A stretch of DNA of 64,000 bases from Bilabrum cf. latius (Eukaryota): contig OZ237742.1 in the NCBI GenBank assembly GCA_965178125.1, positions 124,001-188,000 on the forward strand. Reading direction: 5' to 3'. This document shows, one piece after another, positions 1 to 64,000 of this stretch. A program made the position numbers and the translations under genes. How positions within the stretch are numbered: the first letter of the stretch is position 1; each line of letters begins with the position of its first letter. The notes below the pieces were generated by a model. The model had not been told where the DNA came from, did no database searches, and saw only the letters and a program-made list of their open reading frames with translations.

Positions 1-3000
1 GCGGTGTCCCCTTGCCGCAGATTTTCAAAGGGTGCCGCATAGAGGTGGACGGCCGAACGCAACCGCCATTCTCTGAGCTGTAGCTGTTAGTGGGCGAGCG
101 AGGCGGTCGTGTCGTTCTCTACGGGGGTGGGAAAACAGATCTTACCCACTTGATTTGCGGCAGGCTCCCAGAGACGAAGCTTCGAGACTACGCCCGTAGC
201 CTGCGCAAGCTCCCGGTCGTGTCTGCAAGCTGGGTGGTGCAGTCGTGTAGAGAAGGCAGGTTGTTAGACCCGTGGGGTTTTGTCCTGCCTGCCTTGCGGC
301 GCGCAGCCCTGGGAGGCCCCCACTCGTCCTCGTCCTCGTCCGGGCCCGTCGGCAGCGGGGCACCCAGTCCCTTCCTGGCCAGCCTCTGGGGGAACAGCAG
401 CAATGTATCCAAGGGAGGACCCAGCCGTACCACTGCAGCACTGCGGCACGGGCAGACTATCGCTGTTCGTCCTGCCGCGCCCCAGCCCGACGGGCTTCCG
501 GAGGAGCGCCCGCAGTCGTTCACCGGCGGTGCCCCCCCTTCGCACTCGGGCAAGAGCAGCCGACAGGACCCTGACTTTGTCCGGAACTACTTCCGCAACT
601 CCAGGCTGCACTTCATAGGAGAGGCCAAGCAACACATGCAGCACCTCATCGTGCGCACGCTCAGGGCGCTGGGGGGGTAGGCAGGGCAGGGGATCGTGGC
701 CATGCGCACCGTGGGTCAGGGTCAGGGTCAGGGTCAGGGTCAGGGTCAGGGTCAGGGTCAGGGCCAGGGTCAGGGTCAGGGACGCGGGGGCAAGGGCGAG
801 GGCGGACCTGGCAAAGACGGGGGCGCGAGCGCCAGCGGCCAGGCATCTGCTGCATTGGGAGGCGCTGCGCATGGCAGCTCCACCGCTAGGTCCAGCACGA
901 AGCATAGCGGATCCTCGGCAGCGGCTGCCGACCGTAGCCGGTCCCGCAGGCGCGGCGAGCGGTGGATCGCGCACGTGGACATGGACTGTTTTTTTGCCTC
1001 TGTGGCTCTGCTGCGCCGCCCCGAGTTCAAGTCTAGGCCGGTGGCCGTGAGTCACGTGGTGGACGGCTCGGAGTATTCCACCACGCAGGCCAGCGGTGAG
1101 ATCTCTAGCTGCAACTACCTCGCGAGAGCAAACGGCGTGCGCGGAGGCATGTGGCTCAAAGAGGCGCGCCGGCTGTGCCCCGCGCTCGTGGTGCTGCCCT
1201 ACGATTTTGATCTCATCGCTAGGGTGGCAGCCCGGGTCGTGGCCCTGTTCTGCCGCACGGCTCGCGTGGTGGAAGCGGTCTCCGTTGACGAGGCCTACCT
1301 GGACCTGGGCTCTGACCCTGCCCCCGATGAGACGATCCGCAAACTGCGAGCTGCCATCGAGAGGCAGACGGGGTGCACTGCAAGCGCGGGGATCGCGCGC
1401 AATCGACTCCTGGCCAAGCTCGCCACCTCCAGAGGCAAGCCCAACGGCTAGTTCCTGCTGCCTGACGACGACTAGAATGTCCGCGCATTCCTACGGCCGT
1501 TGCCCGCCTCGATCGTCCCTGGCATCGGCTGGGCCACCGCCCGAGAGCTGGTCAAGCGAGGGGTCCACACCGTGGGCGACCTTCAGCGCATGGGAGCCAT
1601 GGGGCTGGCTGCCGCTATGGGGGGCGCGTCTGCAGCGGCTGGAGACCGGGCGGCAGCGTCTGCGGGAGGCAGTGGCGGCCGTCGCGCCGAGCAGCTGGTG
1701 CGTGCGGACGAACTGATCCGGCTGTCTCACGGCATCGATGACAGCACCGTGGAGCTGGTGCGGCCTCGGCAGAGCGTGAGCGCGCAGGTATTTTGGGGCG
1801 TCCGCTTCCTGCAGGACGAGGGCGAGCTAGCCGAGAAGGCCATGCGGGACATCGCCAGGGAGGTGGCGGGGAGGCTGCAGCGGTTCGGGCTGGAGGAGGC
1901 ATTCGCAGAGGGCGCGGTGGCGGAGGCAGATCTAGTGGGAATTCAACGCGGAGAGCGGGGTGCGGGAGCTCGTGCATCAGTCGACGAAAGTAGAAGTAAT
2001 ATGGGAAATACCGTAGATAGTAGTGGCAGGCATGGCACATCAGCGAGCGATGGGACCGGCGATCCGCGGGATGCAGTTGCTGTTTCCAGGAAGGGTGGCG
2101 GAGATGTGTCTGCATCGGCGACTGGCGCGCCTGCTGCTTCTTTGACAGGTATGTCTGGCAGCTTGGCGGCCTCATCCCAGAACAACTTCGAGCCGACCGA
2201 CAACACGGCTGCGCTTCTGCGCGCTGCGGTGGAGCTGCGGCCTGCCGATGACGCATCGCTGAGTGTGACCACCCTGCTGGATCCTTCCAAGCACAGCAAG
2301 GGCGAAGCACGGCCTGTGTAGGCCAGTGAAGACCCATTCGCCCACGTTCAGAACCCGGAAAGGTATTGTCTCGTGGGCAGGAGGGTCGGCGTGGTGGTCA
2401 AGCGGCGGCGCCCGAATGCGAAGCTGCCGTGGAAGAGTCTGGGGCACGGCGAATGCGAGGACTTTTCCAGAACCAAAGTGCTCCCGCAGCACACTGGAAG
2501 CGCGAGAAATATTGGGGAAGCGGCGGTGGAGCTATTACGGGGGCTGGGGTTCTCTCCCTTCGAGCTGCGGGGCCTGAGCGTGAAGGTGGAGGACTTGCGC
2601 CGACCGTGGAGGGAGAGGGAATGGGCCAAGGGGGGCGCACTGGCGAGACATTTCCAGAAAATGGAACGAATCAAGGGACAGGGCGGAGATCTTGGAAATG
2701 TAGGCGAACAAGGACCTGAGCCCGATTCAGAGGGAAGTAAGAGACGCAGTCCATGCATGGAGGTGGAACAGCACGGTGAGCCCACCAGCAGCCTTGCAGG
2801 CGGCGAGGGGCTCTAGCCTGGCAGAAGTGCGGTCGGTCGATGGGAGGGTGGCACGGTTGGGGGCAAGCGCGACCGCCGTAGCAATTTGGAAGATAGCAGC
2901 CCCATGGAGCTTGGGCAACGAGATTCCAAACGGAGGCGAAGAGATGTGGGCGGAAGGAGCGGCACTGCCAGTCCTAGCCCACCACTCCAAGATGGCACAG

Positions 3001-3892
3001 TGCCTCAGAAAGCTGTGTCTCCATCGCACGGAGCAGGCGCGCACCATGACCCCCTGCAGGAGTCCTCTGATGTGGTGGATCTGCTGGGCGATGATTCCGT
3101 GCTGCAGACACAGGACGTGGTCGATGGTGAGCCTCCAGCCGCACCCAAGGGTATAGGGTGTATTTTGCCTCCAAATTCACATGTGCGCGGTGACCAACCA
3201 GTCGAACAAGGTCGGAGACTTACAACTCGCCAGCGTGCATCGAATGCAGCTGGTGGGGGAATAGGCAGACCCAGCCGAAGAGGTATCTCGGGCCGGCACC
3301 GTACCGCCAATGTGACTGGCAGCGCCCCAAAAGGGCTGGGTGTGCAGTTCACGTTCAGTCAGTACGGTGCTGCGGCCATGGAGGCTGCAGCAGGCGTCCG
3401 CTCTGATGCACGCGGAAACGGCGATGCTGGCGCAGCAAGCAAGGGAGCTGATCATGATGCATCGCTCGGGTTGGGCAAGCTGGATCCAAGCATTGGTGTC
3501 GTGGATTTGGTCGATTGCTCGTAGCTGGCGAGCAGCCAAGACGCGACGGCGCGAGGAGATGCTAACCGTCCGGTTGCCCCAGCCCTGAAACCGGAGGACA
3601 TTGCAAATCGTCTGCGCGCCCAGCTGCAGGCCCGCCGCCGCGCCGCTCACGTAAAGTCAGGCTTCTCGCGGGCAGCCTTCCTGGGCAAGGAAGTCCTGGG
3701 TGTCGAGCCTGTGGAGGAGATTGGAAATGGGCAGGAGGGGGCTTCGGGGTATGGAGGCAGTGTGGGGGGTGGAATAGGAAGGGGGGCTCTGGAGAGCGGC
3801 ATGGCCGACCGGGGCAGGGGCATCGTTCGCGCACAGCACGGCCAGGTCGACCGACGGCCAGCTGCTGGGTCTGGACAGCAACTGAGGGGCCA

Positions 3893-3936
<44 letters not shown>

Positions 3937-4679
3937 CCGCTCATGGGTCCGGTAGCATGCCAACCTCCTCAAGCGGGACCTCAGGCTCGCTGCAACTGCC
4001 GGCGCCCCGCCGTTTCGGTGTCTCAGTGTCCCATGGCGTCGAGCTGCTGTCTTACATGCCAGGCATGGATCTGTCGTCGCATCTGCCTCCACTCACACCC
4101 ACCCGAGGCCAAGCATCGGTGTCCTCGGCCTCGCTCGGTGCCTCAGCTGGGATGGTCCAGTGGACCAGAGCACTAGTCTCCAGCCAAGGGCAAGGATCGT
4201 CTCAGGGGCATCGCGGGGAGGATGGGAATGCGGCTTATGACGGGTGCACTTCCACCGGTTGGCGCCTGCTCGTGCAGGACATCCACACCGCGTAGAGCTA
4301 GAGAGGGGAAGAGCCAGTTGCCGAAGGTTCTCATGAATGTGAAGCCAGCACGTTTGAATGGGATTTGGGAGGGGACTGGCGCCAGGTGCAGCGCAAGCTG
4401 CGCGCATGGAGGAGTGCTGCATGGGGCGACCATCGCTGGCCAGTGGGCCCCCCACCAGCTGATGCTAGCGCTGATCTCGTGTCCTTGGGGCTGGAGCTGG
4501 CTAGCTGCAGGCGAGACGCCGATGCGCGGGTCCTGTGCCGCATGCTGCTGCGTTGGGCGCAGGAAGTAGAGACTGTGAGTGCGACTACAACTGCGGGCGA
4601 GTGGGCTGTGCAATTTCGTCAAGCGGCAGAAGGCATCCAGAAGGAGGTGCAGCGCGTGCTGGGCCTGAGCCTAGTGTGA
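1..4679 (+). CDS. REV1: DNA repair protein REV1 (Y-family dCMP transferase), 5' partial; 9 in-frame TAG read as sense
   Basis: One frame (codons from base 3) to TGA 4677-4679. Contains BRCT (IFKGCRIEVDGRTQPP...THLIC...VVSASWVVQS), YFRNSRLHFIG, HVDMDCFFASV, EISSCNYLARANGV, EAVSVDEAYLD, TGCTASAGIARNRLLAKLAT and LGHGECEDFSRT. TAGs at 81, 678, 1449, 1473, 2319, 2814, 3522, 4293, 4299. Confidence 0.95.
714..781 (+). repeat. Coding hexamer microsatellite (GGTCAG)n encoding a Gly-Gln run in REV1
   Basis: About 11 tandem GGTCAG units visible, one of them the variant GGCCAG. Confidence 0.9.
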
Positions 4680-4691
4680 TGGATGACGCAC

Positions 4692-4832
4692 CCTGCTGAG
4701 CTCCACCCTACTGACCCATTTCCCCCTGGTGGGCGTTAGCATATACGTTGCCTCCGCCGCCCGCTGTCAGCACCCTGTCCTGCTGCCAGTTGTGGTCCAA
4801 CTCTGCCCTGCCGTTGGCGACCGCCGCCGTGC
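4692..4832 (-). mobile_element. Short diverged 3' remnant of the RLE-type non-LTR retrotransposon
   Basis: agctccaccctactgacccatttccccctggtgggcgttagcatatacgttgcctccgccgcccgctgtcagcaccctgtcctgctgcc aligns by eye with 15115-15203 and 46055-46143. Confidence 0.8.
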
Positions 4833-5105
4833 CAGTGGCAACTTGAAGGTTTCAAAGTTGTTCCGGTATGATTGCGCACGCGTGTAGAAAATCAAGATAC
4901 GTTCGTTCGTTCGTTCGTAGATCTAATTGCATTCAGTTGATCGCTTGCTAAAAATCCTAGGCGCTACAAGAACATTCCATGCATATGTAGTGGATACGCA
5001 GTCGACACTGCTGCACTGCTTGTCCGTGATATTGAGTACCTCTGAACTTAGCGCTGGGTAATTACGGAGGGAGCTCAAACGAACTTGCACCAAGTTGTAT
5101 TCGGT

Positions 5106-6743
5106 ATGAAGAGAGCATCGTTTGCTTCAGCCGCAATCATGCGTACCATAACACCGCATTCGTGCAAGTCTATGCCCTTCGGCAAGCAAGCACGCAAAGT
5201 TACCCTGGCTGCTATTGAAACATCTTGTGATGACAGCTGCGCTGCCGTTGTTCGTGGAAAAGCTTGGAGGCGACGAGACATCTTGAAAGCATCTGGCCCA
5301 CGTAGCCATCGACCTCTCGTTACGCTGCCGAGGCTCGAGACGCTGTGGTCCTACAGGGCATCGCAGCATCGGGAGCATGCTCCGTTCGGAGGAATCGTGC
5401 CAGCGGTCGCTGCAGAAATGCACGACAAGAACCTCCCAGTGGCAATATCAAAGCTAAAGGATTACATGGAATCCAATAGAATCGAGCTGGACGGCGTCGC
5501 GTACACCGCTGGGCCTGGCCTGGCCATGTCATTGCGCCGAGGGTACCAGGCCGCGCAGAGGCTCGCCAGCGAGCTCGACTGCCCGCTGCTGCCCGTGCAC
5601 CACCTCGAGGGCCACGTGCTTTCATGCGCACTGACTGCAGAGCAGAGCGATTCAGAGGCCGTGTAGCTGCCATTGGCATGCCTGGTCGCGAGCGGCGGGC
5701 ACACGAGCCTGGTGCTGTCCTCAGGCCCGGGGCAGTTCCAGGTGCTGGGGGAGACTCTGGACGACGCGCTGGGCGAGGCCTGGGACAAGGCCGCCAGGAT
5801 GTGCTATGCGCACGAGCATGCACAGCGGCTGTGGGAAGACAGAAACAAGGACAGGGACAAAGATGGGCACGGAGGCAGAGGCATGGGGGCCGTAGAGGTC
5901 TCCTCCGCCTCGGCTTCGAGGTCGACGAGGCCCGTCCACTACGGCGCCTGCCTCGAGTGGCTGGCCGGGGAGATGCAAGGGGACCCCGACGCCGTGTCTC
6001 TGCCTTTGCCCATGCGCAGCCCGCGGGTGCTGCAGCGGCAGGCGAGCACAGGTCGCTGGGACTTCAGCTTCGCAGGCCTCAAGACGGCGTTCGAACGGGC
6101 AGTCCTTGAGCGCGGCGGGGCTGAAGCGGCCCGCAGCGACGTGCGCCTGGCTGCCGACTTGGCTGCGTCGTTCCAGGCAGCTGCAGTGCGCCATGTGGTG
6201 ACCCAGCTGGATGGGGCTTTCGGCAGCATCGTCGCATAGTCAGAGCGGTGGGGTCGGCTGCAAGCGGCGGCTGCTGGAGGGAGGTCCCAGCCTCCCTCCC
6301 AAAGCAAGGCCGGGCACTTGACCGATTCAGATATGCAGGCGGGACCCGTGCAGCTTCCGGAACTGCTCGTGTGCGGCGGAGGTGCCGCTGCCAACACGGC
6401 GCTGCGTGCGGGCCTGGAGCAGGTTGCGACCAAGTTCGGCATGCGGGTGCTGTATCCGCCCCTGCAGCTGTGCACCGACAACGCCGAGATGATTGGGGCT
6501 GCAGCCGTCGCCCGCTTGGTGGACGGCGTGACACAAGCTGGGAAAGGTCGATCGATTGAGCGAGTTCCTCTCGAACACATAGATGAACGACTCGTGCTAG
6601 ATACAGCCAAGGACTAGCATGATGGTAGCTTGCTGTTTCTTGAGGGCGGAGCAGAGGCCGGGGCGGGGCCGTACACGCCACGATGGCCGCTCGGATAGCC
6701 TATGCCGGCCTACGGGCCCAGTGGCAAGTATCTGGTCGCGTGA
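5106..6743 (+). CDS. OSGEPL1: tRNA N6-threonylcarbamoyltransferase, TsaD/Qri7/OSGEPL1 type, probably mitochondrial; 4 in-frame TAG
   Basis: Motifs [72 protein letters not shown] and LCTDNAEMI. The family C-terminal PRWPL is reached only by reading through TAG 6615. Basic, Ser-rich N-terminal extension. TAGs at 5664, 6237, 6615, 6696; ends at TGA 6741. Confidence 0.93.
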
Positions 6744-7262
6744 TTGCATGCCAGTGGGAACCCAGCGGCAAGCGCAGTAGTAGAGCAGACGGTGCTGATT
6801 CAGCCTATCATGCCACCCGCTGGGCAGGTGCACCTTCGGGTCACCACCCACTGGTCGACTAGGATTCACAGTCCGCTGATTGACCAGACTCGGTTTCTTA
6901 AGACACAGAAGAAGCGGTAACTACTAGTGGAAGCGGAGGGCAGTGCTGCGGTATTGGGGCAGTCTAGTAGACTCTAGTGCCGGCGAGGACAACACAGGAA
7001 GGGGCATGAGCAGAGGCCGTGCAGGCTCCTTTCGACGTCGGGAGTGATGAAGGTAGAGTTGCATATTCAAGTCGATGCGATCTAGTGTCATTGCCTATGA
7101 AGATGATCCGATCCGATCCGATCCAGACTCGGAGCTGGAACAAGTGCATTGCCGCTAGGCCTATTTACAAAGAACTCCCCAACCCCACAGACTAGGAGTA
7201 CCAACCACTCGCATGGTCATGAATGGATGACCGTAATTGTTGGAGCGTGACTTGCTGCGAAC

Positions 7263-10200
7263 ATGCGGAGGGCCACTAAATCATGCATGCGTTACCTTCA
7301 TTGGTTTCGCTCTGGCGTTAGCGGAGTATATACGAAATGGAACGCGACTATGTATATGTGTGTGGTTGTTATACTAATATTTGTTGTGTGGACTGCGTGG
7401 GTGCAGCCAGGATACGAACGGGTTGATCGAAGTGCTCCCTCGCAGTTTCAGACCCTCTTGCGCCAGTGCTAGCTTGAGCTATCCAAAGGTGCAACCCTTC
7501 TAGCGGAGTTCAGAAACGAGATTATTAGTCCTACTTAGGAGTCGGGCTCCTTACGCGGCCGGCCTCAATTACCGCTGCTCGTGCATGTCTCATACGAAGC
7601 CCAGGGCGTTGCTTCCTTTGGGGGACTAGGAGCGGCTGTATCAAAAATGCTCGCTGGGCATGAGTCCGGAGCAGTGGTGCTGCTACCATATTTTGGGATG
7701 CTGAGAAACCATAGCTCTGCGGTGCAGCGCGAAAACCTCCGTCACTTATTTTCGCACAGAGTCGCCTGTGGGCTGCCCTCTGTACCGATCACAGAAATGT
7801 CGACCGACGCGGCAACAACACCACCGCTTGTTTCCACTTCGAACGTGATCAACGCATCGTTCGAATTTTGGGTCACCAGAGGTCCCGGCGATTCGCTGGC
7901 TGTGCTGGTGCAGCCGCCGTCTGAGCTAGACTATTTTGCGCAGGTGCGCAGCCGGCAGGACCTGTACCCAGTGCCAGGTCCAGAATCAGGTGCGGTGGCG
8001 CTCCGGGTGTTTGCGCAGGGGGCGGCGATTGCGCTGGCAGCCCTGTGTCCTGCCACCCCTGCGGCTGGAGGAGGTGTTGATGTTGATGTTGGCGGTGGTC
8101 CGTCGTGCCTGGGGGCGGTGTTTCACGGCGCGAACATGGGCCGGGCCTTGATTGCCGCGCGACAGCTGCCCGCAGATCCGAGGCAGGTGCTGTAGGTGTC
8201 ACCAGAGTTGCGCATGCTGTACTTCATCCACGACGGGCTCAGCGAGATCTCTCAGTTCCTCCTGGAGAGCGACCTCCAGGACAGGCTCGGAGCGGGGGCC
8301 GCACGCGCACTAGGCGCTGGTCCGGTGCCACCTGAGGAAGTGTGGTCCCCGCTGCGACTGGCAAAAGAATTACGGAGGGCGCCGCTGCCGGGTCTAGAGG
8401 CCATGGCAGTGGCCAGTACCCTGCACCACCGGACAGGGAACATCCTTGGCCTGACGGCCCTGGCTGCACTGCACGCAGACGCAGTGTCCCCCGTGTCCTC
8501 CTCTCTGGCCAGGGCCCTACTGCCTGGAGGGGAGGTCCTCAGCCTGGGCCACACATCGAGGGCTCTCCTCGCGATGCACAGGGCGGGCCGCCTGTGGGCG
8601 ATTGCACCGGCAGCTCCAGAGCCCGACCCTGCGCTTGGGCTGCCCTCGGTGGACCAGGGCAAGTTGGATCCAGAGGGGGCTGCCCAACGGCTGTGGGCTG
8701 CCAAGGCCAGGGCCAGGACAGAGCTGCTGGGTGAAGGCTTCAGCGGGGAGCTGGCACCTGCCGGCAGTGCGGAGGGTCGGCGGTTCGTGGTTCTGTTCGT
8801 GGGCCGCTTCGAGGCCAACAAGGGGGCTGCGATGGTGGTGCCAGTGGGGCGCGAGGTGTGCGAGCAGGGCGGGCACACGGTGGTGATGTCGACGGGCCCA
8901 CAGGACGAGGTAGGTCGGCGGGCGTGGGAAGATCTGCATGCGTGGCGGGAAGCATCGCCGTAGTGCGTGACGTTGGTGGGAGGTCGGGATCAGGTCCGGG
9001 GCCGTCTGGCGCGGGCTGCAGCTGACGTATGCGTGGTGCCATCGTGGCTGGAGGGATTCAGCACGGTTGCAGTGGAAGCTCTGCAGCATGGCTGCTTCCT
9101 TGTGGCCTCTGACACAGTTGGGCTGCGGGAGCACGTACAGCTGGGAAATGCTGGGGATGTAGTGAGTTGGCCCGCGAGCATGAGTGTGGATGCTCAAGCA
9201 TAGGCAGAAAATGCAGCGTATGTCGCTGGGCCGCGCTCTGGTTCTCTTGATCATAGTGTCGTATCAAGTTCAGGGCAGACACACCATGCCAGCAGTCCAC
9301 TGCAGATGTGGGAGAGCGCTCCGCGGCAGGCGCATGGGCTCCCGCCAGGGTGTGTCGACAGCAGTGCGGCCTCGTTTCGGCTGGACGCCTCCTCTAGGCT
9401 GCCTGCCCATCGCGAGGCGGCCCTGTCCTCGGCGCGGACTCGCGCGGCAGCAATGGCAGCTATGCTAGGCGGGGTGGAAAACTTGAGGCGATGTGGTGTG
9501 AGGGGTGCTAGCCGTGCGGCGGTCCGCTCGCTAGGTCGACTGCCGACCCCTCGCTCCGTTGCTCGGCGCATCGCTGACGCTCTCCATGGCAGATGGGCTC
9601 AGGACTAGGCCCCGGTGCGAGACGGTCGACTCGCGCGCATGCGACTGCTCGGCCACGTATTCGCGCCATTCTTGGCAGCCAGGCGTGTGGCACAGCTGCA
9701 CGTTAGCCTTGCGGCGCCCCATGTTCCAGATGCACCGCGGCAAGGCTTGCTGATTGGTAGGCTGCGGCAGGATCCAGGGGTGTTGCAGACACGGGGGGAT
9801 CGCGGCTTTGAGGTGATTCCACGCACTCGATCGCAAGAAGAAGCTGCTGTCGCGGCAGTTCGCTGGATCGGGATTCGCTCCCACATGCCTGCACGGCAAC
9901 CCAGCTCGACGATGCCATTCTACGGAGCCACGGTGGGGGTTCGGCTGCAAATCAGTGCCTGCAAGTACCTGGAGGCGAGAGGCCTTGAGGAGGGGGCGGG
10001 CCAGCACGTCCGTATCATGGCAGAACTCAGTGCCTTCGGGCACGGTGCCCTGCAAGGCCACGGCATCGAGCTACACCATGGTCCCGACCAGTGCTGCGGT
10101 CATCTATACGTCCTACTGGACCTGTCGCTTGCAATTCCGGACATGATTGAGTTAGTCCTGATCGTGCAGGCGCTGGACAATACAAGCTAGCAAGGTAGCA

Positions 10201-10325
10201 GTTCTGACCCTACCACAGACTTGGGGCCTGCAGCGACGGGTGGAATACGTGCGCCTTCAATCAACAGTGTTGGTATCTCTGTCAATGACATGGAGCTGTT
10301 GGCTGGCTTGATCAGTTCTCCATGA
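7263..10325 (+). CDS. Type II membrane GT-B glycosyltransferase, GT5 (glycogen/starch synthase)-like, copy A; 7 in-frame TAG
   Basis: N-terminal hydrophobic anchor (MCVVVILIFVVWTAWV), then HVSYEAQGVASFGGLG, LYFIHD, HADAVSPVS, LFVGRFEANKG and ADVCVVPSWLEGFSTVAVEALQHG. TAGs at 7470, 7536, 8193, 8961, 9201, 9606, 10188; ends at TGA 10323. Confidence 0.85.
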
Positions 10326-13122
10326 CGGCGTCCTCACAGCCTTTGGCGTTTTGGAGGCTAGCATACAGCGCCTGCAGGGCTATTCGTAAACTCGAAGGGG
10401 TGGGAGTGCATGTTCGTACCGAGTATGGGTACCGTTGCGGGTGACCTTTGCATGAGTGACGCACGATAGAAAGCATCCATTCAATAAGTTATGGACGGAG
10501 TGCAGGGCCCGACGGGCTGCATTTTTCGGACCTAGACCGGATCAACTTCCACCTGTACTTAGTACCGAACTAGGCCAGAAATACAGGTTAGGATACGTCC
10601 GAGGATCGATAACATCGGATCCGGATCAGATCCGGATTCTGTTCTGGATGCAGCGATCACTGGTTATAATAGAGAAATGTCTCGCTCAGCAAATTAAGCA
10701 CCGTCCGTCCACCTCATGCGTCCGTACGTGAGTCACTTTGGTGCGGTTTGGGGTAGGTCACGCTGGACGGCACTTCCCGGGTAGTCACAACTGCGTCTGA
10801 AATGACGAGAGTTGCCCCTTTTGTGCCCGTGAGCACGTCCACTCCGACCACGGCCCGGTCGTCAGTGACCCCTACGTCGAGCCGTGCCGCTATAGTCAGG
10901 TTGCCGCCGTAGCGTCGGCCCAGCAGACCTACCTCCTACCGCAGGACTGTCCCACCTCGAATGCTGACCCACAGCCGCAAATTTGCGCGAGACGTGGCAC
11001 TATCAAGCAGCCTCACGTCAATACGGGCCTCAACGAAACCCGTCGCATTGCCCAGGCAGACCAACTGCGCCACGCCGGGCCCAGACCGAATAGAATCGTC
11101 CTCTGAGAACTAGTCTACCACCACCGAGTGTCTTACAGAGCGGACTATCCCTCGTTCCAAATTCAGCGACTCGGCTGGACCAAGCTAGATCACCATGGCC
11201 GCCATGCCTGCTGGAGCCCCTTGCTCTTTGGGAGCTGTGGCCTGCCTACCAATGAACGCCGCCGTCACCTCTGGCGCACTGCTGGCCACCAACCTCATGT
11301 TTGTGGAACCGCACAGTGCCCGTCTGTCATTCAGCCGCCACAAGACCGGCACACGCCGTCCATCGAAGCCCAGGCGCTGGACCGCCGCAGAAGCAGTCCC
11401 AGCGAGAAAAAAGTCCGAGATGGCCTGCCGCAGCTTGTCCGGTCCTCTGCGACCGGGGGCTTCCTCCCGAGCATGTCGCCCATTCAATGCGTCACAAACC
11501 CTCCCGGCTGTACTCTGTGCTGTCGGCATCATCGTGGCGGCACGAATCGCATGCCGTGCCGCCACAGAGGGTCCGCACCTCCGCAGGTCTTGCACGCCTC
11601 GAAGGATGGACACGGCAGCCGACCGCGCCGTGCTGAAGGCCGCCATGGCGGCATGCATCTCCCCGGGCAAGCGACTACCCCGTCCATTCGCGATGGGAAA
11701 TGACCTAGCAAAGTGGAAAGGGCACTCGGTCGCATTCTGCGGCGGCCATACCACAGATGTGCCTAAACCACCCTGCTCTTCAGGCTGTAAGTTACTGAAC
11801 ATGTCTAGCTCTGGGTGGAGACGGAGCACTTTGCTCGGCACAATCCACCGCTTGCTTAAATTAGGGGCATCTACAGCCTGCGCGATGTCACCAACACCGG
11901 TTGTGTCGGAGGCCACAAGGAAGCAGCCGTGCTGCAGGGCCTCTGACGCGACCAACCCGTACCCTTCCAGCCACGATGGCACCAAGCATACGTCAGCTGC
12001 AGCCCGCGCCAGACGGCCCCGGACCTGATCCCGACCTCCCACCAACGTCACGCACTACGGCGATGCTTCCCGCCACGCATGCAGATCTTCCCACGCCCGC
12101 CGACCTACCTCGTCCTGTGGGCCCGTCGACATCACCACCGTGTGCCCGCCCTGCTCGCACACCTCGCGCCCCACTGGCACCACCATCGCAGCCCCCTTGT
12201 TGGCCTCGAAGCGGCCCACGAACAGAACCACGAACCGCCGACCCTCCGCACTGCCGGCAGGTGCCAGCTCCCCGCTGAAGCCCTCGCCCAGCAGCTCTGT
12301 CCTGGCCCTGGCCTTGGCAGCCCACAGCCGTTGGGCAGCCCCCTCTGGATCCAACTTGCCCTGGTCCACCGAGGGCAGCCCAAGCGCAGGGTCAGGCGCA
12401 GACGTGACGGGTGGAATGGCCCACAGGCGGCCCGCCCTGTGCATCGCGAGGAGAGCTCTGGAGGCAGACCCTGGGGCAAGCACCTCCCCTCCAGGCAGCA
12501 ACACCTTGCCCAGGGATGGCGACACCGCTGCGATTGCATCTGCATGCAGTGCAGCCAGGGCAGACATGGATAGTGCCACGGGGGAACCTACCATTTTTGC
12601 AGACAGGGCAAGGGCCTGCAGCCCGGGCAGAAGGTACCCCGCGGGAGACTCTGCAGTGTCCCGAGTATCAGGCGAGCGCGTGCTCTACCTTCCACCTTCC
12701 AGCGCAACGGCACCCCGCAGCTATTCGGCCCCGAGTCTTTCGATGACGTCAATTTCATTCAAGAACACGGAGATCTCGCTGAGCCCGTCGTGGATGAAGT
12801 ACAGCATGCGCAACTCTGGTGACACCTACAGCACCTGCCTCGGATCTGCGGGCAGCTGTCGCGCGGCAATCAAGGCCCGGCCCATGTTCGCGCCGTGAAA
12901 CACCGCCCCCAGGCACGACGGACCACCGCCAACATCAACACCAACACCTCCTCCAGCCGCAGGGGTGGCAGGACACAGGGCTGCCAGCGCAATCGCCGCC
13001 CCCTGCGCAAACACCCGGAGCGCCACCGCACCTGATTCTGGACCTGGCACTGGGTACAGGTCTTGCCGGCTGCGCACCTGCGCAAAATAGTCTAGCTCAG
13101 ACGGCGGCTGCACCAGCACAGC
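7899..13122. repeat. Large inverted repeat formed by the two GT paralogs
   Basis: Near-identical reverse-complement blocks at ~7899-8250 / ~12771-13122 and ~8625-9056 / ~11962-12393; symmetry centre near 10510. Confidence 0.9.
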
Positions 13123-13632
13123 TAGTGAGTTGCCGGGACCACTTCGCACGTAGAATTCATATGACAGCTTGCCGCCGAGCTCACTACCTACGCTGCTAAG
13201 CCCAGGAGTTCCGCAGGCTACATCATGGGAGAACCAGTGTAGCACTTTGTTCACGGCATCTGCCGAGGTATCATCCTTTCCCTATCGGATGTACCCAAAG
13301 GCTGGTAGAACTACTACTGCTGTGCCTGAATGACCAACAAGCATGGATTCGACAGCTCCACCAAGGCCGCCAAAGGAAGCCAACGGTCGCACTTCGTAAG
13401 AAATATGGACAACACGTTGTAGCGCTGATACTCCCTTGACGCCAACAGCCTATGCAAGGCTGTTGAGGCTGCTTGCGCTCCGTTCCAAGTCATGGACGCA
13501 TGCATTCAAATAGCCGCTCTCGTCCGTATGATGCGTAGCACTGCTGGTAGAAACTATACCTTGTACATACAAAACAAGTCCTGCAATCATGAATACTGCC
13601 AGTAGCGTGCACAGCCTTGGTGACTTCTTCAT
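10714..13632 (-). CDS. Type II membrane GT5-like glycosyltransferase, copy B (inverted paralog of copy A); 9 in-frame TAG
   Basis: Anchor LCTLLAVFMIAGLVLYV, then HISYEVRPLASFGGLG, LFVGRFEANKG and PSWLEGYGLVASEALQHG. TAGs at 13450, 13282, 12826, 12721, 12685, 12055, 11185, 11110, 10936; ends at TGA 10714-10716. An alternative start at ATG 13767 is possible. Confidence 0.83.
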
Positions 13633-14153
13633 GTCCCCAATTCCTTGTGCACTGCAAACAGTGGACTTTTGGCGAGTGTTGCCTGTATGCTTCACACGCT
13701 TTGATGCTATATTTGACCAACCGTTCCGGTGATATGAAGCAGCATGCAGAATTGGCTGTCTCAGCATCAAAACGTCGTATACGGAAAGATGGAGCTGCGG
13801 CTGCACAAGGCACAAGCAGCTGCGAGCACGGGCCCCGGAGGCGCGCTACCCACTGTATGTGGCGCGTGCTGCAGGTAGACGATGCCTGCAGCTTGTTTCT
13901 GCGTCTTGGTACTGCTTGCTACGTAGTGTACACTGTGCTGCTTCCCTCGACGAACGCGGTTCCGTCGGAAGGTTCTCAGCTGAACTCCGAAATCGCCGAT
14001 TGGGCCCTCCTTGCGGGGCCCTTTACAAAGTAAAAGTAGGTATGTTTGAGTATTTTATGACGTGTATGAATAAATACATGGTTTTATATTATGCATACAT
14101 GGTCTAATCTTGCCAAAAACATCTAGAAGGCGAGATATATGGGCCCAAAGAGA

Positions 14154-14233
14154 ACCGTTTTGGCCGAATCTGGAGCGATTTTTAACCGGAACCATGACTG
14201 CCGGAGGTTCGCTCCAGATTCGGCCAAAACGGT
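14154..14233. repeat. Perfect 25-bp inverted repeat with a 30-nt loop
   Basis: ACCGTTTTGGCCGAATCTGGAGCGA (14154-14178) and its exact reverse complement TCGCTCCAGATTCGGCCAAAACGGT (14209-14233). Confidence 0.9.
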
Positions 14234-14359
14234 CATTCTCCTTCAGGCAACAAGGAGAGGGACAACTACGAACGCGGACAATAAGGAAAGTTTATCCCCA
14301 AGCCCGCCCTGGGCTGAGCGCGGAGGGAATTTCAGGTTGGTAAATTAAGTGATTGAATT

Positions 14360-14519
14360 TAACCCCACCGGTGAGGAGGCTCAGCCCTCCTGGTCGCCAC
14401 GAGAGCACGGGGAAAGAGCCGCAGAGGCGGCCGCGGGCCCCAAAAGGGCCCGCCCTCTCCGGCACCTGTGCTCTCAAGGCGTGCCCTTTTCATACCAAAA
14501 CCACGAACGAGTGGGGTTA
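14360..14519. other. 160-nt multi-stem structured element (candidate ncRNA or MITE-like element)
   Basis: Terminal stem TAACCCCAC/GTGGGGTTA; inner stems GGAGG/CCTCC, GAGAGCACGGG/CCTGTGCTCTC, AGAGG/CCTCT and GCGGGCCC/GGGCCCGC. Confidence 0.45.
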
Positions 14520-15021
14520 CACGAGGTTAGTGTGGTAATTGTCCGCTTTGAATGACTGCCCTATTCCGGGACAATGACCGGGTGGTACTGGCGGTGGCTC
14601 GAGAGTAGCGAGTCGCTTGTTCAAGCCAAATATTTCAGTACTCTTAAGCTAGCAGTAATGATGTCGCGGAGAACGCAGCAAGTGGATCATCATCGCGGCG
14701 GTGCAGTGTCTGACTGGCTTCAGTGTATCATGGGGTGTACTGTGAGTCGTGAACCACCATAACCGTCTTCTGGTTGAAATCCATCTAGAAGGCAAAAATA
14801 TGGGGGGGGGTTCTGGTATACTGTGAAAAAGTCGTATCATTACGTTCACTCATCATCATCACTTTCTAGATCTCGCACCGGATCCTCGTCCAAGGCTTGA
14901 TCTCTGTGGCACTCATCGAGACTCCCGAGTTCACGCAGGATGATCCAGCAACACCAATACCCCGCCATGGTTGGGTTGTGGTGCAGCTAGAGCTCCTGGA
15001 TCCTCGGGGTGTCGATCTCTT

Positions 15022-16125
15022 GAGGGCCCGGGACCTACCAGACTTCACGCTTCAGCTGCAATAGCTCTCGTATACACGTTTCATATGGACTACGAGAATA
15101 GCCTAACCCACCTTAGCTCCACCCTGAGGACCCATTTCCCCCTGGGGAGCGTCAGCATTCACGTTCCCTCCGGCGCCCGCTGCCGGCACCCCGTCCTGCT
15201 GCCCGTTCTGAGCCAACCCTAGCTTGACGTTGGCGATCGCCACGGCGAGGTAGTTGTTTCCGGCTGCCCCTGCAGCCAGGCTGGCAAAGTCCTCCCGGAC
15301 CGCCCTTGCGAGCGCCCGTTTGGCCTTCGCTGCAGCCCTCCTCGATCCCTTCGAGACAAACTCGAGGATCCTTGAGTGGTCCTGCATGACCCGTGAATAA
15401 GTAGTGTGGTACACACGCTGTTCCCCGCGAACGTGCTGGTGCTGGGCGGCGACTGAGAGGCAAGCCATTGCTACAGCAGACCACGAGAGGTGCGCATCGG
15501 CTGGACGAGTCGAAACCCGCCGCCCTTTGTCCTACTACCTATTCCGCAACTTGTCGAGCACCTATAGGAACTTGACAGGCTTTTCTCGGGTCCCCTCAAA
15601 CACGTCTACCACAAAGGGTACGACCCGCACGCCACTGCGCACCGCCCCTTTCTGTGTCCTCACAGTCCCTGGACACCACTTGCCTTCTCCTCCGATCCGG
15701 ACGCCGAGCGCTCCGAGGTCGACGGGCCTGCCGTAGCTGGCCAGCTTCGTGGCATGCGCGGCCCGCAAAGCTGACCCCTCTTGCCAGTCGCTACCAATCC
15801 TCCACGACGAGCGGTCCCACCGGTAAGTTGCCGCGGTGGAATCAACCACCGTGACGTCGATGAGATAAGCCGTCACCTCGTGCTCAAAGAACAGGTCGCC
15901 CGTGGCACGAGCAGACCGCGCCGATCCGGCAGCCGGGCCATTTGGCCCTCTGGCGCCCGGATTGGGCGTCTGCCCGTGGCCTCGCGAACCACCTGCCAGT
16001 GCTCGAGCACGTTGAGCACCCGGAAGTGCCTGCGCTTGTCCTTGCACGTGGCACCGTGGTGGACTGACTAGGTCAGTTCGACTACCTTGCCCTGCTTCCG
16101 GCACCCCGGGCGGATCTGCGCACGC
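15022..16125 (-). mobile_element. 5'-truncated, decayed non-LTR retrotransposon with restriction-like endonuclease (CRE/NeSL/R2-group-like), copy 1
   Basis: The minus strand encodes a CPGC...HGATC...RH zinc-knuckle region, then GDLFF...LIDVTVVDSTAATY...AAHATKLASY...VVPFVVDV (PD-(D/E)xK RLE pattern), with frameshifts. Similar to 45999-47065. The 3' UTR may extend to a (TGA)n-like tract at ~14850-14861. Confidence 0.8.
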
Positions 16126-16293
16126 TAAAATAACATTACTTTTTTGTAACGCGTATTTTGAAAGCTGAAATCGTAATTGAACGATGATAGACTTCGCGTG
16201 ACGAGGCCCAAATAGATTGCAAGGTACAGAGTATTCGCTGGAGTGAACCCAACAACTTGCATAAGTCATAGGTTTGCTCTGCTCGAAAGATCA

Positions 16294-19200
16294 ATGGTAT
16301 TCTCGCGTCAAAAGAAATAGAACTTACCGGCAAGGAATGCTGCATGTAGGTGCCCCGGCATTCCTGCCTGGCTCTACCATGCATATTATCGACTAAGATA
16401 TCGAAAAGACGAAGTTTTCAGGTATCTCTTCATAACTATAGCCATATTCGTTGTTGCCCTCGGAGTTCTCATGTATGCAAGGTTGACAGATCCTTCTACC
16501 CAAACCGTCTCGCCGAGACCAGAAACCGCTGGGCACAGCATGGTGATTCCCGAGGATACATGCATGGTACTGATGGATCGTGTTGATCGATAGACTATGG
16601 CGGTGGGCAGCTCTCCGGAACGCCACACACCGGCTGTTTCTGTGTCTGGCTTCACCGTCATTACTCAGGTGTATGGCCGCGTTTCTGTTCCAGAGCTTCA
16701 AGATTTTCTAGACGCGTACTCTTATATTGGAGGTGTTGATTCAGTCGTAATCGTGTGGAACAGATTGGACGTGCAAGTGCCACAAGCGGGGAAGCTTCGG
16801 TCTGGGGTTCCAGTGCGAATTGTTCGGATGCGGACGAACAGTATGAATAACAGGTTCTTGGTGGCTGATCACATACGAACTGACGCTGTCTTATTGGCTG
16901 ACGACGATCTCAGGATACCGGCAGCAGACGTACGCAATCTGTACTCTGTCTGGCGTGACAATCAGAACCGGCTGGTCGGTTTCCTGCCCCGGTCCTACTT
17001 CTTGGGGGGCGAAAGCAAGCACCCGTACTATAACTACCAAGTCCACAAGGATGGATCTTACTCTATTATCCTGGTGGGGGCGTCCATGTTCCACAGGCGG
17101 TTCATGGAAATGTATGCCTCTCCGGAGCTGGCCCCCGTGCGGGAGCACATCGACGAAGTGTTCAACTGCGACGACATCGCCATGAACATGATCGTGGCGA
17201 TGGAAACGAGGCTGCCACCCCTGCAGGTCAGCGGGCACGTTGACTCGTTGATGAGCACGGAGCACAGCGGCCTCAGCGAGCAGGTGAACTGGGGCGCCCA
17301 GAGGGCTGCGTGCCTGGGCAGCCTCATCGACATCCTTGGCGAGAACCCCCTGCTTGACACCAGGATGAGGGTGCAGCCCGCGGAGGAAATCGTCGCGGTG
17401 CAGGACTCGCGGCGGACGTCAGACGGGGTGCGGAGTGGGGTGGGGTATGGGGTGGATTTGCTGGCAGCAGCAGCAGCATCGCCAGCGCCAGCACCAGCAC
17501 CGGGTGCTGCTGCGGCGGCGGCAGAAGACCTAATCGACGATGGGAGCAAGGCTGAGGACGAGTCGGCCGCCTTGCCATCCTCCGGTCCTGCGGCTCTGCC
17601 AGACAGAAGAGTCACGGGCGTGATCGTGTCCTTCCGTCGGCGTGCCAATATCCGGGCCATCGTGTGCGAGGCCATCCGGGACTATGCTCCCCTGCTGGCC
17701 GAGTTCATCGTGGTGAACAATGACGTGGAGCGGCCCATGGAAAGGGACGCGGAGAAGGAGATGGACTGCGCGAGCTGGGAAGCGGAGCAGAAGTAGGCCA
17801 ATGGTGCTGGTGGCGTGCCAGGCGACGCCGGCAAGGCCGATGCACTCGCCAGTGCAGAGGCTCGATCCATCTTCGGTACCAAGCAAGTGCCCATTCGAGT
17901 GATAGACAACGCTTAGAACTCGTTCACAATGGCCAGATACACGGGGTGCAGAGAGGCGCGGACAGAGCTGTGCTTCGTGGTGGACGACGACTTCAGGCCA
18001 AAGCACCTGCGGGCGCTGGTCTCGGCGTTCTCCAAGCATCCAGGCCGGGTAGTGGTGGCTACAGACGTGTCTTCTGCCCATCTCAACTCCCGGTGGACGT
18101 TCTTTGAGCCGCACAGGCGACTGCACGCCGGGTTCGCCTGGCTGGGCACTGGCGCGCTGCTGCCGCGGGAGCAGGTGCTGCGTTTCCTGGCTACGATTGA
18201 GAGGATTGGGGCCACCCCGGAGATGCAGCGATTCGCGGACCTGTACTTCACACTGCTGCTGAACTAGGTGCCGCTATCCCTGCAGACTGCGTTGGTGCAG
18301 CAGGGGCTGGACACGGGCGGCGCCTTCTCATGCGCAGACTGCAAGGACCACCGCAAGCAGAACTCGGACCACCAGCTGGCGGCCTTGAAGATCCTCCGCA
18401 GGTGCCTTGACTCGCAGGCTCAGCTGGGCGCGGCATTGTGGGACACCAGTCCGGATGGGAGCGAAACGTCTGGCCCGAGGCGCGGGGTTCGTGGGTCGAA
18501 GGCCCTCTCGATGGATGGGGCTGCGAGCCCGTTCGACTGCAGGATCGAGGAGCTGTACACCACTCGAGACTGGGCAGAGGTCGTCTTCAAGGCTGTGCTG
18601 CCGGGGGACGAGGGGCTGTTCCTGTCCTCGGTGGACCCGCAGGTGGCAGCCTCAAGGAACGGATCCCACTGGGACGCAGCCTTTCCCAAGGGCTGGGCCG
18701 TACCCTCCCACGAGATACAGTTCGTGAGCGCCGTGGACGGCAAGATGGCGACGGGCCTCCGCGTGTCGCACGCCGCCATGGAAGCGCAGAGACACCCGAT
18801 TTTTGGAGTGCAGCTGGCGGAAGGGGTGGCTCTGGGCGGGATGTTAGTCAGCGGTAAAGGTTCCATGGATGCGATCCGCGGAGCCAGGCTGCAGGTGTCG
18901 ACCGACGGGGCCGTGTTCGAGGACGTCCCGTCTCTCGCAAGCAGCGGCTGCGAAGAGCTCAAGACCGCTGCGTGTGAGGCAGTGGCACGCGCTGCCGAGC
19001 CGCTGCACCTCGAGACCATCGTGGTGGTGCCTGTGCAGCCCGTCGCTGGCAGCGTGGTGACAGCGAGGCTGGTGCTTGACGTGCAACCGATCACGTCAGA
19101 CTTGAAGGGCGAGTCGGCAGGTGACCTCTTTCTCCACGAAGTGAGGATGCTGCGGCCACCGAGCTCCGTGATCACGCCTAGAGTGCTGGTTGTGAGCACC

Positions 19201-21384
19201 TCACCGGCACGCACGTTCGGGGACTTGCTGGACTGCCCCATGGCTGAGCTGGCCCAGCTGCTGGCATCGAAGGGGGGACAGGAAGTGGCTATGCTGCACG
19301 CAAGCGACAAGCGGCTGGACGGGGTGGGGCACAGACAGGCTCAGCACTTCCTTGCGAAACACGGAGTGCGGCTGCACCTGCTGGGCGAGGCCTTGGACGG
19401 AGACGAGGGCACCAAGCGGTACAGGCGAGCACCTGACACTTCTTTCTCTCAGCTGGAGCTTGCCTTTGCGCGCTGGCTAAGAGTTGAGGAGGGCAGGTAC
19501 GGCACCGTGCACTTCGACGTGCACAAGACGCCCGTCGCACTGGCGATTCGCATGCGAGAGGTGGGCGTGGCCCATGGCTCCACTGCCTTCATCGGGCATG
19601 TCTCCACCACGGTCACGGACAGAACAGAGGCTGGCGCTCGATTTATCGATTCTCAGGAAGAGCTGGTGGCAGCTGTGGCTGAGCGAGCGAGTGCGAGGGG
19701 AGCGGACCTGATCGTGCACCCGACGCAGCACAGCGCGGCCCGCTCGGGGGACAGTCTGGGACAGGCCAGCGCTGCTACATAGATAGTGCTGCGGCCCCCG
19801 GTGCACAGCTTTGGCGGCGGCCGGGCGCAGGTATCTGTCGATGAGACTGGCACGGGCAGTTCCATTCCGTCCAGTGTGCAGCTCATGGTGGCCGAGACGA
19901 GAAGCACCACGCCGCAGCGGGTGCGGGACGTGGTGGCGGCGTTTTCGTGGGCAGCCCGCGAGATGGCAAGCGAGGGCGAGGGCCCGGTTTCCAAGCGATC
20001 GCCCGTCATCAGCCGGCTCGTCGTCGTGGGCGGGCGCACAGTGCCCCTCGTACGGAGCCTCTTGGGCCTCAACGATCTGCTGCAGGCACCAGACGACGCA
20101 GTGACAGACGGTGAGCAGACGATCGCGATTCCTCAAGACCATCCCCTGGCACCGCTGGTGGCAGTCGTTGAGTTCGTGCAGACGGCCAGCCACGTGAGGG
20201 CAGCGGACATCGTGGAGATGCTGGCGCCCAGCCACCTCTTCGTGGCGATGCCCAGCAAGGGAGAAGGCGCGTGGCTGACGCAGGCGCTTCTGGACGCGGG
20301 CGCCAATGTGGCCCTCCCGCAGTCTCTGGCAGAGCTGCTCCCGCCTGCGGCCAGGGGAGAGTGCGCCTACACGACCGTCCGGAGCGCGGGGCTGGGGACT
20401 GTGCTGCGGAACGCGGCGCATCTTGTGCGGTCGAAGCGGTGCTCCGGCAGCGCCAAGGACTCGGAGTCGGCGGCCGATGCTTTCGTCCGTCTGGACTCGC
20501 AGCTGGGGGCCAGGAGCGCGGGCCCGGGGCGCGTGGCTCCTCTAGCCCTACCTCGCCGCTCGCCGACCGACGTCCTGCCGCTCGTGTCGATCTGTGTGGC
20601 GCACAAGGACGCTGGGGAGCAGCTGCTGCTGTCGGTCCGCTCCGCTGCCGCTTAGAGCTACCCCTCGATCGAGATCGTGGTGATGGACGGGCTGTCGGAT
20701 CCAAGCGAGCAGGGCACGTTTGCTGACGTAGATCGATTGGCGGCGAGTCGGGGCGGGTTGCGTATGCTGTCGCGGGAGTGGGCGGGGCCGTCGGATGCCA
20801 AGAACTTCGCGGCCCAGCGGTCGAAGGGGCAGCTGCTCTACTTTCTCGAGCCCGGGGTGGAGCTGGCACCAGCTGCGATCGAACGGATGGTGGCTCTCCT
20901 GCTGCGGGAGCGCGCTGATGTGGTGGTGTCCTGGCTCACAGAGTACCGGAACCTTGACGAGACGGCGGTGGGCAAGCAGGACGACGCGGAGGAGTGGACG
21001 GTTGCCCTTGCGGGCGCCGAGCCACCCCTGGAAAGGCTGGCAGAGGTATTCGGGCCCGGGGCTGGGCTGATTCGCCGCAGCTGCTTCACCAAGATCGGCG
21101 GCTACCAGATGCTAGGCAATGGCTTCGAGTTTGGCCTCTCGTTCGTGGAGGACCACTCGCCGGGGGCAGCGCTCTTCTTAAGGGCGCACGCACTGGGGTT
21201 CGCGGTCAGAGTGCTGCCTGAAGTGGCCTACACGCAGCCCGTCCCGACGGCGGCGGCCACGACACCGGGTCTAGAGCATCAGCGGGATGCCCTCCTTGCG
21301 TCTGCAGCAATGAGCTCAATGGGTTGGCAGGAGCGGATCTTGCTGGAGTACACGCTCGGTCGACAGTCCAAGCTCGTGGGATGA
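16294..21384 (+). CDS. Multidomain Golgi-type glycosyltransferase (~1696 aa): TM anchor, GT64/EXTL domain, second GT-A domain, degenerate GT-B-like region, C-terminal GT2-like domain; 7 in-frame TAG
   Basis: The anchor FRYLFITIAIFVVALGVLMYA is in frame only across TAG 16591. GT64 motifs VIVWN, NSMNNRF, TDAVLLADDD, RLVGFLPR, YSIILVGASMFH, NCDDIAMN and QRAACL. Second domain MARYTGC...CFVVDDD...GFAWLGTGA. GT2 domain PLVSICVAH...SAAA[TAG]SYPSIEIVVMDG. TAGs at 16318, 16591, 17794, 17914, 18265, 19780, 20653; ends at TGA 21382. Confidence 0.88.
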
Positions 21385-21441
21385 TTGCGGATTGCCTGGC
21401 GATGATTGCGGATTGCCTAGCGATGATTGCGGATTGCCTGG
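21380..21441 (+). repeat. Tandem repeat, 21-nt unit x3, overlapping the stop codon of the GT64 gene
   Basis: GATGATTGCGGATTGCCT(G/A)GC at 21380, 21401 and 21422 (last copy ends ...CTGG). Confidence 0.9.
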
Positions 21442-21616
21442 TCTTGATAAATTATTCTCTACTGCGATGAAATTCAAGGCATTTGGAGCAGCTGGTTCAA
21501 GGGATGCTGGCGTAAAACACTGGCACAAGAAAGCAGTGCTACGCATGACAAGCAGTGCAATCACTCGAAGCTAACATCACAGTCCAGTGAAGACAAGTAC
21601 ACCCTGTGCGCGCATT

Positions 21617-23482
21617 ATGATAAGTGTCGTAGCATTCCTTATATCCGTTGCATTGGCCGCCCCGACGTATCATATGCATGGAAATAGTCTCACGCAAGTT
21701 GGAAGTGCTGCTTTTGAGCTTTCGACCTTCATGGAAAGCACAGGCCTCATGTTCAACGATACAGGGGGTGACAGTTTCGTAGAATATTTTACACCTGACT
21801 TTGCTCAATCGTGGGCGAAAGGGAATATTACGATGGGTGGGCTTGCGGGTTCAACTGGCAGGCTCGAGGTCTGCGGTGGCTCTTCGGGCTCACTAGTCTC
21901 TGTAGATTCGCAGTCAGGCAATCTTACCCTGGTTCCAGTGGTTGGATCTAGGTCTACTATCGCACATCGGTGGGAAGGGGCTCCGTTCATCGCTGCCGAT
22001 GCCTTCTGCAGCTAGGATCCAAGCGGCGGTTCGGAAGGCTGCTACGCCTTTGGATTGACCAGCTCTGGTGCCTGCATCGTGTTTCAAACGAAAGATCACT
22101 GCACGACGTGGACATAGGCTCGGTTGCTTGCAGCTGGGCTGTTTCCTTCACAAAGTGCCTCGCTGCCGACGTTTGGCGGTAGCCTGAGCGTCCTGGCAAG
22201 CGGGCAATCGCTCGACAGCTGGGTCATCATGGCGGACTATCTGCCAGCAGGCGGCGGTGGCACACAGGCAGCCGCATGGTGGCGACTCAGCGGGAATCTG
22301 ACCAGCCCTGGGGCCTGGCAGCCCGTCCAGAACGGGACCCTGGAACCGGGCCTGCGGCAGCCCAAAGCGGTCCCCCTGGGCCTCTCCCACCAGCGCCCCT
22401 TGCAGGTAGCCGACGCAGCCGTGATCGGATCAGCCACGCTTGCACCTGCCAGCAGCAGCGCTGTCCAAGGAGGCGGCATCCTTACAGTGCCGAGGCAGGC
22501 CGTCCTGCCGGCCCCCGCCTCCCCACCATCGCCCGACGCCTCGCTGGCTCTCATGCCGGCCCCCGCCGTGACTGCGCTGAGGCAGCAGGAGCTGCAGCTG
22601 GGCAGCCCGACGCTCGCAGCGAATGAGAGCATGACGCTGGCGGGTGCCTCTGGGTTCGGCCGCAGCCTCGAGGTGCAGGCGGGCGTTGTGCCTGCAGGCG
22701 CAGAGGCGCAAACTCTGGAGCTGGCGGTGCTGCAGGGGCCGGGGGGCCAGGCACCCCTGGCCACGGTGCACCTTCGAGTGGAGAGCGGGCAGTGCGATGG
22801 GTCGTGGCAGAACCACACCGACTCGCTGGCCCAGTCAGCCATCAAGGCTTTCACGCTGCCACGTGCCGACCCGGCTCTATGCATGCAGGCATGCTGCGCC
22901 GAGCCCGAGTGCAGTTTCTACACGTTCGTTTACAAGCAGCCACTGGACATGCACCAGGGCCGTGACAGCAGGCGCTCTCGCCTTGATGTCCCAGAGGGCA
23001 CCTGTCAGTCAGGAGACCTCAACTGCTGCTGGGTCAAGAGGGGGGCGGGCAAGCTGCTCCCCACTGGCGGATGTCCCGAGTGCGTGAGTGGGACCAACCC
23101 AAGCAAGCTGCGCTTCCAGCTGAGCGTGGTGTCTAGCTCCGGCGATGGAAGCGGCAGCGGGCGGGGCACTGTGCTGGCACAGAGCTAGTGGCAGACCTGG
23201 CGGGCCGGCGTCGGTGGCACTGCCTGCAGCAGCTCGGCGTTGCAGTTGCGAGTGCTCGTTGACAGCGAGCTGGTGGAGGCATTCGTGCAGCCGCAGGAGG
23301 GGGGCTTTCCCGTCAGTCTGACGGCGCGACTGCCGCGCGAGGCGCCAGGCAACCAATCGTACGATGCATCGGTCCGTGTCGCGTCGAGTTCCGCCTCTGC
23401 AGGCGGCGTGACCCTCCGTGACCTCACGCTGCACGAGCTGGCTGCCAAGCTGCCCGATCTAGATGAGAGGACCGGAGAATGA
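21617..23482 (+). CDS. Secreted protein with a GH32-like C-terminal beta-sandwich and an inserted PAN/Apple-like Cys module; 3 in-frame TAG
   Basis: Signal peptide MISVVAFLISVALA. GILTVPRQ and LRVLVDSELVEAFV resemble GH32 SLPREL and LRIxVDxSxVEVF. PAN-like CMQACCAEPECSFYTFV...CCWVK. TAGs at 22013, 22115, 23186; ends at TGA 23480. Confidence 0.65.
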
Positions 23483-23653
23483 TATCTATATATGAGGACC
23501 ATCACACAGTCAAGCTGTGACCCGATCCCAGATTGCACGGTTGAACTGCCACAATATGAAATTATAATGGATCCACAACAATATCCGTGTCGGGGCTTGA
23601 ACGAATGCGCGAAGCCTGCCCCAGCCCCCAGCAGCCAAGATTTACAACTCAGA

Positions 23654-26448
23654 TTACCTTCCACCTGCGGGACCCGCTCGAGGTGTACCACCCCCATTTC
23701 GCTCTTGGATGCGGCTATATGTGCGCAGCATGCGCTGCTGCATCGACTCGCCCGCGCCCGTGCCCCTGGCGCTGCGGGGTGGCGCCCTCGGCCCAGGCGG
23801 AGGAGGAGCGGGCACGCGGCGCTGTTGCTGCTGTTGCTGTCCACTGGAAAACGACTGCCTAGACAGCTGTGACCCCCTGGCGGACATTCGCCTTTCACCT
23901 GGTAGGCCCGCCCCGCCCGCTCCAAGCTGCTCGTGCTCATGCTGGTGCTCGTGCTCGGGAGCTCGGCCCAGGCCTCGTTCCCACTGACCAGCGCCAGGCT
24001 CCTCTCCAATGCGATATGCCTCCTCTTCCTCGCCCTCCTCGCCCTCGCCCTCGTCGTCCTCTACATCGCCATGCACCCCATCGCCGCCTCCAGTCCCAGC
24101 CCCTCCCTCCACCTCCACCTCCTCGCCTGCTGAGCCCCCCCCTCGTTCCATCTCCTCCACCTCCCCGCGCTCGGCAGCCGCTTCGATCGCGTCCTCAACA
24201 CGGTCCAGTAGTGAGGCCCCAATGGCTCCGTCACCCGCGCCCGTCAGCTGCCCCAGCTGCTCCACCAGCTCCAGCATGCGTCCGTGCACGCGATCCAGCC
24301 ACTCCGCGCACTCCTCGGGCCCAAACCCGCGGATCAGATCCAGCGCAGCCGCGCAGCAAGCCCGGCTCGCGCCCACCACCGCATTGCGGAACTCCCTGGG
24401 CACAAACCGGACAGCCTTGGGGTGCTGCTCGACCGTCTCTTGCACCTCGTCTGCCAGGGCGCCCGCCTCTGCCAAGGCCACCCGCACGCGGCCCATGCAC
24501 GCCCTGGCGCTCTGCACCCTGGGCCTCGCGAGGATGGCCTGCAGCAGCGTGCTCTCCTTGGCAGCTTGCGCAGAGGTCCGCAGCCCGATCGTGCCGTCGT
24601 GGTCATCCAGCTGGGAAGAAGCGCCCCCGGAGCCCAGGGTCCCGCTGTCGGCTTGCCCTGGCTGGCCCACAGCGGACTCGCCGCTGCCGGCGTACAGCCC
24701 CGGGGGCCGCTTGCCGTGCGGGTGCTCTGCGTCAAGGCTGTACAGCAGGAACTGCATCTGCTCCGAGAGGCCTTGGTCCAGCATCCCCCTGGCGTGCTCT
24801 GCCTTGGCCATGCCGGCAGCCACGGGGTTCTCCACGCCCTGCTGCTCCCCTTTGCCCGCACCTCCACCCTGTCCACGCGCCTCCCCGTCCAAGTCCCCGT
24901 CCTCCATCGAGTGGCCAAACCTCGCCTGCCGCTGCCGCAGCATCTGGGCGCGCCTAGAGCCCGCAGTGCCCGACCGCGCCACGGCGGCGCCCAAGTGCCT
25001 GGCCTTGAGCACCAGCCGCCGGTGGGGAGGCAGCGCCTGCAGGTCCTCCTCCCGCACCCTCCCCTGCCGCACCGTGTCGCCGAGCCCCTTGAGGGGTGAC
25101 TCGCACACGGCCGTCGCACCCGGGGGCCGCACGGGCCTAGACGGCGACGAAACGGCGATGACTGTTTGCTGGGCGTCCACGCGCCTCTGCACTCGCTGCT
25201 CGTGCGCGACGAACAGCGCGCCATAGCCCACGCAGCACGTCCCGCAGCACAGGTCCAGCTGCCTCTCCTCATCGCTGAAGGTCGCCTCGGGCATCCTGCC
25301 AGCCCCCGCCACATCCTCGCTCGATGCTCCGGGGACGGCCATGCCCCCACCGCTCCTGCCGCCCCCCTGGCGCCCGTCTCCCCTGTAAAAGGTGGTAGCC
25401 ATGGACTGCAGCACCTTGTTGGTCAGCAGGGCCACTGGGTACGAGAGCACGAGGCACGCCGCCACCCCGAGCAGCCCGGCGAGCAGTCCCATGGCCTCCA
25501 CAACCAACGCGGGAACAAAGACGCCCAGCGGGAAGGAGAAGGCCACCAGCATCCAGACGTACCCGGCAGCAGGCACAATGCCCAGCACCTCTGCGGCTAG
25601 CTTGCCCAGGGGCAGCCAGCCAACGGCCTGTGAGAGGAAGAGGGACCAGAGGGCGTACTGCCAGTCGAGGTCTTGTTCCCTGGTGTCCCTGGGGTGCAGA
25701 GCCAGCATGGGCACGATCAGCAGGAGAGGCCCGACGATGGCCACCAGGGACACCCACAGGGCGGCCGCGGCCTGGTGCACGGTGGCATCCAGGAGCCCGG
25801 GGCGTCCCTCGGAGGAATCGATCGAGGTCTGGCAGCACAGCACGCAGCCCACACACGGCATGATCACACAAGCGGCGCACGGCAGTGCCAGCACAGCACC
25901 TGCTGCGAACAGTCCGATGCCCACGGAGGACGCATCCGTGCCCTCGTACAGCACGTCCCCGGCGAAGAGGGAGAACGCCACGAATGCGAGCACCACGACC
26001 ACTAGCAGCACGCATCCGACGGCCCCGATGCACGCGTACGAATACCCGCTGTTCAGCGCCGCCCGCTGCACCTCGAGCATAGTTCGGTCCTTGCGAGCAG
26101 CATGCGCTGACGAGGACGAGGACGGGAGTGCTGCGGGCTTGTCCTCCCCAGGGTAGTCTGTCGAGTGGGCGGCATCAAACGCACCATCAGGGTTGCCCGC
26201 CTCCAGGTCTAGTCCCTCTGGCCCTGGGTGGCCCATTCCGTCCCCAATCGAATCCACGCCTGCCTCTGCTTCGTCGTCCTCGCCTTGCAATCTGATCTGA
26301 GTCGCAGCACGGCCCTGGTGGTAGGGGCCCCGCCGCGGCCCAGTCCACCCGCGATTCTCTCCCAGCACGACAGAACCCGGTGCAGATGGTCTGTTGCTTC
26401 CGTTTGCAGCACGATCGCGCGAAGCCACCGTGGAGCTGTCCGACACGG

Positions 26449-26492
<44 letters not shown>

Positions 26493-26749
26493 CTACCACC
26501 AGCAATCATCTCCTCGCCAGCGGAGCGCCGGCGCAGCCGATTTGATCGCTGAGGAATCTATGCAGGCAAATTTCTGGTAGCTGCGCCACCGACTCTGCCG
26601 GAATCATCTTGGCCGACGTCCCAACCTTCACGCAGTGCTCTTTGCCTGGCCTGATCACGCAGAGTCGCGTCTCGCACAGCCTTCTTTTGCTCCAACGTTA
26701 TATCTCGTATCGATAAGGCTGGCCTCGATGGCAACTCAGATTGGCTCAT
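23654..26749 (-). CDS. Hypothetical polytopic membrane protein (~1030 aa) with a poly-Gln tract; 1 in-frame TAG
   Basis: The 951-aa ORF extends upstream in frame across TAG 26558 to ATG 26749. About 6-7 hydrophobic segments at ~25420-26040; ends at TAA 23654-23656. Confidence 0.75.
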
Positions 26750-27231
26750 CTAGCTAACAGTTTACCAGACGAATCAGTGGATGCTTGGCAACAGTTGGAG
26801 TCGAGCGGATTGGAACAGCTGTGCTTCGACAAGGAAACGCCTCAAGCCCCCTACTCGGCAAGGAGTATCAGTAACTAATATTTTTCAGATATACCGTGCT
26901 GCCAGCTGGCAGTGTGTTCTACAGGGCAACACAAATCCTTGCCGCGCGAGTCATCCGCGGCGCCTTGCCACGGCGGAACCGGACGGCAGCCAACGGCTCC
27001 TTCAAGGTGGGCCTACTGGCTGTTGTCTGGGCGCTTTCCCCGACAAGATCAGTACACCGGTTATCACAGTTTGAATTTGTAGGCGAGTGAAACACTCTTC
27101 CTGGTTCGAAAATCGTGATAGCGTGAGGCAGCACTGTCACTACTTGGACAGGCGCAAAGGCACCGGCAGCCTCTGCACCAGATCGCGAGCGCGATGCAGC
27201 GACTGAGTTGCCAGGTCAACCGAGCAGAAAA

Positions 27232-27275
27232 GGGGGGGGGGGGGGGGGGGGGTAGGGGGGGGTTAAAGGGGGTGG
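27232..27275 (+). repeat. Poly-G tracts (G21, G8, G5) with G-quadruplex potential, in a divergent intergenic region
   Basis: G21-TA-G8-TTAAA-G5-TGG, directly visible. Confidence 0.8.
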
Positions 27276-27555
27276 ATATCGGACCCTGAGCGCGCGAATA
27301 CTCGCCGCCACACACAGAAAACCAGGCCCGGCACTGGAAGCGCGGCTGCCCGACTCAGCCTGAGGCTGCCAGTGGCTTCAGCTTGCAATCAGTCTCCGGT
27401 GCTTCCATTGCAGCCTGAGCGAGCAAACAAGGGGCGCCTTTGACATTGTGTCAATATGCACGTCTGGCCCAGGGACTATCTGCGATTGCCAGCGGACGTG
27501 CGACCTTACTGCGCGACCTCGTGCCTCTGCCGGTGTGTGACGACAGAATCAACGG

Positions 27556-30500
27556 ATGAAGCATCATCAACCTTCGTATTCCCGACAACAGCTAATCATG
27601 GCATCATCTCCGAGCTCTAGGGGGGGTAGTCCAAGCCATGGAGCTGGCGAGAGCCCAGGAGCTAGGGTAAAGCCTCGAACTGGGGATGTTGCGGCACGGG
27701 GTGCGGCAGCAAAACTGAAAGCAGAGTCGAAACGGAAGGAGATTGCAGACATGATGCGGCTTCACCGCGCGTCACGCGCAGCCCAAGCTGGCGACTGCTA
27801 GTTGCTTTCAGACCTGATTTCGGAGCAAGCCTCCATCGTAGCATCGTAGGATTTCCAAGGGCGTACACTCGTGCACTTAGCCGCGGCAGCGGGTCAAGGC
27901 GATGCGATTCGGCTTTTGGCTGCGCAAGGAGCCGATATGGACGCAAGAGACAATGATGGTATGGCACCACTCCACATCGCAGCGATCAATGCCCAGGTAG
28001 GCGCTGCAGCGGCGCTGCTAGAGCAACGTGCCGATCCCCTAGCAGTTGATACCACTGGTGCGCCTGCCGGCGTAAGCCGAATGAGCTCTCGTGTTTCGTC
28101 CAGGAGCGCGAATTAGACTATCTCCAGTAATGATCACTTCGGTGGCAAGCGTGCAATTTTCTACGCCTTCAGAGCCGGGTGTCCAGGGCTTGTAGAAATC
28201 CTTCGAAGAGCTACAGCCAGCAATGCAGGAGCTGCCAAAAAGAAGCACACTGGTGCTGCGCCCGATGAAGGTTCTCCCTCCAAAGCCAAGGGAAAGCAAG
28301 AGACCAAGCTTGCAAACGACGTGGATCCTCGCGAGGACGATCCTGGCATGGAAGGCCTCGACGACCAGGCGCGAGGTCTCTTCCGCCTGCCCGTGGAGAT
28401 GCTGGACGACGCAGCCCGCCGGGCAGCAGACGCTGAAGAGGAAGCGGCTCGAAGCGAGTCGAAACTGCGTGATCAGGCGGCTGCAAAACAAGTCGCCGCG
28501 GCGGTGGGCGAGGTGGAGTCGAAGGAGGCCGAGACCGGCGAGGGGCACGAGGCGAGCATCGAGCAAGTGCTCGAGGCGCAGACTGGCAGTGAAGAGGACA
28601 GCAAGCCCTCTGGTTCAGCGACCAGTGACCTGCCAGAAAAGCCAGACCAGGGCACATCTGCACAATCCCCTGCACCACCATTGGCAGCAGCACCCGCGCA
28701 AGGCACGCAGTCAGGCACTGCCACTGCCACTGCCACTGCCACTGGTGGTGTATCCAGGGCCGCCCCGCCGCCGCCCGTGCCGCACCCGCCCCCCGGCACG
28801 TATGCGTCCCCCCTCCGCGTGCAGTTCGAGCTCCCGGGTGGTGACCCGGACTCTGTCGTCTTCGCCTCAGCGTGTCCGCACGAGCCCGCTGCGTGCGGGA
28901 GGGTGGTGACCCGCGAGCAGCCCCTTGTGCTGGTGGACCCCTCCAGCGAGGACGGAATGAGCGGCGCTGACCTGGCAGCCGCGGATGCGTGGCTCGTGGC
29001 CCGTCTGGGTGGGGGCAAGGGTGCCAAAGGGGGCAGTGCAAGACAGGACCTCTACGACGACATGGTGGCCATGGGATCCTCGGCCCAGGGGAAAGGGGCG
29101 GGGACAGGGGCAGGGGGCGGGCTCAAGACGGCGAGAGAGCGCGAGGCCGAGGCCCGCGCCGACCGTGTATCCCAGGCTCGCGCTGCGCTTGCGACCATAT
29201 CCAAGGACAGGCGGGTGCCGGCCGCGGCCATGGAGGTCGCTGGGCTGGACGCGCACTGGGACGCTCTGGAGGCGGTGGCAGACCCGGGCATACCCCTGAG
29301 GAACACAATGGCGCGAGTGGAGGCCCTGCGGCAGAGGTTTCGCGCGGGGCCCCAGCCACCCCCCGAGCCGGCGGTGCTGGAGGACGGCAATCCGACGACT
29401 GCAGAGCGCAGGAGGCGGCTGGAGTTGCAGCGGCAGGCACGCACCAGCGAGACCGCGTCCGGTGGGGCTGTAGGGTCTGGGGCCCGCATGCAGGCGCAGG
29501 CATCCGCGGCTGATGCGGTAGTGCGCGGTCGCAAGCTCGGGTCTGCCGGTGTTCCCCAGGGAGACATGATTCTGGATGGGCCGCGGTCGAACCCCGCCTC
29601 TGCAGTGGCGGAGGATGTGGCGAATGAGCGCGCCGCTCTCGTGGCGGAGGGTGCGCTGAGAGTGGCACAGCAACAGCAGCACAAGAAGAATAAACATGAG
29701 GGGGGCGAGGGGGGCTCGGAGCATCGCGAGCAGGGATCCAGCAGCAGGCAGCGCGTGCTGGGCGGGGGCGAGCAGGGACTGGACCCTGTGGAGCAAGCAG
29801 AGGAGCGGGTGGCCGGAGACGGGGTGCCTGTGAAGCGAGGCACCACGCGATTTGTTAGAGCCACGGTGCGCTCGCCGGACGGACGGTGGAGCGACGTGGT
29901 GACCCTTCGGTACCGCCTACTGTCTCCGCTGGAACAGTTCTTTGACGCGTCACCCAAGGCGCTGTGGTCGGCCGAGGGCAGGCTCGTGGCCTTCGGGCTG
30001 ACGTCACTGCGGAGACTCATGTCTGCGGACAGGGGCCTCCTCCGGCGCGCGTTCTCCCGGATCGGCATCCTGCAGCGACAGAGCGAGGCGCTGATCCAGG
30101 CTCTCAAGCGGGAGTGGAGGAAGCGGCAGCTCAAGGAGAGGGAGGAGCAGGGGGCGGCGTACGTCTCCCCGAGGGCACCGGCGCGGCAGCAGCCCGGCGA
30201 CAGGGAGAGCCCCGCGGGGACCACGAGCACGCGGGGGCGGGGGAAGGGCACGCGCGACGGAGCAGTCAGTCCAATGGGGGTGGCGGTCGGTGCGGGGGCC
30301 AGTGGCAGTGGCAGGGGCAGGGGGCCGGCACAGCCGCATTCGATGGGCCACGGGGAGGACCCTGGGGAGCCATCGGTGGTGCTGATCGGGTCCACTGCAG
30401 ATGCACACGTCCTGGGGAACAACAGCGCCGTGGACGGAGTGCACAGCCGACTGCAGGAGGGCTCCATGGAGGACTCGGAGATGCGTGCCCTCGCAATCGA

Positions 30501-30945
30501 GACGGGGCCAGGCGGGGAGAAGCGAGGGGGCGTGGGGGCGGGGGCGGGTGTGGTCCCCAGCTCCCCCATGGGCAGGAAGGGCCTGCCCTTGGCTGCCTCT
30601 CCGGCCAGCACGCAGGGTTCCGATGGAAACAGGCACACGGATCTGGCGGCGGGGTCCATCTCATTGGAGTAGGGCAGCTTCGCTGGGTCTGAGGTTGGCC
30701 TGGGGAGGGGAGGAGCGGTGGGCGGGGGCCAATACTAGGCGCACGAGGCGCATGGCAGTCCGGGGGCGGGGCTGAGGCAGCTGTAGCGGGAGAGGGAGAT
30801 CGGGCATGGAGGCGCGCTGGGCCCCGTGCGGTCCCTGACGAGTGCCTCGGCGGAGAGGTTGATGGCTCGGCAGCATGTGCAGCAACACCAGGAAGGTGAC
30901 TCGACAGGGAGCGGCATGAAACGGCACGTGTCTTTCCAGTCCTGA
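27556..30945 (+). CDS. Ankyrin-repeat protein with a long low-complexity C-terminal region; 6 in-frame TAG
   Basis: AS[TAG][45 protein letters not shown]. One frame with TAGs at 27799, 27847, 28114, 30670, 30736, 30784; ends at TGA 30943. The start may be ATG 27598. Confidence 0.82.
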
Positions 30946-31105
30946 TCGCAAGCTGGATATCGCTTAATCCAGGATACATCTACAAATAAGCTTCCGAAGC
31001 TGGCTACTGCTTAACAGATTCAAGCTCAATCATCAGACTGGCTGGGGCTCCAGATCAGGTCCAACCTCTGGATAGATAGGCCTGACGTCAGGAGTTGAGA
31101 CCAAG

Positions 31106-32938
31106 TCAAACGACGCCAATGGCCCTCTCGATAAGCACAGCATCTGTGCGCAGCCACTCACCTGCGGCACCCGGGTGCGTCAGCACAGCCAGGGGGTTTC
31201 TCTCTCGAGTCATGCTGGAGTGTGCCCGCAAGTGAGCTCCTCGAATGTCCGTGCCCGATGCATCAGGAGCAGTAGCCTTGTCTCGACTATGCAGCTCCAT
31301 GGGGGATTGCCCAGACACGGCTTGCTCCACCAGCGACCACCCTAGTACTGGACCTCGCACCCCATTGCCTATCTCAGGCCCTTCAACAAAACCGCGTCCG
31401 CACGACTCTGCCCCCTCCACCGAGCTTGTGCCCGTGCCCATGCCCAGTCTAGCTCGCACGAGCCCCCGCAAGCAACCCGCCAGTCTGCGCCTTGCTAGAG
31501 CCAGCCCTTGCCGCCCGTCTGCTTCCAGTCCTCGCGCCTCCGTCTCCAGCAGCAGGGCTAGCACCACGCACCCGGCCAGCTGCGCCCGCCGGCATTCCCT
31601 CACTGCACGCGCTAGCACGGCCCCCAAGCCCTCCTCGCCCTCGCCTCCAAGTGCCTCCCCACCAGCTGCTTCCACCTCCACCTCCACCTCCAGCTCCCGG
31701 CCTTCATCCATGCCCCGCTTGGCCCCCACTGCCGCCATCCCCACGGCCCCCAGCTCCTGGCAGAGGGCGTCAAACCCCTCCGCAGACTGCACCCTGGCTA
31801 GCAACGGCCCGCTGCTCTCGTCAAATTCCAGGGAACAACGGGCCTGCAAAAGGTCCTGCGCGCCCAGACGAGTCGCCACACACGCCACGTGGTCCGCCCT
31901 TGCAGCTGCTGCCCTGGCCTGCCTCTGCCTGTCCGTGAGCCACAACCCGCCACCCTCTTCGCCCTCGCCTTCGTCCACCGTACCGCCATCACGGCCCTAG
32001 CTCACACCCTGCTCCAGCCCCTCCTACACACCCTCCATCTCCTGAGGCTGTCGGCCCCCCTTACTCCCTAAAGCCGAGCCCTCAGACGACCCCTCCGCCC
32101 CCACCAGCCACCCCACCGCATCCACGAGCCACCTGCTGCCCACCACCTCCGCCGCCTCCTTCCGCCCTGCCTCTGTGCCCAGCGCATCTCTGGCAGCATC
32201 CACGGATCGGCGGCCGCTGGCCCACGCAGTGGCTTCTTCTGTGAGTGAGTGGGAGCCCGTGCCGCGGGCGTGACGCGCGGCATCCAGCATGCGGGCGCGG
32301 TCCTTTGCCCTGCTGCTGCTGAGGACGCGCTCGATCTCCACGCGGTCGTCCTCGCCTGCTTGGAGCGAGCACGCCAGCCAAGCCACGCATGCCTCTTGCA
32401 CGAGGACGCCCTGGAGGCGGGGGGACGTTGCCAGTGACTTAGCCACCGTTCGCCAGCCCGAACTTCGAATGTCGCGGCTCTTTTGCGTGTTGTGCTGCTA
32501 AAGGAGTGCCGCCGTGCCGCTTCGAACCTCTGCCGGTACCACGAGATCCTCACCGTCCTTCATTTGCGATGCCTGGAGACCTACAATGCACGCGGCAATG
32601 AATGTAACAGTAAATATATCCAGTGGTGTCAGTGGTACATCCTGCGTCACGTACGAAGTCCAAAACCCTTGTTTGTCAGCGGCCGCTCCATCCTGCTTAA
32701 CGCTGTCCGTCTTTGCCGATGTCTTCCCAGGATCGATGGCATATTTTTCAATTATCCTGCTACTGGGTTGGTGGCTCCGTTTGGCACTGCGCCTTATGCG
32801 CCTTGATGAGGCGGCTGCGTGCCAAGCTGAGCTTCGCAGCGTCCGGTTTGTCACGGTCTACCTTCTCACGCGCGGAGCCACCATTGCTCCTCGACGGTAG
32901 ATTGAACATACTGGTCGCTCCAGCCTTAGCCTGCGCAT
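31106..32938 (-). CDS. Hypothetical protein (~610 aa); 4 in-frame TAG
   Basis: ORFs 32498-32854, 32024-32446 and 31106-31978 share one frame and are separated only by TAG (32858, 32498, 32024, 31997). ATG 32938; ends at TGA 31106. No recognisable domain. Confidence 0.65.
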
Positions 32939-33550
32939 AGCTAGCCTGGCTGCAGAGCTGCAAGTCAACGTCTTGTACTGTATCCAACTGCAACTCAGCC
33001 CTCCTAGAATGCCTATCGGTGCTCAGCAGGCGACAGATTAGCCCTGCCAGTGAATTTGAGCTGAGTGATATACTGCAGGCTCGGTTATCTGAGCGTGATC
33101 GAGTTTCCTCGACAATTGTTTAGTCGCAAGTACGCTAGATGCTCCGGTTGGGTGTACGGATACCAAATTTTCCCTTTCGTGATGTCCGATGACGACGACT
33201 ATTAGTTGGAACAAGGTGATTTAGAAGCTCGGTCTAGCCGGTTAGAACCTTTCCTCGTCTTATCCTGCTGCGTGTTCGGTCGCAAGCTTTCCTGCCGGTG
33301 TGCTCTGTTCGAGTCGTCCGACTGCGCGTTCGCCCGTGGTCTCCGTCCGTGTCTGTAGTTTCCGGTTCTCTGTCTCTGTGGTAATACACTATCGTCTCTC
33401 GTCTTCCAGGCATTCATCATGAAATGTAATCCATGCGACGTGGAGATACAAGTCTAAGGAAGCGGCATCGTGACAAGCCCTGTCAGAGGGGTAATTTATT
33501 GCTTTCTTTTTTTCGGACATTCAGCCGCATCGCAGGAGGGGCGGCACGTG

Positions 33551-35164
33551 TCAACCCAAAAGAAGACCTGCTATTCTAACCATCAGGCTGCGCCCGATCA
33601 GCGACCTCGGCCTTCTGCCTCGAGCATGCTCGCCGCGTCCCGAAGCGCCTGAGGCGGAGCTCCCGCTTGCCGCACCTGGGCTTGCAGCTGCCATCCCACT
33701 ACTTCCTCCCGCACCGCTTAAATGCCAATGACTAGCCCCGTTGGCACGCACTTCCTGGTCGTCAATTCCGAGGCCGGGAGGCGCCGCCGCCGCGCTGCCA
33801 CTGCCATGCATTGGACCCGCCTTGACCCCCTGCTCCCCCTGCCCTGTCAAGCCCTTGCCCTCCCCCTGCTTCACCACGCGCCTCGCGCCTCTGCCCAGCT
33901 CCTCATCTATGCTGGGCAGCGCCACTGCGCACGCCGCTGCCATCAGCACGGGGGCCACCATGGCGGGTATGGAGGCAGGCAGCCACCCCTTGGCCGCAGC
34001 TCTCGCCCACAGCGTCTGCAGCGCGCGGGGGGCCACGTAGCACGCCAGCTCCTGTCGCCTGCCCCGGGGCTCCAGCAGCACGGACAGCCCACACAGGAGG
34101 CTGCCGAGCGATGGCCCGGCCACGGTATCGTCTCGCAGCGCGGCCCTGGTCACCGACACGCCCGTCCACACGAGGGACACGAAGAGGCCGATGAACAGAG
34201 AGGAGCGGGAGGCGCCGCGCGCCACCTTCAGGACAACACCCAGGAGGTTCCGCAGGCTGGGGCGCCGCACAAGCCCGGGCACCTTTGCGACCAGTACCGC
34301 GAGCAGCTGCACGGGCACGTTGATGGCCAGCGCCGCCAGGAACGCCCTCGCGAGCCGGGCCGCCGAGTTGGCCCGCCAGTCGGTCCCCAGCTCGGGGTGC
34401 ACCAGCTGGTGCGAGATGAACCCGAACAAGGGGTCCCCCTCTTTGGGATCCAGCCCGTGCTGCTGGCAGTAGGACCGCAGCACGGGGTGGTGGTCCCCGT
34501 AGCCCCCCTCGGCCCCGCTCTTGAGCAGCCTGAGGGCGTGCAGCAGCCGACCGTCCATGTCTGCCATCGTGGTGATCCAGCGGTTGTACGCGGCAGGGAG
34601 CGCGCGGGGGTGGTAGAACCAGCTGTACATGATGACCCAGCAGCTGAGCACGAACGAGACGGTCTCGAGATGCGACCAGCGGGGCAGCTCGCCCCTGGCA
34701 ATGGCCCGGCGGGCGACAAAGGCGCCGGCTCGCACCGCGGCGTGCAGCGATAGGACCGTTGGATCGAAGTACGTGTCCCTTAGGGGGAGCAGAAGCAGCA
34801 CCGTGAGGCCTGAGAGTGCACCGCACGCAGTTGGTGGTAGCTTGGCCCTCCTCGCCAAACGATAGGCAAGACCGAAGCTAGCTGCCCAAAGTCCGACATG
34901 CAGCGCTCGCCGGCCGAACGCCGACCGTAGCACCCTCTCGGGTACCTTTCGAAATGCTAGCTTCCCTTGGATAGCTCTCGTTAGCAATGGTATCGATGAA
35001 ACGCAAATGTGGATTCCCATACCGGCCAGCATTCTCAAGAGGGCAGACTTCAGGTCCGAGGCCACGCTGTCATCCGGATCGGTGCTGGCAGCGCTCTGGT
35101 CCGCAGTAATCGAGTCTCGATTGGCCTGTGCCGGTACACAACAGCTGGTTGCGCTTGATGACAT
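33551..35164 (-). CDS. TMEM135: TMEM135-family membrane protein
   Basis: SCWVIMYSWFYHPRALPAAYNRWI, RSSLFIGLFV and LEPRGRRQELACYVAPRALQTLW. 537-aa ORF with no TAG; TGA stop. Confidence 0.8.
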   Translation of the reverse strand: MSSSATSCCVPAQANRDSITADQSAASTDPDDSVASDLKSALLRMLAGMGIHICVSSIPLLTRAIQGKLAFRKVPERVLRSAFGRRALHVGLWAASFGLAYRLARRAKLPPTACGALSGLTVLLLLPLRDTYFDPTVLSLHAAVRAGAFVARRAIARGELPRWSHLETVSFVLSCWVIMYSWFYHPRALPAAYNRWITTMADMDGRLLHALRLLKSGAEGGYGDHHPVLRSYCQQHGLDPKEGDPLFGFISHQLVHPELGTDWRANSAARLARAFLAALAINVPVQLLAVLVAKVPGLVRRPSLRNLLGVVLKVARGASRSSLFIGLFVSLVWTGVSVTRAALRDDTVAGPSLGSLLCGLSVLLEPRGRRQELACYVAPRALQTLWARAAAKGWLPASIPAMVAPVLMAAACAVALPSIDEELGRGARRVVKQGEGKGLTGQGEQGVKAGPMHGSGSAAAAPPGLGIDDQEVRANGASHWHLSGAGGSSGMAAASPGAASGSSASGASGRGEHARGRRPRSLIGRSLMVRIAGLLLG

Positions 35165-35304
35165 GGCTCACTCAGGATTTCATCTGGTTCTATAGCTGCT
35201 GAACAGTTGCAAACTCCAGGCACGGACAGATACATATTCCTTCATGAAGGTTCCTTTCTCTGGAGACTTGCGGCAACTCACTCTTTTCCTTCTTCCCTTG
35301 TTTC

Positions 35305-38220
35305 ATGTCCGCCATGGACAGCTTGCAGGAAATTTTCTCGCGGTCCGATGCGGTGTTTAGTAGCCGCGGGGGCGCAAATGGACCGTAGTTGGCCCAGAGC
35401 TCTGCCCTTCGCCGAGTGCTTGCTGCGAAGCCAGCTGAAGAGGAACGGCTATTGAGGGCTACGATCTTCGTGTAGGAGCATGCTCGCCAGAGCGGCCGTA
35501 GTGTAGCACTATCCGCGCTACGGGGCATCGACGATGCGGCCGGACCGGGATACACATGGCACGTAGAACCTCCAACCTGCGGCGAGAGCGGCAGCTAGGG
35601 CCCGTTCAGTACTTGCAGCATCCTGCTGCGATTCGGCGAGTATGCCGGAGACGAGTGGGTGGCAACAGATGGTATCATTCGAAGTACGGACAGGAACAGC
35701 GGGGTTTACACGTTCCTCCGCGACGAAGACGGCGAGTTCCTCGCGATCGAGGTTGCCGAGCATCTGCCCGGCTGGATGGATGAGGGAAATGCAGAGGGCC
35801 GCGTGCTGATCCACCGGGGAAAGCTTCACCTCATCAGCCCAACAGTGGTACCTTGGTCCCCCGACAACTCGCCGCTGGCCCCCGACCGAGCGATCGCGGC
35901 GGTGTCCAGCGGCCTCTCAGGGACGGGGCCCAGCACGCTCGCACCGCGCGCCTGCCAGGTCACCCTCGAGCGCAAGCGGGAGGAGGCGCTGCGCGAGGCC
36001 AGATAGCAGCAGCTCCGGCTGGCAGTGCGCGCGCCCCCTCGCGTGCTGCGAGCACTGGAGCAAGTGCCCCAGCTGGGGGCGCACGCGTGCAGGGCAGTGG
36101 CCTACAGGGACCAGCGGGACGAGGGGCAGCTGGTGTCCGCCCGAAGGTTCCTAGCGAACCGTGGTCCTGCGAGAGAGGGGGGCGGCGGGGCGAGTGCCTT
36201 GGAGGCGGGCGTGGTTCGGCTGACGAGGTGCCTGTTTGCCCAGCTGACTGGGGGTCAGCTGTCGCTGCCTCGCAGGGTCAGGGACATGGTAGAGACGGGG
36301 GCTGAGGGAGAGGGAGAAGGAGAAGGAGAGGGGAAGGGGGAGCTGGGCACTGATAGGGGTGGTCAATCGAAGGATGATGAGACAGCCGGTGGAAACGGGG
36401 AAGCTGCTAGCACCAGCAGCAGCAGCAGCAGTACAAGCAGCAGCAGCAAAGCCTAGGCCATGTACGGCTTGCGGCTGTGGGCAGGCCTGGAGATACTCGC
36501 GGGTCGGGCCGCGCGCGCAGGCCGGCACGAGAGCGCCGCCCGTGCCCGCCACCGCAGGGAACAAGGGGTCGAGGGGAAGGAGGCTGCCAGACGCACGAGG
36601 CTGGTGGCGAGGCTGCTGCGGCTGCGGTAGGAGGCGGGGCGAGAGGCAGAGGCAAGGGCTAGTGGCGCAAGGGCAAGGGCAGGGGCAGGGTCTGATCAAG
36701 GGACCGGTGAGGCAGGCAGGAAGGCAACCGAGGTGGAGCGGCTGATTGTTGCCATGGACCCCATGCATAGAGCAGGTGTGACAAGTGCAGATGAAGCCGT
36801 GCGCGCTGCAATACGAGAAGCCAAGCTGGCTGGACCATCGGTGGGTGGACCATCAGTGGCCGGTGCATCCCCGGGTCCTGGCCTTGCCGCCTCTGCTGCT
36901 TCCTCTGCTTCTGATTCTGCGGCTGCTTCCGATTCCCATGTTTCCTCTGCTTTCGCCCTGGAAGCCAAGCTGACCAAGGTAGGCAAATGCCTGCGGGCTG
37001 TATCGAGCACGACAGCGGATGGCGCCAAGAAGGAGGAGGGGGGGCAGGATTGTGATGGAGCAGGGAGCGATGGAGCGGGGGAGACATCGGGGCGCGAGGC
37101 TTTCGAGTTCCTTCGGGCTGCCTCTAGTGCCCCAGTCGTGTCTTTGGCGCTCAGTCGAAGCGGAGAGAGGGCTGAAGCCGCTGCTGGCAGTGGTGGTGGA
37201 GAGAGGGCCGGCAAGATGGGGTTGGGGATGGGCATCAAGAGGGAGAGGGAGAGGGAGGAGGGGAGGGGGATGGGCATCAAGAGGGAGAGGGAGAGGGAGA
37301 GGGAGAGGGAGAGGGAGAGGGAGAGGGGGATGGGCCCTCGGGCGGACTCCATGGCATGGCTGCAGGCTGCCCCGGAGGAGATCGAGAGGCTGCTGCAGAG
37401 GCACACGGCGGAAGTGGCTCGTCTGCAGGGCAAGGGAGGTGCAGTGCATGGTGGTGCAGGCACCGACGCCAGTGGTGGCGGGGCCAGCGCAGGCCCTTCT
37501 GACGGTCCTGCCTCGGGCGTGGATGTCGCGGCGAATGCCCTCTTAGGTGGGTTGAGAGCTCTGGTGGACAAGACCAGTGACGCAGCTGGGCTTGACGTGG
37601 CAGGCGGTGCTAGTGGCCGGGGTGAGGGTGTTGGTGAGTCTCGCTTGCCTGCCACCAGCGGGGATGGGTCCGGCAGCGAGCACTCATTGAGCGACTCGAG
37701 CGAGTTCTGGTATGATTCTGACGACAGCTTTGGCGCACCTGATTAGAGGGGCAGTGATACAGATATCCATGAAGACAGGGATATCGATGAGGATGGGGTA
37801 CCGGCCCACAGCGCGGGTGCAGGTGCAAGTGGAGAGGGGGATCCTTTGGATGAGGGCGAGTGGAGCGACGCGGAGGATTCGGGGTTGGACGTTTCGGGCC
37901 AAGGGAATGATGGAGCGAAGGAGGGGCGCGTGCCTTCCCAGCGAGAGGTGTACGCAGCCATGGACGAGCAGCTGAGGAGCCAGATGCAGGCGGGCAGAGG
38001 CAGCGAGCCAGCCATCGCCAGTGCCGGGCCTGAACATGGCAGCCGCGAGGATGACGTGGACGAAGAGCTCGTGGAGTCCCTGTTAGAAGCAGTCTCCGAG
38101 GAGGGCCAGCTGGCAGGCCCTGCCAGTAGCCTGCTGCGGTCCTTTGGTCTGGAGCTGCCTCCCGAATGGCTCCTTGCCGGGGTAGCAAAGGAGAGGGCGG
38201 GGCAGGGATAGCAAGCGTGA
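35305..38220 (+). CDS. ECD: Ecdysoneless (ECD/hSGT1) family protein; 8 in-frame TAG
   Basis: YTWH...FGEYAGDEW...DEDGEFLAIEVAEHLPGWM...RVLIHRGKLHLI, VRLTRCLFAQL, GLRLWAGLEIL, DSMAWLQ, AAMDEQL and LLEAVSEEGQLAGPASSLL. TAGs at 35386, 35473, 35596, 36004, 36454, 36628, 37744, 38209; ends at TGA 38218. Confidence 0.88.
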
Positions 38221-38283
38221 TTGAAAAGGGATCTCTGTCGGATGACACTGGAAATTTGCCTCTTGCAACACGATAGAACATCG

Positions 38284-39132
38284 TCATAGAGGGATAGTGC
38301 TGGCCGCCGCCCCCGCCCCTCTCCTCGGGCCCTCGTCGGCAGCCGGCCCCAGCGCTCGGTTGGCCCTCCGAAATAGGACCCGTAGGGGCCTCCCAGCTTC
38401 TCGAAAATCCCTTGAAACTTCTGCAAGAGTCGTATGAATCGCCAAGTTCCTTTCATTGACTGCGATCACACCATCGCCAACCTGGATTTTGCCCGAGGCG
38501 CGAGCTGCCTGTGGCGTGCCGTCGGGAAAGTCTTTGAGCTGCCCAACAACAACCTCCCTCTGGGCATTCAGGACTACTATCATGCCGATGGGCTCCGGTC
38601 CAAATGTGACTGTGTAGTAGGGAGAATCGCCCGCCCGCCCGCTTTCAGCCAGCTCCGCCACGGCCGCAAGCTCCTCCGTGACCTGCTGGTGCAGCAACGT
38701 TCGGAGCTGCAGCTCGTCTTGCAACCGGCGGATCTCTGCCGCTTGCTTGTCGACCTTCATTTCTAGCATAGAAACTCGTTCCACGGATCGTGTATCCCTT
38801 TTCGATGCTCTACTCTAAGAGGGAGAGCGAATGCCGCGCTGCCTCGACGCCGACCGGACCGGCGATGCTCGAGCACTGCTGGCGGCGCCGCTACCCGATT
38901 GCCGCGCAGCCCTAAGCAAAGATGATGCCCTGCTAGATGCACGAGAAGCTGTGCGCGAAGCAGGGCGGCTCTGTCTCGACGAGCTCCGCCCCGTCCGTCT
39001 GTGTCTCAACGCGCTACTGCTTCGCGGCTTCGACGACGACCTTGACCGAGTTGATGCCGAGTCGCTATCCCTGAGCTTGAGGTTTCTGGCTTGATTTTGA
39101 GTGCTGAATTCATCGAGAGTTTCAGCGTGCAT
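38284..39132 (-). CDS. Coiled-coil plus PDZ-domain protein; 1 in-frame TAG
   Basis: YTVTFGPEPIGMIV...AARASGKIQVGDGVIAVN...RPLRVLFRR is a PDZ pattern. An R/S-rich N-terminus joins across TAG 38815; ends at TGA 38284. The start could be ATG 39246. Confidence 0.72.
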
Positions 39133-39305
39133 GGCAGATAGGCTTGGAGTGGAGCACGAGGCGAGCGCGGAGGGACGGGATTGAGCCAACTTTGAAACGA
39201 CACGCAACTGCTTTTCGACGATCGAGCAATACAGTTTCACGTGCATTTGGCTGCTGCACAGACGGCAAGCGAAGGTGCCACCCTGCAACACAATCCCCAA
39301 TCGAA

Positions 39306-42300
39306 TCAACCTTCCCTGAGCACGTAGGCGAGAATGTACGCCTCCCTGCGGGTGCGCGGGTCGTCGAGCACGTGGTCCGGCAGGTCACCCACCTGGCTGT
39401 CGTCCCAGCGCCTCCACTGCTCGTCTGTCAGCATCTTGACCAGTGCCATGCCATACAACTCTTTCAATTCCTCCGCGTTGTCCTCTCGAAGATCATCGTC
39501 GACTCTGTTTCGGTTGTGCTACTCCACTATCCCGTCCAGCAGCACCCCCATATCATCCAGCCCGAGCCCAACAGGGAGGCCCTTGGCGTCGCAGATGTAG
39601 TGCCCGTGTCGGGGACTCTCCCCCTGGTGTCGAAGGACGCTACGGAGCTCGTACACTGCCCTGCGGCTGCAGCGGGGGCGGGAGTGCGCGCTCGCAGCCG
39701 TGGAACCGTCCTCCTCCCCCCCGGGCGCCTCCCTGCCTCCTGCACCGCCACACGGTGCCTGCGTTTGCCCGAACACAGAATCAAGAACGTCCTTTCCTGG
39801 CCTCCCGGCAGATCCATCCATCATTGCCACCCCTAGATCGGGCAAGCCCGCTCCCTTCGCCGCTCCCTTTGCCCTTGCCATTGCCTTGACTCCTGCTGTG
39901 TCCTCGTCCTCGTCTTCAGGCACGTCAGGCCCGCCGTCCCAACGCCGCTCGAACAGCGAGGCACCAAGGTACCGAGGCAGCCACGAGTCCACCAACCGTT
40001 GCCTAGCTGCCTCGGTGGCCGCTGCGCTGCTGGATGCCTGGGAGGACCTGCGCCTCTTCTTGGACGAGGAAGAAGACGAGGACGAGGAAGAAGACCCAGC
40101 CGCAGAATCAGAGGCAGATGCAGCTGAGGAGGAGGAGGAGGAGGATGAGGAAGAGGAAGAAGAGGGAGTGGGCTGCTTCTTTCTCGGGAAGCCTTCAGCC
40201 TCGTCGTCCGCCAGTGCGCCTGCGTCGATCACCACCTCGCTGAGGGTCGCGCTCTGCTCGGGCGATGTCGCGAGTGCCGAGGCAGGGGGCTGGCTAGGGA
40301 CCAGTCCGCCCATCTCGGCAGCCGCACCCGGGGCTTGCCTCGATGGCGTGCCCTTGAGGCTGCCTTCCTCGCTGTCGCAGTCAATGATGTCCTCCGCCTG
40401 GGAGCCACTCAGCGATGGGTCAGACCCGGACTCCTTGCCGTCCTCCGGCTCGATCGGGTGCCTGGACGGCCGGTCGTCGTCGGTCGAACGCAGCGCGGTG
40501 GTGCGAGTCTCGTCGCTAGACGTGGAGTCGCGCCGCTACCCCAGCCGTACCTCGGTCACCAGCGCCCCCAGTCCCGTCCCGCGGTCCAGGGGGGAGTCCA
40601 CCGAGTCCTCGGAGCTGAGCATGGCGTCAAACGGCTTGCGCCGCTTGCTGCCCAGCTGAGGGTTGCTGGATGCCCGCGGCTGGCTTCGCCTCTTCAAGCG
40701 AGTACGTCTAGTGCCCTCGATTCCAGGCTTGCCGCGGCTGGCCCCGGAGTCCCGCCCGTCACTCTCGCTGCCTGACCCATCGCTTGTAATGTCCAGCTCG
40801 TCCTAAACCTTGTTGATCCTGAGCTGGCCGCCCTGCTGCAGATTGCCAACGCCACCACTGCTACTGCCTCGGGAATTGCCCCCCGCGCTACGCAGCCCTC
40901 CTCCAATCACGTCGTCTCGCCGTGCGCGCGGCTTGTCCGTATTCTGCTGCTGCTGCGCTGGCGAGGTCATCCGCTTGTAGGCCGGTTGCCCTGGTAGGAG
41001 GAGCGCATTGTCCGAGTCGTCCTCATCGTCATCCGAATAGTCGTCCTTCTCCTTCTCGTTCTCCTCGCCTTCACTCGTGTCTGCACCCTGACCCCTCGAA
41101 TCTTTGGAATCTTTCACCTTGCCGGAAGCACGCCCGGACTCTGCCTCGGATCCCGGGCTGGACGGTACTGTGTTGGATGGACCCCTTATGGGACTAGGGC
41201 TGGCTGAGGCTGCTGAGCCTGCGTGCGATTTGCCTTCGCTGCCCCTTCCGCGCCTACCTTGCTACTGGCTGTTCCCCGGAGCCTCGCTTTCGTCATCATC
41301 CGACGATAACTCGATCGGCCCCCTCCCCGTGCTCCCACTCTGCCCGTTGCCGCCCCCACCGCGCAACCTCAGCACAGAGACGCCGCCGCCCTTGAGCTCG
41401 ACGTAATCGCCAGCCTGTTTCTTCTTTGCGCTGCTGCTGCCACTGCTGCTGCTGGACGAGGAATTGGGGCTCGCTTTTGTCGCTGTGCCGGCTGCAGGAG
41501 GCAGCCTCCCGGCCCCCGTGATGCTTCTATCCCACTGCGCGTGGCCCCCCTGCGGCGCACGGTGCTTGCTTGAGGCAGTCACCAAGCTGGAGGGGATCAC
41601 GCGGTTGCTTCGGGCACGCTCGGACAGCGAACTGCTTTCAGTAACCGCTTCGAAAAGTGCGCTTGCGGGCTGACCTGTGGCCATCTCTACTAACTACCTT
41701 GCCCTCCTGCTGGACCCACCAGACATCAGACCAGATGTTCGCGCCCCAGACTTGCGGCTGATGGCAGGTGTCGAAGGCATTCCTCCTGCGTTGGGAGAAG
41801 TGACCGGCGGCATGGGTCCTTTCGATCCGCTGCGTTGCTGCGCGCGGCCCTGATACAACCTCGAGGTGGCGGCGAGACTTCCCATCGGGTAGCGCGAGTT
41901 TGGCAACCCCGACTGCTGCGGAGGCCTGCTAGGAGCCGGCTCGGGCTCGGGTTCTCCCCCTGCCGCCTTACGCAGCTTGGCTGCAGAGGCATCCATCGGC
42001 AGGGCGCTCTGAGCCAGGCACCGGATCGCACATGGCCCCGTGTGCTCCTGCGGGGGTGCCCTCACGGCTGGGCTCGTGAGCTGCGTGAGGTCGAGCACGG
42101 GGTCGATTCCCACTTCCTTGGCCACCTTAAGATACCGGAACTGCACATTACCAGTGTAGTCCACCTGCTTGATCCCTTGGAACCTCTTCAGGTGCACGAG
42201 CATGACCCGCGGCAGGGCTGAGATGACCGGCGTGAATACGGCCCGCCCGTGCCCGCAGTGCTCGCACTTCCTGTCCCTCACCTCGGGGTCGAAGGTGGCG

Positions 42301-45300
42301 CGCAGGCAAGCATCCAGGCTGATCCTGCCCTCTAGACCGCTAGACTTGAGGATCCGGCGGTGCGGCTGAAGCCGTTTCTGGACATCTTCTTCGTCGATGA
42401 GGCACTCTGCTAGCGCTGCGCACTCTCCGTCGGCTGATTCTTGCTCTGATGATTGAGAGTCTCCAAGCAAAGAAATCTGCACCTCCGGGCTAGATGGCTT
42501 GGAAGGCTCTCCTTCACTTGCAGCCGCATCGTCTCTCTTGCCATCGGCTGCTTCCGCCTCTTGCAATGCACCCTGTGGGGCATCCTCGTGCTCCACCCGG
42601 CGCCGCTTGCGGCTCCTGCCGCCCGGATCCTCGGACTGCTCAAATGTGCTCTTAGCTGACGTCACGTTGGCACCATCGGCTTGAGGCGAGGATTCTCCAT
42701 CAATCGGGGCCTACTCGGCACTCGCCGCAGCATCGCCATCCTGCATGGCCTCCTGCTGTGCGCCCTCCCCAGCATCGGACCCGCCGGACGCTGCCTTCTG
42801 CTTCCGCGCCCTCCTCCTTCGCCTCCGCTCCCTCTTGCGCCTCCTGGCGTCCTTCCTCCGCTGCTTGGCTCGCTCCAGCGCCTCCCGGACCTCCTTAGAG
42901 TCCTCGGCATTCGCGTCTGCCACGTCGCATTCCATCCTTGAGTGCAGCTCCACGCGGCTGTAAGCATGCCCGCACCGGCAGCATTGCACGCGCACCGTCG
43001 TCTCCAGACCAAAGAGGGAATGAGACGGCATCTGCCGCTGGTGCACCCACGCGACTGCTCGGTCTAAAAGCTCGGCTTGCACCTCGGGTGGCATTGACGC
43101 GCTGTCTGCAACTGCACCGCTGCTGTCGGACGACTCGGTGGCGGCCACATGGACGGGAGCGTCTGAGCGGACTCCAGCCCGGTGCATAGCCCGAAGCAAT
43201 CCATCGGCATCCACCGTCTGGCGAAGGGACTTCGCGTGAAGCTGGCTTGTGTCCGCAGCTGGACTGGAGAGTGACGAAGCGATGTGCACCGCACCGTCTG
43301 AAAACGCAAACTCGCTATTCTTTGACTGAAGCCCCCCTGCCACTGCTCGTACTGTGTCTTCTACAGTGTCCAGCTTGCCCATGATCGCGTGCTCCAGAGC
43401 TGGCTACTTGCCGAACAGGGCCGCGTCTCGGTCGAGCTGGTTCACGAGTGCGGTCAGGGCCTCGTCTGCGTCCTGCTGCCTGAACGAGTGCTGCCCAAAG
43501 TCTGGATTAACCCTGCCGAGGTGCCCCCTCAAAGAGCTGATGTTTTGCATCACCGATTTGCGAAAGTCGCCGGGACTCATGCAGCCACTGCTGATAGCTA
43601 GCTCTTGCTTTAGCCTCGAATGAGCCAGCAGAAAACACCGAAGAGCCGGAGATTGCATTGTCCCACCGGTACAATACAGCGCTGGCACGTCAGCTAGCGC
43701 CTTCAGCAGCGGCCTAACTTCGCTATGCACAACTGCAGAGGGTCCTGCTTGCTGCAGAGATTCGCTGGCCGTGATAAACGATCGCGCTACTGCACCCACG
43801 CCATCCTGACCATCATCATCGGCGTCTGTGTTTGAGTCGTCAGCCTTCATCTCTCGTTCTGCGACGCTCTTCATCTGTTCAACGAGGTTGGAATTGGGGC
43901 GTTGCGCCGAACCCGCGGCCGCCTACTTCTCATTGCTAGCGCTATCCTGCCTGTCCGTCCATCCCTCGATAGCGCCCAGGCAGCCCGCTACAGTCCTGAT
44001 CATCGCGGCCTCAGAGGCGGAGATGGGTGTGGCCCCCGTGCCCAGCGCGGCATCGGTGGACAGGCAGCCGCCCTCACTGCCCCCTGGTAGTGCCAGGACA
44101 CCCTCCCGGTCCTCCACGGCGGTGCAGTCGTGCAGCTAGCCAGATACCATGCTCCAATCCACCCTCTTTATCCCATTGTTGGCCGCCACGTCTCCCCTGA
44201 GTTTCAGCGCCCTGATCCTCGCGAGGGACAGCCCGCCCAGGGCAGCAGACCCCAGCATGCTCCGCGCGAAGGGGGGGCAGTGGCCCAGCATGGCCAGCAC
44301 CGAGTTCAGGTAGCACGTGTTCCCCATATTTCTGGTGCCGAATCGGAGGTAGTCTCGCCGGGGAACAACGAAGGTGGACGGCTGGGCCTGCCAGTGGTGG
44401 GTCAGGGTGCCCTGTTGCCGTGCCGGAGGGGGGCTCGAGGCAGCCGACAGACCCGGGAACACGGGTGAGTCGCCGCGCCCGCCGCCACGGTCCTCCACGG
44501 ATTCAAACTCCATGCGTTCCACGGGATCGGGTGAGCCAGAAGACCCTGGGCCGTCACCGTTGGCGGCCGAAGAGCTCCTCGTACCCGACGCCTACAACTT
44601 GCTGCCTGACAGGGCGACATCAGCAGCATTGCAGCCCCTCAATACTGGCTGGCTAGAAAGTGAAACCTTTGGCTTCAACGTGCCTGTTTCAGGAGCCTTG
44701 CGTTCGGATAGCTTTTCATGGTGATTCTGGCGGCGAGCGGGGCTGCCTTCAGCAGTTAGATCGATCATGCTTTGGCGGCTTTTGGAGGGGTGGCCAGGCG
44801 TTGTTGAGGGATCGCCAATGCCTGATTCGGTAGAGTCCTTCTAACGCGCAGCTGCCTGCTGATATTCCGAACGGTCAACCTTTACAACTTTCGTGCGCAG
44901 CTCTCTGTGCAGCACCTCGGCTACGAGAGGCTTTGCTTCCACTCGAAGCTTGGAAACCGCGCCTGTATCTATGATAAATAAATCCGACTCAACGACACTA
45001 GACTATCCCTTTCGACCATTGGTGATGTCGCTGCTGAGCACTTTGACACGAAGTTCGAATTCCTGTGTGGATAAAAGCAAAAGGAACAGGAACTCCTTGA
45101 CCAGACAGCATGATCTGGGCAAAATAGTCTAATGCAAAGCATCTGCCACATAGACTCACCAGTTTACTGGCGCTTTTGTCGTAGACGAGTAGCTGATGTT
45201 TGAAGCCGTCGGGCCCAGAGAAAGTTGCGAGTTGGAGCCAGCAAACGGAAGATTTGGCAACAATTCCTTCAATAGACAGTCTCGCGCATTTCTGCAGGAG

Positions 45301-45306
45301 AGACAT
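39306..45306 (-). CDS. Ubiquitin-specific protease (peptidase C19), USP37-like; join(45160-45306, 39306-45062); about 12 in-frame TAG
   Basis: Cys box FGTRNMGNTCYLNSVL, QQDADEAL, CCRC, KCEHC, LPRVMLVHLKRF, His box YELRSVLRHQGESPRHGHYICD. WRRWDDSQV...AYILAY is reached only past TAG 39519; ends at TGA 39306. The start could be ATG 45516. Confidence 0.87.
45063..45159 (-). other. Spliceosomal intron (97 nt, phase 0) in the USP gene
   Basis: Donor CTG|GTGAGT and acceptor CTTTTGCTTTTATCCACACAG|GAA. Removal joins DKSASKL to EFELRVKV and accounts for the frame change. Confidence 0.75.
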
Positions 45307-45998
45307 GCGGTTGCGTGTGGACGTCTGAGAGTGCGGGCGACGGAATAGTCCGATTTGCGATTCAGGCGCTGCCGGGGAGGTTCCGCTGAGCAGGTGCTCG
45401 TGCGCGGCGGCATGCTCGTCCGTCAAATCCGCGCACAGGCTCGCTCCGCCGGCATTTGCATCAGCGATTGTTAAGATGCGAGCATACCGTCTTGTATCGG
45501 GAGGTGTCCCGCCCATGGCTCCCGGAGGACACGAGTGGCGAAGCCATTCTGAACTCCGGAACGGAACGCGGGTTGTTGATCCGCATCGTGCCCAATGCAG
45601 TGGGTTGTGCAGATATGCCTCCTTGCCGCAGCTGGGCGATGGGGCACGCTTTGACGTGGGGCACGAACAGCCGTAAGGCGTATGTTCCCATAGTTGGTGG
45701 AGATTGTGAGAAATTTGTTATCGCAGCCGCCCACGTCGAGTGGGGGGGTTGCCTCCTGCGACTAACCACTCCCAGTGCTCCCACATCTTTGCACCCTCCA
45801 GCCTCGCTAATGTTTTCAGCACCCCGTCTCACCAGAGGCCAGGCTTACTGTGCTGGAACTCATATGCCAGAATACCAGATATCAGAATACCAGAATAGTT
45901 TAATAGTTTGGTAGTGTAAAACAATTGCATTGGGGGGGGGAAGACATTCGGGGGACTCAACTCAAAAGCGCACGCTATCACGAAGAAACATCTGGAAC

Positions 45999-47400
45999 GA
46001 GGGCCCGGGTCCTACCAGACTTCACGCTTCAGCTGCAATGGCCTAAATCACCTTAGCTCCACCCTGAGGACCCATTTCCCCCTGGGGAGCGTCAGCATTC
46101 ACGTTCCCTCCGGCGCCCGCTGCCGGCACCCCGTCCTGCTGCCCGTTCTGAGCCAACCCTGCCTTGACGTTGGCGATTGCCACGGCGAGGTTGTTGTTTC
46201 CGGCTGCCCCTACAGCCAGGCTGGCAAAGTCCCCCCGGACCGCCCTTACGAGCGCCCGTTTGGCCTACGCTGCAGCCCTCCTCGATCCCTTCTAGACAAA
46301 CTCGAGGATCCTTGAGTGGTCCTGCATGACCCGTGAGTACATAGTGTGGTAAACACGCTGTTCCCCGCGCACGTGGGGCGGCGACTGGGAGGCGAGCCTT
46401 AGCCACAGAAGTCCACGAGAGGCGCGCGTTGGCCGGACGAGTCGAAACCCGCCGCCCTTTGTCCTCCTACCTCTTCTTCCGCAACTTGTCGAGCACCTAC
46501 AGGACCTCGACCGACTTCTCCCCGATCCCACCCAACACGTCCACCACAAAGGGTACGACCCGCACGCCACTGCACACCGCCTCTTTCTGTGTCCTCACAG
46601 TCCCTGGACACCACTTGCCTTCTCCCCCGATCCGGACGCCGAGCGCTCCGAGGTCGACGGGTCTGCCGTAGCTGGCCAGCTTCATGGCATGCGCGGCCCG
46701 CAAAGCAGACCCCTCTTGCCAGTCGCTACCAATCCTCCACAACGAGCGGTCCCACTGGTAAGTTGCCGCAGTGGAATCAACCACCGTGACATCGATGAGA
46801 TAAGCCGTCCCTCGTGCTCAAAAAACAGGTCGCCTCGTGGCACGAGCGGACCGCGCCGACCCGGCCGGCAGCCGGGCCACTTGGCCCTCTGGCTCCCGGA
46901 TTGGGCGTCTGCCCGTGGCCTCGCGGACCACCTGCCAGTGCTCGAGCACGTTGAGTACCCGGAAGTGCCTGCGCTTGTCCTTGCACGTGGCACCGTGGCA
47001 GACTAACTAGATCAGTTCGACTACCTTGCCCTGCTTCCGGCACCCCGGGCAGATCTGCGTGACGCGCCACGCCTCCCCACATGCACCGTGCGTTGCCCCA
47101 AGAGGTTGTGGGGGACAGCTGCACAGCTATGGGATGGCGAGACGCTGGCAGAACATGCCCCGGGCATCTTCAGGCTGGACTCGGCTCAGGACAGAGAGCG
47201 GCGCATGCAGCCAAGCCCCGGCTCCTTGGGACCTGGCGGCGCGGATTGTGGCTCGCACCGCGCCTGCGTTCTCTCTGGTGACTGCATCGACCGGAGCGAG
47301 TCTGTCGTACGCAAGCGGAGATGGGGCATCCCAGATGAGCCTCTCCACCTGCACTCGCTCAGCTATTTCCGTCACATGGCTCTGGTTGCAGAGGCAAGCC
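45999..47400 (-). mobile_element. 5'-truncated, decayed RLE-type non-LTR retrotransposon, copy 2 (longest)
   Basis: Post-RT motif SQGAGAWLHAP...F..RLAIP, then [TAG]LCSC...CPGC...HGATCKDKRRH, then the RLE region (DVTVVDSTAATY...KLASY...VVPFVVDVLGGIG). ORF ends at TGA 46022-46024; frameshifts present. 5' boundary approximate. Confidence 0.82.
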
Positions 47401-47808
47401 AAAAGTTGCGTGCATTTATTGGCTTGCCCCGCTGAGGCCGGCAATGCAGTTCCGAAGATGGGCTATTTGGAACCGATCAACTTTTGCCTACCTATTCGAG
47501 CCGCCAGTCTCCTTGGGAAATCGCAGGATACTTATGTGAGTTTTCGTGCGTGGTGGCCTGGCATCTCCCGCTTGAAATCGATGCGTAATGCCATTCGATG
47601 CTGTTCCCATGCGTGGTGTGTAGAGATTGAGCCCATGTTTCCTACAGAGCTAGAATATTCGGATCGCACGAAGCATACGAACAAGCGTTAATGGTGAAAT
47701 ACTGTTTTGAGAAGGCTGTTCATGCCAGCAGCTTTGTATAACACCACACTGGCAAGACTTGAAATGGACCCGAGTGCATATATTGTTTTGACGCAGTAGA
47801 GTGGCACA

Positions 47809-50800
47809 ATGGCAGACATCAGGATGTATACAGTCAAGATTAATCTAGCATTTTTAGTTTTGATATGCGCCTTGCTCCCGGGAAACGCTTTAGGAGCAGA
47901 CTTTACGGTGAGAGGATTGACAGCAAGGCAGTATGGTCTCTGTATAGCAAAACCACTTCAAGTTTATTCACTGATTCAGTCATACCTCACAGCTATCAAT
48001 TCCTGGGTCTGTCTGTGCTGTCCTGGGATCTGGAGAAATCAAGTGTTCTGGTGGGTCTGTTGCGCAGCGCGGACCCGTAAAACAGATGGATCACGATTGC
48101 TTCGTATACGAAGATGGGCTTATCGTAGATTCATGCACCATTCCATAGAGCACGATAGGCTACACAAGGGTGCGTGACTTCGACGCTTGGTGATACTTTT
48201 CACGTGTGTTGCCAATTGCTCGCAGAAGGGGCGCAAGCACTCCTAATTCATTGATACTGCGTCCTCGTCTCAAAAACATAATTTAGTTTTCCCCTTACGT
48301 ACGGTGCTATCTTGGCCACGCTGCAGGTTTCTACGGCTGCCAGAATACGTATTGGGTTACAGACAGATGGGTCCATAATAGCTGACAGTTCCGACGTGCA
48401 ATGGGTGACAGAGACGAGGTACAAGCCTGGCCCATACATTGATGTAAGACCTGGCCAGGCCGCACATTGTATTAGCACTGAACAAACTTTGCGATAAAGC
48501 TGGGGTGACAAGTATGGGAGCCTACGGAAGCGAGGTGCACGGGTGCTCACTTGCATCATATGGTGGCTAAAGACAGCTCAGTGAACAAGGTCATAGCTTC
48601 ATTCTTCACCAGGTCCCTGCTTACCCAACGCAGCTTGACGCAGGGAGACTATGTGCCTGTGGTGTCTTGGCCAGTGGGGCAGTAGACTGTTGGGGCTACG
48701 AGTGCACGCGAGCCTTGCCAGCGACTGGCGACTTCATACATGTCGCACAGTACATTGACGATCGCTACCGGCCATGCACTTGCGCTGTGTCTCGCGACGG
48801 TACCATATCGTGCCGTTTTGACCGAAGAGGCGATGAGTTCGGGAAGTGCAACCCGCCTTCAAATGCCGACTTTATACAGGTATGGCGCACTACTATTGCA
48901 ATCTGTGAGCCCAGGTCACCCCCCCTTGTATTATCGCAACCGCCTCAAAACATTCTAAACCTTTTTGTAAGCGCAGGTTGCCCGGGGGAACTACCATTCT
49001 TGCGCCGTCTCCCGTAGTGGCCGATTGAACTGTTGGGGCAACCATGATGGGTATGCTGCTCCTGGTCAAATCGCCGGCGACTTTACTCAGGTGAGAGCAG
49101 CCACTCGAACCAGCTCGATGGGGCCTTACTGCCAGCGCTGAAGAGTGCATTCAAAAGTCATGTTATGCCCCTTCGCAGGTCGCTGCAGCGACCGAGATGA
49201 CGTGCGTTAGTACTACGAGAGAATCTGTTGTGTGCTGGGGTTCCTCCCGCAACGCCGGGCTACACGGAGGACGCAGCATTAGCGTGCCGGTCACAGTATT
49301 GACATCGCTACCATACGATGATGGGTAGCTCTAGGCCATAGCCCCAGAGCTTGCCTTTGCAGCTGCCCCCGGAGACGACATGGCGCTTGCTGTTGTCCAG
49401 CTAGCCTTCAGGCCCAATGGATCGTGGCTGGAGCTACTAGCACCACAAGGCAGCTTCAAGTACATTCCATCCCGAAGTATCCCCGACAGGACGATCATGG
49501 TTGTATTTGGTGAAGACACGACCTGTTTTGTTCGTGACCAAGCCACATCGTATGAGCTTCTTTGCAGCTCCGAAAGCAGGAGCACTTTCGTGTCTCGTAG
49601 TGTTGGCATCCACCCGGCACTTGTCTCCCCCGAAATGGCAATGCCAGGTGGTAGGGGTCCACTTCGCCCAGTTGGTGTGATAAGTGGCGAAGGCGCCTGT
49701 GCAGTGATCGTTCCGGAGCAGCACATGTAGAAAGCCGCCAACAATCCTGGCTAGCGTCTGCCGCCGCTTGGCTTGACCAAAGGCACCCAGAACCTCACTT
49801 GTTTCGGTGAATCGGCAGCCGCTGTTCAACTTCGACAGAATCTGCCGCGAGAACCCCTTAATTTGGCTATCCCGCTGCAAGCTTCAGCCGTTGACTGCGC
49901 CTCGCAAACCTGCTGTGCAGTTTCAGCAACAAATGGGTCGTCACTACACTGCTGGTCGTCGCAGTCCGGGGCTCCGAACGATGCTGCTATTGGAGTTGGA
50001 ATTGCATCCAGTCTTCAACCGAAGCTCAATATTTCTGGCCTCTGCGTGGCTGACACAGCTATTTGCACCCTCGACAGCTAGGGTGCAGTTCGCTGCGTCA
50101 ATCATTCCGGCTAGAGCATGCCAGTCCCTGCGCTTCTGATGCCAGCAAGTATGAGTGGCATTCCGGCATCACCTGGGCGATTTTTGGATTGCAGCAACTC
50201 GCACATCTGTGTGGTCACCGAGTCGGGGTGTCCAGTGTGCTTTCCTTCCACTTCAACGAGCAGCGCCAAGGTCCAAGCCCACTTGACCGCAATCCAGGAC
50301 ACATTCTCCTGCTACGATGGCAACAGCAGCAGCGCCATTCCGCACGATGGGATGGCAGTGTCTACAGGTCTGCGAACAACTTGCGTGCTACAGCCTCCCA
50401 CCTCATACAGTAGGTTCAAGTGTGTCGAGGAGGATAAGATCGCAGTAGACCCGACCGACCTAGACCCAGGAATGTTTATTCGGCAGCCGGATCATCAGCA
50501 AGTTGAGGACACTTTTGTCACCGACGTGCAGAGGACTTACTTTGTGGATCCTGCCGCATCCACTTGGTCTGCTCAGTAGAACGACTCGTGCTCACGAGAC
50601 CCTCTTAACGACTATGTCATCCCGCAGGCCGCCATACGAGGACTAGCTGCCAGCGACAGAATCCACCAAACCATCATCGCCGAGCTATACTCCAACTTCA
50701 CACTATTGCTTTAGGTGATGCCAGTATGTCAAAGCGTGCAGGAGGCTGCTTATGCTTTCGCTTGGGATCGGTTAAACGCCACCTACCATTACAGACCGGG

Positions 50801-53800
50801 CTTTAGAGTCGTTGTGCTGCCAGCGCAAACTACCGAGCTAGACGATTCAATACACCATAGCAGTGCATTGCTGCGCACACGCCCAGCAGACTCCCGCACG
50901 TTTTCGCCCCCTGAGAACTCGAGCAGGCTAGACTTACCAATCAAGTAGATCGAGCTGTTCGGCTTAAGTGCTTGGGCCAGCATGGTCTCCTTCTAGTTGG
51001 AGAGGCAGGGATCCATGGACTCGGCCGAAGATTTCTTGGACGCTTGGATCAGCAACGAAGGTCGACGCCTGAACGAATCAGCAGGAGACAATGACGAGAA
51101 GCTGGGCTGGGCACACGACCTGCATGCCCGAGCTGTATTGCAGCACGGGCTCGAACGATCGAGTCGGACACAGAATCCGAATGAGGTCGAGTTTTGTGGG
51201 CCAGCAGACAATAGTTCTGCCAGAACTACTTACTAGGGCTCTACCAGCACTACTTACACGCACGACTAGCGGTGGAAGCATGCATTTGAGGCCACTGACA
51301 TGCTGTGGTCGGTTGAATCAGCACTCCGACTCGAATTAGCGGTCGAGACAGACGTGCGGGTCGTGGGAATCAACTTCATTCATGTACAGCGAGATGTAGC
51401 CAACGCTGGACCGGGCATGTCTGGTGTATCCCCTCTCATTGTGGATGTCTCTTCAGGGGCATCTTCGACGCTCCGGATCATGGGCTGCACAAGCCGTCTG
51501 GCTGCCAGGCTGAACATGTCTGCTGACGGCAGTGGACGAACGGGCATCCAGTAGACGAACGAGTTGGTCGGTGCTGCTCTGCTCCTCTCAAGCAGGCATT
51601 GCACAATCACAAGCAATGGTAGACGACATTGCAGCACGGCTGAGGCCCTGAAAGACGACGGGGCATCATACCTCGATGTTGTGATGCAAAACGTGCAGGT
51701 GCTGCCGGCATGTGTAGCAGCTTCGGCAAGTGCACTCAAGGATGGCGCAATGAGTTCCTTCGCGATTCTACCGTCAAGCAGTTCTATTCCTTCGCGTGGT
51801 TCTCCCTTGCTTCGAGCCATTGGGAATGACACTGCATCTGAGGACGCCAGGTGGGGTCTGCTCGTGGCAATAAGCAAGAGGCCAGCCCCTGCTGTGGCCG
51901 TATTTGATGGGGCATCTCGAGTAAGACTAGAGCTTTCGACTGTCTTGGATGCGTCATCATTCGTAGATCCCATACAAGTTTTGGCCCTGCGAAGTGTTTC
52001 ACGTGTGGAAGTCCTTGAAGTCGTTGCTGTCAGCGCTCGTACGGGGCTGGCTGTCCAATAGAGCCCTATGCATGCCAAAATCAAGTAGGAGATCCACAAG
52101 GCTACTCTATCTGCTTGCACCAGGGTGTATGGTGACGGGTGCAATTAGAGCTTCGCTGGCATCATGTTGGGCGGCACACCTGTGCCGCATGCCTTGGCTT
52201 TGGACTGTGCTTAGAACTACTCTCTAGCCGGGCGAAGCCCCCCTTTGCAGCTAAGTGCACGCCATGACAGCACGCCCCAGCTATCCGGCTCACTGCTTGG
52301 ATTGCACAATCCTGCGGGGTCGTTTGAGGCAGGCCTTGCCACGGTGGATGTGTCTAAGGTAATACTAGTGGATTCTACCGGAGTTCAGCGCAGAGTGAGC
52401 CCCGACCAGTCAAGTATAGCTGAATCAGTGGGTGCAGCTGTGGCCGTGTCTGGTGCTCGAAGCATCGGCGTGAGGCGCGTACTTGTAGTTCGTGCGCCGG
52501 CTGCTTTGTGGTGTGCAGCTCGACGACGTATTTTCAGCGACGCGAACAGTGCAAGCAGCATGCTATATGATTCTAGTGCTGTATTGAGTAGAGGAGTGTG
52601 CGGTGACGAAAAGGGTAGCATAGTCAGAGCATATGCTACTGACTCAGTCTCTATGGTTTCAATAGTGGATGTGGACGCTGACGCACGCAAAGCCATTGGA
52701 CGGCAACCATTCCTCGACGATGTGCTCTCGCTCGCTACTCGGTTGACTTTCAGTGGAAGTATCACTGGGCGAGCTTTGCTGCCTCCTCGAGTCTTGGCAT
52801 TTTACGAAGACGACGCTTGGGTCCGAGCAGCAAGTCAAGACGCTTTGCATGACGGGAGTATGTTCGCAGCCGATGCATCGGCAATCTGGTAGCCAATAAT
52901 GACAGCAGCAAGCCGAGCTACGCGCGACCTGGCTCCACTTCGGCCGAAACTTGAGGTTTCTCGAGCGGCCCCCTCCTCGGTTACCTTGACTGATGCAATT
53001 GTGGTCGGGTCAGGCACACAGAATCACGCGAGTGGGTGGACACAAGCTTTGCAGCTTGCTGCAACAGACTTAGCTGCATCCATAGTCCTCCTTCATAGCC
53101 CCACGGGGGAAGACAAATAGGCTTCTTTTCTGGCCGAAGCAGCTCTGAATTTAGGCTTGTCAGGTGACGGGAGCTAGATTGAAACATGCGAGCAGGACGC
53201 AATTTTGTCATCCACTGGCGCGTTTGACTACTTGCACGAGGACATCGCTGCAATGTCCAGTGAATAGCCTGCAGAGCATACTGTTGAAACTATCATGTAG
53301 TGTGTGACTTCCGCATTCGGATTTCGACCGGAGGCAATTCGTGCAGCGGCAATCTCTCTGCTCCAGACTGCTAGGTCACGGCGAACCGCAATGCACGGTT
53401 CTGGGGGCGTTGCTTCAATTCGCATGTCGGGGCGAGGGTTGGGGGCTTCCATATCAGGACTGCAGGCTGCGCGAATTGCACCGGCTGTTTGGAATGGAGG
53501 TATTCTTGCATTGTCATCAGCTGTTGGACACGGTGATGTTGGCCAGGCCAGTTCCACGGTTAGCCTCAACATTCAATCCAGTTCGATTCAAGCGGCTACG
53601 TCCGTCCTTGGGTCGGGTGGGTTCTTGTCAGTGCAATCATGGGCTCTATCTACTCATCAGGTCGAGGTCAAGCTACAGTCATCCAGCGTGTATGGGTGCG
53701 TTGCTCCAGCTGGTGCCGGTGGCTGCATTGCTGTGGCTCGCTCAAGCAGTTACCCCTGGGAGAAAGACAGCTCAACGATATCACGGCCGGCTATCGATCT

Positions 53801-56800
53801 GGAGGTTTTGGAGTCTAGTCTTTCACACGCTGTATCGGGAAGTGTTGGTGGCGCTATTGCAGTAGTAGGCGTGGGCGGCACCGTACCAACAGTTCGTCTG
53901 GTGGCTTCGACAATTAATGCGTCTCACGCCGAAGCGGGAGGCGGGGCGATATGTTTACTTTAGCTAGCGACAGCTAGCTAGCTTGCTGCAGTGAATTAGG
54001 CAGCAGCAGCTCTGCACCTTCCTATGGGCCCGCTTGCGCGTGCGGACCGCATTGCTCAACCTGATACACTAGTCACCCTCAGCTCTGCAGCCGAGGCTCT
54101 CGGGCCGGACATGGGCTTTGCTTTGCAAGCCATTGATTCTGCTACAGGACTGTTGCATGCCGGATCACTTGTGTTGAACAGTAGCCAGAGAGCCGTTTTT
54201 TAGCCGAACGGGTGGGGGGCACTCCCTGGACTGATCAGTGGGGCTCTCACGCGACCCGTGCCGCAATCTAGTATAGCGATCCAAGGCAGCTCAATTGTTC
54301 ATAGTTTCGTCGGGCGGCCTCCGTGCGTCAGAAGCTTCCGAGCAGGCGCCCAAGCAAGTTGCGGGGCCAATAGTCTTGGTTGCATTCCATGGAGTATGTC
54401 AGCCCTAAGTAATGTGCCCCCACTGCTGAATTCTGCGTAGGGTAGCTTACTACCATGGTAGAGGTCTATGCCACTGTGTAGCGAGCATGCGCGCTCTATT
54501 ATGGTACAGAATGACCTAGTGGCATCACCTTCAGCTCGCCATGCCAAGACGCTTGGCGGCCGTTTGGGAGGAGCTATTCTTCTTGCTTCTGCGGAGAATG
54601 CTTTCCTCAATATGGAAAGCTATCAAAAGCAGTTTGGCAGCAATAGATCAGTGCTACACTCATCAGTGGAGCATGCTGGAGTGGGCCTGAGGGATGGTGA
54701 CTATGAAGCTCGGCCGCCCTTACCTGCCAGAGGTGGTGCACTGGCGGCGGTGCAACTCACTGACCCACAGGTATCGCTGCAGTGGATGGAGCATGGCATG
54801 CTGCTTGGCTCAAAATGGGCAGATCAAGGTGGTTACGACCGGCTTCAGTAGGCGGTTCATGCTGCGCAGCTGCACTCTGCTCCGACAAGATCAAGCATGT
54901 TCAGCGGGTCCACACACAGCACGCTTGTTCGTGAAGAACTCTGGCAACATTCGACGAGTGTTGGAGCAAGTCAGGACAGTGATGAGCAGTCAGAACAGGT
55001 CGCAATACGAAACAACAGTTCGGGCGTACAGCGAGACGAAGCGTGCTTTGCATTCCTTAACGGGTCTTGGTGGACCGATGCATCGACGGAAACGTCCAGT
55101 GGCTTACTTGGGTTCGAATTTGCTCGCTAGGCCGCGACTGCAGCTTCTCAGTGTACAGTCCGAGACGTTGCTACGGGCTGTCCAGCAGATGATGCAACTG
55201 TCCACAATGCTTCAGAGAGTATACCGATGCGAATTAGACGGCAGGCCGTTTATGTCTAGGTGGCCTGCCGCTTTGCAAGGCAATTGGCGCTAGGTGCTTC
55301 AGGCACCAGAAATGAGACCATTAAGATTCGTTCTAGCACTTGGGTTGCGGATTGGTTGGAATTCATTGGGTCATGGGAGCGACTTGCAGCTATGCCTGAG
55401 TCTGAAATCAACCCAACGAAGCCGTCACTGACTGTAATCGTTCGGGATGGGACTTCTATTCGTAGGTCTGTTAGTGCGGCCGCACCTGGCACTAAGTCTT
55501 CTTCCACCTCAGGGGGCGGCTCACTTTACATTGAAGGAGCCAAAAGCTACATCCTTGGTGGGGCCTCCCTTGCACATGGGTCCACAGGAGGATCGGGAGG
55601 GGTCATTCTGGCTAGATAGAGCTCACTACTTCTGGCAGGAGCTAGCATCTCCACAGGTTTGGCATGGGATGGTGTAGGTGGCTGCGTTGCCCATCTCGAC
55701 GCGCAATCGACAGAATCTCAGGTACGAGACGGTAGTACCATTTCGGGTTGCGTTGCGATGCGTGCTGACGGAGGCATCATTCAGCATATTGCTGGGGACG
55801 GGCAGTTTGGAGGGGGGTGTCTCGCAACAGTCCGATCAAGCATAAAGGTTGGACCTCATGCCAGGCTAGATGGCTGCAGGGCCAATGCTATGGGTGGTGC
55901 TTGGATGCACACTGGGGAGCAGTCTCGCGCTGAGCTAATCGGTCCAGTTGCATTGCACGACGGTATCGTACTCGGAGATGGGTACAATCTGCAAGCAATG
56001 AAGCAAGGGCATCTGGAGATCACGACACACCGCGCGGACGAGCAGTCTACCCCTCAGGAACCGCTCGCTCCCCTAGAGCCGCGGCACATCGTCGCAGGTG
56101 GGGGATTGCTTGGTATATCAAGTTCTTTTAGTTTGAACTCTTCGCTATGCAGACCTGTTGGCACGTGCTCGTTCTCGCTCGGGAAAATACATGGGATGCG
56201 ATCGGCCAGAGGGGGTTGCCTGATGGCGGATAGCCTGGCCCAGCTTGACGTCGCATATCTGGGTCTGTCGGATTGTTCTATCTGGAGCACGCTTCCTACT
56301 GATGTTTAGCCAAAGCCAGCGGGATAGGGTGGAGCAGTGTCAGTTTCACGGATGCGCGTATCAGATGCCTTGTACTCGGCAGCGACCATCCGATCTGTTT
56401 TAGTGGAGGATGGCTCTGCCTTGGGAGGCGCTGCCTTTTCTCTCGATTTGCGGTCATCTGGTGAGGCTACTCTAGACAAAGCAGTGATCAAAGGTGTTGC
56501 TAAAGGAGTTGGAAAGGCTGTGTATTTCCCCGATCCATCTGGCGTGCCTCATCAAGATCTGAATTCATACGGCTGCGATGACCATGGTACGGCATTGAGT
56601 GGCTCAGCCTTGCTATGGTATAGGAGATCCTGCTTGGGGGCAGCCGCTGTCAAAGGTATCTGTCCGGGATGCCTCATCGACGACGCATTCCAGCCTCAAC
56701 TATTAGGCCTCGATCGTGTGAAATCGCCTACAGTAAGATTTTGGCAGATGGCTAGCCATTCGGATTCGAGATAGCTTTCATCCCGACATTCGAATGCCTC

Positions 56801-59800
56801 AGCGATGAGCCAAAAGGGTAGTGCATGGCGCACCTTGCGCCCTTTTGCATCCGGCATGCGCCGCTTGGAAACGTAGTACGTGCTTCCGTCCTCCAGCAGT
56901 GCGAGTGCGGTACGGCAGGCTGAGACGATATACTTACCGGGCATCGAATCGCAGAAATCGCTTCTAGTCGCAAGTCTGCTCGACGCGTTTTCTATGCCAC
57001 TTGATGGCGACCTGGCGCAGCAGTACGGGGTGCTTTGCAACGTGTAGGCAACGCAAGAGCTTACTCATGGCACCAGACAAGCCGTCCTTCCAGTCAACTC
57101 AACCCGCACATATACTCCAAATACTGCAACGGGAACCGTTGACGTGCGGCCGTATGGTCTGCTGGCAAGCATGGGGGCGGTGGTCCGTCTATAGGTGCGT
57201 TGCTCTAGCAGTGTGTTGGGAATCGAATCGGACCCCGTGGAGATTCTCACTCGAGTTGCTGGCATCAAGGCGGGGCTATCATTTGCCGTAGCCAACACCT
57301 CAGGTTTAACCACTTATCTGACAGTCTTGTCAGCAGATGCATCAACTGTCGGGATTCTGCAGCGGGCTCAAGAGGACCGGGATGCGCTTGCATTGAGTTG
57401 TCGTACATCAGAGTCAGAGAGTACCAGCTATTCTTACAAGCCAGAGATTTAGGTCAAACTGTTATCTGATGCCGGCGGGCCTTCGGGGCAATACAACGAG
57501 GGCGTTCGCTTGGCGAACATTTTATGCTCTCTCCAGTCCGTAAATCCTCGCCCAGTTCAAAGTGCCTTAGCAGCCGAGCTGGCAAGCCCATCATTGCAGA
57601 CAGGTGGAGCCTCGGTTCTGCTTGGGTCGACTTGCAGTAGAACAAATGACAATGGCACTGCCAGGTTCAAGGGCCTAGGTGCGCAGCGCACGGAAATGCA
57701 TACCGGGGCCGGTCCAGGGCTTGTTACGACTCTTCCTTTTGGGTGGGAGACCGACATTGGCGTCTAGTGCGACTGGGGGAATCCGTCAGAGCCATTCGGG
57801 GAAGTGAACACGTTGAAACTACAGTCACCACTCATGGTTTGGGCTGTGAGGGCGTGGAAGCACAACCCAATCGGCAACGGCGTCATTCAAGAGCTAGTAG
57901 AGCCGAGCGATGCTCTGTTGTCTTAGCTGTAGCCATCCACTTATGGTACAACTCGTGCCCTGGCAGCAGGACGTGGTCGTCCTTCAGATTGGTTGCACCC
58001 TTGGCGGTTGCCAGTTGCTGCTGACGCAACCGCGTGGGCACCGCCGCACCCTATTGCTCCAACGCTGACCTCTCTGCCCGGAAAAAGTCTTCCAGCAACA
58101 TCGCACCTCCCATTTGCCTCGCCTATTCTTTTACATGAAGGCCAGGTGCTTGAGCCCTCGTGGCCATCTGCTCTCCCGAGTATGCCGTCTATCAGCGAAG
58201 GTGTGCAGCCTCTGTCGCCGGCACCGGAGATACTTGTAGAAGTGCGAGGCGCATCGGCGGCAACAATGTCACAGCGTGGATCTAGGGTTGCGTGCTCTCT
58301 TCAAATCGAAGCATGGGCGGCTTGGAAGAGTGGAAACGCTGCAAGGCTAGTTGATGCTGGATAGATCCAAGTGCCGCAGCTTGTGGGCAATGTAACGTGG
58401 GTGGGGATAGCCGATTGGGAGCCGGTTTCTCTGAAAGCAAAGACTGATACGGGCGGTACGATTGCCTACGGAGGATTCTTACAATTTGAAAAGTAGACTG
58501 AAATGTTGTCTTCGGAGCTGAGTGGCGGGGTCTGGTCGTCAGCCGTACAGGGCAACCCAATCCCAGATGCAACATCGGCTACGAGTCAAGTACTTTCTTT
58601 GCGTAATGCAACTAGAAGCTTGCCTTAGCAAGGAGCTATGGCCCGAGTTCGGTTTCCTTATGTCGGCATCGCAGGCGTTTCCTCGGGTGCCTCAGTGGTG
58701 CTTGGTGCCCGGTGCACTTGGGGCGGCATGCACGACGTCAGCCGCGCACCGGCTGCATCGCGACCTCTTCTGCGGAGCGATGTCTTGCCCCTCCAAGTTA
58801 CTTTGGACCGCAAGAGAATGCGATCGTAGCTCGTGGCTGGGTTTGATGTGTCTCAGGGCCACGCTGTGAATGCCTCGCTGGATCCTGAGTTGGTCGAGTA
58901 TCCGGTGGTCAGTGTTGCACACTGGTCCGACATTCCTGCTGACGACTTAGTTGCTGCAGGGCAGCAGATTTCTGGCCATATTGTTCCCCAAAAACAAGTA
59001 TTAGAGCTTGTTCCAGCCCCTGCAGCTCAGGTGAGCATTTCACCTCCTTTCGATGACCTTTTGCGCGGAGAACCAGACCAGGTTTACCGGGGATCGAAAA
59101 TCACCTCCAACCAGGCTGAACGAATCGAGACCTATCTAGGAGTCGTAGGGCTACCGCAGGTGGGGTCATGGCCATCAAGGCTGCAATTTCCGGCAGCCTT
59201 GGCACACCGCTAGAATCCGGTGGATCGATCGCCAATCAGCCCGTCTTAGATCCAGCTGGTGAATGCCTCTTTTAGTCGTGGTCTTCATGCTTCAAATGGT
59301 AACGAAGGGGCAGCTGGCTGGTATACAGTCTTTAAGGGCGTCGGTGTCAGTACAATACGTCGAGACGATGCGTCAAGCGCGTTTCACAGGGGTGCTGCTA
59401 CCTACCTAAAGATTGAAGCTCACTGGATAAACGGTGAGGTATTTACTCAGGTGATGCCTGTAGCTCAAGTATCAGATCTGCTCGCTGTGGTTCCTCCTTC
59501 GACGGTGAGATGGAGCGTTTCTTTTCCTGAAGAGGCTCTAAGGAGCCAGCAGTCTTGGGTCAACGTTGCCTCTGAGCTCCTCCATACAGAAAATGCAGTA
59601 ACGCATGCGGGCAACTCGTCGGCAGTTCAAATTGAAACCTTACCAAGTGCAGACAGGGGATATGCACTCAGCGGATAGACGTCAGACCTCATTATTCGTG
59701 ATGTGGATCTCTAGTCGCTCCGTCCAGCTCCCGAGCTTGTGGTAGCTGCTGTATTTCCTTGCAACGTGACGGATCGCTGGCCTGGACTCATTGGCCCTGA

Positions 59801-62800
59801 AAGCAAAGGCTACACCCCATCATCTGTGTCATGCCTTTCTGAAGCGCCGCTCACCGCTACATCTAGACAGGAAATAGCCACGCGACTGCTTCTTCGGCAC
59901 CGGCAGATAAGCGTGCTGGGGCAGTGGTCATCACTGGGTCACACAACCAGGCGAGACTGCCGGACTCCGAGAATGCGCTGCAGCTTGAGCCAGATTTCTA
60001 CAGTGCTATCTGACAATCGGGCGGTGTCTTCTGCAGGTAAGCTCGTTGGATGGACCAACACATACACTACCCCAGTCAACCTGACTCGCGTAGCAGCTGC
60101 CACCCTATCGGTAGGCTCGCTTTCATCTGAGTGTCATAGCCACTGGGGTCTTCCAGCCACCGGGGTAGTGCACTCCCTTGGCGTTGCTGCAGATTTCGGC
60201 ACTGCCACTCAAGTTGATGCCAGGTGTGACTGGCTGACGACAGGGACCATTCGGTCCCAAGATTCGAATGTGTTTGGGCCAAGCATTCCTGAAAATGTTA
60301 ACGGAGCTGTGTTGGAGATTGCTACGAGCAACCTGAACGTCGATTGGAATCCAGTCCTGCCTGATGATCTTAGTGATTCAATGCTGCTCACTTGCCCGTC
60401 ATCCGATCCCGTGGCCGTCGAACAAGCTCTGAAGATCAACAATACCCTGGGGCAGGCTGACCGTCCGCTTCGAGTCTTGTATGGAGACACGCATCCAGTA
60501 GCAGTTGCCGTGTTCAAGAAAGGTGCTGCTGGATCCCGAATCCCGATCTTACCAGCGGAAGCGTCTGCAGCGCGATGCACCCTAACCGTCGATGGAGTAT
60601 CTGATAGTGGTGACTCGGCAAGGCTAAGGGGTGGCGAAGCGGCAATTTCTGCCCAGCCCATGGTTAGGAATGGAGGCATCGGGGGTATGTCTGTAGCCAC
60701 CATGTGCCTGCAACTGCTTGCGGATGGTGGGACTAACGCCCGGCTGTTTGTCCAGTGCAAGCTGGCAGATCGCACAGTGACTAGTCCTCCTCTACATCTA
60801 CAGGTACCATTTTTACGCATCCGGGAGTTTCAGCCCCTCGCATCAGTCGGGAAGCCCAGTACGCCCCAAGTTTTAACTCCTTTGCGTCCTGCTGGAGCGA
60901 TCGGGTTTGAAGACGAGCTAGGAGTCGAAATGCCGGTGCCATCCCAGTGCTTTGTGATTCTTCTGGAGGATAGCGTGCAAAGCTGGACGAGACCTCCACT
61001 TCACGACGGCACTGAGGACCATTCCACTGTATAGGCATCACTCCTCGTGCCTCCAGCAAATGGGTACTTCCCAACGGTGGACCTTCAGCAGGCAGATCCA
61101 AGCTTTGTAAGACGGCAAGAGCGGTTCTAGCAGCTTGGCATGGAAACTGATGAACGGTCAATTGGTGGAAATAGAAGCCTACTGCATTTTGCTAACTAGG
61201 TCACATAGACACAAGTTGCAGGTATCATTTCTCGAGGTGGAGTAGTGCCTATTGACCGAGTCGTACTGCAAGCGGACTACGGCGTCTCAGTCAGCTTGAG
61301 GGTAGAATGCATGCGATCACAAGGCGGGGAAGAGGTGGTGTTCACGGCTCCAGTGCACATGCGAGGAGATGTCGGTCTCTGGTTTTAGTCGCCCCCGGAA
61401 TCCGTCCAATCACAAGAGCCTTTCTACATGTCGGTCGAGGTAGCAACGGTGTGGGATGGAATGTATGCCGTAGATCCTCCGGTGCGAGCTACTGATGAAG
61501 TGCATGTCAGATGCATTGCAAACCTGTTGTCAAACGACACGTCCGTGATGTTGCTCAATGCCGAAGCAGATTCAAGGGCGGGATTGGTGGAGTGGCCCGC
61601 CATTGCGGCATTGGGACGTGCTGGGCAGGAGTACGAAATCGACGTAACATGCTTTAGGGGAGAATCCATCCGGCTGCCTGGCACACCCCTGCGCTCGACC
61701 ATTCGGATGACTCCTTGCGGCCCCGGAAAGGAGCCTGCAGGGGTCGGCGGGGTCAGGTGTGATGATTGTCCGACTGGAACATATTCGCTTGGATGGGATG
61801 GAAGCGCTTGCAAGTCTTGTCCGGACGAGTTGGGGTTTGCCTCCTGCGCCGGGGGTGAGATATCATTGCCCCCAATGGGCTGGTTTCTCGTGTAGAATGA
61901 GGAAAGCGCACCTATGGTGAATTCAACCACTGGAGAGAGAGAAATTTCCGCTTCCGCCGAATTCCACGAGTGTCTTTCGCCGGCGGCGTGCGTGATAGAT
62001 TAGCAGAACAGAGTGTTTTCGTGTGCCAAAGGGCATACTGGACCGCTGTGTGCCGTGTGTGACTAGGCTCTGAACTATGGCGCCAGCTCAACCCCTGGAG
62101 AGTGCGTTCCGTGCTACTCCGACGGTGCCAACTGGACTCTCGTCGGCCTTGGAGTGGTTGCTCTTGTGCTTGGTCTGCTGTATGTTGCAGTGCTCCAGCA
62201 GCCCGACAAGAATAATAGGCTCGGTATCTTGTTCCGCATTGGAATGAATTATGTCACGGCTCTTGGAACTCTTGGTCTCTACAAGGCGAAGGGCACCGAG
62301 ACCTTTCGTTTGTTGTTCGGGTGGACCGAGACAGCAGGCACAAGCCTTTTTGCAGGGAGTCCGCTTCAGTGCGCGGCGCGCCCATCTTTCGCAACTGTGT
62401 TTCTTACAGCTGTGGCATTCCCTTTCGTGATCAGTGCGGTCGCCATTCTCCTGAACCTACTTGTGTTTGCTCTCGAGTCATGCACGGGGACCTTGATCCG
62501 GCGAAGGGGGTTCGAGGGGTTGATGAATCTTTGTCGCTGCTGCAAAGGTAGGGCGAACGGCAAGAGTCAACCTTAGATAGCTTCTGCAACTGGAAGTGGC
62601 AACTCGATGATGATATCGTCTAATCCAATATTCTCCGAAGAAGGCGGGCGCGCAGGCCGGCTCAGGTTCCAGCAAAAGCTTGATACCTCTACGCCCTCCC
62701 CTTTGATAGCCCGAGGTCAAAGAGAAGCCCCGAACCTTGAGAGCGGCGGCTCAACAAGCCAGGATACAGTTGGTTCGTGTAATGCTTACAATCAGGGCGT

Positions 62801-63788
62801 TAATCGAAGCGCCTGTTCCCGAATGGTCGACTACTTTGTGCACTTGCGGTTCCTTGGCACTGCGATCTTGGTGGTATGCCTGTCCTACGCAGTCGTGTCC
62901 TCGATGGCTCTCTCGGTGTTCGATTGCCTGCCGGATGCTATCGGTGGTAAGGTGTACCTTAAGAAAGACCTCCGCGTTGAATGCAACACCGGCGGGCATA
63001 TCGCGTTGCAGGTTGGGGCTGGCCTGGTCCTGGTGATTCTCGGGCTTGGGCTTCCGATAGGCGTTGCGTACATGCTCAGAGCTGCGCCCACGGAGCGCCT
63101 AGAGAATGATGAGCTCTTTTTTGAGTAGTATGGTTTCCTGTATAAGGGCTATGACATTGCGCGCGGATTGCATTGGTGGGAAGCCATCGGGATGGTTCGT
63201 AAAGTGGCGATAGTGGCGATTGGCTCGCTCATCAAGGAGCCTTACAACGCCGTGCTGTTCTCCATCTCTGTCTCGGTGTTGGCGCTAGTGCTGCACGCAC
63301 AGTGGCAACCGTTCAGCGAGAGCGTCTTCAACAGGGTTGAGACAGTTTGCCTGGTCGCCATCGTGATCACCCAGATCCTATCGGTGTTATACTTGCGAAG
63401 CGAAGACAATGCCCTCCAAGAGGAGAGAGAGCTAGATGCACGCGCTGACAGTGAGCCGGCTAGAGTTGTCGTAGGAGGGCCTCGTATGCCTGATGGCGCT
63501 TTGAATACCACGTCTGACAGCATTTCGAGCAGAATCCAAGCCTTGCGCGACGGCACTGGATCTACAGATGCTGCTGTGACTGCCATACTGTGCCTTGTCA
63601 ACTTCGTGGCCATGATTACCCTACTGGCAGCAATGTGGGCGGTCAAAACGACCGACAAGTAGCGTGAGCAGCTGAGGAGCAGCGGCATGAAGCAACATCA
63701 ACTGGGACGTACGTAGTAGCTTGGGCAACAGCCCAAACTTGCACCGAGCCTGCACACACTGCGGCGCACATCCCCACCACAGGGTTAA
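47809..63788 (+). CDS. Giant (~5100 aa) cell-surface protein: signal peptide, RCC1/BLIP-II-like repeats, GGA(I/L) beta-helix-like region, Cys-rich module, multi-TM C-terminus; about 60 in-frame TAG
   Basis: Predicted exons 47809-47907, 47993-48169, 48327-48443, 48613(or 48634)-48879, 48977-49090 and 49179-63788. The last exon is one frame for 14.6 kb, broken only by TAG, and ends at TAA 63786. Motifs HSCAVSRSGRLNCWG, GGAIAV, GGAIC, CDDCPTGTYS, CAKGHTGPLCAVC, YLKKDLRVEC and YGFLYKGY...WWE. Confidence 0.85.
47908..49178 (+). other. Five phase-0 GT-AG introns: 47908-47992, 48170-48326, 48444-48612(or 48633), 48880-48976, 49091-49178
   Basis: Donors GTGAGA, GTGCGT, GTAAGA, GTATGG and GTGAGA; acceptors CTCACAG, CTGCAG, CACCAG (or ACGCAG), GCGCAG and TTCGCAG. 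Splicing restores continuous RCC1-like repeats. Confidence 0.7.
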
Positions 63789-64000
63789 GTGTAGGCTGTG
63801 TCCCCCCACTGCTTCAATGAACATCCCTTGGGATCACAGGCGAGCAGAAATGTAGTACTGGATAATGAGAGAGAGTTGCGAGAAGACGCAATTCTTCCAT
63901 GCAAGGGGCCAGCAGCACGCGAGGCCCTTCCCTATTTGGATTGCAACGCATGGACGACCGTTTGTAGGGGCACGCGGCTACGTGGCTCGTAGTGCTTTGG

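Follow-up and report, generated by a model that had tools for sequence, protein, structure and literature searches.

Genes of the window and their in-frame TAG codons

The window, that is, the whole 64-kb stretch of DNA analyzed here, has a GC content of 61%. A REV1-like gene with BRCT and Y-family polymerase domains (3..4679, forward strand; Pfam IMS, 2.2e-40) is open at the 5′ end of the window, matches the structures of human REV1 and E. coli Pol IV, contains nine in-frame TAG codons, and ends with TGA. Downstream lies a TsaD/Qri7-like gene (5046..6743, forward strand; Pfam TsaD, 7.5e-58), also ending with TGA, whose open frame has TAG at residues 207, 398, 524, and 551, plus residue 2, the last probably upstream of the start. 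TGA also ends a glycosyltransferase gene with the Pfam domains Glyco_transf_64 and Glycos_transf_2 (GT64 and GT2; 16177..21384, forward strand; eight TAG in the open frame), an ankyrin-repeat gene (27556..30945, forward strand; Pfam Ank; six TAG), and, on the reverse strand, a UCH (ubiquitin hydrolase) gene (39306..45155; 13 TAG in the open frame). The 4,863-codon open reading frame (ORF) at 49197..63788 (forward strand), for which Pfam yields no family, carries 63 in-frame TAG (1.30% of codons) and ends with TAA. The clusters nearest to one TAG-free membrane protein of the window are commonest in Chlorophyta and Streptophyta, which is a lead only. No tRNA genes were found in the 64-kb window with ARAGORN and Rfam, and the eRF1 gene lies outside it.

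Four of the TAG codons had been cited in an earlier note on this DNA, and their coordinates and peptide contexts are all correct: 1449–1451 in the REV1-like gene (GKPNG[TAG]FLL), 5664–5666 in the TsaD gene (starting AV[TAG]), 20653–20655 in the GT2 domain (VRSAAA[TAG]SYPSIEIVVMDG), and 27847–27849 in the ankyrin-repeat gene (starting VAS[TAG]). Pfam agrees with the families named for them (IMS/BRCT, REV1-like; TsaD; Glyco_transf_64 with Glycos_transf_2; Ank).

Thirteen long ORFs of the window comprise 17,189 codons, among which TAG occurs 128 times in frame, and TAA and TGA not at all; these zero counts are partly circular, the ORF definition itself contributing to them. With TAG read through, the longest ORF grows from 967 codons under the standard stops to 4,897, followed by ORFs of 1,949, 1,735, and 1,558 codons; reading both TAG and TAA adds almost nothing to the ORFs of the window (4,968, 1,949, 1,740, and 1,558 codons). 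If TAA shared the meaning of TAG, 40–49 in-frame TAA would be expected in the 13 ORFs, as estimated from the A/G ratio of CAR, GAR, or AAR codons, versus none observed. The terminator is TGA in 15 and TAA in three of 18 chosen ORFs, and at the C-termini of REV1 and UCH the window TGA matches the ends of protein fragments from a close relative (see below). By ORF extension, ORF ends, and codon counts, TAA and TGA still act as terminators. Homology runs unbroken and in frame through the TAG codons of REV1, TsaD, GT2, and UCH. The in-frame TAG pattern is far beyond chance, and TAG is a sense codon in the genes of the window. The DNA is best explained as nuclear and as coming from a GC-rich eukaryote whose genes here contain few introns, if any.

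Residues at TAG positions in relatives and homologs

The close-relative set comprises 10 protein fragments, ~88% identical to the window proteins, with 2,565 aligned non-TAG pairs; this relative is known from proteins alone, and the stop codons at its fragment ends are assumed to be TAG. It has residues at seven window TAG sites, in the order Q, Q, G, Q, E, S, and Q (Gln at four of seven). The first four sites belong to REV1 on the forward strand, namely, residues 226 (678..680; P0122), 1174 (3522..3524; P0123), and 1431 and 1433 in a TAG-AGC-TAG run (4293..4301; P0123). Glu and Ser face TsaD residues 207 (5664..5666) and 398 (6237..6239), both on the forward strand (ortholog P0002, 87% identical), and the last Gln faces UCH residue 1879 (39519..39521, reverse strand; P0135). 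The relative's fragments stop exactly at five further TAG sites: REV1 residues 483 (1449..1451; P0122), 773 (2319..2321; P0124 and P0125, on separate contigs of relatives), and 938 (2814..2816; P0127) on the forward strand, and UCH residues 815 (42711..42713; P0134) and 340 (44136..44138; P0137) on the reverse strand. As P0122 ends exactly at the TAG of residue 483, directly after KPNG, this stop is common to the relative. At the end of fragment P0136, the window codon is not TAG but TTG (Leu).

The likelihood of the seven sites under an empirical matrix is highest for Gln (log10 −6.59), followed by Glu (−11.92), Arg (−12.56), Lys (−13.57), Ser (−14.74), Tyr (−18.19), and Leu (−18.72). The lead of Gln over Glu is 3.8 log10 units with PAM30, 2.1 with PAM70, 2.9 with BLOSUM80, and 1.6 with BLOSUM62, so that Glu, the runner-up in every likelihood test, trails by 1.6 to 5.3 units. 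Ordinary Gln codons are 83% conserved, and the TAG sites seem to be conserved less well, since the relative has Glu, Ser, or Gly at three of the seven.

The column of the REV1 TAG after KPNG contains, among 146 REV1-like representatives, Gln in 76 (52%), then Val (13), Ala (9), Leu (9), Ile (8), Ser (7), and Glu (2), with log-odds of +3.7 bits for Gln, −0.6 for Leu, and −2.1 for Glu, i.e., 5.8 below Gln; Gln is also present in the human REV1 and E. coli DinB structures, and Val or Leu in five bacterial DinB-like matches. The TAG of the GT2 motif (AAA[TAG]SYPSIEIVV, 20653..20655, forward strand) faces Gln in heparosan synthase B (8vh7), and its PF00535 score is 51.8 bits with Gln versus 48.1–49.0 with Glu (48.3), Leu, Tyr, Lys, Ser, Trp, Arg, or X. 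The earlier description of these two columns as strongly conserved Gln is in part too strong: both are majority-Gln, neither is invariant, and 48% of the REV1 column is non-Gln. The columns of TsaD and ankyrin had been considered to fit a polar residue. At the ankyrin TAG before D-x-x-G-x-T (27847..27849, forward strand), the preference is for polar residues only (Ank_2 bits: Glu 53.3, Gln 52.7, Lys and Ser 52.1, Arg 51.5, Tyr and Trp 49.8, Leu 49.2), and TsaD residue 207 is a variable column with Glu 31, Ala 21, Gln 13, Pro 12, Asp 9, and Thr 7 among 119 homologs.

Pfam scores were also summed over the TsaD, GT4, GT2, Ank_2, and SGT1 segments, which together include six TAG codons. The sums are 396.7 bits for Gln, 393.3 for Glu, 392.6 for Lys, 391.9 for Arg, 390.8 for Ser, 387.7 for X, 386.0 for Tyr, 383.7 for Leu, and 383.4 for Trp; the lead of Gln over Glu, Lys, and Arg is due entirely to the GT2 column, and the remaining five do no more than distinguish polar from hydrophobic residues. 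In each quantitative test, glutamine scores highest. The sample is small (seven ortholog sites, six Pfam-scored TAG codons, and the REV1 column); the TAG sites in it match Gln in homologs, and Gln leads Leu, Glu, Tyr, and Lys both at the ortholog sites and at the Pfam-scored codons.

The TsaD gene has in addition a more distant counterpart, 53% identical, on a metagenome contig (L001), with nine in-frame TAG within 506 codons open to TAA/TGA. Two of these TAG fall in columns occupied in bacterial TsaD by Gln in 119/119 and in 112/119 sequences (Glu in 4/119), and two more where the window and P0002 both carry Gln. In the window TsaD, the C-terminal PRWPL motif, known also from bacterial TsaD, lies beyond the TAG of residue 524, which points to read-through of this codon; TAG may still serve as an occasional stop, given the 18 ORFs considered.

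Another residue (Leu, Ser, Tyr, Lys, or Trp), or a mixture produced by near-cognate tRNAs, is most unlikely as the product of TAG. Such a reading could draw on the single Ser and Gly of the relative, on the fragment ending at the window TTG, on the 39 of 146 REV1 homologs with Val, Ala, Leu, or Ile, and on Lys, Arg, and Ser being only 4.1–5.9 bits under Gln in the Pfam sums. All the same, Trp (−13.3 bits), Leu (−13.0), Tyr (−10.7), Ser (−5.9), and Lys (−4.1) all score below Gln there, and the ortholog likelihoods of Leu, Tyr, Ser, and Lys are far lower. Accurate decoding, as opposed to a mixture, is suggested by the TAG that occupies a polymerase motif and persists as a stop where the relative's fragment ends.

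Retention of the standard code, with the TAG codons edited (UAG to CAG), situated in tiny introns or pseudogenes, or caused by assembly errors, is extremely improbable. Gln would likewise result if UAG were edited to CAG by U-to-C conversion, and this fits all protein comparisons; however, nuclear editing of that type is not known on such a scale. Pseudogenes would gather all three stops, whereas the 13 ORFs have TAG only, and homology continues in frame through it. Contigs from four independent runs aligned with 1–11,800 include pieces showing zero differing letters over several TAG codons, hence, an assembly error confined to a single data set is not the cause. The standard code is also opposed by the relative's fragments stopping at five of the same sites and by the in-frame TAG in the DNA of the distant relative.

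Paralogs and repeat copies

Comparisons within the window yield 13 paralogous TAG pairs (10 from GT4a/GT4b and three from repeat copies), of which four are TAG/TAG. In the nine unequal pairs TAG is aligned with GAG (3), GAA (1), GCC (3), GTC (1), and AAC (1), and never with CAG. Only two of the Glu pairs have a well-aligned context (repeat 253/118 and GT4 786/854). The window paralogs thus point to Glu over Gln, and for this reason Glu remains the main rival, although, Q/E exchange being common and conservative, the same pairs also fit Gln.

That TAG is a glutamate codon is, on the whole, very unlikely. Besides the paralogs, it is favored by the Glu of the TsaD ortholog at residue 207, where Glu is also the commonest residue (31/119), by the slightly higher Ank_2 score of Glu, and by its second place in the likelihood tests. 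On the other side, the relative has Glu at one of seven TAG sites versus Gln at four; Glu is behind Gln in all likelihoods, by 3.4 bits in the Pfam sums, and by 48.3 versus 51.8 bits in GT2; and it is found in only two of 146 REV1 homologs and in none and four of the 119 sequences in the two Gln columns of the distant TsaD.

A repeat fragment of about 136 nt (4690..4825, reverse strand), situated in the REV1–TsaD spacer, is 81–83% identical to two other copies (at about 15100–15245 and 46046–46180; matching parts, 15106–15241 and 46052–46176). In a three-way alignment, CTA at 4708–4710 of the forward strand, i.e., TAG on the reverse strand, corresponds to CAG in both other copies. The TAG/CAG swap noted earlier is therefore present, and it is as weak a point as was claimed, since the fragment is probably non-coding.

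Discussion

Judging from the compared sequences, TAG very probably encodes Gln in this genome, with TAA and TGA as stops. The proposal of the earlier note that TAG means glutamine is thereby supported, Gln being first in the close-relative likelihoods, the Pfam sums, and the REV1 column. As genes end with UGA (mostly) and UAA, the code would be of the NCBI table 15 type, and the organism is probably a new lineage for an already known code. UAG would then be an ordinary sense codon for glutamine, decoded by a dedicated tRNA-Gln with the anticodon CUA, and the release factor eRF1 would be blind to UAG while still recognizing UAA and UGA. C/T transitions would swap TAG and CAG as synonymous codons; such interconversion would explain both the Gln residues of the relative and the faster turnover at TAG sites.

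UAR codons are translated as Gln in many ciliates and in some ulvophycean green algae. Compared with such codes, of the NCBI table 6 type, UAG means Gln in both, and TAA is a sense codon in table 6 only; the zero TAA versus 40–49 expected and the lack of ORF gain reject table 6 for the window. UAG encodes Glu in peritrich ciliates and in an uncultured oligohymenophorean ciliate, and the same meaning has been described for Blastocrithidia. A code of this kind does not agree with the homologs of the window genes, in which Glu occurs at one of seven sites and is behind Gln in likelihoods, Pfam scores, and the REV1 column. Among published cases, the UAR-to-Gln code is further described for hexamitin diplomonads (PMC5304391). 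Reassignment of UAG alone to Gln, with UAA and UGA as stops, is described for Iotanema spirale (PMC5304391) and likewise for the ciliates Hartmannula sinica, Trochilia petrani, and Protocruzia tuzeti (PMC11687900). Like in these table 15 organisms, the TAG codons of the window lie within reading frames and align with Gln, and TAA and TGA end genes and are absent within them; unlike these organisms (an anaerobic metamonad and ciliates), the window has a GC content of 61% and uninterrupted ORFs the size of genes, and UGA is the main terminator (15/18 ORFs) versus UAA in I. spirale (PMC5304391). Reassignment to Leu is described for the rhizarian exLh (PMC5304391) and phyllopharyngean TARA MAGs (PMC11687900), and to Ser for the green alga Scotinosphaera (PMC11687900). 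In all of these, as in the window, UAG alone is reassigned and UAA is a stop; in contrast to the exLh and Scotinosphaera codes, Leu and Ser fit the window data much worse than Gln, and an exLh-type code is rejected with Leu 13.0 bits below Gln and a log10 likelihood of −18.72 versus −6.59.

In-frame stops or TAG are seen in the window organism, in the relatives with ~88% identical proteins, and in the relative with ~53% identical TsaD, and single TAG codons, with the relative's stops assumed to be TAG, are kept between species even within a polymerase motif. The chances are about equal for and against an old UAG-to-Gln code, with UAA and UGA stops, extending across a clade of GC-rich, intron-poor eukaryotes, possibly kin of green algae. 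If so, this would be the second non-ciliate lineage with the code, after Iotanema, and contigs of at least 64 kb would be available for the study of its tRNA and eRF1.

Few nuclear codes are known to split UAG from UAA: the first report, in 2017, described two cases in which the two codons differ in meaning (PMC5304391), and several ciliates and one green alga were added later (PMC11687900). For the genome of the window and its relatives, annotation under the standard code fragments most genes, and the proteins of the relatives in Logan and ENA are such fragments; annotation ought to rely on table 15. A lineage added to the few known ones, in which related species keep TAG at identical codons, would offer a comparative system for studying how eRF1 loses UAG and keeps UAA, and would help to trace the spread of a new Gln codon across genes.

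TAG as a sense codon

The 64-kb window has a G+C content of 61%, and its longest ORF under the standard code spans 967 codons. Reading through TAG yields ORFs of 4,897, 1,949, 1,735, and 1,558 codons; reading through both TAG and TAA adds little (4,968, 1,949, 1,740, and 1,558 codons). In 13 ORFs with 17,189 codons, we count 128 in-frame TAG codons (0.74%) and no TAA or TGA, the zeros being partly built in by the ORF definition. If TAA shared the meaning of TAG, 40–49 TAA codons would be expected from the third-position A/G ratio of CAR, GAR, or AAR codons; these would break the frames, and none is present, hence TAG alone is a sense codon. Eighteen non-overlapping ORFs terminate in TGA (15/18) or TAA (3/18).

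The long frames encode eukaryotic proteins identified by Pfam: a REV1-like polymerase (BRCT and IMS domains), a TsaD/Qri7-like enzyme, two paralogous GT4 glycosyltransferases (7251–10325, plus strand; 10714–14022, minus strand), a GT64 + GT2 enzyme, a PAN-domain protein, an ankyrin protein, SGT1/Ecdysoneless, and a UCH ubiquitin hydrolase. The ORF at 49197–63788 (plus strand), 4,863 codons long, stops at TAA and matches no Pfam family. No tRNA genes (ARAGORN, Rfam) and no other Rfam families are found within the window.

Every recognizable gene consists of one uninterrupted ORF, the spacers are short, and none of the homologies seen in the window requires an intron, which is unusual among GC-rich eukaryotes. 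A TMEM135-like membrane protein is encoded by a TAG-free ORF of 537 codons (33551–35164, minus strand); its nearest protein atlas clusters occur most often in Chlorophyta and Streptophyta, a lead only as to lineage. Antisense to it runs a plus-strand frame with eight TAG codons (33732–35438), which is probably not a gene, since it has no family and an odd composition (GC2 above GC1). The 49197–63788 ORF contains 63 in-frame TAG codons (1.30%, about twice the rate of other genes), with a TAG/CAG ratio of 0.60 vs. 0.16 in the other 12 ORFs, G+C of 0.55 vs. 0.59–0.67 elsewhere, and GC3 of 0.53; in its C-terminal part, a Cys-rich stretch precedes several hydrophobic segments. Coincident with this ORF, G+C drops past 48 kb (about 0.63 before, about 0.55 after; seen over 44001–64000), which could mark a compositionally distinct region of the chromosome.

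Conserved columns

The earlier note had read TAG as Gln from motif columns in four genes, and all four codons are present in the contexts it described: REV1 (1449–1451, residue 483), TsaD (5664–5666, residue 207), GT2 (20653–20655), and ankyrin (27847–27849). For comparison of Pfam bit scores, short domain segments were translated with each candidate residue at TAG, following the same logic as Codetta; Gln, Glu, Leu, and Tyr were scored in eight segments and Lys, Ser, Trp, Arg, and X in five, a comparison of eight of the 20 amino acids. Summed over the TsaD, Glyco_trans_1_4, Glycos_transf_2, Ank_2, and SGT1 segments (six TAG codons), Gln scores highest with 396.7 bits, followed by Glu (393.3), Lys (392.6), Arg (391.9), Ser (390.8), X (387.7), Tyr (386.0), Leu (383.7), and Trp (383.4). 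The lead of Gln comes solely from the GT2 column (51.8 bits with Gln vs. 48.1–49.0 with the others), where heparosan synthase B also has Gln; the remaining columns separate polar from hydrophobic residues, and nothing finer.

The REV1 TAG following KPNG lies just beyond the Pfam IMS model, hence this column was tabulated in homologs. Among 146 REV1-like cluster representatives it contains Gln in 76, Val in 13, Ala and Leu in 9 each, Ile in 8, Ser in 7, Met and His in 4 each, Thr and Arg in 3 each, Glu in 2, and others in 8. The log-odds are +3.7 bits for Gln, −2.1 for Glu, and −0.6 for Leu. Human REV1 and Escherichia coli DinB have Gln here, and five bacterial DinB-like matches have Val or Leu. 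REV1 residue 491, also TAG, was uninformative as a test site, the column being gapped in 69/146 homologs and otherwise variable. The TsaD column at residue 207 is variable as well (Glu 31, Ala 21, Gln 13 of 119).

Residues in a close relative

Protein searches of Logan assemblies retrieved fragments from a relative that are 79–96% identical to the window proteins (about 88% overall) and have the appearance of genes split by a caller using the standard code. We aligned all ten, comprising P0002 (TsaD), P0122–P0125 and P0127 (REV1), and P0134–P0137 (UCH), with 2,565 non-TAG residue pairs. The fragments span seven of the window's TAG codons. The relative has Gln at REV1 residues 226, 1174, and 1433 and at UCH residue 1879; Gly at REV1 1431; Glu at TsaD 207; and Ser at TsaD 398. 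At five further sites a fragment ends exactly at a window TAG (REV1 483, after KPNG, 773, on two contigs, and 938; UCH 340 and 815), which places a stop codon, presumably TAG, at the same sites in the relative, as judged from the protein fragment ends alone. The end of P0136 faces TTG in the window, not TAG.

The seven residues were scored under each candidate amino acid with a substitution matrix built from the same alignments. The log10 likelihoods are −6.59 for Gln, −11.92 for Glu, −12.56 for Arg, −13.57 for Lys, −18.19 for Tyr, and −18.72 for Leu. Glu is second with every standard matrix, Gln leading it by 3.8 (PAM30), 2.1 (PAM70), 2.9 (BLOSUM80), and 1.6 (BLOSUM62) log10 units.

Run X9, a sequencing run of a relative, has about 90–93% nucleotide identity to the window over the longer pieces listed; none of the 40 differing positions listed, of 847, falls on a TAG codon. 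It covers the first GT4 gene, and three of its four last depth bins are empty (10245–11800, including the 3′ part of the second GT4 gene). Contigs from further runs are identical to the window over several TAG sites, which rules out an assembly error limited to a single data set; the runs tentatively marked as RNA were not counted as evidence. If UAG were edited to CAG in the transcripts, all protein-level results would look the same; this reading is set aside solely as implausible.

Glutamate as an alternative

The main rival reading, TAG as Glu, draws on paralogs within the window. The two GT4 genes are convergent, with inverted blocks of 431 and 665 nt that are 93% and 90% identical between them (7863–9116, 11902–13158); two TAG codons are common to both copies. 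A dispersed repeat, which the earlier note had called a retroelement and whose open frame has no Pfam match, occurs as two long copies (15097–16120 and 46037–47059, 92–96% identical) and a short fragment (4690–4825). Ten TAG-bearing aligned pairs come from the GT4 genes and three from the repeat copies, 4/13 being TAG/TAG; among the nine unequal pairs, TAG faces CAG in none, GAG in three, and GAA in one. Only two of the Glu pairs lie in a well-aligned context, and most TAG pairs are in poorly aligned stretches, hence we keep this comparison as contrary evidence, though not decisive. A TAG/CAG swap in the repeat is confirmed by three-way alignment: 4708–4710 is CTA on the plus strand, i.e., TAG on the minus strand, with CAG as the homologous in-frame codon of both other copies. 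It was rightly graded as weak, coming from a fragment of about 136 nt, 81–83% identical, in the REV1–TsaD spacer.

The relative, too, has a residue other than Gln at 3/7 TAG sites, vs. 83% conservation of ordinary Gln codons. Both the non-CAG pairs and the non-Gln sites fit Gln as well, if Gln/Glu exchange is common and TAG preferentially occupies less constrained sites; even so, Glu stays the main rival on their account. By a rough estimate from matrix scores, the two well-aligned pairs favor Glu by about 1.5–2 log10 units; taken together, the tests put Gln ahead by more than this, with 1.6–5.3 from the orthologs and roughly 1.0 and 1.75 from Pfam (3.4 bits) and the REV1 column (5.8 bits), respectively. 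Glu retains a slim chance. Gln, best by ortholog likelihoods, Pfam sums, and the REV1 column, is supported as originally proposed, and is very likely the residue encoded by TAG.

A distant relative

A metagenome scan with TsaD yielded 41 loci. The closest, contig L001 (1,628 nt, 55% G+C), encodes a TsaD 53% identical to that of the close relative, the other 40 being at 28–50%; we read L001 as a eukaryotic relative. It has nine in-frame TAG codons over 506 codons free of TAA and TGA. Two of the nine are at TsaD columns with Gln in 119/119 and 112/119 bacterial sequences, two more where both the window and P0002 have Gln, and the remaining five in variable or gapped columns. This is strong evidence that TAG encodes Gln in this organism, which supports Gln in the window provided that both inherited the change from a common ancestor. 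Positions 1–110 of L001 are a short tandem repeat, which shows as recurring peptide strings in each of the three frames. A search with the REV1 fragment P0122 revealed no close relative among at least 80 genome_contigs loci, all with bacterial titles and matching in the polymerase domain only, or two viral_contigs loci matching in the same domain at 35–36%.

Comparison with known codes

The code of the window matches the NCBI table 15 type, with UAG as Gln and UAA and UGA as stops. This type is reported for Iotanema spirale (PMC5304391) and for Hartmannula sinica, Trochilia petrani, and Protocruzia tuzeti (PMC11687900). The window's code differs from the common codes with UAR as Gln, TAA being no sense codon in the window, and from UAG as Leu in rhizarian exLh and TARA ciliate MAGs and from UAG as Ser, reported for the green alga Scotinosphaera (PMC11687900). 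In the literature searched, with partial coverage, we found no description of UAG alone reassigned to Gln in a GC-rich alga or similar organism, although one may have been published. By analogy with other UAG reassignments, UAG would be read by a tRNA-Gln(CUA) and ignored by eRF1. At least two levels of relatives also have in-frame stops or TAG. The genetic code itself is of a known kind, and the lineage that uses it is probably new.

Follow-up and report, generated by a model that had tools for sequence, protein, structure and literature searches.

In-frame UAG, most likely read as glutamine, in the conserved genes of a GC-rich protist that stops at UGA and UAA

The window considered here, by which the whole analysed stretch of 64,000 nucleotides is meant, carries conserved genes whose reading frames run across TAG, and this raises the question whether UAG is translated in the organism of origin and, if so, as which amino acid. 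A first-pass annotation, made from the letters alone, had proposed that TAG is a sense codon while TAA and TGA remain stops, and had left the residue open. Sequence, homology, independent contigs and spliced contigs now agree on the first point, and the residue is, as judged from alignments, most likely glutamine. We think, with a probability of about 85%, that the window is nuclear DNA of a protist with a GC-rich and compact genome (approximately 60% GC), in which UAG is translated, most likely as glutamine, and in which UGA (usually) and UAA terminate translation. The assignment of UAG to glutamine with UAA and UGA as stops corresponds to NCBI translation table 15.

Reading frames and terminators

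The length of the open reading frames depends on TAG in a way that it does not on the other two stop codons. With the standard code, 24 ORFs reach 300 aa or more from stop to stop, the longest of which has 967 aa; with TAG as sense there are 42 and the longest has 4,897 aa. If instead TAA is taken as sense, 26 ORFs result (longest 1,015 aa), and with TGA as sense 72, the longest unchanged at 967 aa. A jump to 4,897 aa, from no more than 967 aa, is thus seen only on freeing TAG. ORFs of at least 250 aa that start with ATG behave likewise: the standard code yields 22 of them, the longest with 951 aa, and TAG as sense yields 44, the longest with 4,863 aa.

As gene set we used 15 non-overlapping long ORFs with together 18,143 codons, delimited with TAG as sense. 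They contain 136 in-frame TAG and neither TAA nor TGA, whereas the +1 and +2 frames within these ORFs contain 183 and 148 TAG, 53 and 47 TAA, and 275 and 343 TGA, respectively. At least one TAG is present in 14 of the 15, and the terminator is TGA in 13 and TAA in two. The annotation had counted 14 genes, 13 of them read across more than 120 TAG without internal TAA or TGA, with 12 TGA and two TAA ends; the recount bears this out, with 15052-16269 (minus strand) as the addition. Since the ORFs are defined by TAA and TGA, the lack of these codons within each ORF follows from the definition, and the real evidence lies in the ORF lengths, in how far the other frames differ, and in homology on both sides of the TAGs. 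The genes and elements of the window are as follows.

3..4679, plus strand: gene for a REV1-like Y-family DNA polymerase, open at its 5' end towards the window edge; nine TAG (aa 27, 226, 483, 491, 773, 938, 1174, 1431, 1433); stop TGA; Pfam IMS (1.9e-40), BRCT_2 and IMS_C; match to human REV1 3gqc (3.7e-47)
5106..6743, plus strand: bacterial-type TsaD/Qri7 (t6A synthase) gene; four TAG (aa 187, 378, 504, 531); stop TGA; Pfam TsaD (2.1e-58), PDB TsaD (1.7e-37)
7263..10325, plus strand: GT4-type glycosyltransferase, paralogue a, with N-terminal anchor; seven TAG; stop TGA; Pfam Glyco_trans_1_4 (1.4e-14)
10714..13767, minus strand: paralogue b of the GT4-type glycosyltransferase, arranged tail to tail with a, segments 91-98% identical; nine TAG, those at aa 311 and 567 common to both paralogues; stop TGA; Pfam matches
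15052..16269, minus strand: repeated-element ORF with 405 aa, without Pfam family; four TAG; stop TGA
16294..21384, plus strand: multi-domain glycosyltransferase (anchor, GT64, middle region, GT2); seven TAG (aa 9, 100, 501, 541, 658, 1163, 1454); stop TGA; Pfam Glyco_transf_64 (5.8e-61), Glycos_transf_2 (7.4e-23)
21617..23482, plus strand: secreted-looking protein, whose PAN match is weak (Pfam PAN_4, 2.7e-05, under the curated cut-off); three TAG; stop TGA
23654..26749, minus strand: low-complexity membrane protein without family; one TAG; stop TAA
27556..30945, plus strand: ankyrin-repeat protein; six TAG, those at aa 82 and 98 inside repeats; stop TGA; Pfam Ank_2 (1.2e-12)
31106..32938, minus strand: ORF without family; four TAG; stop TGA
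33551..35164, minus strand: ORF of 537 aa without family and without TAG, stop TGA; it overlaps a plus-strand ORF (33909-35438, eight TAG), and either strand could be the gene
35305..38220, plus strand: SGT1/ecdysoneless-family gene; eight TAG; stop TGA; Pfam SGT1 (1.1e-26)
38284..39246, minus strand: ORF without family; one TAG; stop TGA
39306..44768, minus strand: ubiquitin-specific protease (USP) gene; ten TAG; stop TGA; Pfam UCH (1.6e-24)
45062..45158, minus strand: spliceosomal intron of 97 nt (GTGAG..CAG) within the USP gene's 5' region
46037..47059, minus strand: repeated element, second copy, frame-shifted, 92% identical to 15052-16269 over 1,032 nt; depth in run X1 is 50-100 times that of its neighbourhood
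49088..49175, plus strand: 88-nt intron, GTGAG..CAG, directly upstream of the giant-gene ATG
49197..63788, plus strand: giant gene, 4,863 aa, without Pfam family, with a cysteine-rich part, a multi-span C-terminus and lower GC (0.55); 63 TAG; stop TAA

Pfam domains occur in nine of the ORFs (REV1, TsaD, both GT4 paralogues, GT64+GT2, PAN, ankyrin, SGT1/ECD and USP), and in REV1, TsaD, GT64/GT2, USP and others homology to Pfam families and solved structures flanks the TAGs on both sides. In-frame UAG is therefore a feature of conserved protein-coding genes here. The annotation had stressed that essential parts lie beyond TAGs, and in each instance the positions agree: the TAG at aa 1750 of the USP precedes the WRRWDD..AYILAYVL tail, the PRWPL of TsaD lies between the TAGs at aa 504 and 531, and the TAG at aa 100 of the GT64 protein follows the membrane anchor (approximately aa 43-62) and precedes the catalytic domain (aa 120-362).

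Codon usage tells the same frame on both sides of a TAG. Frame 0 scores best over the 60 codons before TAG in 118 of 127 cases and over the 60 codons after it in 114 of 127, and the reference rate for any within-gene window is 92% (of 295). After the 15 TGA or TAA stops, frame 0 is best in one case and tied in one, so that the frame signal is lost in 13.

These data bear on the idea that TAG has two meanings, being sense inside genes and, depending on context, a stop for some of them. Context-dependent stop codons exist in Condylostoma and karyorelict ciliates, and genes that end at TAG could not show up in ORFs delimited with TAG as sense. It also fits this idea that the last TAG of the SGT1 gene lies two codons before its TGA, and that two TAGs of the giant gene lie 22-23 codons before its TAA. 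Yet each of the 15 ORFs runs on to a TGA or TAA, with the loss of frame signal just described, and conserved C-terminal parts of REV1 and USP follow the last TAG. Furthermore, ambiguous codes reuse all stops, whereas TGA and TAA are never in frame here; the codes in which all three stops are ambiguous (Condylostoma, Blastocrithidia, Amoebophrya ex Karlodinium) were rejected as candidates on this ground, TAG alone being in frame. We consider a double meaning of TAG improbable.

A code in which TAA is sense as well, as in table 6, and very rare only through GC-richness, is less probable still. Glutamine is encoded by CAA and CAG at a ratio of 212:534, and a TAA used likewise would give approximately 54 in-frame occurrences, against none observed in 18,143 codons, on which count a code of this type was rejected; the other frames do contain TAA, as given above. 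Freeing TAA in addition to TAG adds little (longest ORF 4,968 versus 4,897 aa). The one feature that speaks for a sense TAA is the giant gene, as its frame, if the TAA is read through, stays open over the 70 codons that are left before the window ends, with a frame score of +3.3 after the TAA. At 23654-26749, by comparison, a second in-frame TAA follows four codons past the first, with a frame score of -10.2 beyond the TAA, which means that the signal is lost. Neither UAA nor UGA is thus used as a sense codon here, and both end genes, with 13 TGA, one clear TAA (23654-26749) and the TAA of the giant gene, which is unconfirmed as a true terminator.

It could also be asked whether the TAGs are translated at all, as they might be assembly errors, pseudogene mutations, sites of mRNA editing, or parts of introns. 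Assembly errors, which the annotation itself had named as refuting its proposal, do not account for them: window-identical contigs come from four studies, and the runs of three other studies have contigs that agree with it letter for letter, with no differences over the listed pieces of up to 4.6 kb. Between 35305 and 55000, where 48 TAGs are located, the listed contigs cover 36 in run X5, 17 in X6 and five in X8. The X6 contigs cover six TAGs of the SGT1 gene and all ten of the USP gene, for the latter with at most one difference in 3.9 kb. One unplaced difference is found within an X6 contig that spans six USP TAGs.

Two of these runs lack introns that are present in the genome. The 97-nt intron of the USP gene is missing from X6 and X8 contigs, which join 45061 to 45159, and such a joint is absent from X1 and X5; one X6 contig likewise joins 49087 to 49176 without the 88-nt intron of the giant gene. 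These contigs therefore probably derive from spliced RNA, an origin that is deduced from the two intron-less joints only, the kind of the X6 and X8 runs being a guess ('probably DNA' for X6). The intron-less contigs keep the USP TAGs and are collinear with the genome over all ten of them, again with the kind of run guessed. The two introns also qualify the earlier description of the genome as intron-poor, which holds for the coding regions here; both of these short GTGAG..CAG introns lie in 5' regions.

Decay would not produce 136 TAG with no TAA or TGA, the frame persists after 114 of 127 TAG, and the protein fragments of relatives break at the same positions. Nothing in favour of untranslated TAGs was found, and this view is close to refuted, and it is shown that they sit in conserved, expressed genes, where expression is deduced from the two intron-less joints.

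Judging from known codes, UAG would be decoded by a tRNA-Gln with anticodon CUA, which can arise by a single mutation from tRNA-Gln(CUG) and reads UAG and not UAA, and an altered eRF1 would cease to release at UAG (Panek et al. 2017, PMC5304391). The window itself contains no tRNA gene, no Rfam match and no eRF1 gene.

The residue encoded by UAG

The assignment to glutamine depends on about six alignable columns, two of which carry it. In REV1, TAG 483 occupies the position of the conserved Q in KPxGQ, and this column has Q in 95 of 146 homologues. In the GT2 domain, TAG 1454 falls on the conserved glutamine of Q-[ST]-[YF], which is Q in all three distinct solved GT2 enzymes listed, and when all 20 residues were scored at this column with Pfam, Q was best with 51.6 bits and the next residue reached 48.8 bits. 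When six columns are summed (REV1-27, REV1-483, TsaD-187, the GT2 column and two from the ankyrin repeats), the lead of Q amounts to 7.8 bits over R, 8.9 over K, 9.7 over E, 14.5 over S and 16.0 over L. A comparison of five residues over eight segments gave, relative to Q, K -7.0, E -10.9, S -13.9 and L -20.2 bits.

The other columns leave room for a different residue, be it Arg, Lys or Glu, the Ser of Scotinosphaera or the Leu of the rhizarian exLh. REV1 column 27 favours Arg or Lys (R 56, K 50 and Q 6 of 129), and TsaD column 187 has a slight preference for Glu (E 32 and Q 20 of 119), which is also the residue of E. coli and of P0001, a TsaD relative with 87% identity. This relative has Ser in place of TAG 378, and hence no Gln at either position. 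The ankyrin columns slightly favour Asp or Glu (Ank_2 D 53.4, E 53.0, Q 52.3), and the bacterial DinB subfamily models, the best-scoring one excepted, have Leu, Tyr, Trp or Arg as the preferred residue in the REV1 columns. In pairs of paralogues and repeat copies, TAG stands opposite GAG, GAA, TCG and AAG (GAG, TCG and AAG between the repeat copies) and never opposite CAG or CAA.

These pairings with other residues stem from variable sites and from the frame-shifted repeat copy, whereas the KPxGQ and Q-[ST]-[YF] columns fit Q alone, and both summed scores place every other residue compared below Q. A conserved Ser position at a TAG was not found among the TAG columns compared. The Scotinosphaera type (UAG=Ser, -14.5 bits) and the exLh type (UAG=Leu, -16.0 bits over the six columns and -20.2 over the eight segments) were rejected accordingly as candidates. 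UAG thus aligns with glutamine in homologues, in few columns, some of which favour R/K or E/D, and we regard a residue other than glutamine as unlikely.

Relatives and lineage

Relatives with approximately 90% and 58% identity are seen solely as protein fragments, which are broken at the same TAGs. Their predicted proteins end right before TAG 773 and TAG 938 of the window and begin at window GTG codons, and a fragment of one relative ends right before a CAG of the window (Gln 455). The code is common to at least one close relative (approximately 90% identity), and probably to the more distant one (58%) as well.

Among the 20 REV1 clusters examined, three contain named organisms, all of them ochrophyte stramenopiles, and none of the three belongs to a lineage known for a UAG-only code. 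A tree gave no supported placement. The bacterial-type TsaD/Qri7 presumably fits an organism with translating organelles and not an anaerobic fornicate. The lineage apparently is without earlier report of a UAG-only reassignment, and the independent origin of the code that the annotation had suggested is plausible. Tentatively, and at somewhat less than even odds, we would go further and propose the first nuclear stop-codon reassignment among the stramenopiles, in what is probably an alga related to ochrophytes or a heterotroph close to these, where a UAG=Gln-only code arose independently, extends over the clade including the relatives at approximately 90% and 58%, and is combined with GC-richness and UGA as main terminator. 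If true, this would provide a test of whether UAG can separate from UAA without AT pressure.

Comparison with known codes

The UAR=Gln code (table 6) is used by many ciliates, hexamitid diplomonads, some Ulvophyceae and Amoeboaphelidium. The present code resembles it in the change from stop to Gln, presumably via a mutated tRNA-Gln, and differs in that TAA is not sense. In the rhizarian exLh and some phyllopharyngean ciliates, UAG alone is reassigned, as here, but to Leu, which in the window lies 16 to 20 bits under Gln, and the surroundings of the TAG sites are polar.

The closest known systems are those with table 15, namely the fornicate Iotanema spirale (UAG=Gln, UAA/UGA stops) (PMC5304391), the ciliate Protocruzia tuzeti with a UAG-only nuclear code (UAG=Gln), and two phyllopharyngean ciliate lineages (UAG=Gln, UAA/UGA stops) (PMC11687900). 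They share with the window that UAG alone is reassigned, that Gln is inferred, and that coding frames are free of UAA. In contrast, UAA is the dominant stop of these taxa (PMC5304391, PMC11687900), while TGA ends 13 of the 15 ORFs here at approximately 60% GC, and the nearest named REV1 homologues are from ochrophyte algae and not from ciliates or metamonads. The precedents listed in the first-pass annotation were incomplete, as P. tuzeti and the green alga Scotinosphaera were lacking. The latter is reported to read UAG as Ser and has TAA/TGA stops (PMC8271138); it is similar in the UAG-only change, in the possibly algal nuclear genome and in the use of both TAA and TGA, and differs in the residue, since Ser scores 14.5 bits under Gln and occurs only at one variable TsaD site of a relative and in a repeat copy. 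In the oligohymenophorean ciliate PL0344, UAG is reported to encode Glu and UAA Lys (PMC10553269), so that UAG and UAA differ in meaning, as they do here; the window differs in that TAA is not sense and Glu lies 9.7 bits under Gln. The change of the stop codon described here is of a rare kind.

Coding content and the reading of TAG, TAA and TGA

The GC content of the window ranges from 54 to 67%, and its longest ATG-started ORF in the standard code comprises 951 aa. If TAG is read as a residue, 15 non-overlapping ORFs result on both strands, which are spaced by 24 to 1,284 bp, apart from a single gap of 4.4 kb that contains a decayed repeat.

Stop-to-stop ORFs of 300 aa or more in the window under four codes
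Standard code: 24 ORFs, longest 967 aa
TAG as sense: 42 ORFs, longest 4,897 aa
TAA as sense: 26 ORFs, longest 1,015 aa
TGA as sense: 72 ORFs, longest 967 aa

Freeing TAA thus brings scarcely any gain in ORF length, and freeing TGA merely yields more short ORFs. Pfam families were found in nine of the 15 ORFs, which are given here together with the giant ORF.

3-4679, plus strand: REV1 (IMS, BRCT)
5106-6743, plus strand: bacterial-type TsaD/Qri7
7263-10325, plus strand: GT4 paralogue a
10714-13767, minus strand: GT4 paralogue b
16294-21384, plus strand: GT64+GT2 fusion
21617-23482, plus strand: PAN (weak match)
27556-30945, plus strand: ankyrin
35305-38220, plus strand: SGT1/ecdysoneless
39306-44768, minus strand: USP
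49197-63788, plus strand: giant ORF of 4,863 aa, no Pfam family

The assignments of REV1, TsaD, GT64 and USP are backed by homologues of solved structure. The N-terminal extension ahead of the conserved core of TsaD comprises only about 33 residues. At 33551-35438, two long ORFs overlap on opposite strands (minus, 537 aa without TAG; plus, 509 aa with eight TAG codons), and no family was found for either. Over the giant gene (48000-64000) the GC content falls from 0.59-0.67 to 0.545-0.55, and its TAG density is 63 per 4,863 codons, compared with 73 per 13,280 for the remaining ORFs.

Across the 15 ORFs, with 18,143 codons in all, there are 136 in-frame TAG and no TAA or TGA. Read in its other two frames, the same DNA gives 183 and 148 TAG, 53 and 47 TAA, and 275 and 343 TGA. 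TAG is therefore about as frequent in frame as out of frame, and TAA and TGA are excluded; were TAA synonymous with TAG, it would be expected about 54 times from the CAA:CAG ratio of 212:534. The ORFs terminate with TGA (13) or TAA (2). In a frame test based on codon usage, trained on the other genes and applied to 60 codons on either side of TAG, frame 0 scored best downstream of TAG in 114 of 127 cases and upstream in 118 of 127, compared with 92% of any within-gene windows (n=295). Beyond the 15 TGA or TAA terminators, frame 0 was best once and tied once, and these results imply that translation continues through TAG and halts at TGA or TAA. A frame test based on GC3 was uninformative (19 of 127), and the codon-usage test was used instead. 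The ORF at 23654-26749 ends in TAA, with another TAA four codons later and the frame signal gone beyond. The TAA of the giant gene lies 70 codons before the window end, with no further TAA or TGA and a weakly positive frame score (+3.3), and the end of the gene at this codon is not secure. UAG is thus decoded, and termination falls to UGA and, in at least one case, to UAA; UAG might additionally end some genes. The in-frame counts, the terminators and the frame test bear out the first-pass annotation, which had proposed exactly this division of the three codons. Its gene-by-gene remarks were correct on checking, and its tally of more than 120 TAGs fits the 136 counted, but its gene list was one ORF short, namely that of a repeated element.

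Matching contigs, with probable splicing and expression

The stretch 35305-44768 is present in eight public sequencing runs from four studies, and is letter for letter the same under the four organism labels that these carry. The organism behind these labels may be a shared associate, a symbiont, a food organism or a contaminant, or the names may simply differ. Contigs of four runs (X1, X5, X6 and X8) were compared with 35305-55000, and the contig pieces listed showed no differences over up to 4.6 kb, covering 39, 36, 17 and 5, respectively, of the 48 TAG codons in this region. An AGC/CAG-type repeat within the SGT1 gene (36409-36448) is a source of spurious joints in each of the four runs, and unrelated contigs match it at very high depth.

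Two pieces of genomic sequence are absent from particular contigs, the first from contigs of X6 and X8 and the second from one contig of X6. On the strand of the gene next to it, each piece starts with GTGAG and ends with CAG, and the contigs of the DNA-like runs X1 and X5 are continuous across both.

45062-45158, minus strand: intron of 97 nt, 5' region of the USP gene
49088-49175, plus strand: intron of 88 nt, 5' region of the giant gene

As these introns lie in 5' regions, the USP and giant genes may in fact start in exons further upstream. For USP, the frame remains open in that direction as far as 45155. No listed run containing the stretch is recorded as RNA, and from the two intron-less joints we infer that these contigs of X6 and X8 represent spliced RNA. 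Elsewhere these contigs are collinear with the genome; they differ from it at one unlocated position within 3.9 kb and keep all ten USP TAGs, so that TAG is likely unedited in mRNA, as far as contigs, rather than raw reads, from runs of guessed kind can indicate. Assembly errors, pseudogenes and hidden introns as sources of the TAGs can in practice be ruled out.

The residue assigned to TAG

As the window holds no tRNA genes, the residue was judged from conserved columns, numbered here by amino acid position in the ORF. TAG 483 of REV1 lies opposite the Q of the KPxGQ motif in human REV1 and E. coli DinB, and an exhaustive search gave Q 95, S 8, L 7, I 6, V 6, M 5 and A 5 among 146 homologues in this column. 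TAG 1454, in the GT2 domain, lies opposite Q in heparosan synthase B, chondroitin synthase and GalT1. In a Codetta-like test, the same segments were scored against Pfam or NCBIfam profiles with TAG replaced by various residues. The GT2 profile gave 51.6 bits for Q and 45.8-48.8 for the remaining 19 residues, and the best DinB model 179.7 for Q, followed by L with 178.3, while other DinB subfamily models preferred L, Y, W or R over Q. With TsaD the scores were close (Q 167.7, K 167.5, E 167.3), Ank_2 favored D (53.4), E (53.0) and N (52.5) over Q (52.3), and the BRCT_2, Glyco_trans_1_4, SGT1 and UCH profiles barely separated the residues. Two columns speak against glutamine, namely REV1 column 27 (R 56, K 50, Q 6; n=129) and TsaD column 187 (E 32, Q 20; n=119). 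The sum over six columns puts Q ahead, with margins of 7.8 bits (R), 8.9 (K), 9.7 (E), 14.5 (S) and 16.0 (L). With a flat prior, the posterior for Q comes to 0.99, which overstates the certainty, because two columns carry the result, and from these alignments we consider that TAG most probably encodes Gln, with a probability of roughly 0.85-0.9. TAG would then account for 136 of 882 Gln codons (15%).

Comparisons between the GT4 paralogues and between copies of a repeated element did not reveal the residue: TAGs are either shared or, where the site is poorly conserved or in decay, paired with V, N, A, E, L, G, S or K. The GT4 genes are arranged tail-to-tail, with DNA blocks of 91-98% identity, which contain two TAG codons, and diverged ends; this pattern suggests an inverted duplication and gene conversion. 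The repeated element is at least 1 kb long. In run X1 the contig depth over its second copy reaches 50-100 times the level of the neighbouring sequence, so that the genome must carry the family in many copies.

7881-8251 with 13140-12770: shared GT4 block
8457-9116 with 12561-11902: shared GT4 block
15052-16269, minus strand: intact repeat copy, ORF of 405 aa, no Pfam family, matched stretch 15097-16120
46037-47059: second repeat copy, 92% identical, frame-shifted
4690-4825: repeat fragment, 125-136 nt, 81-83% identity

Relatives, placement and comparison with known codes

The TsaD search returned one close relative from a public assembly, the predicted protein P0001 (396 aa, 87% identical). 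All other listed matches show 29-39% identity, and those with an organism-named source are all bacterial, several cyanobacteria (31-37%) being among the best named. REV1 matched four predicted protein fragments.

P0123: 90% identity, query 524-772
P0190: 95% identity, query from 791
P0197: 82% identity, query 327-454
P0126: 58% identity, query 593-888

P0123 and P0190 stop directly ahead of TAG 773 and TAG 938 of the window, and the starts of P0001, P0123 and P0190 correspond to window GTG codons; such starts and fragment ends would be the behaviour of a bacterial-style gene caller past an in-frame stop. The end of P0197 falls directly before Gln 455, a CAG in the window that a single transition would turn into TAG. 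The relatives' stops at these sites are presumably TAG. Together, these matches indicate that the TAG-sense code is common to a close relative and probably to a more distant one too. P0001 has Glu and Ser at the two TsaD TAG sites, both in variable stretches. Scanning metagenomes with the GT64/GT2 protein brought up no relative, the matches being two remote GT2 loci at 24% identity, and no relative turned up in a viral-contig scan with GT4a either. In word-index searches with the SGT1 protein and residues 1-1400 of the giant protein, no match at E <= 0.001 came out of the 8,000 candidates scored, which has no bearing on homologues, as low-complexity or chance words probably filled these lists.

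An Rfam scan of the window gave no rRNA and no other family. Twenty REV1 clusters were looked up, the ten best-scoring full-length ones and the ten nearest in the tree, and the three named ones (Heterosigma akashiwo, Nannochloropsis/Microchloropsis and Phaeothamnion confervicola, the latter with the highest identity to the query, 48%) are all ochrophyte stramenopiles. In a FastTree phylogeny of 147 rows, the window's REV1 sits on a long branch and in no supported clade. The placement therefore does no more than lean towards the stramenopiles.

PMC5304391 describes that a tRNA with anticodon CUA decodes UAG and not UAA. A Gln-specific CUA tRNA would be one mutation away from tRNA-Gln(CUG) (PMC5304391), and eRF1 would have lost UAG recognition, as can be gathered from the same source. 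Under standard-code annotation, the assembly and its relatives would be badly fragmented, as the relatives' public proteins already are. Material probably exists, as four studies yielded the runs and four organism labels are attached to them.

The code type, table 15 (UAG=Gln with UAA and UGA as stops), is already known, and here it probably occurs in a new lineage. The nuclear codes that split UAG from UAA in the accounts of PMC5304391, PMC11687900 and PMC8271138 are few, namely those of one fornicate, one rhizarian, the green algal genus Scotinosphaera and a handful of ciliates, with no stramenopile among them. The literature searched, with few subscription journals among it, likewise reported nuclear UAG reassignment for no stramenopile and for no GC-rich alga except Scotinosphaera. 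Each further independent case informs on the usual coupling of UAG and UAA and on how eRF1 drops UAG alone. Compared with the known table-15 codes, the GC-rich background with mainly UGA stops is unusual, and this, together with the compact genome, the relatives in public data and the occurrence in runs of four studies, makes the present case notable.
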